Of a stretch of 23,971 bases of DNA, positions 1 through 23,971 are shown piece by piece. The stretch spans positions 1 through 23,971 of the forward strand of contig JANNVX010000104.1 of NCBI GenBank assembly GCA_031414595.1, in the 5' to 3' direction. The notes beneath the pieces were generated by a model. It had not been told where the DNA came from. It worked only from the letters and a program-made list of their open reading frames with translations, and ran no database searches. How positions within the stretch are numbered: the stretch's first letter is position 1; each line of letters opens with the position of its first letter. Position numbers and translations under genes: made by a program. This DNA comes from Deinococcales bacterium. Its GTDB lineage: Bacteria; Deinococcota; Deinococci; Deinococcales; JAAFIG01.

Positions 1-153
1 TGAAAGTATGGAAGTAAGGCTTGGAATTCTTTTTTGGTTAGTCCAGTCAGGGCTAAGAAGCGAGTTTTATTCTTGACGAGTTTGTCGTAATGCAGCACTC
101 GAATAGTTTATCCTAATTTCCGATAACGTCTAATATATAAATTTGAATTTAGC

Positions 154-453
154 TTGTCAGAATTACTCCATTCAAAATACATTATTGATATTTTTGATTT
201 GCCGAATAATTGGATGGATGACCTAAGAATGATGAATTTTTATGATTTTTTAATTTTCATCCGACAGACAAAAATTCCTGCATCTCGTCTATTTTTATTA
301 AATGCCCTATGCCACGAACCAATTGTTAAAATTGCCAGTTCTGGACTTTTAATTCAATTTTCAGACATTGAACCCTGTATGTTTGATCGTATCTACCTAC
401 ATTTTGAATCAGATTATCCTTTTGGAGATTTTGGAAGTATTCCAATACATTAA
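154..453 (+). CDS. Hypothetical AT-rich ORF, possibly the remnant of a longer decayed gene
   Basis: 99-aa ORF with a TTG start in an AT-rich, CTCGAG-free segment. No recognisable motif. The same frame is stop-interrupted upstream. Confidence 0.25.
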   Translation: MSELLHSKYIIDIFDLPNNWMDDLRMMNFYDFLIFIRQTKIPASRLFLLNALCHEPIVKIASSGLLIQFSDIEPCMFDRIYLHFESDYPFGDFGSIPIH

Positions 454-514
454 GCTGTATGGAACAATCAAAAATTGTGTGGCGTGGATTTTGCTCATAT
501 CTCAACAATCCCAC

Positions 515-573
515 TTCTCGAGCTTCACGCCTAAGCCTTTGCTGTGGCTGCTTGCATTCGCTTCTCGAGCCAG
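515..573 (+). repeat. CTCGAG-bounded dispersed repeat, copy A
   Basis: TTCTCGAGCTTCACGCCTAAGCCTTTGCTGTGGCTGCTTGCATTCGCTTCTCGAGCCAG; about 5 differences from copy B at 1246-1303. Confidence 0.85.
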
Positions 574-613
574 CGCACTTGACCCAAACATCAAGTGCGC
601 GTAACCTGAACCC
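573..613 (+). promoter_or_regulatory. Leaderless sigma70 promoter of vapBC with an overlapping inverted repeat
   Basis: TTGACC (579-584), 17 bp, TAACCT (602-607), 6 bp, ATG614. The inverted repeat GCGCACTTGA-N8-TCAAGTGCGC (573-600) covers the -35 and spacer. Confidence 0.65.
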
Positions 614-832
614 ATGACTCTGCACTTACCACCTCATCTCGAGCAACGCCTCGAGTTTTTGTCGCAGCAACTCGGTAAATCCGAACAAGTTGTGCTTGAA
701 GAAATGCTCGAAACGGCTTTACCCAAAGTTGTGCCGAAGTACAAGCGGGCTTCGATAGGCATGGGAAATTCGGGGCTTGGGAATTTATCTGAACGGGTGG
801 ATGAACTTCTTTTTGCTCGAGATGAACCATGA
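614..832 (+). CDS. vapB: VapB-like antitoxin (CopG/RHH-type)
   Basis: 72 aa. RHH-like N-terminus (TLHLPPHLEQRLEFLSQQLGKS) and a C-terminal GxGNSGxGNLSERVDELL typical of PIN-toxin partners. ATGA overlap with vapC. Confidence 0.75.
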   Translation: MTLHLPPHLEQRLEFLSQQLGKSEQVVLEEMLETALPKVVPKYKRASIGMGNSGLGNLSERVDELLFARDEP

Positions 833-1239
833 TTTTATGCGATACCAGTGCCTTAATTGCGTTTTTAGACCAGAGTGATAAGTACCATTTGCCAGTCAAG
901 GCATTTGCACAAGAACGCCTGATTGTACCGACAACAGTTCTGTGTGAAGTGGATTATATGGTAGTCAAGTACCTTGGTGAAGCGGTTGCCAAACAATTTT
1001 TTCTTGAACTGATGGAAGAATGGGAAGTGCTGGTTTTTGATACCACCGACTTGACTCGAGTCAATCAGATTCGTGGGTTTTATAAGTCTTTGCCACTTGG
1101 TTTTGTGGATGCCAGCCTGATTGCATTGGCAGAACGCTACAAAATTCGGCAGATTTTAACTTTGGATCGCCGTCATTTTTTAGCTGTACAACCTGTGGGC
1201 TTAGAATTTCTGGAATTATTGCCCCAAGACTTGGCTTAA
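829..1239 (+). CDS. vapC: VapC PIN-domain RNase toxin
   Basis: PIN motifs ILCDTSALIA, LCEV, LGFVDASLIALAE, ILTLDRRHF. Confidence 0.92.
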   Translation: MILCDTSALIAFLDQSDKYHLPVKAFAQERLIVPTTVLCEVDYMVVKYLGEAVAKQFFLELMEEWEVLVFDTTDLTRVNQIRGFYKSLPLGFVDASLIALAERYKIRQILTLDRRHFLAVQPVGLEFLELLPQDLA

Positions 1240-1245
1240 AACCAT

Positions 1246-1303
1246 TTCTCGAGCCTAACGCCTAAGCCTTGCCGTGGCTGCTTGCACTCGCTTCTCGAGC
1301 CAG
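1246..1303 (+). repeat. CTCGAG-bounded dispersed repeat, copy B
   Basis: Direct repeat of 515-573, starting 7 nt after the vapC stop. Confidence 0.85.
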
Positions 1304-1327
1304 ACCAAATCGTAGTATTATTTTCCC

Positions 1328-1528
1328 ATGAGTAAACTCGAGGCTGTTCAACAAACCATTTTGGAATTATCGCCGCTCGAGAAGAAACAACTCGAGGCTT
1401 GGTTCGATGAGCAATTGCAATTATTGTGGGATGAACAATTTGAACAAGATGTTCAGACTGGGCGTTTAGATGTGCTTGCCGCAAAAGCCATTGCAGATTT
1501 TGAAACTGGAAATTTTAGGGAGCTATGA
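1328..1528 (+). CDS. Putative antitoxin of a RelE/ParE-like TA pair
   Basis: 66 aa acidic helical protein (WDEQFEQDVQTGRLDVLA) typical of partners of small ParE-like toxins. TATTAT lies 6 nt upstream of the ATG. ATGA overlap with the next gene. Confidence 0.75.
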   Translation: MSKLEAVQQTILELSPLEKKQLEAWFDEQLQLLWDEQFEQDVQTGRLDVLAAKAIADFETGNFREL

Positions 1529-1830
1529 GGCATTTTGCGGCTGCGGATTTCTGGGCGTGTTACGATAAATTACCCGAAGAAATTCAAGCGCTTGCTGATA
1601 AGAATTTTGCGTTGCTTAAAGAAAATCCGAGTCATCCATCGCTGCATTTCAAAAAAGTGGGTGCTTACTGGTCGGCGCGAGTAGCCCGATAGGTGCTGTC
1701 TTACGAGCAAGAAGCTCGAATTGGTAGGAATCAGCGGGCGGTTGCCATTGAAGTTAAATTGGGTTACTTGTGGTTCTGGATTGGTTTGCACGACGAGTAT
1801 GAAAGAATTATCAGGCAAGGTGGGGATTAA
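1525..1830 (+). pseudogene. RelE/ParE-like toxin interrupted by a 39-bp in-frame insertion carrying TAG
   Basis: Hand translation: MRHFAAADFWACYDKLPEEIQALADKNFALLKENPSHPSLHFKKVGAYWS[ARVAR*VLSYEQE]ARIGRNQRAVAIEVKLGYLWFWIGLHDEYERII. Motifs HPSLHFKKVG and WFWIGxHxEY are present. Absent from the ORF track because of TAG at 1690-1692. Confidence 0.88.
1675..1713 (+). mobile_element. Mini hairpin insertion element, copy 1 (39 bp)
   Basis: GCG-CGAGTA-GCCCGATAGGTGC-TGTCT-TACGAG-CAAGA-A. Removing it restores the toxin reading W-S-A-R-I-G. Confidence 0.75.
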
Positions 1831-1831
1831 A

Positions 1832-1873
1832 TTCTTGGGCCTCACGCCTAAGCCGTGGCTGTTTGCGTTTGCT
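1832..1873 (+). repeat. Degenerate copy C of the 515/1246 repeat
   Basis: TTCTTGGGCCTCACGCCTAAGCCGTGGCTGTTTGCGTTTGCT, beginning 2 nt after the toxin stop. Confidence 0.7.
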
Positions 1874-1939
1874 GCCACTCACCATGATTTCTATGGCTTG
1901 GAGTTATGTTCCTAGCTTAACTCTTGGTATACTCGAGAG

Positions 1940-3520
1940 GTGCAGCGACTCGAGGTTCATAATTTGGCTTTAATAGATTCACTCGAACTCGAGTTGAACA
2001 ATGGTCTAAACGTTTTTACTGGCGAAACTGGGGCGGGCAAAAGCATTATTGTGGATGCAATTTGGCTTTTAACCGGCGCTCGAGCCGATACCGAATTGGT
2101 TCGCCAAGGGGCAGAAAGTCTGGTGGTGACTGGTTTTTGGGATGGGGTGATGCTCTCTAGGCGTATCTCGAGCAGTGGACGCAGTGTGGCTCGGGTGGAT
2201 GGTGAAGTGGTCAGTAACCGAGAACTCGCCGATGCTGCCGCCAAGATGGTCACAGTCCATTGGCAACACGCGGCACAGGCACTCCTTGACCCGAAGTACC
2301 ACCGCGATTTTTTGGATGCTGCCCTTTTAGACAAAACCATGCTCGAGTCTTATAAATGGTCTTATAATCTGTTTAGCGACACCAAAACCCGCTTAGAGCG
2401 TTTACAACAATCTGAACGTGAACGCACTCGCCGTATGGATTTGTTGCAGTATCAATTGCGGGAAATCGAAGAAGCGAATCTTGGTGCAGAAGAAGAAGCC
2501 CCGCTTCGGCTCGAGCGTGAGCGTTTACTGAATGCCGAACGCATCGCCCAAGACACAGGTCATGCCCTTGAAGCCTTGGATGAAGCCGAAATCAGTGCGA
2601 CAGCGCTGCTTGGTGATGCGGTCAAATTTCTCAACAATGCTGGGCGTTTTGATGCTCGAGCCGCCCAGCTTGGGCTTGAATTACGCGAAGCCTTATCGAG
2701 TGTCCAAGCCATTGCTGGCGAAGTGCGCGACCTGACCGAAAGCGCAGCCGCCGACCCAGAATCTTTAGATCAAACCGAAACCCGTCTGGCGCTGCTCGAG
2801 AAACTAAAAAACAAATACGGCGCAAGCCTAGCTGATGTTCTCGGGTATGCCACAACCTTGCGCTTGGAATTATCAGAACTTGAACGGGCGGCGACCGATG
2901 CTGCCGACCTCGAGCAGCAATTGGTAGAATTAAAAGCCCGTCTCGAGCAGCACGGACAAGCCTTAAGTGCCGCCCGACAAGAAGCTGCTTTTCGGGTTGC
3001 GCCACAACTTGAAGCGGTGATCCAAAATCTTGGAATGCCCAAAGCCAGACTCGAGTTTATGCTTTTAGCAACCGAATTAAGCCCCCATGGCGCAGAAAGC
3101 ATTGAAATTCGCTTTACCGCCAATAGCGGCGAGGACTTAGGGGATTTAAGTAAAATCGCTTCTGGCGGCGAACTTAGCCGTGTGATGCTGGCACTGTCCA
3201 CCGTGCTAGGGGCAAATACGCCCACCGTGATTTTTGATGAGGTGGACGCTGGTATTGGCGGACAAGCAGCCTTGGCTGTCGCCGAGCAACTGCTGCAATT
3301 GGCAAACTCACATCAAGTGCTGGTGGTCACACACCTTGCCCAAATTGCTGCCAAAGCTGCCCATCATTATAAAGTCGAGAAATTCGAGCAGAACGGACGC
3401 ACTGTTACTCGGGTGCAACGCCTAGACCAAGAGGCTCGAGTCCGCGAACTGGCAAGGATGCTTTCTGGTACGGACTCGAGTACCGCGATTGCCCACGCTA
3501 GGGAACTTTTGGGGCAGTAA
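1940..3520 (+). CDS. recN: DNA repair protein RecN
   Basis: Walker A GETGAGKS, long coiled coil, ASGGELSR signature, IFDEVDAGIGG, VVTHLAQIAA. Extended -10 TGGTATACT 6 nt before the GTG start. Confidence 0.96.
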   Translation: MQRLEVHNLALIDSLELELNNGLNVFTGETGAGKSIIVDAIWLLTGARADTELVRQGAESLVVTGFWDGVMLSRRISSSGRSVARVDGEVVSNRELADAAAKMVTVHWQHAAQALLDPKYHRDFLDAALLDKTMLESYKWSYNLFSDTKTRLERLQQSERERTRRMDLLQYQLREIEEANLGAEEEAPLRLERERLLNAERIAQDTGHALEALDEAEISATALLGDAVKFLNNAGRFDARAAQLGLELREALSSVQAIAGEVRDLTESAAADPESLDQTETRLALLEKLKNKYGASLADVLGYATTLRLELSELERAATDAADLEQQLVELKARLEQHGQALSAARQEAAFRVAPQLEAVIQNLGMPKARLEFMLLATELSPHGAESIEIRFTANSGEDLGDLSKIASGGELSRVMLALSTVLGANTPTVIFDEVDAGIGGQAALAVAEQLLQLANSHQVLVVTHLAQIAAKAAHHYKVEKFEQNGRTVTRVQRLDQEARVRELARMLSGTDSSTAIAHARELLGQ

Positions 3521-3658
3521 GGGGACTCGAGACTCCCGCGCTTGTGTGCTATGCTGCCACTCGGGTGCGAAATTCTCGCGCCAATTTTCTTGTGCTTAAC
3601 GTTTTTAATGTTTGGTACATTGCGAGCGAAATCTTCGCCGCTTTTTTTTGAGGTTGTC

Positions 3659-5446
3659 ATGCAGGAATTCCGTAACATCGCCATTATCGCCCACGTAGAC
3701 CACGGCAAAACAACGCTGGTGGATGGGTTACTTAAACAAACGCATACTTTCCGTGATAATCAAATGGTTCAAGATCGGGTCATGGATTCTAACGCCTTAG
3801 AACGCGAACGCGGCATCACGATTTTGGCTAAAAACACGGCAGTTGAATACCACGGTATTAAAATCAACATCATGGACACCCCCGGTCACGCCGATTTCGG
3901 TGGCGAAGTCGAACGGGTGCTTGGTATGGTAGACGGCTGTTTGCTGCTCGTAGATGCTTCCGAAGGTCCGATGCCGCAGACTCGCTTTGTGCTTAAAAAA
4001 GCCCTCGAGTTGGGACTGCACCCAATTGTGGTGATTAACAAAATAGACCGCAAAGACCAACGCATCACCGAAGTGGTCAATTTAACTTTTGATTTGATGG
4101 CAAGTTTAGATGCCACCGACGAACAACTGGACTTTCCGATTATTTACGCCATTGCGCGTGAAGGCAAAGCCTTTAAGGACTTAGAAGCTCCTAAAGAAGA
4201 CTTAGATGAACTGCTCGAGTTAATCGTTAAGCACGTTCCACCACCGAGTATCGAAATAGATAAGCCGTTTCAGATGCTGGTCACCAACCTTGATTATTCC
4301 GATTACCTTGGGCGTATCGCCATTGGTCGGGTACGTCGTGGCAAAGTTAAACGCAACGAATACGTGATGGTCATGCACAAGGATGGTACACAAAGTAAAG
4401 CCAAAGTTAGTCAGGTCTTTACCCACATGGGTTTAGCCCGTATAGATGTCGAGCAAGTCTTTGCTGGCGATGTGGTGGCAATTGCGGGTTTAGAAGATGT
4501 TGGTGTCGGCGAGACAATTGCTGATTTTGCTGACCCGGAAGCCTTGCCCGTGCTAACTGTAGATGAACCGACGGTCTCGATGACTTTTGGACCAAATACC
4601 AGTCCATTTGCCGGTAAAGAAGGCAAGTATGTGACCACGCGACATATCCGAGACCGCTTATTCAAAGAAGCCATGACCAATGTGGCACTGCGGGTCGAAG
4701 AGGACAGCACCGACGAATATAAAGTCTCTGGGCGCGGCGAATTGCACCTGTCAATCCTAATCGAAACCATGCGCCGTGAAGGGTACGAAATGCAGGTTTC
4801 TACGCCGCAAGTCATCACCCGTGAAATGGATGGCGTAACCCACGAACCGTATGAACATTTAGTGATCGATGTACCCGAAGGCAAAATGGGCGGCGTGATG
4901 GAAACCCTCGGCTCGAGACGCGGCGAAATGCTGAACATGGACAACCAAAACGGACGAATGCGGCTCGAGTATAAAATTCCAGCCCGCAGTTTATTTGGTT
5001 TCCGCACCCAATTTCTGAGCATGACCCAAGGTGAAGGCATTATGAACCACGTTTTTGATGGCTACGCGCCAATTGCGGGTGAAATCAAAACCCGTCAGAA
5101 CGGCTCGATGGTCGCTATGGAAGCGGGTCAGACCTTTCCATACGCCATTTGGAAACTCGAGGATCGTGGTAAGTTCTTTATTGAACCGGGTATCGAAGTC
5201 TACATTGGTATGATTGTCGGTTCTAACAGCGGACCAAAAGACTTAAACATCAATGTCTGCAAATCCAAAAAATTAACCAACATGCGAACCAGTGGCGCAG
5301 ATGATGCGACCACCCTCACACCGGTTTCGCCCATGAGTCTCGAAGAAGCCCTCGAGTACATTGGTGACGATGAACTGGTAGAAGTCACCCCAAAGAGTAT
5401 TCGACTTCGCAAACGAATTCTCGAGCCGAACCAACGCAAGAGTTAA
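3659..5446 (+). CDS. typA: Translational GTPase TypA/BipA
   Basis: [41 protein letters not shown]-terminal KLTNMR and [11 protein letters not shown]. Start set at ATG3659 after a GAGG SD rather than the ORF-track TTG3542. Confidence 0.97.
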
Positions 5447-5448
5447 AG

Positions 5449-5481
5449 AAAAAGAGCGAACCAATTGGTTCGCTCTTTTTT
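5449..5481. terminator. Intrinsic terminator after typA, possibly bidirectional
   Basis: Perfect palindrome AAAAAGAGCGAACCAATTGGTTCGCTCTTTTT with A and T tails. Confidence 0.85.
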
Positions 5482-5546
5482 AAGTCAAAAACAGGGCGAC
5501 TTCAAAGGTCGCAACCAAGTTATTGCCACAGTGCTAGACTTTACAG

Positions 5547-6689
5547 ATGCGAACCCGTGCCGATTTAGAACAGATCGAAAGTCTAAGCCTCGCGCCTTAT
5601 GCGGTGCAGGCGGCGCAGTCCAAGGGCAGGCTGTACCTCGAGTCCGAAAGCGCTTTTCGCACTGCCTTCCAAAAAGACCGTGACCGTGTGCTGCACACCA
5701 GTGCTTTTCGGCGGCTCGAGTATAAAACCCAAGTTTTTACCAACACCCAAGGCGATTATTACCGCACCCGTTTAACCCACACGCTCGAGGTGGCACAGGT
5801 CGGGCGCACCATTGCTCGCTCGCTTGGGGTCAACGAGGATTTAACCGAAACGATTGCTTTAAGCCATGACCTTGGGCATCCGCCATTTGGTCATGCTGGC
5901 GAGAAAATACTGGATAACTTACTCGAGGCGCATGGTGGTTTTGATCACAACAAGCAATCTTTGCGGGTTGTGACCAAACTCGAGAAGCGTTATGAAAATT
6001 GGGACGGGCTTAATTTGGCGTGGGAAACGTTAGAAGGAATTGTCAAACACGAATCCGAGTACGATGTTGCTGATGCTAGAGACTTTGAACCGACTTGGCG
6101 GGCTTCGCTCGAGGCACAGATTGCCAATCTAGCTGATGAGACCGCTTATAATGCCCATGATTTAGACGATGGTTTACGCTCTGGGTTACTCGAGGCTCGG
6201 CAACTGGTGGAGGTGAACATTTGGCAGCGTTTTACGACAGAACTTGGTTTTAATCCCGAGTACCTGACAGAGTTTGAACGACGCGTACTGATTCGGGAAA
6301 TGCTGGGCTGGGTGATTACCGATATTGTGCAGACCAGCAGCCATAATCTCGAGGGCATTGGTTTACTCGAGGATGTTCGGGCAGCGAGTCAACCCCTGAT
6401 TGCCCATAGTTTAGAAGCTCGAGAAATGCTGCGCCAACTCAAAGCCTTTTTGTACCAGAATTTTTACTACCATCACCGTGTCATGCGTCAAGTTCATAAA
6501 GCCGAGCATATCCTGACCAGTCTGTATAAGGCATTCACCAGCCGCCCAAAGATGATGCCCAATAACCATCAAGCCAGAACAGAAAAAGTCGGTTTAGAAC
6601 GAGCCGTCTGTGATTATTTGGCGGGCATGACCGACCGTTTTGCGATGGATGAATTTAACAAACTCTTTGAACCTTACGAAAGGACATAA
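5547..6689 (+). CDS. dgt: Deoxyguanosinetriphosphate triphosphohydrolase (HD-domain dNTPase)
   Basis: RDRVLHTSAFRRLEYKTQVF, RTRLTHTLEVAQ, SHDLGHPPFGHAGE, DYLAGMTDRFA. TGCTAGACT 6 nt upstream of the ATG. Confidence 0.93.
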   Translation: MRTRADLEQIESLSLAPYAVQAAQSKGRLYLESESAFRTAFQKDRDRVLHTSAFRRLEYKTQVFTNTQGDYYRTRLTHTLEVAQVGRTIARSLGVNEDLTETIALSHDLGHPPFGHAGEKILDNLLEAHGGFDHNKQSLRVVTKLEKRYENWDGLNLAWETLEGIVKHESEYDVADARDFEPTWRASLEAQIANLADETAYNAHDLDDGLRSGLLEARQLVEVNIWQRFTTELGFNPEYLTEFERRVLIREMLGWVITDIVQTSSHNLEGIGLLEDVRAASQPLIAHSLEAREMLRQLKAFLYQNFYYHHRVMRQVHKAEHILTSLYKAFTSRPKMMPNNHQARTEKVGLERAVCDYLAGMTDRFAMDEFNKLFEPYERT

Positions 6690-6690
6690 C

Positions 6691-7290
6691 ATGCACAAAG
6701 GTCGTTTAGAAGCGTTTTCCGACGGGGTTTTTGCGATTATCATCACGATTATGGTTCTCGAGTTAAAAGTGCCTCATGAAGCCAGTTTTGCAGCCCTGCT
6801 CGAGTTGTTGCCAGTCTTTTTAAGTTATGTGCTGAGTTTTATGTTCATCGGAATTTACTGGAATAATCATCATCATTTGTTGCAAGTCACCAAAATCGTT
6901 AATGCCAGTGTGATGTGGGCAAATCTGCATTTGCTTTTTTGGTTGTCCTTAATTCCGTTTACTACAGGTTGGATGGGCGAGAATGACTTTGCCACCTTAC
7001 CAACGGCGCTATACGGCGGCGCACTGATTATGGCTGGAATTGCCTACACGATTTTGCAGACGATGATTTTGCGGCTTCATGGCACAGATTCGGTACTGGC
7101 ACAAGTCATTGGAGCAGATTTTAAGGGCAAGGTCTCGGTCTTGATTTACTTTCTAGCGATTGTTGTGGCTTTTTGGTTGCCTTGGCTGGCTGGCTTGATG
7201 TATTTGGCAGTGGCATTCCTCTGGTTTATTCCAGACCGTCGGCTCGAAAAAGCACTGGAAGCCCAGAATCAAGGCTCACTTCAAAAATAA
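6691..7290 (+). CDS. TMEM175-family potassium channel (DUF1211)
   Basis: Signature RLEAFSDGVFAIIITIMVL, YWNNHHH, about 6 TM helices. Start set at ATG6691 after AAAGGA, 1 nt past the dgt stop. Confidence 0.9.
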   Translation: MHKGRLEAFSDGVFAIIITIMVLELKVPHEASFAALLELLPVFLSYVLSFMFIGIYWNNHHHLLQVTKIVNASVMWANLHLLFWLSLIPFTTGWMGENDFATLPTALYGGALIMAGIAYTILQTMILRLHGTDSVLAQVIGADFKGKVSVLIYFLAIVVAFWLPWLAGLMYLAVAFLWFIPDRRLEKALEAQNQGSLQK

Positions 7291-8034
7291 AACTGTTCCG
7301 ACAAAAGTCATCACCCCACCAAGAAGCGGTTTGGAGTAGCGTTCTGGGAATTTTTTTGAGACTCCAGCAAAAATCCAGGCACTGGGCAATGCTCCAAGTA
7401 GAACCCAACCAACCACAGCAAAGTCTATGGCGCTGCGCTGAGCGTGTCCGAGCGATGCCACCAAAGAAATAATCACACCATGCGCCACATCTGTTCCAGC
7501 GAATCTCGAGCCAGTCAGGGCTGGGCGGATAAAGGTTAGGGCAAGCGCTAACATTGCGCCACTGCCAACACTGGTTAAGCCGACCAGAACCCCAACAAGA
7601 GCGCCAATAATCGGCAGTGGAATGCGTTGCCAGAATGGTTTTGATGTAACTATTGGCTCGAGACTGGCTGGTTTCTGGCTTAGGCGGCGTTGGCGCTCTA
7701 AGATACTCAGACCCGTCAGAACAAGCGCAACTGCCAGTAATTTAAGTAAAAATTCTATTTTGACATGGGCAAGACTGGCTAAATAACCGGCTGGGATGCT
7801 GCCAATCGCAAGTTGAAAAACAATTTTCCAGTCTATGTTTTCTTCACGGTGGTGTCGCCAACCCGCGCCAATTTTGGTGATGCTGGCAATCAGTAAATCC
7901 GTGCCAATTAGCACAGGAGTCGGTAAACCCAAAAACAGCAACGCAGGGGTCAATAAACTTCCGCCCCCCAATCCAGTCGTGGCAATCAGTCCACCAGTCA
8001 CAGCCCCAAGTAACACCAGAACAATTGGGTTCAT
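7276..8034 (-). CDS. TauE/SafE (TSUP) family sulfur-compound transporter
   Basis: [31 protein letters not shown] motifs; multi-TM; last gene of the cys operon with an ATGA overlap. Confidence 0.88.
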
Positions 8035-9161
8035 GGATTCTCCGCATAGGCGGCGCGTAATACCTCGGCAACCTCGGGTCTCGAGAATTCGGCGGGCAGT
8101 GGTTCGCCAGCCGCTAAAAGTTCACGTACTTTTGTGCCACTTAACACCAGATGCTCGCCTTTGTCGTGTGGGCAGGTGCGGCTCGAGACGACTGCGCCGC
8201 ATTTTTTGCAGTAGAACGTATGCTCGAACTTGATGATTTCAATGCCAATTTCCTCAGGGCTAAACTGGTTAAAGATTTCTTGGGCATCGTAAGTGCCGTA
8301 ATATGTGCCAACCCCAGCATGGTCGCGTCCGACAATAAAATGGGTGCAACCATAGTTTTTGCGGCTGATGGCGTGCAGTACCGCTTCTCGAGGACCCGCA
8401 TAGCGCATTGCGGCGGGGTACACGCCTAATAAAACACGGTTGCTAGGATAATAGTTCTCCAGCAGCACTTCATAAGCACTCATGCGGGTGGTGACTGGCA
8501 CATCATCGGATTTGGTTTCACCAACCAATGGATTTAAGAATAAGCCGTCTATGGTCTCGAGCGCGACTTTATGCAGGTACTCATGGGCGCGGTGGACTGG
8601 GTTGCGGGTTTGGAATGCCACGATTGTTTTCCAATTCTTCTTGGCAAACAAAACTCGAGTCTCGAGTGGGGTGAAGTGATGCGTGGCAAATTGACCGCGT
8701 GGGACTTCAAAAAGCCAGATTTCACCAGCTAAGTTAATTGGGGCTTGTGCCAGTAATGCCGCCACTCCGGGGTGATTTGGGTCGGTGGTGCGGTAGACCG
8801 CTTGACTTTCGGCTTGGCGGTCTGGGGTGTAACTTTCCGAGACCTCGAGAATCCCGACTGCTAGACCATTTTTAGTGAGTTTTACCCGTCCAGATAAGGC
8901 TTCTTCGACCCCTAAAGTAATCGGGATGCTCCAAGGTAAACCATTCTCGAGACGCATTTGGCTAACAATTCGGGCATGGTCTTGACTGCCCACAAAGCCA
9001 GTCAGTGGCGAATAAACACCTGTGGCAATACACTCGAGGTCGGCATAACTGCGTTCGTTTAGCTCTAAGCTGGGTAAGGCTTCAAGTTCGGTGGGGCTTA
9101 ATCCCAATTCCACAAGACTGCGTACTCGATTGACCAATGTTCCACCGTGGGCTGTATTCAT
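8031..9161 (-). CDS. sat: Sulfate adenylyltransferase (ATP sulfurylase)
   Basis: [40 protein letters not shown], CxxC...CPH zinc site. Confidence 0.96.
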
Positions 9162-9796
9162 AATCCGCCTCTATTCCATAAACCACATTCGGTTTTTTCT
9201 GTGCCAGCCCAACGTCCGGCTCGAGCATCCTCATTATTTTCTACGGCTCGGGTGCATGGCACACAGCCAATGCTGCTGTAACCTTGCCAATACAACGGAT
9301 TGACAGGTAATTCGTGTTGCACGGCGTATTCCTCGAGTTCGGCTCGAGTCCAGAACGCCAATGGGTTATAGGTGATGCGCTCGGGGGTTTCTTCGCGCAG
9401 TTCAATGCTGGCTCGAGTGCTGCTTTGTTCACGGCTACGGGCATTCAGTAAAGCACTGGGTTTGTGCTGCTCGAGATAGTTTTTGAGCGGCGCAACTTTT
9501 CGGGCGGCACAGCAAGCCGTGGTATCGGTCTTAAACAGGTCGTCAAGCGGCAACCCTGCACTTAAGGTTATAAATTTTACGTCTGGATAGCGTTTTTCTA
9601 AGACATCTCGAGTGGCGATGGTTTCTGGGAAATGATAATCGGTGTCTACAAAAACCACTTGCCCGTTAAATCCAGCCTGTACCGCCAAGTCGAGCAGCAC
9701 TGTGCCATTTAAGTTAAAAGCACTGGTCATCAGGGTGTCTTGGTGCAGCTCTAGGGCGGAGCTTAGAAACTCGAGGGTATCGGCTTTATGGCTCAT
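9158..9796 (-). CDS. cysH: APS/PAPS reductase (Fe-S type)
   Basis: [37 protein letters not shown]. Confidence 0.92.
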
Positions 9797-10311
9797 AGTT
9801 TCTCTAAAATGGCTTGGAGGCTCTGTTCTAAACTGAATACATCGGTTCGTAAATGCAAATCTGGCTCGAGTGGGGCTTCGTAGGGGTCAGAGACTCCTGT
9901 AAAATGCAAAATTTCACCAGCCAGTGCTTTTTTGTATAAGCCTTTGGTATCCCGTGTTGTCACCACTTCAAGCGGTGCGTCCACAAAAATCTCGAGTGCT
10001 TTGACCCCATTTTTTTGTGCCTCGAGTAAGACTTCGCGCCGAGCATCGCGGTACGGGCTGATGGCACTGACCAAAACAGTTACGCCGTGTTTAGCCAGTA
10101 AATTTGCCACAAAGCCGATTCGTTTAATGTTGGTGTCGCGGTCTTCTTTACTAAAGCCTAAGCCTTTAGAAAGGGTTTCGCGTACCGCGTCGCCATCTAA
10201 AATTTCGACGCGGTGACCAAGGGCGCTTAGGCGTGGTGCGAGGGCTTGGGTGATGGTGGTTTTACCAGCGCCGGATAAGCCGGTCAGCCAGATAAGTGTT
10301 CCGTTTGACAT
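9793..10311 (-). CDS. cysC: Adenylyl-sulfate kinase
   Basis: [49 protein letters not shown]. Start set at ATG10311 after a GGAG SD. Confidence 0.95.
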
Positions 10312-10333
10312 AAATAACTCCAAGGTGAATGAG

Positions 10334-10366
10334 AGAATAGGTTTACTTTACAAATTTTGTCAACTA
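10334..10366 (-). promoter_or_regulatory. cys operon promoter with a palindromic Rrf2-like operator
   Basis: Minus strand TTGACA (10363-10358), 18 bp, TATTCT (10339-10334). The imperfect palindrome TAGTTGACAAAATTTGTAAAGTA overlaps the -35. Confidence 0.55.
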
Positions 10367-10563
10367 AAACATCGTAAGAACATCCGCCACCTCGAGAACC
10401 CTAGAATCAAAGGCAATCAATCAGAAAACATAGTTCTCGAGATTGCCAGACAAGAAGATAACGGGTAAGCTCCATAAACCAATGTTACGAGCAATACCAC
10501 CAATTTGAACACAGTTCAAAAAAACTAAGTAGGAAAGCCAAATTACTCTTAATCAATTCTCAG

Positions 10564-10591
10564 CAGGGCAGACACAGGGGTCTGCCCCTAC
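10564..10591 (-). repeat. GTAG-type REP hairpin
   Basis: CAGGGCAGACACAGGGGTCTGCCCCTAC. Relatives at 14709-14736, 14761-14826, 18804-18826, 22208-22311, 22332-22359, and a degenerate copy at 5492-5512. Confidence 0.8.
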
Positions 10592-10627
10592 ACATGTTGA
10601 TACCTCAACTTAAATTTACTTTTTTAC

Positions 10628-11971
10628 TTAAACCACCTTGTTTGGATTTAATAAATTCTGCGGGTCAAAAAGGTTTTTAATCTGGCGCATCCAAGCCAGT
10701 GCTGCGCCGTGTTCGGCTTGCAAATACTTTTTTTTGCGTAAGCCAATGCCGTGTTCGCCTGTGCAAGTACCACCTAAACTCAGGGCATGTTCGACTAAGC
10801 GCTGCGAAAAGATTTCGGCTCGAGGGTCGCCGTGATTGCAGACCAAAAGCGTGTGAAAATTACCATCACCGACATGCCCAAGAATACAACCCGTCAAATC
10901 CATTTCGGTTAGTAAATCACTCGAGAACTGCACCAAAGCTGGCATTTTAGAAAGTGGCACGGCAGTATCGGTAGATAAGTATTCTTTATTCGGGTATGTA
11001 TTGACCAATGCCCAATACGCCTGATGTCGTGCTTCCCATTGGGCGGTGCGTTCCTCTTGGGTGCGTGCCAAGTCTAGGCTGCTTGCCCCAGCCTCCTGCA
11101 TCAGGTCAACCGCCAGAGCGGCTTCGGATTCTAGGGCGGTTTTACTCGAGGAATGAAACTCTAAAAAAAGGGCGGGTTGCTCGAGATAATTCCTAGCCAA
11201 GTAGCTGTTTATGGCTTTAATACCCAGTGCATCCACCAGTTCAAGCCGTGCCACAGGTAAACCACTGCCTAAAATGCCATACGCTGCCTCGGCAGCTTGC
11301 TCGAGACTAGGAAAAAAAACCCGCAGAGCATGGATAAATTCTGGAATCGGATGAAGTTTTAAGGTCAGACGGGTAAAAATACCAAGCGTGCCTTCTGAAC
11401 CAATAAATAAGTCCTTGAGGTCATAGCCAGCACTGGTTTTACGCACGCCGCGCCCTAACTCGAGCAGTTCACCGCTTATCAGCATCACCTGCATTGCCAG
11501 TACATTTTGGTGCATTCCGCCATACCGAACCGTGGTTGTTCCAGAGGCGTTGGTGGCGGTCATCCCGCCAATTGTGGCATCCGCTCCGGGGTCTACAGGG
11601 AAAAATAATCCTGTGCCTTTGAGGGCTTCATTTAGGGATTTGCGGGTCACGCCCGGTTCGACCACGGCTATAAAATCTTCGGGGCGCACCTCAAGAATTT
11701 TATTCATCCTCGAGACATCTAAACTAATTGCATCCCCAACAGGCACAACCTGACCTTCTAAACTTGTGCCAGCCCCAAAGGGAATGACGGCAATTTGATG
11801 TTCTCGCGCCCAAGCAAGCGTGGCTTGAATATCTGCCACATTCTCGGCGTAGACCACTGCCAAAGGCGGTCGCTGCACAGGATAACTCTCGTCTTTGCCG
11901 TGCGTTGCTAAATCGGCGGGTGCGGTACTGAACCTAGCACCTAGGTGTTGTTGCAGCGACTCGAGATTCAT
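10628..11971 (-). CDS. FAD-linked oxidoreductase (GlcD/D-lactate dehydrogenase family)
   Basis: PFGAGTSLEG, FFPVDPGADATIGGM, GSEGTLGI, GHVGDGNFH, GEHGIG, LLNPNKV. TAGAAT 5 nt upstream of the ATG. Confidence 0.9.
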   Translation of the reverse strand: MNLESLQQHLGARFSTAPADLATHGKDESYPVQRPPLAVVYAENVADIQATLAWAREHQIAVIPFGAGTSLEGQVVPVGDAISLDVSRMNKILEVRPEDFIAVVEPGVTRKSLNEALKGTGLFFPVDPGADATIGGMTATNASGTTTVRYGGMHQNVLAMQVMLISGELLELGRGVRKTSAGYDLKDLFIGSEGTLGIFTRLTLKLHPIPEFIHALRVFFPSLEQAAEAAYGILGSGLPVARLELVDALGIKAINSYLARNYLEQPALFLEFHSSSKTALESEAALAVDLMQEAGASSLDLARTQEERTAQWEARHQAYWALVNTYPNKEYLSTDTAVPLSKMPALVQFSSDLLTEMDLTGCILGHVGDGNFHTLLVCNHGDPRAEIFSQRLVEHALSLGGTCTGEHGIGLRKKKYLQAEHGAALAWMRQIKNLFDPQNLLNPNKVV

Positions 11972-12002
11972 GGTTGATTCTACCTCGAGTCGCCCATCTG
12001 TT

Positions 12003-13028
12003 TTATTTAGCGACTAGCGTATCGCACTGGGCGTTACCAAGTGCCTGCCCAACTTTTAAGCCAAAAACTGCCCCAACATTCGATACCCGCCAAATGGCTT
12101 CTTGGACATCACAAGAAAACGGTTTGACATTATTTCCCGCCAGATTTAGGGTGTATTTTTCAGAACGGGTTGCTTCTCGTTCTGCCCCAATCCCCGAACC
12201 ACTTCTTACATTGGTGAGCGCCCAAACCACTGGAGTCTGAAGGTTGACCCCATTAGAAATCGCACTTCTCGAGTACGTCCAAGTGTTGACCACAAAATCA
12301 CAACGATTGCCGTAAATCGGCTCAGAACGGTACTTGGTTTCACAGACACGGCGCTGCGAGTATGTGCCATCGCCGTTGTCACGGCGCACACTGCGGCAAG
12401 TCTGCCCATCTGCCACTTGCCGAGTAGAGCGTACATCTCGGTACTGACGAACGCTGTACGCCCCAATTGGCACAGATTCACACCAAGCACTGGCTGGGAC
12501 TGGGGCAAATTTCTCGATTTTAATTTCGCGCTGCCAGGCATGACCCGTGACCGCAACTGTGGCTTCTCGAGTTCGTGTAAACCACCAAATCGAACCAATA
12601 ATCAGTACCGCCACAATAATCAGCCAAGACCAATTGCCTTGACTGGGGCGGCTGGTCGGTGCATTGCGAATGGCTTTCTCGGCTTGCTGACGCGCCTTTA
12701 AGTCGTCTTGAACAAACGACTGCCCATCTCCCCTTGTCTGTTCGCCCATTAAACGCACTTGGGCGGCATCGGTTAATGGCGCAGCACAATTGCGGCAAAA
12801 ATCGGCTGACTTTGCATTGGGCGATTTACACGCCGAGCAGATAACATCCGCCCCTTCGGTGGCAGCATCCAGCACCGCCACCGCCTCAGATTCATCGGGG
12901 AAATAACGCCAAGTTGGGTCTTGAGGCGCACCGCATGTTGTGCAATGCCGATGGGTTCGCGCCAGCATTTTTTTATTGCCGCAATAACGGCAATCCCAAA
13001 TCATTTCAAAACGTTGTTCTTCTGCCAT
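12003..13028 (-). CDS. Membrane protein with N-terminal zinc ribbons and a Cys-rich extracytoplasmic domain
   Basis: Four CxxC pairs (CRYC, CTTC, CSAC, CRNC), one TM helix (WLIIVAVLIIGSIWWF), further Cys residues in the C-terminal domain. Co-oriented with the SPFH gene. Confidence 0.75.
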   Translation of the reverse strand: MAEEQRFEMIWDCRYCGNKKMLARTHRHCTTCGAPQDPTWRYFPDESEAVAVLDAATEGADVICSACKSPNAKSADFCRNCAAPLTDAAQVRLMGEQTRGDGQSFVQDDLKARQQAEKAIRNAPTSRPSQGNWSWLIIVAVLIIGSIWWFTRTREATVAVTGHAWQREIKIEKFAPVPASAWCESVPIGAYSVRQYRDVRSTRQVADGQTCRSVRRDNGDGTYSQRRVCETKYRSEPIYGNRCDFVVNTWTYSRSAISNGVNLQTPVVWALTNVRSGSGIGAEREATRSEKYTLNLAGNNVKPFSCDVQEAIWRVSNVGAVFGLKVGQALGNAQCDTLVAK

Positions 13029-13076
13029 ACCACTCCGTGAGCTTTGAACCGATAAGCGACTCCCCTAATTGGCTGT

Positions 13077-14210
13077 TTATTGTGGTGGAAGCGGTGGTGG
13101 AACTGACCCAAAGACACTGCTCAGTTCGGCTACGCCACTGGCTGCGACCCAACCCGCCATGCCATTTTTCCAGACCAAGGTTTCTCTGGTTAATTGCCCA
13201 CCGCGAGCCATGTTTGCCAAAGCTGCCGCATCGAATGGTCCTTGTTGCTGACCGCCAACACCGACAAACCAATCTGCCCCGGGCAGTGGTGGCGGGGCGA
13301 CAGGCGCGGCTTGCGGACGGTTGGCGCTGGCAAGGTTGGCTGCCATTTGCTGCCCAAGCGCCACACCGACACCAGCATCCAAGAAGGCATTGCCACCACC
13401 GGGATTATTGGCACTGGCTTCGATGGCGTTGGCGGCTTGGAATTGGGTGTACTTGCCTAAGTCACCAATCACACCCATTTGTGAGCGCTTATCAATCGCT
13501 TTTTCGACTTCTTCGGGCAGGGTGACGTTCTCAATCAGCATCGTTTCTAAACCAAGACCGTACTGGTCAAAATCGGCATGCAGTGCTTCTTTTAAGGCAT
13601 CGCCCATCTGCGGATACTGGGCGGCAAAATCATAAATACTGATGTTGGCTTTACCGACCCAAGCGGCGAATCTCGAGACCATCAAAGCCCGCAGTTGTTC
13701 GTCCACTTCTTCGATTTCAAAGCGCCCATCTGTACCAACCAACTGCTCGAGCATTTTACGCGGGTCTACAACCTTAAAGGCATATGAACCAAACGCCCGC
13801 AAACGAACTGGACCAAGTTCTGGGTCACGCAGAATAATTGGGTTTGGTGTACCCCATTTTTGTCCTGTAAAAACTCGAGTCGAGAAAAAATAGACTTCGG
13901 CTTTGAAGGGTGAGTTAAAACCATACTTCCAACCCTGAAGCGTGGTCAGAATCGGCAAGTTCTTGGTGGTTAATTCATATGTTCCAGGTCCAAAAGCATC
14001 GGCAATGCCTTTATTGGTTTCTGAACTGGCTTGTTGGACTTGTCCTTCGTTGACAAAAACCGCCAATTGCCCCGGACGAACCACCAATTTAGCACCCGTT
14101 TTAATTTCGTTACCCTGACGTTGAAAGCGGTAGACAAGGGTATCGTTGGAATTATCCAACCACTCAATGATGTCAATGAATTGCCCAAGAATTTTCCCAA
14201 AAATATCCAT
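13077..14210 (-). CDS. SPFH (YdjI/Band_7_1-like) protein with a C-terminal GYF_2/DUF4339-like domain
   Basis: IKTGAKLVVRPGQLAVFVNEG, SPFKAEVYF, KWGTPNP, RAFGSY; C-terminal QQQGPF...TRETLVWKNGMAGW; AGGAG SD. Confidence 0.85.
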   Translation of the reverse strand: MDIFGKILGQFIDIIEWLDNSNDTLVYRFQRQGNEIKTGAKLVVRPGQLAVFVNEGQVQQASSETNKGIADAFGPGTYELTTKNLPILTTLQGWKYGFNSPFKAEVYFFSTRVFTGQKWGTPNPIILRDPELGPVRLRAFGSYAFKVVDPRKMLEQLVGTDGRFEIEEVDEQLRALMVSRFAAWVGKANISIYDFAAQYPQMGDALKEALHADFDQYGLGLETMLIENVTLPEEVEKAIDKRSQMGVIGDLGKYTQFQAANAIEASANNPGGGNAFLDAGVGVALGQQMAANLASANRPQAAPVAPPPLPGADWFVGVGGQQQGPFDAAALANMARGGQLTRETLVWKNGMAGWVAASGVAELSSVFGSVPPPLPPQ

Positions 14211-14346
14211 AAGTAGCTCCTTTGAATCTTACTCGAGTATAAACCCGATACCACTATATTAAATGTTTTGCGTGACTTGAACGTGACAAGCAAAATGCCA
14301 CTTGATTTCCAGATATACCGCGAAAAGCTAAAGCATCCGCAAAAGT

Positions 14347-14396
14347 TTCAGGTAATACCCGATATGCCTTCCAAAAATCTTTGGTTGTATCTCCAA
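14347..14396 (-). pseudogene. N-terminal remnant of a ParE-like toxin
   Basis: Just after the 14398 stop the minus strand reads TTKDFWKAYRVLPE, resembling the start of the 1525-type toxin. It is out of frame with the TTG at 14396 and similarity ends after ~14 codons. Confidence 0.55.
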
Positions 14397-14397
14397 G

Positions 14398-14607
14398 TCA
14401 TTCGCACTCTATAGGTAGTGTCGTCCCTGCACGTCGTTCAGCCCTGACTTTTTCCGACATTGCCAGTAAAAATGATTCAGAACGCGCAAACGAAGCCTGC
14501 CATTTTGCCTCTTCGATTTCCTCGAGTAAGCGCAGTGCAATTTCATGCTGTTGGGCTTCGGGAAGTGTTTGCAGTGAGTCAAAGGCTTGTTGCAAAACTT
14601 GGGTCAT
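14398..14607 (-). CDS. Putative antitoxin, now orphaned
   Basis: 69 aa (LPEAQQHEIA...EEAKWQASFARS), a type usually upstream of ParE-like toxins. TGCTAGACT 6 nt upstream of the ATG. Confidence 0.72.
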   Translation of the reverse strand: MTQVLQQAFDSLQTLPEAQQHEIALRLLEEIEEAKWQASFARSESFLLAMSEKVRAERRAGTTLPIECE

Positions 14608-14648
14608 AAAAAAAGTCTAGCACAGTTACTAGAAACGTTCTAAGAAGG

Positions 14649-14863
14649 TAGAGCCTCCAAAAGGTCTGAAATTTTTAGGAATTTTTGTCAAATGCGTGAA
14701 TGGAAAAACAGGGCGAACACGGGGGTTCGCCCCTACCTCACACATCTTTACGCCATTAGCGTAGGGACAGGCGACCATGCCCGTCAGGTGCGCGTTTATG
14801 GTCAAGACACCCCTGTGTCTGTCCTGTAACTAACGATGAAATGGCATTCTTTCAGAGGCTCTA
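14649..14863. mobile_element. 215-bp MITE with a 9-bp target-site duplication
   Basis: TIRs TAGAGCCTCCAAAAG and CTTTCAGAGGCTCTA (13/15 match), flanked by direct repeat CTAAGAAGG (14640-14648, 14864-14872). Contains an inverted REP pair. Confidence 0.85.
14771..14808 (+). mobile_element. Mini hairpin insertion element, copy 2 (38 bp), inside a REP
   Basis: GCG-ACCAT-GCCCGTCAGGTGC-GCGTTT-ATGGT-CAAGA-C. Removal restores the REP GTAGGGACAGACCCCTGTGTCTGTCCTG. Confidence 0.8.
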
Positions 14864-14947
14864 CTAAGAAGGCTTCGATGGTCTTGCGGTTTTGGCTGTT
14901 CAGTCCAAAAACACTGTACACAAGGTCGTTGAGCTTACCCTTGAGTT

Positions 14948-17900
14948 TTATTGTTTATACAACCCCGCCACCAAAGCGTCTATCTCGAGCCGAAGCGCCT
15001 TAAACTGCTCGAGTTTTTGCACCACCACTTGTTCTTGGGTTTCCAGTGCATCCAATGCCGCCACCGCATCGGCGGGGGTGCTTGGTAGCTCGAGTCCACG
15101 GGCTTCAAGGCTGGCAACCGTATCCGAGCCGCAGAGCTTAAATTGTCGCTCGAGCCAAAGCAAGGCGCGTTCTGGGGTTTCGGGCGCAAACTCGAGAACA
15201 ATATCGTTGCGTCCACGAATTAAAGTCTGTCCACGCACTCGAGCATCGGATACAGTTGCACCAGAATCCAGTATTTGCATTCCCCAAAGCATTTTGGCTC
15301 GAGCCAGTGGCACTTTTTGAATACCGAGTGGCAAATGTGCGGGTGCATGACAAGTACCCTGTACGGTGCGAATCACCCAACCCAAGCGCCGTAATCCAAA
15401 GAACTCGAGTCCTAGGGAATTGAGTTTTTGTACCAGTGCAATAATCGGTTTTTGTTGCTCGAGGCTAATGTCTGGAATGGGAATGGGTTTGTAGTCGTCT
15501 GGGTAAAGATTTGTACGGTCACGACGATTGGCTTTTAGATAATCAGAAATGTAGCTTGAATTGAGAATGCCTTGTAAGAATTCTAGGCTAAAATTTACGG
15601 AACGCTGCTCGAGAATACCTCTATCCTGCTTATTCACAGAATCATTGATAGGGCGATTCTCGACACCTTTTAGGGCAATCCACGGCACAAGATGATGGAT
15701 ACTGTGATTGGTGTATAGCCAGCCTAATTCTTGATTTCCTTTGTCTAAAACAGCGTTGGCTTGGTTTGCGTCATTGCTCGAGACGACCATCGAAACCCCA
15801 ATTTTTTGGTTCTTAAACAATTCTGGAAACCTTGCACGACGAATTCTTTCTGGCGCACGCAAACCAGAGCCATACTCGAGAAAACGCATTGAAATAAGCT
15901 CAAAAGGTTGTACGTCACTGGCTTCAATATAGGCGGCGGGATGTTGATTATCTTTTTCTAGCGAAACTAAATCATCTTTTTTGAACTCGTTTGGAAATTT
16001 GATTTCATGAGACTGCAACTCCATTCCAGCACTGATAAAACATATCTCCTCGAGCCTGTGCATTCCTTTTAATTTTTCTTGGGCTTTACTCTGCCGCCAG
16101 ACTTGAATACCTATTTCGCTTTGCTTGGCGGTTTCTTCTTTGCTTAAAACACTTTCTAGGCTTTTGGCATCGGCGGCGGGTTGGGTAAACCAACGGCGTA
16201 GGGTTTTGGCTTTGGGGCTTGGAGGGGTGTTCTGGACAAAAAAGATGGTGTTTTCGACCACCGCATCTTCAAATAATTTGACCCCCGGAAAAAATGCCAG
16301 TTGCTTAATTTGGGTTTTGGCGGTTAGCAATTGGCGGATACTTTCGGTGTACGGCACAGTTTCGATAGCATTTGAGGTAATCATTCCCATTGTGCCGTTT
16401 TTGGCTAACAATTGCCAGCCAAGGGCAATAAATGGCACAAATAAATCCCATTTTTTCTGGCAAGCCTCACGCAAGGCACTGATGGGATGTTCTTCTTTAA
16501 TTTGACGGCGGTATTCTTTTAAGCCCTCACCACCTTCGTCGGCTCGAACATAGGGCGGGTTTGCCACCACATAATCAAAACTGGTTTGCAGTGCCAGTTT
16601 TATTTGTTCGGCTTCGGGCATTCCGCGTAAATCGAGGGCTTCGGCTGTAGGGTTTATCTGCTCGAGTTGGGCGATTTGGGCGGCGTTAGCTTCTGGCTTT
16701 AAGGTGTCGGTGTTAAAAATCTTAAAACGCTCGAGATGAATTTCTTGCCCTGCGTCCAAAGCGGTTTTTATTGGGTCTAGTACCTGAATTAACAAATTGG
16801 TTTCGGCTAAATAACAAGCAAATGGGTTTAAGTCTAAACCGTAGACACCTTGCTGCACCGTCTCGAGTACCAAATTGACTTCTTGGGCTGGAATCTTGCC
16901 CTTGTGGTGTTTTTTGAATGCCCCAACAATGCGGTTGGCGGCTTTGACCAAAAATGTTCCACTGCCACAAGCGGGGTCTATAATCCGTTTGCCTTGGACG
17001 GCATCTAAGCCTTGGTAGCCAACTTGGTCTAGGATATAATCCACAATCACTGGTGGGGTGTAATACATGCCGCTTTCGTGCTTGTGTTTATCTTCGACAT
17101 AGCGGCTGTACAAATGCCCAATCACATCTTGGTCTATCTGCGCTAAATCGAACTGGGCAAAACGGTGCAGTATCCGAATCACCAAATTGCGGTCTGGGGT
17201 GTACCAGTCGTAGAGCAAGCGTTCGCTGTAAAAATGACGGTAAATATGTTGTGCGCCACTGTACGCCATCTCGAGCAGAAAATAAGTGCTTTTGCCTTGG
17301 GCATGGCGTAAATAATACGGCTCGATGGTTTCAAACCAGTGCGCCACACCGCCGTTGGTAAAAATTCTGGGGATAAGGGCTTTATCTTCTAAAATCCGTA
17401 CCAGCAGCATTCGCACCACCAGCACATAAGCAGTTTGGGCGCTAAATTCGCGTTGCAAACGGGTTGGGTCGTTGGTTTTAAGAATAATCGTGGCAACTTT
17501 TGCCACCCAAGCGCTGTAGGATTCGCGCACTTCTATCGCGTCGCGGTATTGGCGCATCAGGTCGTCGCGGTGATTGTGATAACTGCTAATCAGGTGTTGT
17601 AAACGGCTGATTTGTCGCCGCATTTCGGTGCTGATGGTTTGTTGTGGCGCAGCTTTTTTAGTCACTGGAATCTCGAGCAAGCTGCCTTGGGCTTCGGGGA
17701 TAAGGGCATCAAAAACATTTTCTTGGGTTTGGTCTGGCTTGGCTTTCTTGATTTTTTTGGCTTCTATTGGCGTAGCACTGGCTAAGGCTTGTTTGGCTTG
17801 TCGCTCGAGTTTATCAATTAAGTCGCGCTCGGTAAAACGCTCGAGTTGACCTTCCAAAAAATACTTGGTCGCCAGCCAAATATCGCTAATTCCCGCTTTG

Positions 17901-18766
17901 CTGTATTCGGAACTCAATGCCTCCATGCTCTGCAAAATCAGGTCTCGAGCATTGCTGTTTGGTTCGCTTGGCAGCCGTTCTAGGGCAGTTTGGTATTCTT
18001 CAAATTCACGTAAGCGCAGCCGCAACTGAGCGCCGACATCAAATTCGATTTCTTGAATCACAGCACGGGTTTGTTCGATTAAACGTTGCAAAAAATCGGG
18101 GTTGCTGCTCTTAAACTCTGGGTTAAACGTGCTGCCGTCGAGCGCATGAAGTACGCCAGCCTCGGTATGGGTCAGTTCATGAACCAATTTGCCAGCCCCT
18201 GCATAAGACTGCCTCGAGAAACGGTTATAAAAGGCGGCTAAGGCGCTGATGTCTTGGTCGTCTAAGCCAGCCAAGCCGCTTAAACCGTTGCTGTATAAGT
18301 TGCCCTCGGTTCGCCACCGCGCCACCAACTCGAGCAAATCTAGGTCAGCAATTAAAGCTGGTACGGGGTCACGCAGTTCGTATGCCAGCAAGCGCTTGCC
18401 ATTGCATAGTAGTCCTCGTGGCGCACCGTTTGAGCGCATATAGCCCTCGAGTTGCGCCAAGGCTTCACGCTCGAGTGCCAGAATGCCCGATTTTTTATCT
18501 TCGATGATAAAACACGGCTTTGGATAAGTGCTTAAATGCACCAGAAAATCTGGGCGGCGCTTACCAACCGCGTTATCGTAATCGTATTCGGAATCGGTGT
18601 AGCCAAGGGCTTTAATTAAAAGCTGCGAGACCCGTAAGTCGACAATGTTTTTTTCATCGCCGCCATGGTCGGTTTGACTAAAATACTGGGTAAAGGTTTG
18701 GGCATTGTAAAAATCATCTCGAGCCAAATGACCAATAAACTCAGCAATAAATGTTTCGGCGGACAT
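14948..18766 (-). CDS. Fused type IIG-like restriction-modification enzyme (PD-(D/E)xK nuclease, N6-adenine MTase, TRD)
   Basis: N-terminal RRPDF...IIEDKK...QLEGY; MTase motifs GMYYTP, IIDPACGSGTF and VVANPPY; TaqI_C-like region ending GILNS. Extended -10 TGGTAACTT 5 nt upstream of the ATG. Confidence 0.85.
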   Translation of the reverse strand: MSAETFIAEFIGHLARDDFYNAQTFTQYFSQTDHGGDEKNIVDLRVSQLLIKALGYTDSEYDYDNAVGKRRPDFLVHLSTYPKPCFIIEDKKSGILALEREALAQLEGYMRSNGAPRGLLCNGKRLLAYELRDPVPALIADLDLLELVARWRTEGNLYSNGLSGLAGLDDQDISALAAFYNRFSRQSYAGAGKLVHELTHTEAGVLHALDGSTFNPEFKSSNPDFLQRLIEQTRAVIQEIEFDVGAQLRLRLREFEEYQTALERLPSEPNSNARDLILQSMEALSSEYSKAGISDIWLATKYFLEGQLERFTERDLIDKLERQAKQALASATPIEAKKIKKAKPDQTQENVFDALIPEAQGSLLEIPVTKKAAPQQTISTEMRRQISRLQHLISSYHNHRDDLMRQYRDAIEVRESYSAWVAKVATIILKTNDPTRLQREFSAQTAYVLVVRMLLVRILEDKALIPRIFTNGGVAHWFETIEPYYLRHAQGKSTYFLLEMAYSGAQHIYRHFYSERLLYDWYTPDRNLVIRILHRFAQFDLAQIDQDVIGHLYSRYVEDKHKHESGMYYTPPVIVDYILDQVGYQGLDAVQGKRIIDPACGSGTFLVKAANRIVGAFKKHHKGKIPAQEVNLVLETVQQGVYGLDLNPFACYLAETNLLIQVLDPIKTALDAGQEIHLERFKIFNTDTLKPEANAAQIAQLEQINPTAEALDLRGMPEAEQIKLALQTSFDYVVANPPYVRADEGGEGLKEYRRQIKEEHPISALREACQKKWDLFVPFIALGWQLLAKNGTMGMITSNAIETVPYTESIRQLLTAKTQIKQLAFFPGVKLFEDAVVENTIFFVQNTPPSPKAKTLRRWFTQPAADAKSLESVLSKEETAKQSEIGIQVWRQSKAQEKLKGMHRLEEICFISAGMELQSHEIKFPNEFKKDDLVSLEKDNQHPAAYIEASDVQPFELISMRFLEYGSGLRAPERIRRARFPELFKNQKIGVSMVVSSNDANQANAVLDKGNQELGWLYTNHSIHHLVPWIALKGVENRPINDSVNKQDRGILEQRSVNFSLEFLQGILNSSYISDYLKANRRDRTNLYPDDYKPIPIPDISLEQQKPIIALVQKLNSLGLEFFGLRRLGWVIRTVQGTCHAPAHLPLGIQKVPLARAKMLWGMQILDSGATVSDARVRGQTLIRGRNDIVLEFAPETPERALLWLERQFKLCGSDTVASLEARGLELPSTPADAVAALDALETQEQVVVQKLEQFKALRLEIDALVAGLYKQ

Positions 18767-18823
18767 GGTTTAAGTTACCATGTTGTAAAGTAAAGGATAA
18801 GGACAGGACGGTCACAAGGGTCG

Positions 18824-19193
18824 CCCATAAGCATCAGGTTAAGAGCAAAAGCCTTTCAGTACGCATAGAATCACAATCAGTCAGCCCCTCACCCGACTCG
18901 CTTGAAGCTCGTCACCCTCCCCCAAAACACGCTTCGCTGGGGGAGGGTTAGTGAGTAGTGTTGACTTCTGTTAAACTTGAAAAACGTGCTAAAAACTGTG
19001 TTTTTTAGGTTTCTAGCCCTCAATTTGAACAACAAACCAAACCGAACAACCCTCTCCCGCGCTTTTTGGCGGGATGAGGGTAACGAGCCTAAGCGAGTTG
19101 GGTGAGGGTTGGAGCGCGGTATGGACAATTCATTGTATGTAATAGGTTTTTATTGTTCTGCACTATAAATTTCCTTAAACTGATGCTTATGGG
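18824..19193. mobile_element. MITE-like element carrying an internal inverted pair of CCCTCACCC-type palindromic repeats
   Basis: 20-bp inverted ends CCCATAAGCATCAGGTTAAG and CTTAAACTGATGCTTATGGG (1 mismatch). Internal inverted units at 18886-18948 and 19049-19108. No TSD resolved. Confidence 0.65.
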
Positions 19194-19199
19194 AGGGTC

Positions 19200-19238
19200 T
19201 TCTTGACCCTAAAGAAGCACCTTTCGGGCTTGGGTCGC
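19200..19238 (-). mobile_element. Mini hairpin insertion element, copy 3 (39 bp, minus strand)
   Basis: Reverse complement GCG-ACCCAA-GCCCGAAAGGTGC-TTCT-TTAGGGT-CAAGA-A, inserted in the loop of hairpin GGGAGGGT...ACCCTCCC. Confidence 0.8.
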
Positions 19239-19328
19239 TTGTACCCTCCCCGTTTCAATGTATTAGGCGAAATTTTTGCATTGAGTTTCGCAAATAACTT
19301 TAACTACAACTGACGTTAAAATAAAGCA

Positions 19329-20048
19329 GTGAAGCAACTCCATTTACAATCAGTAAACTACGAACCCCAGCCTTGGCTCGAGACGCACCCGTACAACATT
19401 CCAGCCGTGCAGCAAATACGAGACAACGGCTTAAAGTTTTCTAATCCAATCACTTTTTTTGTCGGTGAGAACGGCTCTGGTAAAACCACCGTACTCGAGA
19501 GTATTGCTGTGCGCTACAAACGCATTGGCGCAGCTACACCGTATTTGCGGCGTACAGGCACAGAACTTTCACTCGAGGATGCGCCCTTGGGTTGGAATGC
19601 GGTGCTGGGAACACCTTTAAGTGCATCACCCGAAGGATTTTTTCTTCGTGCCAGTACCTTGTCGGATTTAATCTCAGACCTTGAATCCACTCGAGCCAGA
19701 CGCTTTGAACGTGGGTACAGTTCTCGTTCGCACGGTGAGCGGTTACTGCATATCCTCAACGAACACTTTGACTCGAGCGGATTTTACTTGCTGGACGAAC
19801 CCGAAACGGCGTTATCGTTTCAATCGCAACTTGGTTTACTGGCATTACTACACAATTTGGCATCTCGTGGGGCGCAAGTGATTTGTGCCACGCACTCGCC
19901 GATATTACTTTCTTTACCGAATACCAGTATTCTCGAGTTTGGAGCTTGGGGTATTCGCCAGAGTACAGCCGACGATCTCGAGTTACTGCGTGATTGGAAA
20001 GGTTTTTTGAATGCGCCCGAGCGTTGGTTACGGAATTTACTCGAGTAG
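19329..20048 (+). CDS. Predicted ABC-fold ATPase (AAA_21/COG3910-like)
   Basis: VGENGSGKTT, SHGE signature, LLDEPETALS, CATHSP. TAAAAT 6 nt upstream of the GTG start. Confidence 0.85.
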   Translation: MKQLHLQSVNYEPQPWLETHPYNIPAVQQIRDNGLKFSNPITFFVGENGSGKTTVLESIAVRYKRIGAATPYLRRTGTELSLEDAPLGWNAVLGTPLSASPEGFFLRASTLSDLISDLESTRARRFERGYSSRSHGERLLHILNEHFDSSGFYLLDEPETALSFQSQLGLLALLHNLASRGAQVICATHSPILLSLPNTSILEFGAWGIRQSTADDLELLRDWKGFLNAPERWLRNLLE

Positions 20049-20057
20049 AATGGTTAT

Positions 20058-20249
20058 TTAATCACCAGACATTAGAGAAGTGTGATGCGAACTGACTGCA
20101 TAAATAGCTGGACGATAACGCGGTTCAGGAATTTTTAGCCCCAATTCTTCAGCAGCCTCGAGCCAAAGATTTTTAGCAATCTCGAGTTCATACAGTGCCT
20201 CGGCTGGGGATTCCCCAAATGCTGAATTTTCCACACATACCGAATACAA
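20058..20249 (-). pseudogene. hicB: 5'-truncated HicB-like antitoxin
   Basis: SAFGESPAEALYELEIAKNLWLEAAEELGLKIPEPRYRPAIY matches the C-terminal part of short HicB proteins. The usual N-terminal strands are missing and no hicA is adjacent. Confidence 0.65.
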
Positions 20250-20279
20250 CCGTTGGAGGACAACATAACAAGCATAATT

Positions 20280-20335
20280 CTCGAGCCAACAAGATTTTAG
20301 GCAGTGGCTCGAGGCAGATAAAAGCGATGGGCTTA
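20280..20335 (+). repeat. CTCGAG-bounded repeat upstream of higBA
   Basis: CTCGAGCCAACAAGATTTTAGGCAGTGGCTCGAG resembles 21340-21372; its tail resembles 22132-22165. Confidence 0.6.
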
Positions 20336-20396
20336 AGTCTGTGTAGTAGAAATGTCACACATTAAATTACTTATAGGTGATATATTTGAGGTGTGA

Positions 20397-20810
20397 ATGA
20401 ATGAGATTTGGGAAATAAGTTTTTTTGAGGATGAAAAAGGGAATGTACCTGTACGAGATTATCTCATGGCGCTCAAAACTGGTGAACAAAAACGCTTTTT
20501 AACACGCCTGATTCCACTCCAAGAAAAAGGTTTAGCCGCAGGGCGACCATACAGCGACAAACTCGAAGATAATCTGTACGAACTCAGGCTCGAGAATTCA
20601 CCACATAATCCACGTTTTCTGTATTGCACTGCGATTGGTCGGGTTTTACATTTACTGCACGGGTTTTCCAAAACAGGCAAAAACTCAGACCTTGTTCCAG
20701 AATCCGAAAAAATCATTGCCAGACGAAGACGTGACCAATTATTCAAACATCTTCAAGCACAACAAGCAGCTATAGAACAGCCACAAAAACAAGCCAAGAA
20801 AAAAAGGTGA
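20397..20810 (+). CDS. higB: Gp49/HigB-type RelE-superfamily toxin
   Basis: FFEDEKGNVPVRDYL, GRPYSDKLEDNLYELR, RFLY, LLHGFSK. Toxin-first order upstream of an HTH gene. Confidence 0.82.
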   Translation: MNEIWEISFFEDEKGNVPVRDYLMALKTGEQKRFLTRLIPLQEKGLAAGRPYSDKLEDNLYELRLENSPHNPRFLYCTAIGRVLHLLHGFSKTGKNSDLVPESEKIIARRRRDQLFKHLQAQQAAIEQPQKQAKKKR

Positions 20811-20814
20811 GAAC

Positions 20815-21333
20815 ATGAAACCAAAAAAACCATCTCCAATTGGAGCAAATACACTGAACGCGATTGAATGGTTGAATAGTATTTTGCCAGATACCCCAGA
20901 AATGCGAGCCATTGAAGAAGAAGAATGGACAAAATATAACCTCGCTATTGCTTTAATTGAGGCTCGAGAAGCGGCAGGACACACCCAAAGCACTCTGGCA
21001 GCCGAACTTGGTGTGCAACAAAGTCTGATTTCAAAATGGGAAAAAGTCCACCATAACCACACCCTCGAGACGCTGCTGCAACTTTGCAACGCCACAGGCG
21101 CAAAATTGGTCATGGGACTCGAGATAAACGACGAGCTGCACGCGATTACGCCAGCCGCCAAGCGCTGCGTTTTACTTTCAGAAACTGCTCAGCAAAAGCT
21201 CGAGGCAAAAGCTAAAAGCACGGGATTAACACCAAGGGAGACACTGCTTGCGCCATTGGTGGAGAAAGAAAAACCACCAGCCAAACACCGCGTCTCGAGC
21301 AGCCAATCAAGACTTGAAGCGCAAAGCAGATAG
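20815..21333 (+). CDS. higA: XRE/HTH antitoxin (HigA-like) with a C-terminal extension
   Basis: LIEAREAAGHTQSTLAAELGVQQSLISKWE...TLETLLQLCNATG; starts 4 nt after the toxin stop. Confidence 0.8.
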   Translation: MKPKKPSPIGANTLNAIEWLNSILPDTPEMRAIEEEEWTKYNLAIALIEAREAAGHTQSTLAAELGVQQSLISKWEKVHHNHTLETLLQLCNATGAKLVMGLEINDELHAITPAAKRCVLLSETAQQKLEAKAKSTGLTPRETLLAPLVEKEKPPAKHRVSSSQSRLEAQSR

Positions 21334-21372
21334 CCACGGCTCGAGCCTTAAGATTTCAGGCAGAGGCTCGAG
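21331..21372 (+). repeat. CTCGAG-bounded repeat downstream of higBA
   Basis: TAGCCACGGCTCGAGCCTTAAGATTTCAGGCAGAGGCTCGAG; shares AGCCACGGCTCGAG with 22126-22139. Confidence 0.6.
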
Positions 21373-21403
21373 AAAGGTGATAAACAAGTTATAATCCCAA
21401 ACA

Positions 21404-21928
21404 ATGACAATTGGAGAAGTCGAACAATGGCATCATTTTGTGTATAACGGCATAACTTATGACCTATCCCATTTGAACGCCAGCAAAGTTGTGTACACCA
21501 ATCCAAAAACCGAAACGCAATACGAATTTATAGTTACATACAGCTTTCATTGCTTTGCCAAAGACGATAATGCACTTTCGGCTGCGGAACATTCAGCACT
21601 CCTGTACATTGCACCTCGAGACTCGCGCCCATTTCATTTTGAGCGTTACGAAGACTCAAAACAGCTTCCTGAAATTATTAGGAAGCTGCACCAAGCCTAT
21701 ATTTTCGATGCTGGTTATGATGGTTGTGCAACAGTTCAGATTCTTAACGAAGCAGGTATTTTGGTGCATTACAAAATAATTTTTAAGGCATTTCGAGAGA
21801 AGAAAAAGTTTCGCCTTCACATCTCGAGCGCTCATCGGCTTACCGTGGTTGGCAAGACCAAGCGAATCAACTTTTTTACCATTGCCGAGAGTTTAGTCAA
21901 AAACAAACCATTGCCACGAAACCCATAA
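21404..21928 (+). CDS. Uncharacterised 174-aa protein, resembling the 'heat shock protein C / stationary phase growth adaptation protein' family
   Basis: Motifs YDLSHL, VTYSFHCFA, RPFHFERYEDSKQLP, LHISSAH, recognised from memory only. TATAAT at 21390-21395, 8 nt before the ATG. Confidence 0.7.
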   Translation: MTIGEVEQWHHFVYNGITYDLSHLNASKVVYTNPKTETQYEFIVTYSFHCFAKDDNALSAAEHSALLYIAPRDSRPFHFERYEDSKQLPEIIRKLHQAYIFDAGYDGCATVQILNEAGILVHYKIIFKAFREKKKFRLHISSAHRLTVVGKTKRINFFTIAESLVKNKPLPRNP

Positions 21929-22063
21929 ATAACAAAGGCTCTCTGAAGAGAGCCTTCGCCAAGGGGTTGCCTTGGTATTCGGAAAGTGTCTTTACCGGAC
22001 AAGCCTCGACCTTTGCAGGTAACGTGATGTCATGTACTTGTGGCACATGTCCGCCGCATCAAC
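21929..22063 (-). ncRNA. Candidate ~135-nt structured RNA convergent on the 21404 gene
   Basis: Own promoter, five consecutive hairpins, a terminator with a U-rich tail on the minus strand, and no plausible ORF. Confidence 0.6.
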
Positions 22064-22069
22064 AAGAAA

Positions 22070-22098
22070 AGAGTAGCGAAATTAAAAGTTTTTGTCAA
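22070..22098 (-). promoter_or_regulatory. sigma70 promoter for the candidate ncRNA
   Basis: TTGACA (22098-22093), 17 bp, TACTCT (22075-22070). Confidence 0.65.
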
Positions 22099-22119
22099 GT
22101 TTTTTGTGCCTCGCGCCGA

Positions 22120-22170
22120 GCAAACAGCCACGGCTCGAGGCACAAAATAAAGCAATGGCTCGAGGCACAC
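22120..22170 (-). repeat. Inverted relative of the 515/1246/1832 repeat, with tandem GGCTCGAGGCAC units
   Basis: GCAAACAGCCACGGCT is the reverse complement of AGCCGTGGCTGTTTGC in copy C. Confidence 0.6.
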
Positions 22171-22207
22171 CGCAGCCTTTAGGAATGCAACCAAAATGCG
22201 GGAATGG

Positions 22208-22359
22208 CAGGACAGACACGGGCGACCATGCCCGCAGGTGCGTGTTTAGCGACCCAAGCCCGCAGGTGCTGCTGTAGGGGTCAAGATTGGTCAAGAAGGG
22301 TCTGTCCCTCCAGGGTATGGAAATACGTCAGGTAGGGCGCGACCCTTGTGGTCGCCCTG
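22208..22359. repeat. Inverted REP doublet whose left REP carries two nested mini elements
   Basis: Left REP CAGGACAGACACGG[insert]GGGTCTGTCCCTCC; right REP GTAGGGCGCGACCCTTGTGGTCGCCCTG (22332-22359). Confidence 0.75.
22222..22297 (+). mobile_element. Mini hairpin insertion element, copies 4 and 5 (22249-22287 nested inside 22222-22297)
   Basis: Outer GCGACCATGCCCGCAGGTGCGTGTTTA|TGGTCAAGAA; inner GCGACCCAAGCCCGCAGGTGCTGCTGTAGGGGTCAAGAT. Confidence 0.8.
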
Positions 22360-22444
22360 TGACCGATAATAATTTTTTATGCTGCTTGATTTGATACTCG
22401 AGAACGGGATTTAGGGCGATAGGCAAATCTAACTCTATAGACGC

Positions 22445-23860
22445 TTAACGTAAAGTTATTCCATTTGTATTTATAGATGTTAAATCAGCACTGGGATGAA
22501 TAAATAATGCTTGATTACCAAATACACCAATATTTTGTGCAATATTGCCATCAAATTGGATATGGTCACTATCATGTACTGCGACAGCACTAGAGGGTGC
22601 AAATCCAAATACGCCACCTGAAAATAAAGGCGAAACATTGTTGGTTCGATAGAAACGATTATTAACGACACGGGCTCCACTGACATTAGAGATGAAGAGA
22701 CCCAAAATAGGTGCTGTTTCGATTGAATTATTTTCAATAACGATATTTTTATTGGGTCTACTTCCTAAGAATTGATTTCTTTGGTCTGCACGACTTCCTG
22801 AAATTACGGTAATAGCTCCTAATAACCACTGTCCCCAATCTCGAGAACGATTTCCAATCATAACATCGCGTAATGTATTGCCACGAATTATAATATTTTC
22901 GGCAATGTCACCTTCATAAAAATATCCTGCTTCTGGTCCAACCCAAATACCACCTTGGGTCGTGCGTTCAACAACATTATTTTCGATGCGTTGACGCGCA
23001 CTTCTCATAACAATACCACGTGCTTCAAGATCACGAAATACACAATTCTTAACAACTGCATCGGCACCTGCATGATCTGGCGAAAGCATATAATCACCAA
23101 TACGAATGCCATTTGTTGAACTAAGTGTTACCTTACCCGACTCGACTGATACGACTGTTGTCTCAAGTCTTAGACGCATAGTTGGGTCATAAACGCGAAA
23201 TCGATCATTTGCACGCCAACGCTGCTCTGGAAAAGCGGCATGGTCGCTCTGAATTGTTAAAGTTGTACCTTGTATATTTTCAATTCTGGAAAGCTCCGTA
23301 CCAATATTAATTGCATCATCTCCCGAAAATTCGGTTAAACAATCACTCACTGTTGGACCTACAGAAGTCGAAGTGCTATGTAAACCATCTGCATTTATTG
23401 ATAGCAAGCGTGGAGTATTTGCACCAGAGGGTACTTTACCCCGAGTGATTTGATAATTCAGATATGAATTACCTCCACCTGCTTCATAAATACCAGCCCC
23501 AGGGCTAGAAAACAGGGTAATATTTTCTAATCGAGTTCCAAATGAATTTTCAAGTAAAACAGCTACGCCACGATCTAGCCATTCCGAAATAACTATTCGA
23601 TCACCAACCTCAAATTTTTCAAGTCTTCCATCTAAAGCGTTATACTTAACTCGAGCCAGTCTATTAGTAATCTGGATGTTTTCTGGTGTGGTAAAGACAT
23701 CTACTCCAAAACGTTTAAAATATCCAAATCGGTCAAAAGTATGTATTCTTGGGTTTTTTTCAATAAAATACGATTTATCTGTTGGATAACCAGTATCAAT
23801 TTGCATTTCAAATCCAGTATTATCTGACTCAACTTGGAAAGAGTACACTTTCGTGGACAT
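22445..23860 (-). pseudogene. Right-handed parallel beta-helix protein (GH110-like carbohydrate-active enzyme), 5'-truncated by an IS
   Basis: Repeated I(I/V)xNNx(I/F) turns plus LLSINADGLHS and GDDAINIG motifs. The ORF-track N-terminus (23861-23944) is antisense IS3 sequence. Confidence 0.65.
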
Positions 23861-23971
23861 GAAGGTCGGTTTCAAAATGAAATCGGAGACTATGATGTCA
23901 AAGCAAATGAAAACATATACCCTAGAATTTAAGCAACAAGCCATAAAGCTCGCCCAGCAAGAGGGAATGAG
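23860..23971 (+). mobile_element. Left end of an IS3-family element with the start of transposase OrfA (partial)
   Basis: A TG-starting end at 23860, GGAG SD, then MMSKQMKTYTLEFKQQAIKLAQQEGM from 23892, matching the YxxEFKxxA(V/I)xL HTH_Tnp_1 start. Runs off the window. Confidence 0.8.

What the first reader, a model, noticed from the sequence alone, without database searches (positions are those of the whole stretch)
517..23655. CTCGAG behaves as a highly iterated palindrome (about 137 copies in 24 kb)
Seen: a hand count gives about 137 CTCGAG, roughly one per 175 bp, against about 5-6 expected at ~47-50% GC, so over 20-fold excess. Sites fall in all three codon phases (Leu-Glu CTC GAG; x-Arg such as GCT CGA G at 2079; Ser-x such as C TCG AGC at 2167) and between genes, so dipeptide usage alone seems insufficient. 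Established: palindromic restriction sites are normally avoided, and the main counter-example is cyanobacterial HIP1 (GCGATCGC), linked to DNA methyltransferases. Inference: this is a HIP-like motif in a non-cyanobacterial lineage, perhaps maintained by a XhoI/PaeR7I-specificity methylase, methyl-directed repair, or DNA uptake/recombination bias. I recall CTCGAG-rich Meiothermus sequences but cannot verify this.
Basis: partly seen in the sequence, partly recalled or inferred. Interest (0 to 1): 0.82.

Follow-up and report, generated by a model that had tools for sequence, protein, structure and literature searches.

The report
Hyper-abundant CTCGAG palindrome in Deinococcales
The six-letter palindrome CTCGAG occurs about every 175-190 bases in this uncultured Deinococcus relative, in genes and between them, which makes it a denser counterpart in another phylum of the long-unexplained HIP1 word of cyanobacteria.

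Summary
The window holds 137 CTCGAG; dinucleotide shuffles give 3.3. The excess is not local. The 4.49-Mb genome holds 23,235 copies, 24x expectation, and CTCGAG is its commonest hexamer. All 19 genomes of this uncultured Deinococcales family carry 4.3-7 per kb.

The excess survives codon-preserving shuffles (20,420 against 1,994) and is as dense outside genes as inside. Leu-Glu is the most over-used dipeptide. Sites are lost about three times more slowly than neighbouring sequence and are gained anew in separate lineages.

So "HIP-like" holds. The proposed XhoI-type methylase link is not supported. I found no XhoI-family nuclease, no homologue of the phylum's XhoI-linked methylases, and no methylase shared by six sampled family genomes.

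A weaker excess exists in cultured Meiothermus, Calidithermus and Deinobacterium. My best guess is a recombination- or uptake-linked drive.

This scan has reported the same phenomenon before on other DNA, including another piece of this genome. Six literature searches found no published report.

The parts
517..23655 (.). Span holding all 137 CTCGAG copies of the window, about one per 175 bp
   Evidence: one search gives the full coordinate list, with a shuffle mean of 3.29. One search places 111 in ORFs and 26 outside.
1248..1396 (.). Five copies (1248, 1294, 1337, 1376, 1391) in a stretch outside the listed ORFs. This is an example of the non-coding excess.
   Evidence: Genome-wide non-coding density is 5.34 per kb against 0.18 expected.
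2079..2084 (+). Copy in phase xCT CGA G of ORF 1940-3520 (SMC/RecN-like ATPase)
   Evidence: In the genome, 4,005 copies are in this phase.
2167..2172 (+). Copy in phase xxC TCG AGx of the same ORF
   Evidence: In the genome, 4,313 copies are in this phase.
3542..5446 (+). typA/bipA gene with 7 copies, used to trace gain and loss of sites across 16 family genomes
   Evidence: There are 19 distinct site positions and only 1 is shared by all 16 genomes.
8654..8666 (.). Two copies 7 nt apart (CTCGAG-N-CTCGAG) inside the ATP-sulfurylase gene. This spacing is a local peak genome-wide.
   Evidence: There are 100-101 such pairs in the genome, and none at spacing 6, which would create the avoided GAGCTC.
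12572..13671 (.). Longest site-free stretch of the window (1.1 kb), across the zinc-ribbon and SPFH/Band-7 genes
   Evidence: 1.9 and 2.6 sites per kb in these two ORFs
14948..18766 (-). 1,272-aa Eco57I/N6_Mtase (type IIG or PglX-like) methylase gene carrying 26 copies. It is not shown to be linked to the motif and has no orthologue in the five other family genomes sampled.

Best explanation
Layer 1 (shown, about 0.9): CTCGAG here is a highly iterated palindrome. It is a bare six-base word with no conserved flanks that the whole family keeps at about one copy per 150-230 bp. The force acts on the DNA itself, not on codons or peptides. The word is equally dense in genes (all three phases) and between them. 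It overrides codon preference and inflates the Leu-Glu dipeptide. Between related genomes it is retained about three times better than neighbouring same-phase hexamers. It is still being gained independently in different genera, sometimes by changing an amino acid. It is scarce in low-GC, probably imported genes. Layer 2 (inferred, about 0.35): the word is read as double-stranded DNA by a two-fold symmetric protein that acts during uptake or recombinational processing of DNA. Site-bearing alleles are then taken up, kept or copied preferentially and spread through a recombining population. This is a molecular drive like that proposed for uptake sequences, and now for HIP1. Under this reading, density rather than position is what is kept, new sites give little extra benefit close to an existing one, and imported DNA gains sites slowly. 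Methylation may be part of the reading but is not required by the data. The reader protein has not been identified.
For: Genome-wide there are 23,235 copies, 23.9x the zero-order expectation, and CTCGAG is the top hexamer. The reverse word GAGCTC occurs 6 times. Flanks are near-random. Density is 5.15 per kb in coding DNA and 5.34 per kb in non-coding DNA, where 0.18 is expected. Synonymous shuffling gives 1,994 +/- 34 against 20,420 observed. Leu-Glu has O/E 2.22, the top dipeptide, while Glu-Leu is 0.98. Sixty per cent of Leu-Glu pairs are written CTC-GAG, although CTC is 8% of Leu codons and GAG 21% of Glu codons elsewhere. All 19 of 19 family genomes, in 5 genera, carry 4.3-7 per kb. This includes a 60.6%-GC member at 4.2 per kb. 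Sites intact in relatives: 175 of 192 against 71% for matched controls; 177 of 212 against 57%; 90 of 127 against 45.5% (binomial P between 7e-9 and 4e-16). Polarised counts: 16 losses at 134 ancestral sites against 54.6 expected (Poisson P 8e-10). Differences run both ways in balance: 17 sites in G000 only against 19 in G005 only. In typA there are 19 site positions, 1 shared by all 16 genomes, with lineage-specific gains such as ATCGAT (Ile-Asp) to CTCGAG. Allele sharing that conflicts with the tree, and clustered multi-base switches such as TTAGAA/CTCGAG, show that recombination moves sites. Sites repel each other at short range (pair correlation 0.64 at 6-36 nt, 0.87 at 36-66 nt, flat beyond). 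The long genes with the fewest sites are mostly low in GC: five of the six with none are 30-37% GC, the sixth 49%. The ComEC channel is present in 18 of 19 family genomes. Precedent: HIP1 raises transformation and tracks competence genes, while its methylases do not reach significance (PMC13756078, abstract and Discussion read).
Against: No reader protein was found, so layer 2 is an argument by analogy. ComEC is present in 40 of 41 genomes of the order, so it does not discriminate. The groups I take to be Thermus and Deinococcus have no excess or avoid the word. I recall that cultured members of both are naturally competent; no call shows this. Competence alone therefore does not produce the trait. 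Known uptake sequences are 9-12 nt and not palindromic (recalled). Gains from one-off precursors were only 3 against 1.28 expected (P 0.14). An elevated gain rate, which a drive predicts, is therefore not shown. What is shown is reduced loss, which ordinary purifying selection for any cis function would also give. Gene calls are ORF proxies, and the 'non-coding' class includes small genes.
Confidence: 0.4

Rival explanations
1. Methylation-linked repair ratchet (Elhai's model for HIPs). A methylase marks CTCGAG or its TCGA core, and a methyl-directed mismatch-repair step preserves mutations that create the word and repairs those that destroy it. Sites then accumulate as a by-product or to serve strand discrimination.
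For: The word is a classic type II target. HIP1 and the alternate hexamer HIPs of cyanobacteria go with cognate methylases (PMC4390886, abstract and section 3.4 read). As with HIP1, the inner core is not over-used outside the full word: there are 10,239 TCGA outside CTCGAG. One-off variants are commonest at the outer positions (5,263 against 3,181 and 3,548, summed). G000 carries many methylases of unknown specificity: 9 Eco57I-type matches, 5 C5 matches and 9 N4/N6 matches. CTCGAG methylation is reported in hot-spring community genomes (bioRxiv 10.64898/2026.06.24.734251, passages read).
Against: No methylase orthologue is shared by the six family genomes sampled. G010 has 0 C5 matches and the single-contig G013 has 0 PF01555 matches. 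G006 and G013 share none. C5 enzymes are only 25-37% identical, apart from one G000/G006 pair at 75%. D12 enzymes fall into unrelated groups that fit GATC systems. The XhoI-linked methylases of the phylum have no close homologue in the family, and elsewhere their presence does not track site density. Vsr was not found in G000. Density is about five times the roughly 1 per kb at which Elhai's model saturates.
Confidence: 0.25
2. Cis-acting structural or regulatory word under ordinary selection. An abundant sequence-specific nucleoid or chromosome-organising protein binds CTCGAG, and cells benefit from a dense, fairly even supply of sites.
For: Loss is reduced without a proven excess of gains. 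Density is even over 5-kb windows (mean 26, sd 6.5, against a Poisson sd of 5.1). Gaps of 400-800 nt are fewer than exponential (2,396 against 2,854 for gaps over 400). Sites repel each other at short range.
Against: No periodicity other than 3 nt appears, unlike the quasi-periodic HIP1. No candidate protein is known. Extension of the word to an 8-bp palindrome is disfavoured (0.188 against 0.257). The idea does not explain why imported DNA is tolerated with almost no sites.
Confidence: 0.17
3. Self-marking against a translocating nuclease (Chi-like). Dense sites protect the cell's own DNA from degradation, while foreign DNA with about one site per 4-5 kb is destroyed. A palindrome would work from either end.
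For: Foreign-looking low-GC genes lack sites. Many defence genes are present, and other palindromes are avoided to an extreme degree.
Against: RecC is found in 0 of 41 genomes of the order. AddAB-type nuclease domains occur throughout the order but only patchily in the family (12 of 18), and G000 shows only a 256-aa match. There is therefore no family-specific reader.
Confidence: 0.06
4. By-product of codon, dipeptide or base-composition bias, of a dispersed repeat, or a frozen relic of a GC-rich ancestor in which CTC and GAG were preferred codons.
For: Fifty-nine per cent of coding sites are CTC-GAG. GC-rich relatives show about 1 per kb from codon usage alone, with the GAGCTC control similar in the probable Thermus group.
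Against: There is a 10-fold excess over protein- and codon-preserving shuffles. Non-coding density is equal to coding density. Flanks are unique. Gains are lineage-specific, including ones that change amino acids. Sites are conserved above background. The excess is present at both 47% and 60.6% GC.
Confidence: 0.03

Closest known systems
HIP1 (GCGATCGC) of cyanobacteria
   Same: A short GC-rich palindrome far above expectation across a whole clade. It occurs in coding and non-coding DNA, overrides codon choice, and is conserved above background. Its inner core is not over-used outside the full word, and its function is unresolved (PMC4390886; PMC5861425, abstract only; PMC13756078).
   Different: Six bases rather than eight. 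A different phylum (Deinococcota). About five times denser, at one per 150-230 bp against about one per kb. No conserved cognate orphan methylase was found. No quasi-periodic spacing appears beyond the codon period.
Alternate hexamer HIPs of single cyanobacteria (GGCGCC, GCCGGC, GCsGC; Elhai 2015, section 3.4)
   Same: Hexamer palindromes that are hyper-abundant in a genome.
   Different: Those are sporadic, occur in single strains, and each goes with a methylase of that specificity. Here a whole family of five genera shares the word and no shared methylase is seen.
DNA uptake sequences (DUS of Neisseria, USS of Pasteurellaceae; recalled from memory)
   Same: Genome-wide over-represented words thought to be maintained by uptake bias plus recombination. 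They occur in both orientations, in genes and between them, and turn over among relatives.
   Different: Those are 9-12 nt, not palindromic, occur about once per kb, and have known or suspected receptors. No uptake bias has been tested here.
Vsr-driven excess of CCWGG in E. coli (recalled from memory)
   Same: A repair activity tied to a methylase target shifts word frequencies genome-wide.
   Different: The effect there is below two-fold. No Vsr was found in G000.
XhoI/PaeR7I restriction-modification target
   Same: The same six bases.
   Different: Restriction targets are normally avoided, whereas here the word is 24-fold enriched. No XhoI-family nuclease is present in the family.

Membership tests
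Highly iterated palindromes (HIP) | A short palindrome many-fold above expectation throughout the genome | tested here: met
   23,235 copies, 23.9x expectation, and the top hexamer. All contigs over 3 kb carry 2.3-8.6 per kb.
Highly iterated palindromes (HIP) | Excess not explained by codon or peptide usage, and present in non-coding DNA | tested here: met
   20,420 observed against 1,994 +/- 34 in synonymous shuffles. Non-coding density is 5.34 per kb against 0.18 expected.
Highly iterated palindromes (HIP) | Shared by a clade, with sites conserved above background | tested here: met
   19 of 19 family genomes. 91%, 83.5% and 71% of sites are intact against 71%, 57% and 45.5% of controls. 16 losses against 54.6 expected.
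Highly iterated palindromes (HIP) | A cognate (orphan) DNA methylase is present wherever the HIP is abundant (Elhai 2015) | tested here: not met
   No methylase cluster is shared by the 6 of 19 family genomes sampled, among 63 ORFs clustered. D12 enzymes were searched in all 19 and fall into unrelated groups. Specificity cannot be read from sequence, so a set of non-orthologous CTCGAG methylases is not excluded.
Highly iterated palindromes (HIP) | The motif is methylated in vivo | not testable with these tools
   Only assembled contigs of short-read runs were on offer.
Highly iterated palindromes (HIP) | Quasi-periodic spacing (Xu et al. 2018, abstract; Rodriguez-Cruz et al. 2026, abstract) | tested here: not met
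   Only the 3-nt period appears, together with short-range repulsion and a flat pair correlation beyond about 66 nt.
XhoI/PaeR7I-type restriction-modification system | An XhoI-family endonuclease gene (PF04555) | tested here: not met
   0 of 19 family genomes and 4 of 201 in the phylum sample. Other isoschizomer families were not searched.
XhoI/PaeR7I-type restriction-modification system | A methylase homologous to those beside XhoI-family nucleases | tested here: not met
   The best matches in the family are 23-28% identical. These are generic matches only.
DNA uptake sequences | Preferential uptake of DNA that carries the word | not testable with these tools
   This needs transformation assays. 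ComEC is present in 18 of 19 family genomes, but also in 22 of 22 other genomes of the order.
Chi-type recombination signals | A RecBCD or AddAB reader specific to the lineage, and an oriented, non-palindromic word | tested here: not met
   RecC is in 0 of 41 genomes. PDDEXK_1 is patchy in the family and general in the order. The word is palindromic.
Dispersed repeats (REP/MITE) | Conserved sequence around each copy | tested here: not met
   Flank composition from -6 to +6 is near background.

The most novel reading that the evidence does not exclude
Deinococcota possess a machinery, independent of any conserved methylase, that writes and keeps one six-base palindrome in their chromosomes. It would be a recombination- or uptake-coupled motif drive. 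It is turned up to the highest density known for any bacterial word in one uncultured family, runs at about half that strength in Meiothermus, Calidithermus and Deinobacterium, and is reversed into avoidance in the probable Deinococcus group.
Probability: 0.3. Interest if true: 0.9.

Novelty: new variant of a known kind. Interest (0 to 1): 0.78.

Why it matters
HIP1 has resisted explanation for three decades, partly because it is confined to one phylum, so comparison has little power. A second, independent and denser iterated palindrome in Deinococcota gives that comparison. The word here is strong enough to make Leu-Glu the most over-used dipeptide and to change residues in conserved proteins. 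The phylum shows a gradient: 5-7 per kb in the uncultured family, 2-3.5 per kb in cultured Meiothermus, Allomeiothermus, Calidithermus and Deinobacterium, none in the probable Thermus group, and avoidance in the probable Deinococcus group. This makes the question testable with methylomes, XhoI digests, transformation assays, pull-downs and phylogenetic profiling. The lack of a shared methylase argues that methylation is not the universal cause of such words. On the practical side, the word distorts codon statistics, gene finders and HGT detection for these genomes, and it marks native against imported DNA.

Tried and rejected
1. Codon, dipeptide and composition bias were rejected.

2. A dispersed repeat was rejected because the flanks are unique.

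3. An XhoI-family nuclease was not found in the family.

4. The C4 contig methylase (663 aa, with a TaqI_C domain) and its adjacent 246-aa PD-ExK-like gene were considered as the CTCGAG system. This is a widely transferred pair, with homologues 50-74% identical in Betaproteobacteria MAGs and few close relatives. It is absent from the other five family genomes sampled. Its specificity is unknown.

5. The D12 methylases were considered. One group sits beside a MutH-like gene in a genome where GATC is at 0.14 of expectation. Another looks orphan in a genome where GATC is not avoided. Both fit GATC rather than CTCGAG.

6. Chi-like reading by RecBCD or AddAB has no lineage-specific reader.

7. Long-range or helical periodicity was not found.

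8. Extension of the word to an 8-bp palindrome is disfavoured.

9. A methylation proxy from raw long reads was not possible. Only Logan contigs were listed, no RNA holder was listed, and read laying was not run.

10. Six literature searches found no report of CTCGAG enrichment in Deinococcota: CTCGAG with highly iterated palindrome; CTCGAG, over-represented, Deinococc and palindrom; the HIP terms; Meiothermus with CTCGAG; Meiothermus with methylome; and XhoI, over-represented and Thermus. Supplementary tables of the epigenome preprint and the HIP papers could not be seen. They may list methylated motifs for Deinococcota genomes.

11. One earlier scan note on this phenomenon is flagged 'part of it fell'. 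I could not learn which part.


Full report
OBSERVATION. The window holds exactly 137 CTCGAG, from 517 to 23655. One hundred dinucleotide-preserving shuffles gave a mean of 3.29 and a maximum of 10. GC content is 42-52% along the window. In 18 major ORFs, 111 sites fall 72/23/16 in the phases CTC|GAG, xCT|CGA|G and xxC|TCG|AGx. The other 26 lie outside these ORFs, at 6.05 per kb, against 5.64 per kb inside. Synonymous-codon shuffling of the window's ORFs gives 10.7 +/- 2.8 (maximum 20 of 200) against 111 observed.

GENOME AND CLADE. The window is contig C104 of a 4.49-Mb, 120-contig, 47.2%-GC assembly that is 94% complete. The genome holds 23,235 CTCGAG, 23.9 times the zero-order expectation, and this is its commonest hexamer. 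The same letters read backwards, GAGCTC, occur 6 times. Every contig over 3 kb has 2.3-8.6 sites per kb. Positions -6 to +6 around the word are close to background, so the word is a true hexamer and not the core of a repeat. Extension to an 8-bp palindrome is disfavoured: the +/-1 flanks are complementary in 0.188 of cases against 0.257 expected. CTCGAG accounts for 69% of all TCGA. The other three palindromic NTCGAN words are nearly absent: ATCGAT 89, GTCGAC 26, TTCGAA 29.

All 18 other genomes of the same family (5 genera, 57-94% complete) carry 4.3-7 sites per kb. TypA places the family. The closest records (85-99% identity) are titled Deinococcales or Deinococcota bacterium MAGs, and the nearest named genus is Truepera at 67%. 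A family member with 60.6% GC in a 20-kb sample still has 4.2 sites per kb, and 6.7 per kb outside ORFs. The trait therefore does not depend on base composition.

NOT A CODING BY-PRODUCT. I used 3,866 non-overlapping ORFs of at least 100 aa as proxy genes, covering 3.97 Mb. Coding DNA has 5.15 sites per kb. The remaining 0.53 Mb has 5.34 per kb, against 0.18 expected from its composition. Shuffling synonymous codons within each gene keeps protein and codon usage and gives 1,994 +/- 34 sites against 20,420 observed. Shuffling codon order gives 928 +/- 27. Leu-Glu is the most over-used dipeptide (O/E 2.22; Glu-Leu 0.98). Sixty per cent of Leu-Glu pairs are written CTC-GAG, although CTC is 8% of Leu codons and GAG 21% of Glu codons in other contexts.

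TURNOVER AND CONSERVATION. I made a codon alignment of typA from 16 of the 19 family genomes. G001, G005 and G011 were left out for lack of a full-length locus. The alignment has 19 distinct site positions and only one is shared by all 16. Most are patchy. Several are lineage-specific gains that change the protein, for example ATCGAT or ATTGAT (Ile-Asp) to CTCGAG (Leu-Glu), and TTCGAG (Phe-Glu) to CTCGAG.

I then aligned 52,271 bases of G000 to pieces of three congeners. The bases were window 1940-14210 and two 20-kb stretches of contigs C88 and C98. The congeners were G005 (32,688 bases covered, 93.7% identity), G001 (34,522 bases, 90.6%) and G004 (21,212 bases, 86.5%). Sites intact in the relative were 175 of 192, 177 of 212 and 90 of 127. 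Same-phase control hexamers within 60 nt were intact in 71.0%, 57.4% and 45.5% of cases. Binomial P values run from 7e-9 to 4e-16, and loss-rate ratios are 0.27-0.44.

With G001 as outgroup, 134 ancestral sites show 16 losses against 54.6 expected from codon-position-specific background rates (P 8e-10). At 37 ancestral one-off hexamers there are 3 gains against 1.28 expected (P 0.14), plus 4 gains from words two or more letters away. Differences run both ways in balance: 17 sites in G000 only and 19 in G005 only. About half of the differences are clustered multi-base switches, such as TTAGAA/CTCGAG at a conserved Leu-Glu. Some alleles are shared against the presumed tree, which points to recombination between lineages. 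Reduced loss is thus shown. Raised gain is suggested but not shown.

DISTRIBUTION ALONG THE DNA. The pair correlation is 0.64 at 6-36 nt and 0.87 at 36-66 nt, then flat at about 1.04 out to 1.5 kb. The only period is 3 nt. Spacing 6 never occurs, because it would create GAGCTC. Spacing 7 is a local peak with 100-101 pairs, 81 of them in ORFs, and any base in the middle. Gaps of 400-800 nt are fewer than exponential. Gaps over 1.5 kb are more frequent (42 against 9) and lie in site-poor stretches. Of the six long genes without any site, five have 30-37% GC (the sixth 49%), and most other site-poor long genes are below the genome's 47%, which suggests recent import.

THE METHYLASE QUESTION. G000 has 9 matches to Eco57I-type, 5 to C5, 9 to N4/N6 (one below cut-off) and 1 to D12 methylase families. 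It has no match to Vsr.

The XhoI nuclease family is found in 0 of 19 family genomes and in 4 of 201 genomes of a phylum sample. Where it occurs, it sits beside a gamma-class methylase (G031, where the nuclease is broken) or a 340-aa beta-class methylase (G021 and G033). Neither has a homologue above about 28% identity in G000 or in five other family genomes. The gamma type occurs without the nuclease in 13 of 201 genomes. These include 4 of 18 Meiothermus-group genomes and 3 of 3 Calidithermus-group genomes. Its presence does not track site density.

I took all matches to four methylase families in six family genomes: G000, G006, G009, G010, G011 and G013. These cover four of five genera and are 91-94% complete. 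Clustering 63 ORFs, with second loci of the same gene dropped, gave no cluster holding all six genomes. The two widest clusters hold four genomes each. One is type I HsdM. The other is a loose C5 group whose members are 25-37% identical. G010 has no C5 match. The single-contig G013 has no N4/N6 match. G006 and G013 share nothing.

D12 enzymes occur in 18 of 19 genomes but in unrelated groups. One of the ten fetched loci gave a wrong ORF and was uninformative. The G000 D12 enzyme is followed by a MutH-like gene, and GATC is at 0.14 of expectation, so this is a GATC restriction system. The orphan-looking D12 enzyme of G013 sits in a genome sample with GATC at 132 against 71 expected.

A conserved cognate methylase, which is a defining companion of HIPs in Elhai's survey, is therefore not found. 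This does not exclude non-orthologous enzymes of the same specificity, unknown methylase families, or genes missed in incomplete genomes.

THE PHYLUM GRADIENT. The survey covered 201 genomes that are at least 90% complete. The 83 genomes of genus g7 hold only 26-1,010 sites each. I take g7 to be Deinococcus on the basis of species number, genome size and 66% GC in one sample; no call names it. The 30 genomes of g9, probably Thermus, hold 1,455-2,803 sites, close to the GAGCTC control of 1,113-2,680.

Genera g13, g18 and g19 hold 3,336-18,927 sites (1.4-3.5 per kb) against controls of 278-4,391. G196 holds 13,562 against 1,197. Several f2 genera hold 2-2.6 per kb with controls of 73-1,930. Exact protein look-ups name these genomes. 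G090 (g18) is Meiothermus sp., in a cluster with Allomeiothermus silvanus. G198 (g13) is Meiothermus sp. G181 (g19) is Calidithermus chliarophilus. G196 is Deinobacterium chartae.

In samples of up to 20 kb (the G198 piece was 6 kb), coding sites exceed synonymous shuffles about three-fold: 39 against 11.7, 53 against 16.3, 20 against 5.5 and 30 against 10.5. DNA outside ORFs holds 1.9-3.2 sites per kb where the sample was large enough to judge (the 6-kb G198 piece left only 420 nt outside ORFs), against about 0.34 expected. The Thermus-like sample shows no excess (15 against 22), and the Deinococcus-like sample has 0 sites against 3.7. The gene calls in these GC-rich samples are rough.

MECHANISM. 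What is shown is a DNA-level force that retains the word and allows new copies anywhere the sequence can bear them. What reads the word is unknown.

I rank a recombination- or uptake-coupled drive first, at about 0.35. It fits six observations: equal density in and out of genes, balanced turnover, movement of sites by recombination, few sites in imported DNA, saturation at short range, and the retained ComEC channel (18 of 19 family genomes). It also matches current thinking on HIP1, which raises transformation and tracks competence genes while its methylases do not reach significance (PMC13756078, abstract and Discussion read). Against it, ComEC is universal in the order. The probable Thermus and Deinococcus groups, which I recall include naturally competent species, lack the trait. 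An elevated gain rate is not demonstrated.

Elhai's methyl-directed repair ratchet comes second, at about 0.25 (PMC4390886, section 3.4). It fits the core and flank statistics, but it lacks its methylase, and the density here is five times its predicted saturation.

A structural binding word (about 0.17) and a Chi-like self-mark (about 0.06) follow. The latter has RecC in 0 of 41 genomes and AddAB-type domains that are not lineage-specific. Coding bias, dispersed repeat or frozen relic together get about 0.03.

PRIOR KNOWLEDGE. Earlier notes of this scan describe the same phenomenon on another piece of this genome and in at least six related genomes. One of those notes is flagged 'part of it fell', for a reason I could not see. 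Six literature searches found no report of CTCGAG enrichment in Deinococcota. One preprint reports CTCGAG among the methylated motifs of hot-spring community genomes, but in the passages I read it does not tie the motif to Deinococcota.

VERDICT. It is a new variant of the HIP kind: another phylum, a hexamer, the highest density known, and no conserved methylase. Restriction-type explanations are excluded by gene content. Loss is quantified at about three-fold below background. The spacing statistics are described. A phylum-wide gradient reaches cultured genera.

Noticed in passing
whole genome G000: Many other palindromes are avoided to an extreme degree. GGCC occurs 152 times against about 13,950 expected. 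TGCGCA occurs 2 times, GGCGCC 3, CGATCG 3, GAGCTC 6, and GATC is at 0.14 of expectation. About 40 of the 64 palindromic hexamers are below 0.3 of expectation. This is far stronger than usual restriction avoidance.
   Followed up: partly
window 14948-18766 (-), with 19329-20048, 20397-20810 and 20815-21333: A 1,272-aa Eco57I/N6_Mtase protein (type IIG or PglX-like) lies next to an AAA_21/AbiEii-type ATPase and a Gp49(HigB-like)/HTH pair. This looks like a small defence island. The methylase has no orthologue in five other family genomes.
   Followed up: partly
window about 10521-10634 (intergenic, between 10323 and 10628): A roughly 100-nt element has copies 76-92% identical on contig C32 and in G001 and G003, 72% in G007, with short exact (31-nt) matches on C36 and C62. 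It looks like a MITE or REP-type repeat.
   Followed up: no
G000 contig C4, L011:6799-8790 and 8790-9530: A 663-aa HTH plus gamma-methylase (TaqI_C domain) overlaps a 246-aa gene with a D...EVK motif that matches no Pfam or NCBIfam family. Over 4,000 homologues of the small protein exist, up to 74% identical in Betaproteobacteria MAGs. It is probably an uncharacterised restriction endonuclease family. Both genes are full of CTCGAG (15 and 6 copies).
   Followed up: partly
G000 contig C1, L134:1297-2268 and 2253-2876: A D12-class methylase is followed by a 207-aa MutH-family protein in a genome that strongly avoids GATC. This is probably a GATC restriction system rather than methyl-directed repair.
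   Followed up: partly
genome-wide; window 8654-8666: CTCGAG-N-CTCGAG (spacing 7) is a sharp local peak of 100-101 pairs with any middle base, while spacings 8-20 are depleted. No explanation was found.
   Followed up: partly
phylum sample: The methylase type that sits beside an XhoI-family nuclease in G031 occurs without that nuclease in 12 other genomes. These include 4 of 18 Meiothermus-group, 3 of 3 Calidithermus-group and 3 of 3 g31 genomes. They are candidate orphan methylases.
   Followed up: partly
window 7276-10323 (-): A sulfate-assimilation operon is present: TauE/SafE exporter, ATP sulfurylase, PAPS reductase and APS kinase. It is ordinary, and it holds 21 CTCGAG.
   Followed up: no
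G000 against G005, G001 and G004 alignments: Site alleles are shared against the presumed tree. For example, G000 and G004 share TTCTAA where G005 and G001 have CTCGAG. This suggests frequent recombination among these populations.
   Followed up: partly

Follow-up and report, generated by a model that had tools for sequence, protein, structure and literature searches.

Small dispersed repeats designated SDR1–8 were reportedly described in Nostoc and its relatives by Elhai et al. in 2008. These repeats are 21–27 nt long, show compensatory changes, are inserted precisely, and nest in themselves and in other repeats. An RNA intermediate, with ligation or reverse splicing, has been proposed for their movement, and we know of no enzyme that moves them. 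An excerpt of one report (PMC4390886) describes SDR5 as inserted precisely inside HIP1. Here, we analyzed a window of 23,971 nucleotides from a Deinococcales bacterium (contig JANNVX010000104.1 of assembly GCA_031414595.1) with five copies of a short hairpin element, of which a literature search covering few subscription journals found no description. The Nostoc SDRs are the closest known system. Like them, the element is a very short, dispersed repeat whose structure is kept by compensatory changes; it inserts precisely, nests, and has both filled and empty sites. Unlike the SDRs, it is 36–40 nt long, occurs in another phylum, and has loops that favour DNA; it also lacks an octamer target resembling HIP1, has a genome-specific cut register, and is targeted by an IS110.

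Other systems resemble the element in part. As far as excerpts of the relevant reports go (PMC3479197, PMC3116915, PMC6006769), REP and REPIN sequences served by RAYTs are likewise short, imperfect, bulged hairpins with many extragenic copies and no autonomy, and share with the element CT as the commonest junction on one strand. Unlike them, the element has no GTAG foot, is a single exact-ended hairpin rather than a doublet, and inserts into REPs; its cut dinucleotide is not strictly C|T, and RAYT genes are neither flanked by it nor found in several carriers. The single-strand logic, bulged hairpin, and lack of target duplication recall IS200/IS605 and its non-autonomous derivatives, as described in excerpts of PMC6006769 and PMC3479197; unlike these, the element is one hairpin instead of two ends, lacks a 4–5 base target, and showed no guide–target pairing in our analysis. 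Unlike a classical MITE, it has no fixed target duplication.

Anatomy and fold of the element

The element is a gene-less mobile hairpin of 36–41 nt (approximately 38 nt) dispersed in the source genome (G000). On the strand reading GC...AAGA, two unpaired 5′ bases (GC) precede a variable stem of 5–6 bp, which encloses a 3′ bulge rich in pyrimidines, a short stem interrupted by a bulged T, and a GNNA or GNA loop. The 3′ end is an unpaired tail, AAGA-N(-A), so that the two strands of the foot read GC and TCTT. CAAGA-N, the tail given in the initial annotation, is one of two forms; the second is CAAGA-N-A. That annotation had also described arms that vary yet remain largely complementary, and 58 distinct arm pairs collected without a stem filter agree, with 4.48 of 5 positions paired compared with 3.14 in 2000 shuffles (maximum 3.60). 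In the stem-filtered set, all four Watson–Crick pairs occur at three stem positions and three of them at a fourth. Tandem G·A stem pairs define a subfamily (25 of 312 distinct units) to which the first copy in the window belongs; its arms, previously called weaker, are better described in this way.

G·T pairs outnumber A·C pairs in the lower stem (19 versus 5), which indicates the folding strand, in a count tilted by a stem filter that allows two G·T pairs and only one other mismatch; the two strands differ little in nearest-neighbour DNA energy (−6.0 versus −5.9 kcal/mol). Tetraloops are more often GNYA than GNRA, both in the source genome (38 versus 15) and outside it (118 versus 85), although neither loop nor pair counts represent independent events because the copies are related. 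All 16 kinds of GNNA loop occur, and the triloops GAA, GCA, and GTA are always closed by C-G. Loop motifs of this kind are unusually stable in DNA, according to an excerpt of PMC3201870. Such a loop spectrum would favour folded single-stranded DNA over RNA and, together with the G·T/A·C asymmetry, accords with the single-stranded-DNA-like fold initially suggested.

An improbable alternative is an RNA route, in which the hairpin is excised from transcripts, returns by ligation or reverse splicing, and is then reverse transcribed. The same fold does form as RNA and, for 254 of 312 units, is more stable on the GC...AAGA strand; the optional terminal A could have been added without a template, and the source genome encodes reverse transcriptases. 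However, both reverse transcriptase matches share their contigs with CRISPR-type genes, one of them as an immediate neighbour of cas1 and cas2-like genes, and RVT_1 had no match in the carriers G090, G120, G156, and G158. The loops show no GNRA preference, Rfam gave no match in the window at the gathering score, and orientation relative to flanking genes is near even (33 sense and 21 antisense, p 0.13).

Copy number and precise insertion

Scanning the genome and its relatives, as had been suggested initially, revealed 121 copies in the source genome, 108 directly and 13 once a nested copy was removed, whereas three shuffled genomes gave 0, 1, and 0. The element is present in all 18 genomes of the uncultured Deinococcales family of the source and is patchy in a sister family. 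A scan of a genome collection returned at least 124 matches; among the matches listed, the full anatomy, judged by eye, was confined to those with Deinococcales or Trueperaceae titles or without a title. In viruses, the pattern had 13 matches, of which the 12 listed all lacked complementary arms.

All five copies initially annotated in the window were located, and a relaxed scan found no true copy beyond them. Copy 1 (1675..1713, plus strand; 39 nt, tandem-G·A subfamily, GATA loop) interrupts a ParE-like gene (1525..1830, plus strand), a small bacterial toxin–antitoxin toxin gene, at a codon boundary and brings an in-frame stop. The intact orthologue in G005 matches ParE_like weakly (E 0.0013, below the Pfam cut-off). 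The copy is a precise 39-bp insert, and the orthologues in G005 and G007 are empty to the base. Copy 2 (14771..14808, plus strand; 38 nt, GTCA loop) lies in a GTAG-tagged palindrome belonging to a multi-copy element of approximately 215 bp. Six distinct element sequences account for the 13 filled instances of this site in the genome, which compare with 67 empty ones; the site is also filled in the G005 orthologue. Copy 3 (19200..19238, minus strand; 39 nt, GAAA loop) sits in a short hairpin, at the 3′ edge of its loop; the empty allele was found twice, with an 18-base join, and orthologous sequences stop short of the junction. Copy 4 (22222..22297, plus strand), in the loop of a REP-like palindrome, is a 37-nt host with a GCA triloop, split into 22222–22248 and 22288–22297, with an empty allele found six times. 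Copy 5 (22249..22287, plus strand; 39 nt, GCA triloop) is nested in copy 4, at the 3′ end of the host bulge.

The claim that clean removal restores an empty site extends to the genome: an exact 20-base empty allele exists elsewhere in it for 60 of the 121 copies, and joins of 14–20 bases raise this to 91. Besides the toxin gene, IS copies are disrupted in relatives.

Could the element be an old insert without present mobility that larger repeats, gene conversion, and inter-copy recombination have multiplied? Chimeric and half copies occur, copies in low-copy genomes lie mostly within repeated hosts, 13 copies share one site of a multi-copy host, and the copy at 14771 is common to G005; the best explanation is that larger repeats carrying the element supply part of the copy number. 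However, as an account of the whole, this is most improbable, given 87 distinct target sites in the source genome, different variants at one site, and nesting several levels deep, and it is largely refuted by the precise indel in the single-copy toxin gene.

Target preference, nesting register, and an IS110 in the loop

At the 87 distinct sites of the source genome, the base after the cut is G in 66 and the base before it is A in 58, so the original statement that the targets share no sequence was too strong. In the source genome, the commonest cut is A|G (C|T on the other strand), found at 44 of 87 rule-called sites; it accounts for 100 of 268 sites outside that genome and for 16 of 42 verified sites. 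Empty sites fold at −6.7 kcal/mol compared with −3.8 kcal/mol for random AG sites, consistent with the proposed preference for hairpin targets, and pass from unpaired to paired bases at the cut, as at a loop-to-stem edge. Many of them are GTAG REPs. As judged from the sequences, these preferences describe a weak target, (A)(R)|G at the loop-to-stem edge.

At 31 of 42 verified sites, the element overlaps the target by 0–2 bases, and the overlap has no fixed length. The reported absence of duplication thus holds in that none is fixed (overlap is nil at six of 42 sites), but a shift of 1–2 bases is possible at 25 of 42 because element and target both tend to begin with G or GC. At 12 of 42 sites, the first G of the element is kept where the target base differs, which would count for one-strand exchange.

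The cut register of self-nesting differs among genomes. It is A|GG in G014 and G016 (89 and 83 versus 0, or 172:0 together) and AG|GT in G156 (37 versus 0), while the host core is identical between genomes of the two kinds. The source genome and G157 likewise belong to the A|GG group, and G120 to the AG|GT group. Pairing between bulge and target was no better than with shuffled bulges within either lineage; of 24 guide tests, one gave p 0.016, and this only with the lineages pooled, and nesting and the tail rule confounded the position-wise mutual information. Since the register depends on the genome and no internal guide was found, a factor in trans probably picks the cut, in line with the earlier proposal of a minimal non-autonomous element moved in trans. 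A few elements of the other arm type follow the register of their resident genome. The difference could partly reflect lineage differences in the element itself, namely in the tail and the pair next to the core.

The only long insert between separated halves of the element in the source genome is an IS110. In nine genomes, an IS110 whose predicted bridge RNA matches the element loop occupies that loop. Its protein contains DEDD and Transposase_20 domains (Pfam E 3e-22 and 2e-18, both above the cut-offs), and in element orientation it starts with GC and ends with A, with a CT core on its own strand. Upstream of the gene is a predicted two-loop RNA with target and donor guides (two-hairpin fold z −1.6); the guides were read by eye from 11 upstream regions. 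A search for viral relatives of this IS110 found none. The DEDD and Transposase_20 domains, the CT core, the upstream two-loop RNA, and the multi-copy hairpin target resemble those of REP-targeting IS110/IS621 elements as described in excerpts of PMC11208160 and an ISPpu10 preprint (10.64898/2026.03.19.712850). Unlike in those systems, the target is a tiny mobile element, which has itself been inserted within the predicted donor guide at least three times, in several IS copies.

This IS110 might itself be the mover, with the element as a minimal donor for the bridge-RNA recombinase. Its position in the source genome and seven family genomes coincides exactly with the A|GG self-nesting site, and the shared termini and CT core, as well as the insertions in the donor guide, fit such a role. 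However, the target guide spells the element loop only, while the sites of most element insertions have no more than one or two bases in common. Three ends in G156 place the IS at A|GG, whereas the element nests there at AG|GT without exception. A 105-residue query found no IS110 relative in 11 of the 18 family genomes, nor was one matched in the carriers G120 and G158. We consider this role very unlikely; IS110 looks like a parasite of the element, not its mover.

Candidate enzymes and proposed mechanism

HUH/Y1 transposases, RAYTs among them, had been named as possible movers in the initial annotation. The host RAYT (TnpA-REP, a Y1 HUH enzyme) could act by cutting C|T on the opposite strand, guided by a GTAG REP. 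Two RAYT-like Y1 genes in the source genome, a RAYT-like gene in 16 of 18 family genomes, the GTAG REPs among the targets, and the frequent A|G cut are compatible with this, and a conserved base 5′ of the cut on the opposite strand fits HUH chemistry as far as PMC3479197 is available in excerpt. The same excerpt has both C and T required, yet strict C|T is violated at 26 of 42 verified sites and is a minority outside the source genome. The GTAG foot is missing, the fold evidence favours the other strand, and both RAYT loci of the source genome are accompanied by REP-like palindromes rather than by the element. The RAYT query gave no match in the carriers G005, G090, G120, G150, G156, and G158 (84, 99, 91, 92, 58, and 95% complete, respectively), a test limited by incomplete genomes and distant Y1 classes. 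It did match 46 genomes of other families, among which only G157 is a carrier. The NCBIfam RAYT model had no match in G005, G156, and G158, and in G090, G120, and G150 it hit only places already matched by the IS200 model. Movement by RAYT is, on this evidence, unlikely.

IS200-type TnpA was not found in G000, G156, or G158; blanks in the Y1_Tnp genome search are weak because it missed one of the two source-genome RAYTs, which hmmscan scored over the cut-off. RAYT, IS200 TnpA, and reverse transcriptase distributions did not track the carriers, and none of these families was found in all of them. The same is true of four-helix-bundle proteins (2 of 11 carrier-side genomes versus 10 of 16 others) and of DUF559, which occurs in 22 of 27 genomes on both sides. 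No Y1, RAYT, or reverse transcriptase gene flanked by the motif, as initially envisaged, was seen at the loci examined. No gene recurred beside copies among the source-genome neighbours, at 30 sister-family loci, in loci compared with source-genome proteins, or at 35 loci including 20 picked clusters. The two densest clusters in G009 are IS3-like copies. Paralogue clustering of small source-genome proteins gave no candidate among the matches listed.

The unit, its fold, the precise insertion, the weak (A)(R)|G loop-edge target, and the genome-specific cut register are evident from comparative data. On balance, we favour the reading that a gene-less element of 36–40 nt moves as folded single-stranded DNA by means of an enzyme in trans, which lies outside the tested families or is too distant for the searches. 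This enzyme would read the shape of the hairpin, cut one strand just 5′ of G at both element ends and in the target, and rejoin it; replication of the other strand would give rise to the new copy, and the one-base variation of the tail would correspond to a 3′ cut shifting to the next G. Relative to replication, no strand bias was detectable (30 versus 23 copies, with 68 unclear because GC skew was too weak), and no excised circle was seen; among the matches listed, contigs of four sequencing runs had no joint that skips a copy, nor would contigs be likely to reveal one. More tentatively, there may be an undescribed single-stranded DNA cut-and-join system, in which an enzyme of a new family, or a host enzyme recruited to this task, recognizes the shape of the hairpin and inserts it 5′ of a G at loop edges; variants of the enzyme would set the register. 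This proposal includes a two-way parasitism with IS110, whose bridge RNA would target the hairpin and work despite a hairpin in its donor guide. Such a system may also be the mover of the Nostoc SDRs.

For strand transfer, a module of 38 nt that inserts without a scar and with little target restriction would make a compact tool. The IS110 in the loop appears to be a natural example of a bridge RNA redirected to a landing site that itself moves, and its guide loop may tolerate an insert of 39 nt. How such small repeats move has been a question since the cyanobacterial SDRs were described; this family offers hundreds of natural variants which, together with the filled and empty sites and the two cut registers, define both an assay and a search profile for the enzyme.

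Copies, insertion sites and distribution

All five copies described in the initial annotation are present: 1675-1713, 14771-14808, 19200-19238 (minus strand) and 22222-22297, with 22249-22287 nested in the last. The window spans one complete contig of the source genome (G000); a relaxed scan of it finds no sixth copy, and Rfam has no matches within it. The anatomy is GC-arm-GCCC-G(N1-2)A-GGTGC-bulge-arm'-AAGA, 36-41 nt long, with GC invariably at the 5' end and a tail past AAGA of one base, or the same base plus A; the single base is mostly A in G000 and C in the sister lineage. As had been anticipated, further copies occur genome-wide: G000 (4.49 Mb, 120 contigs) holds 121, of which 13 are visible only with an inner copy taken out, and three shuffled genomes gave 0, 1 and 0.

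Joining the flanks yields an exact 20-base empty allele elsewhere in G000 for 60 of the 121 copies (42 distinct sites), and for 91 when shorter joins are allowed. At 1675, exactly 39 bp have been inserted into a ParE-like toxin-antitoxin gene, which thereby acquires a stop; the orthologues in the relatives G005 and G007 lack precisely this stretch, which bears out the proposed clean insertion. The proposed lack of target duplication holds as far as a fixed duplication is concerned: overlap at the 42 verified sites has no set length (none at 6, a possible shift of 1-2 bases at 25 and a larger one at 11). The interrupted gene belongs to a toxin-antitoxin-like cluster (614-1830 and 20397-21333, from family assignments), as do a PIN-domain gene (829-1239) and a Gp49-like gene (20397-20810) and its HTH-like partner. 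Between two repeat-rich spacers lies a gene (14948-18766, minus strand, read from sequence) for a 1272-aa fused restriction-modification-like protein that has methyltransferase motifs. A repeat of ~370 bp with CCCTC...GAGGG-type palindromes (18825-19190) matched G001 16 times and G005 once.

Not all copies are separate events. Thirteen occupy the same position in a multi-copy host, and the 14771 copy, carried by a multi-copy non-coding element of ~215 bp with two palindromes (14650-14865; many matches in G001 and G007), is also found in G005. Such cases fit passive spread, which is nevertheless very improbable as a general account given 87 distinct target sites in G000 (rule-called), six different element sequences at the shared site and the toxin-gene insert missing from G005 and G007. 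Fifteen G000 copies lie within open frames of at least 200 aa, taken as putative genes (7 sense, 8 antisense), several of them in REP palindromes. Head-to-tail arrays of 2-4 copies with a period of 37-39 bases occur at G006:C56:44156-44302, in G009 (C10, C15) and in G010 (C91, C174, C229). IS3-like copies with several insertions in both orientations (L408, L409; G009:C7, C68) suggest that dead IS copies seem to collect the element.

The strict core is present in 18/18 family genomes (1 to 318 copies each) and occurs 0-2 times in 22 genomes from four other families. A looser pattern, run on 364 genomes of the phylum, adds carriers in the sister family f3, probably Deinococcaceae to judge by its size (G156 163, G157 50, G120 50, G150 22, G090 18 and G158 15 matches), against a chance level of about 10-20 matches in GC-rich non-carriers. 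The full pattern confirmed 42 in G157, 36 in G120, 13 in G150, 13 in G158 and 8 in G090, with 0 in controls. By eye, among the matches listed, full anatomy in named records is confined to uncultured Deinococcales and one Trueperaceae; viral matches were attributed to chance. Some units (L339, L344, L354, L269, L297 and G000) keep the usual arms and tail around a different core, either GCCCC...GGTGGC or an upper stem of three pairs capped by a loop of three bases; counts from strict patterns are therefore too low.

Fold and loop types

Among 312 distinct stem-filtered units (437 copies from G000, relatives and metagenome loci), three lower-stem positions show all four Watson-Crick pairs and a fourth shows three; tandem G.A replaces two pairs in 25. 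The covariation noted initially persists in 58 unfiltered G000 arm pairs, with 4.48 of 5 positions paired versus 3.14 in shuffles. G.T outnumbers A.C in the lower stem by 19 to 5 (the stem filter slightly favours G.T), and the GC...AAGA strand is therefore taken as the folded one.

All 16 GNNA loops were seen, with GNYA commoner than GNRA, and the triloops GAA, GCA and GTA are every one C-G-closed. GNA loops closed by C-G are unusually stable in DNA according to excerpts of PMC3201870, whose reference list includes a title naming the d(cGNNAg) motif. The loop types favour single-stranded DNA over RNA, short of proof because the copies are related. An RNA route is unlikely in view of these loops and of reverse transcriptase, which was found only in G000 among five genomes searched, in a CRISPR context. 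There, in a type III CRISPR-like operon (G000:C82:58428-70506), the gene adjoins cas1 and cas2-like genes; a second, broken gene lies at G000:C69:107-538.

Target choice, nesting register and IS110

The base 3' of the cut is G at 66/87 sites in G000 and 216/268 outside it, with -2 tending to be A and -1 a purine, so that the supposed absence of a shared target sequence gives way to a weak bias. The suggested preference for hairpin targets gains support: compared with random AG sites, the empty sites of G000 form more stable folds, unpaired 5' and paired 3' of the cut, an effect weaker in the non-G000 set. Bulges paired with their own targets no better than shuffled bulges did when tested within lineages.

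Nesting in the loop of another copy falls at A|GG in G014 (89) and G016 (83), with zero at AG|GT in both, and at AG|GT in G156 (37, with zero at A|GG). G157 uses A|GG over AG|GT by 9 to 1, and G120 has real-looking nestings at AG|GT. Because the register differs by genome while the host core is identical across those compared, we infer that a factor acting in trans sets the cut.

Just one long insert in G000 separates two element halves: a decayed IS110 of ~1.2 kb (G000:C42:2336-3570, L366; relatives L369-L379, L381, L386, L388). It contains two further copies of the element, and its flanking halves derive from different contexts, which suggests rearrangement. Relatives occupy the identical base, GCCCG(N1-2)A|GGTGC, in G003, G005, G012, G014, G015, G016, G018, G156 and G157, in host elements differing in arm variant and flanks; more distant ones in G150 have other targets. 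A two-hairpin RNA is predicted to lie upstream of the gene. By eye, its first loop (GCACCT + GTCCG) matches the element loop on the IS strand and its second carries the end of the IS itself, a layout like that of IS621 in excerpts of PMC11208160. This bridge RNA appears to be programmed against the element loop. IS110 is quite improbable as the mover: its insertion point in G156 is A|GG, unlike the AG|GT register of self-nesting there, and the guide does not fit the majority of element targets; it is best read as a parasite of the element. On three or more occasions (in G000 and G018; in G012, G014, G015 and G016; and in G157) the element has in turn inserted at a single base position within the donor guide. 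Long open frames and different flanks suggest that these IS110 copies moved afterwards. At four such loci (L371, L373, L375, L376; different sites) a 39-nt hairpin lies in the donor guide upstream of the gene, and the bridge RNA may tolerate it.

Candidate enzymes and related systems

Movement by RAYT, a Y1 HUH transposase, would suit the two RAYT-like Y1 genes in G000 and the matches in 16/18 family genomes; in all, the RAYT query matched 63/364 genomes. We consider it rather unlikely: cleavage requires both bases of C|T (excerpts of PMC3479197), satisfied at only 16/42 verified sites, and the query has no match in carriers G005, G090, G120, G150, G156 and G158. Of 46 other-family genomes with matches, G157 is the sole carrier. 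Instead of the motif-flanked HUH gene expected initially, both G000 loci bear REP-like palindromes, and the element was not seen at either. These palindromes lie within the reading frames (L001 1417-2121, L367 1190-1792), as reported for RAYT subclass 2.4 (excerpts of PMC6006769). IS200-type TnpA was found in G090, G120 and G150 and not in G000, G156 or G158. G158 (95% complete, 5 contigs, 13-15 element copies) gave no RAYT, IS200 TnpA, reverse transcriptase or IS110 match; larger repeats may have carried its copies in. Such blanks hold for these queries, and some genomes are incomplete. A small integrated element at G000:C58:31827-38209 encodes a 393-aa HUH Rep-like protein and an integrase-like gene.

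The element fails the defining tests of REP/RAYT, IS200/IS605 and classical MITEs, and a listing-level literature survey found no description of it. It works like Nostoc SDRs. Excerpts of PMC4390886 describe precise insertion of one of these, SDR5, inside HIP1. The unit and its fold, the exactness of insertion, the target bias and the register can be read from the sequences; the intermediates and chemistry of movement are inferred. We lean towards an element that moves as folded single-stranded DNA, on which an enzyme supplied in trans would act, cutting 5' of G.

Follow-up and report, generated by a model that had tools for sequence, protein, structure and literature searches.

The locus at positions 21404-22098 of the window, i.e., of the whole analysed stretch of 23,971 nucleotides from a Deinococcales bacterium, should be regarded as a diverged copy of the yjaZ-sroH pair of Escherichia coli, as judged from comparisons which place its protein in the YjaZ family and its adjoining RNA in the SroH family. 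The homologues of both partners in E. coli K-12 are yjaZ (b3989, formerly htrC) and SroH (b4691; RF00372), which occur in a host of a different phylum and show the same convergent layout as in the window, with yjaZ ending at 4190325 and sroH occupying 4190327-4190487 on the other strand. The chances are estimated as about even that this yjaZ-sroH copy represents an autonomous protein-RNA module, probably of a toxin-antitoxin-like type.

SroH was reportedly first described by Vogel et al. in 2003. YjaZ is counted among the uncharacterized genes as a "y-ome" protein, whose first and only functional designation (htrC) was retracted, according to PMC11551758, while the function of SroH is listed as unknown and its deletion in E. 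coli is described as viable and sensitive to envelope stress in PMC5389530 and PMC13572404. No paper linking SroH with YjaZ was found in the searchable literature. Viewing the pair as one conserved and mobile protein-RNA unit provides a concrete hypothesis for both orphans, which can be tested in E. coli K-12. New in this analysis are a structure model of the RNA, for which the terminator hairpin is the sole structure annotated in the Rfam sroH model, and the extension of the RNA family to three subtypes, two of which stay below any Rfam gathering score in the loci scanned.

The YjaZ homologue and its predicted fold

The plus-strand gene at 21404-21928 codes for a single-domain protein of 174 amino acids, which is assigned to the YjaZ family (PF27200) by BLASTP and NCBIfam. 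It aligns with E. coli K-12 YjaZ over 173 of its 174 residues (40% identity, E 9e-40, BLASTP) and matches the NCBIfam model NF007263, named "stationary phase growth adaptation protein" by NCBI, with 121 bits (E 5.6e-35), which is below the equivalog cutoff of 324 bits. As judged from these scores, it is a member of the YjaZ family, but not an equivalog of enterobacterial YjaZ. The same family appears in the precomputed PF27200 annotation of all 16 homologues of the protein and in the nearest clusters of the protein atlas; a local copy of Pfam retrieved neither PF27200 nor another family. Further searches with the protein yielded no PADLOC-DB v2.0.0 family at E <= 0.01, no match among the PHROGs models or phage records, and none in a sequence profile search of the PDB. 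A blastn search of the locus in distant mode did not retrieve any match in E. coli genomes either, so the homology to yjaZ-sroH is visible only at the level of protein and covariance models. A promoter-like site (TCGAGA-16-TATAAT, 21368-21395, plus strand), detected by a consensus scan with 10 of 12 matching positions, precedes the gene. Because its -10 element ends 8 nt ahead of the ATG, the yjaZ mRNA would have little or no leader.

Two residues, H49 and R81 in the numbering of the window protein, are invariant across the YjaZ family, and K53, Y82, E132, R137, and H139 are nearly so. Two motifs had been highlighted in the first-pass annotation, SFHCF and SAH; the H, C, and F of the former are indeed invariant in the family, whereas the H of the latter is not conserved. 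The predicted structure is a confident one (pLDDT 91.3, pTM 0.86) and suggests a soluble-looking alpha/beta protein. Its best structural match is BrnT (Z 5.1, rmsd 2.9, 74 of 77 residues), within the stated noise range of the tool, followed by RelE, YoeB, HigB2, MqsR, and ParE (Z 3.2-4.6, below the tool's confidence range) and by CdiA-CT toxins. Foldseek gave HigB2 as best match (E 0.043) and nothing at E <= 0.001 in the PDB and BFVD. The top rows from BFVD were phage polyvalent-protein domains (E ~0.009). The fold search envisaged at the outset has thus led to a confident model with weak matches (Z <= 5.1), and the model appears to resemble RNase toxins of the BrnT/RelE type consistently, if weakly.

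The matches to the RelE/ParE superfamily of type II toxins (BrnT, RelE, YoeB, HigB2, and MqsR), which are the best ones in spite of their weakness, cover residues 40-150 of the model. The catalytic sets of RelE-type RNases resemble the conserved His, Glu, Arg, and Tyr side chains of YjaZ. In contrast to these toxins, to which it shows no sequence similarity, YjaZ is about twice as large, with a beta extension at its N-terminus and a helix at its C-terminus, and its gene is not accompanied by a conserved adjoining gene for a protein antitoxin, as seen from 99 flanking ORFs at 18 loci.

The adjoining structured RNA

A gene for an SroH-like structured RNA of about 135-139 nt, recognized by Rfam RF00372 and by our own covariance model R1, is predicted on the minus strand at 21925-22063. 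The promoter proposed for it by the first-pass annotation is present at 22098-22070 and consists of a -35 element TTGACA (22098-22093), a 17-nt spacer, and a -10 element TACTCT (22075-22070), with a predicted transcription start near 22063. The -35 element is perfect, and the -10 element fits TATAAT at 3 of 6 positions, which is why the promoter is absent from the list of the consensus scan. Many homologous loci contain TTGACA together with a better -10 element than the window, at an equal distance from helix P1. The annotated SroH of E. coli carries about 30 extra nucleotides at the 5' end, whereas the promoter in the window adjoins P1. At the other end, the stop codon of yjaZ (TAA, 21926-21928) lies inside the span of the U-rich tail of the RNA.

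An Rfam search, one of the checks suggested together with the first annotation, did identify the family: RF00372 matches over the full model at 21934-22093 (40 bits, E 1e-7), at half of its gathering score of 80 bits, so that no match is reported at gathering. The same model scores 201 bits in E. coli, 92 in Erwinia, and 80 in Microcoleus. No Rfam family besides sroH matched, and neither tRNA nor tmRNA was detected in the region. Model R1 gives 117.1 bits at 21920-22067, the window being part of its training set. The model of group B (see below), which was trained without the window and E. coli SroH, detects the latter (28.3 bits, E 1e-6) but does not match the window RNA at E <= 0.01. A pairwise alignment of the window RNA with E. 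coli SroH reveals compensatory changes in helix P5 and the terminator. The region had been described as lacking any meaningful ORF. Mechanically called ORFs of 49-71 amino acids do overlap the RNA gene, but the covariation and the variation of loop lengths among homologues favor an RNA. One metatranscriptome run (X13) contains a single 152-nt contig on 21946-22097, whose upstream end lies 34 nt ahead of the predicted start and which therefore neither confirms the promoter nor excludes a carry-over of DNA; the same run placed no contig on the coding sequence 21404-21928, which proves nothing for contig-based data.

Folding of the 140-nt RNA as a single sequence gave an MFE of -46.1 kcal/mol (z -2.84), and 1 of 200 shuffled sequences was as good. 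Stronger support than this z-score is provided by the comparative data. In the alignment of group A, comprising 30 homologues including the window RNA and E. coli SroH, 98.4% of the cells are paired and 23 of 41 pairs are compensatory; the corresponding values for group B (20 sequences) are 98.3% and 24 of 39. None of 500 shuffles was as good in either group, and slid controls reached 33-49% paired cells. The structured minus-strand RNA of about 135 nt with a terminator abutting the yjaZ stop, as initially described, is therefore borne out by covariation in 30 homologues.

As deduced from these alignments, the RNA consists of eight conserved helices, including a pseudoknot, which are linked by conserved unpaired stretches (all positions refer to the minus strand). 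P1 (22025-22061) pairs UGAUG (22061-22057) with CAUCA (22029-22025) and encloses P2, which is formed by CAUGUGC (22049-22043) and GUACAUG (22037-22031) around the loop CACAA; 3 of 5 pairs in P1 and 4 of 5 in P2 are compensatory among the 30 sequences. The pseudoknot (21980-22053) is indicated by covariation between CGGA (22053-22050) in the internal loop between P1 and P2 and UCCG (21983-21980). It is paired in all 30 sequences of group A, with a compensatory G-C pair in the window where the others contain A-U, and in all 20 sequences of group B, with one compensatory pair; as fourth pair, group A has A-U and group B G-C. In E. coli SroH the pseudoknot is formed by CAGA and UCUG, and a GGUAAAG stretch of the RNA is conserved as well. 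A junction helix Px (21987-22024), initially suggested by RNAalifold for group B and likewise backed by covariation, connects CGUU (22024-22021) with GACA (21990-21987) and encloses P3 and P4. Three of its four pairs form in the window, and three of four are compensatory in each of the two groups. P3 is the hairpin ACCU-GCAA-AGGU (22020-22009), and P4 pairs GG (22005-22004) with CC (21998-21997), comprising 4 bp with two covarying pairs in group B. These are followed by the P5 hairpin CCAAGG-CAACC-CCUUGG (21959-21975; 5 of 7 pairs compensatory) and the intrinsic terminator CGAAGGCUCUC-UUCA-GAGAGCCUUUG (21925-21958), whose stem joins 21958-21948 with 21943-21933 (6 of 10 pairs compensatory) and whose U-rich tail (21932-21925) overlaps the stop codon of yjaZ.

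Of the hairpins listed in the first-pass annotation, UGAUG/CAUCA with the enclosed CAUGUGC-CACAA-GUACAUG, ACCU-GCAA-AGGU, CCAAGG/CCUUGG, and the terminator are all retained in this model. The window also permits the additional hairpin CGG(U)AAAG/CUUUCCG, whereas the homologues support the pseudoknot and Px on the same bases. A local hairpin CGG../..CUG proposed by RNAalifold for group A was dropped, because its bases are engaged in the pseudoknot, P4, and Px, which covary, and because it cannot form in variants of group B in which these three helices hold.

Linkage, distribution, and decay of the pair

A survey of 78 loci with YjaZ homologues from Deinococcota, Cyanobacteria, and Gammaproteobacteria, collected through the protein, shows a structured RNA beside yjaZ at all 76 evaluable loci, the remaining two ending at a contig edge. 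The RNA belongs to group A at 51 of the 78 loci (R1 >= 84 bits), to group B at 24 (R2 >= 83 bits), and to group C at one (L068); no Rfam gathering score was reached by the eight group-B loci and the group-C locus scanned. Cross-detection between the models for the groups A and B reached 23-30 and 25-44 bits. The gene and the RNA are thus found together in three phyla, nearly always convergent (74 of 76 evaluable loci) and with the terminator on the stop codon: in E. coli and most other loci the 3' end of the RNA overlaps the stop codon or 3' end of yjaZ. Two loci deviate from this layout, with the RNA located about 140 nt past the yjaZ stop in L037 and upstream of yjaZ in tandem on the same strand in L043, the sole case of this kind among the 76. 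Apart from the RNA, no conserved neighbor family was found among the 99 ORFs flanking 18 loci. Weak R1 matches of 16-24 bits ahead of yjaZ in E. coli were discarded as the rpoC terminator, the terminator part of the model alone giving about 17 bits.

The three RNA types follow three protein clades, as far as can be judged from a quick tree: mapping the types A, B, and C on the protein tree takes two changes, which is the minimum, with each type confined to one side of one branch. Each of these protein/RNA clades mixes phyla in the same tree. The initial view of a protein gene with a dedicated, independently promoted, and convergent structured RNA thus receives strong support from the comparative data, and the proposed collection of homologues with a check for downstream covariation has revealed a conserved structure at every evaluable locus. 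Two other elements of that view proved to be incidental. The CTCGAG repeats said to bound the unit are uninformative, since CTCGAG occurs 137 times in the window compared to 3.3 expected occurrences, and the upstream higBA genes, a Gp49/HTH pair, form a separate HigBA-like module.

The distribution of the module is patchy, and it is sometimes carried on mobile elements. In the phylum of the window, 19 of 301 genomes contain it, and matches are present in 3,741 of 5,426 E. coli genomes (69%), 3,722 of which cover at least 80% of gene and RNA. It was also found in 569 of 72,556 plasmid records, and the RNA is present on both plasmids examined, a 7,582-bp ColRNAI plasmid and a 21-kb Thiothrix plasmid. 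Many copies of the pair are situated amid housekeeping genes, and the genome from which the window originates contains three paralogous modules. A broken or truncated yjaZ is seen at 8 of the 78 loci, with the RNA being retained in all seven cases in which the downstream DNA is present. Among six cyanobacterial genomes containing the RNA, three lack yjaZ and one carries a split copy, the count of orphan RNAs (3 of 6 genomes) being small; no intact yjaZ without the RNA was found among the loci examined. A further cyanobacterial genome (G396) contains a distant YjaZ match and no match to the group-A model R1.

Possible functions and relation to known systems

The preferred reading extends the initial proposal of a toxin of the RNase type that is restrained by the RNA, which appears plausible. 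It is suggested by the weakly BrnT/RelE-like fold, the conserved His, Glu, and Arg residues, the carriage on plasmids, and the occurrence of yjaZ pseudogenes and orphan RNAs, yet not of intact yjaZ genes lacking the RNA. The RNA would be transcribed from its own strong promoter and act on the YjaZ protein, most likely via binding. YjaZ, in turn, would be a BrnT/RelE-like endoribonuclease that is harmful or costly if unchecked, with the RNA serving as antidote, and the two together may form a toxin-antitoxin-like module similar to the type III systems, which could help to maintain plasmids or serve in defence. Read-through transcripts of yjaZ may additionally come under antisense control via the shared terminator. 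The pseudogenes and orphan RNAs also fit a neutral decay of an accessory gene, for which the RNA represents the smaller mutational target, and the viability of the E. coli sroH deletion counts against a potent toxin-antitoxin pair, which would not predict it. Other observations pointing away from a toxin-antitoxin function are the single-copy and convergent nature of the RNA, the copies among housekeeping genes, and the lack of matches in PADLOC-DB, PHROGs, and phage records.

The main competing explanation, regarded as unlikely but deserving attention, is a non-toxic ribonucleoprotein, in which YjaZ and the RNA form a stable complex with a physiological task in stress or stationary phase, RNA processing, or sensing, and the RNA serves as scaffold, cofactor, or substrate. 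The strict linkage, the co-divergence, and the complex fold would fit such a particle, as would the long conserved unpaired stretches expected of a protein-bound RNA, the many chromosomal copies among housekeeping genes, and the NCBI family name. It would also agree with the sroH deletion being viable with only an envelope-stress phenotype, as described in PMC5389530. A housekeeping particle is less easily reconciled with a module that is patchy and often lost or broken (present in 19 of the 301 genomes and in 69% of E. coli, broken at 8 loci out of 78), occurs as several paralogues within one genome, and is found on a 7.6-kb plasmid; orphan RNAs combined with the absence of RNA-less intact yjaZ are commoner in selfish or defence modules.

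The RNA may alternatively exert purely cis-acting antisense control of yjaZ, via RNase III cleavage of read-through duplexes or transcriptional interference and without any protein binding. The overlap of the two 3' ends at most loci would agree with this, and, read on the strand of yjaZ, the shared hairpin leads into UUCGCC instead of a U-tract, which makes read-through from yjaZ into RNA antisense plausible. However, such control needs complementarity only and leaves the pseudoknot and the cross-phylum conservation outside the overlap unexplained, and it does not account for the upstream same-strand RNA of L043, the RNA about 140 nt past the stop in L037, or the persistence of orphan RNAs without yjaZ, which makes it improbable as the full explanation. 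An ordinary trans-acting sRNA adjoining yjaZ by chance is very unlikely. A high-throughput accessibility study (PMC6172242) is reported to have detected binding of E. coli SroH to a single mRNA, kbl, in gel shifts, and SroH was enriched in an Hfq PAR-CLIP experiment, whose authors do not count it as an established Hfq target (bioRxiv 10.1101/2020.06.29.178624). Against a chance neighborhood, the pair is kept at 76 of 76 evaluable loci from three phyla while the other neighbors differ, the RNA types co-diverge with the protein clades, and E. coli genomes contain or lack the two partners jointly (both being covered by 3,722 of 3,741 matches). Pairing in trans between the RNA and the 5' region of its own yjaZ received no support at 20 loci (means of -33.0 kcal/mol for cognate and -31.0 kcal/mol for non-cognate combinations, sd ~8.6, with scattered ranks).

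Among known systems, the proposed toxin-antidote pair resembles the type III systems in its logic. In these systems (ToxIN, CptIN, and TenpIN), the RNA antitoxin consists of tandem repeats encoded upstream in the operon of the toxin, on the same strand and with a terminator in between, and neutralizes an endoribonuclease. Common features are the association of a protein gene with a structured RNA of its own, the lack of a protein antitoxin, the carriage on plasmids, and the neutralization of an endoribonuclease by RNA as proposed here. In contrast, the RNA of the window forms a single, non-repetitive unit of about 135 nt with a pseudoknot, no tandem repeat being present in 21900-22100, and it is convergent and has its own promoter in the window, with the convergent arrangement recurring at 74 of 76 loci and L043 as the exception. 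Moreover, no ToxN-type chain is among the structural matches listed for YjaZ, the best of which are BrnT/RelE-like. The pair may even represent a new type III-like RNA-antitoxin or defence class, in which a BrnT/RelE-fold endoribonuclease is neutralized by a single non-repetitive, pseudoknotted, convergent RNA of about 135 nt, with at least three co-diverging subtypes spread horizontally among Deinococcota, Cyanobacteria, Gammaproteobacteria, and hundreds of plasmids, including an unrecognized copy in E. coli K-12; this more far-reaching proposal is made tentatively, the balance leaning somewhat against it. If the toxin-antidote reading is true, the RNA-antitoxin systems would gain both a toxin fold and an RNA architecture that are new, and the occurrence of the module on small plasmids would be explained.

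The type I systems txpA/RatA and bsrG/SR4 consist of a small membrane-peptide toxin and an antisense RNA overlapping its 3' end. They share with yjaZ-sroH the convergent RNA whose 3' end lies over that of the protein gene, whereas YjaZ is an alpha/beta protein of 174 amino acids rather than a small hydrophobic peptide, and the SroH-like RNA shows conservation of both sequence and structure far beyond the overlap, unlike the type I antisense RNAs. The pair also has a concept in common with the abiF and DUF3800 RNA motifs, in which a structured RNA is genetically linked to a single protein family.

Identity and layout of the locus

The first-pass annotation described the unit as an uncharacterised protein next to a structured RNA; the pairing stands, but both partners belong to named families, yjaZ and sroH, as judged from Rfam and from similarity at BLASTP level. 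The Rfam search proposed there, run at an E-value threshold, aligns positions 21934-22093 (minus strand) with the whole sroH model RF00372 at 40 bits (E 1e-7), half of the gathering score, and nothing in the window is reported at the gathering threshold itself. The window protein shares 40% identity with E. coli YjaZ over 173 residues (E 9e-40) and matches NCBIfam NF007263, "stationary phase growth adaptation protein YjaZ", with 121 bits (E 5.6e-35), short of the 324 bits set for an equivalog. PF27200 is precomputed on 16/16 of its database homologues; a local Pfam copy gave no PF27200 match for the protein itself. Since yjaZ of E. coli K-12 ends at 4190325 and sroH occupies 4190327-4190487 on the opposite strand, as in the window, the identities of both partners and their layout together define the locus as a distant yjaZ-sroH, and the window copy is a new member of this family.

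Both families were already known, by name only. The SroH "function is still unknown" (PMC5389530) and YjaZ is uncharacterised, its htrC designation having been retracted (PMC11551758). E. coli SroH is treated in the literature as an expressed RNA with full-length and processed forms, whose primary transcript carries poly(A) and which is bound by PNPase (PMC5389530, PMC13572404). In a transcription start site study, the Klebsiella orthologue is one of 34 sRNAs reported as expressed, and sroH the least conserved of them. Within the full text of 8.1 million PMC papers and 0.36 million preprints, a scope that leaves subscription-only papers outside, sroH does not occur together with yjaZ or htrC, and combined with toxin-antitoxin terms it retrieves a polyadenylation study only. 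As far as can be told, the yjaZ-sroH partnership, its cross-phylum reach, the eight-helix pseudoknotted RNA model and two further RNA subtypes are unpublished.

The yjaZ homologue is a plus-strand ORF of 174 aa (21404-21928, TAA stop at 21926-21928), and its mRNA appears nearly leaderless from the sequence. On the minus strand, a perfect -35 element (TTGACA, 22098-22093) and a weak -10 element (TACTCT, 22075-22070), separated by a 17-nt spacer, precede about 135 nt of stacked helices directly past the yjaZ stop and an intrinsic terminator with a U-rich tail (21932-21925) that covers the stop codon. Promoter, helices and a terminator abutting the stop, as read in the first-pass annotation, are thus present in the sequence. 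A consensus promoter scan of the window did not list the promoter, because its -10 element fits in only 3/6 positions; relatives carry TTGACA with TATACT, TATATT or TACTAT at equal spacing to the first helix. The window RNA alone folds better than its shuffles (z -2.84, 1/200 as good). A single 152-nt metatranscriptome contig from one run, 96% identical and covering 21946-22097, is a weak hint of expression, because it extends 34 nt beyond the predicted start and contigs are blind to strand and ends.

Two repeats built around GGCTCGAGGCACA lie just upstream of the RNA -35 element. One is inverted, with 17-nt arms (22102-22118 and 22131-22147) that are 94% complementary, and is not an obvious terminator, since neither strand has a U-tract after the hairpin; the other is direct, with 19-nt copies at 22126-22144 and 22151-22169. 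The GC-rich spacer at 22200-22340, between the RNA promoter and a beta-helix gene (22445-23944), has two directly repeated 16-nt units (22226-22241 and 22254-22269), followed by GGGTCAAGAA in 2.5 copies (22278-22302).

An obligate gene-RNA partnership

Through the protein, 78 loci (numbered with L) were gathered, which by contig titles belong to Deinococcota, many Cyanobacteria and Gammaproteobacteria, the latter comprising E. coli, Shigella, Erwinia, Aeromonas, Psychrobacter, Vibrio, Pseudomonas, Pantoea, Pasteurellaceae and others; L002 (Deinococcota) is close to the window's organism, its protein being 94% identical. A similar RNA occurs at almost every locus on the strand opposite yjaZ, just past the stop. 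Group A RNAs were detected in the window and 51 loci by R1, a covariance model from 30 of them (at least 84 bits), and group B RNAs at 24 loci by R2, which was built from 20 sequences and run on 53 sources (at least 83 bits); one locus, L068, was placed in group C by alignment. Leaving out L042 and L078, which end at contig edges, the RNA lies beside yjaZ at 76/76 evaluable loci and converges on its stop codon at 74 of the 76. It is displaced by about 140 nt further downstream in L037, and in a Thiomargarita MAG (L043:2645-3531) a group A RNA, its P2 loop enlarged by some 100 inserted nt, precedes yjaZ on the same strand, in a type III-like order, with none downstream of the gene. No other conserved neighbour was found among 99 flanking ORFs from 18 loci, which included housekeeping genes (signal peptidase, SOD, NDK, glycyl-tRNA synthetase, SMC), toxin-antitoxin parts (HicB, BrnA, BrnT) and mobile or phage genes (resolvase with plasmid replicase, IS110 transposase, prophage regulators, a phage baseplate gene). 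The partners in this obligate genomic association are a YjaZ-family protein and an RNA of complex, pseudoknotted fold under a predicted promoter of its own.

A weak full-length R1 match (24 bits, E 1.5e-4) also occurs on the yjaZ strand in the rpoC-yjaZ gap of E. coli (L049:2707-2837), with similar ones in L048, L050 and L076; it is read as the rpoC terminator, though it might instead be a decayed second RNA copy.

Groups A and B are homologous, since R1 and R2 each align end to end with RNAs of the other group, albeit at low scores (23-30 and 25-44 bits, E as low as 2e-11). For both groups, RNAalifold and an explicit count of pairs yielded one eight-helix architecture; in the Rfam sroH model, by contrast, the terminator is the sole annotated structure. 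Helix P2 lies inside P1 with a conserved asymmetric internal loop, Px, a junction helix of CGUU with GACG, contains P3 and P4 together with the conserved stretch GGUAA(A/C)AG, and CAGA of the internal loop forms a four-base pseudoknot with UCUG just 3' of Px, followed by P5 and the terminator. In groups A and B, respectively, 98.4% and 98.3% of cells are paired, falling to 35-49% and 33-45% after sliding partners, and 0/500 shuffles were as good in either group. The covariation sought downstream of the homologues was found, with compensatory changes in 23/41 and 24/39 pairs. The pseudoknot is paired in 30/30 and 20/20 sequences; its fourth pair changes from A-U to G-C between the groups, and the window has a compensatory G-C (CGGA/UCCG) against A-U in other group A RNAs. 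The hairpin CGG(U)AAAG/CUUUCCG of the first-pass annotation has no comparative support and would form at the expense of the pseudoknot and Px; in the window sequence only, where Px has one mismatch, it may represent an alternative conformer.

The window's own assembly (G000, 4.49 Mb) contains one R1 match versus three YjaZ-family genes. The two paralogues, L091 (C14:105403-105912) and L092 (C49:22141-22683), are each paired with a separate convergent RNA of group C, which follows a TATACT box and is missed by both R1 and R2, and YjaZ homologues of a sister genus are likewise accompanied by group C RNAs. In this type, the TATACT -10 element lies about 135-150 nt from the yjaZ stop, where the terminator is found, and P1 and two more hairpins covary among nine sequences. 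In a maximum-likelihood tree built with a quick search from 65 proteins, after removal of broken genes and of near-duplicates (mostly relatives of Microcoleus and E. coli), a single branch separates each of the types A, B and C from the rest (support 84, 100 and 98). Two changes of RNA type, the minimum, suffice for this, and phyla are mixed in each clade. Because relatives share labels, the tree indicates co-inheritance rather than proven co-evolution; gene and RNA are inherited and horizontally spread as a unit.

Distribution, plasmid carriage and gene decay

The YjaZ family comprises 1,225 clusters at 50% identity (E <= 0.001), 651 of them at E <= 1e-10, and nearly all of the best 150 of the 1,225 have lengths of about 150-195 aa. 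Its occurrence is patchy, with 19/301 sampled genomes of the window's phylum and 5/151 sampled cyanobacteria. The module is carried by 3,741 of 5,426 complete E. coli genomes, with at least 80% of gene plus RNA covered in 3,722 of these matches, in agreement with the sroH losses from several E. coli lineages reported in PMC3318445. By tblastn, 569/72,556 plasmid records (292 typed conjugative) and 0/50,697 phage records matched. Two plasmids were opened, a 7,582-bp ColRNAI colicin plasmid of Klebsiella and a 21-kb Thiothrix plasmid in which yjaZ adjoins parA, and both contain the convergent RNA (119.7 and 112.1 bits). A Vibrio contig of 3.2 kb carries a PAGEV RNA (Rfam RF03037, 124.8 bits; L040:108-324) some 1 kb away from the module; as this RNA family is associated with plasmids, the contig may be a small plasmid.

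In 8/78 loci, yjaZ is broken or truncated, by nonsense codons (L025, L029, L042), frameshifts (L002, L076 from Shigella, L077), an insertion (L052) or truncation (L079), and the RNA keeps its full score wherever downstream DNA is present. Six genomes of the cyanobacterial sample have the RNA, two with an intact adjacent yjaZ, one with a split gene and three without a YjaZ match; one of two orphan RNAs read retains promoter and fold, and the other is altered at otherwise invariant positions. An intact yjaZ without the RNA was not found among these small numbers of protein-collected loci, the distant match G396 being compared with R1 alone.

Possible mode of action and surroundings

AlphaFold2, run on a 35-row alignment, gave a confident YjaZ model (pLDDT 91.3, pTM 0.86) whose long antiparallel sheet is accompanied by three short helices, a beta extension at the N-terminus and a helix at the C-terminus. 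A PDB sequence search with the window protein returned no match, and Foldseek none at E <= 0.001 (best HigB2, E 0.043). An independent structure search ranked BrnT first (Z 5.1, rmsd 2.9, 74/77 residues), followed by RelE, YoeB, HigB2, MqsR, YafQ, ParE and CdiA-CT toxins (Z 3.2-4.6), all over model residues ~40-150, and a second look agreed. As these Z values are in a range that the tool calls common, the predicted BrnT/RelE-like fold is a lead, whose weight comes solely from the consistency of the match list. T45, H49, C50, K53, Y68, R81, Y82, E132, R137 and H139 are invariant or nearly so, and these polar residues presumably resemble the catalytic sets of metal-independent RNases.

The RNA may act on the YjaZ protein, and direct binding would fit the conserved unpaired stretches and the subtype-specific pairing of RNA and protein clades. 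YjaZ would be a harmful protein and the RNA its antidote; consistent with this are the patchy occurrence, the presence on plasmids, the multiple paralogues within a genome and the RNAs that persist beside a decayed yjaZ or as orphans. We consider the chances of such a toxin-antitoxin-like module, the leading reading, about even, and regard the stronger claim, within it, of a new class of system as tentative. That E. coli survives deletion of sroH, and that copies of the pair lie among housekeeping genes, speaks for a non-toxic ribonucleoprotein instead, which seems rather unlikely. Purely cis-antisense control via the shared terminator is less probable still, since it leaves unexplained why the RNA is conserved beyond the overlap, why it stands in tandem in L043 and why orphan RNAs exist. 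Pairing of the RNA with the 5' region of its cognate yjaZ tested negative; in the window, yjaZ appears nearly leaderless in any case. That SroH is a trans-acting sRNA linked to yjaZ by chance is very improbable.

The palindrome CTCGAG, often as GGCTCGAG, occurs 137 times in the 23,971 bases versus 3.3 expected, is absent from the RNA gene (none in 21828-22134) and sparse after 22400. It looks like a genome-wide over-represented palindrome, comparable to cyanobacterial HIP1. The region 14948-21333 is defence-island-like, encoding a PglX/type IIG methyltransferase-like protein of 1,272 aa (14948-18766, minus strand), an AAA_21 (AbiEii/GajA/AriA-like) ATPase (19329-20048, plus strand) and a Gp49/HigB-like (20397-20810) and HTH (20815-21333) pair. 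This ATPase lies 1.4 kb upstream of the module, another AAA_21 ATPase flanks an intact Microcoleus module (L005:3895-5733), and a cyanobacterial orphan SroH-like RNA (L097:1460-1650) is followed on the same strand by a gene for a 465-aa P-loop ATPase; an ATPase may be a recurrent neighbour of the module.
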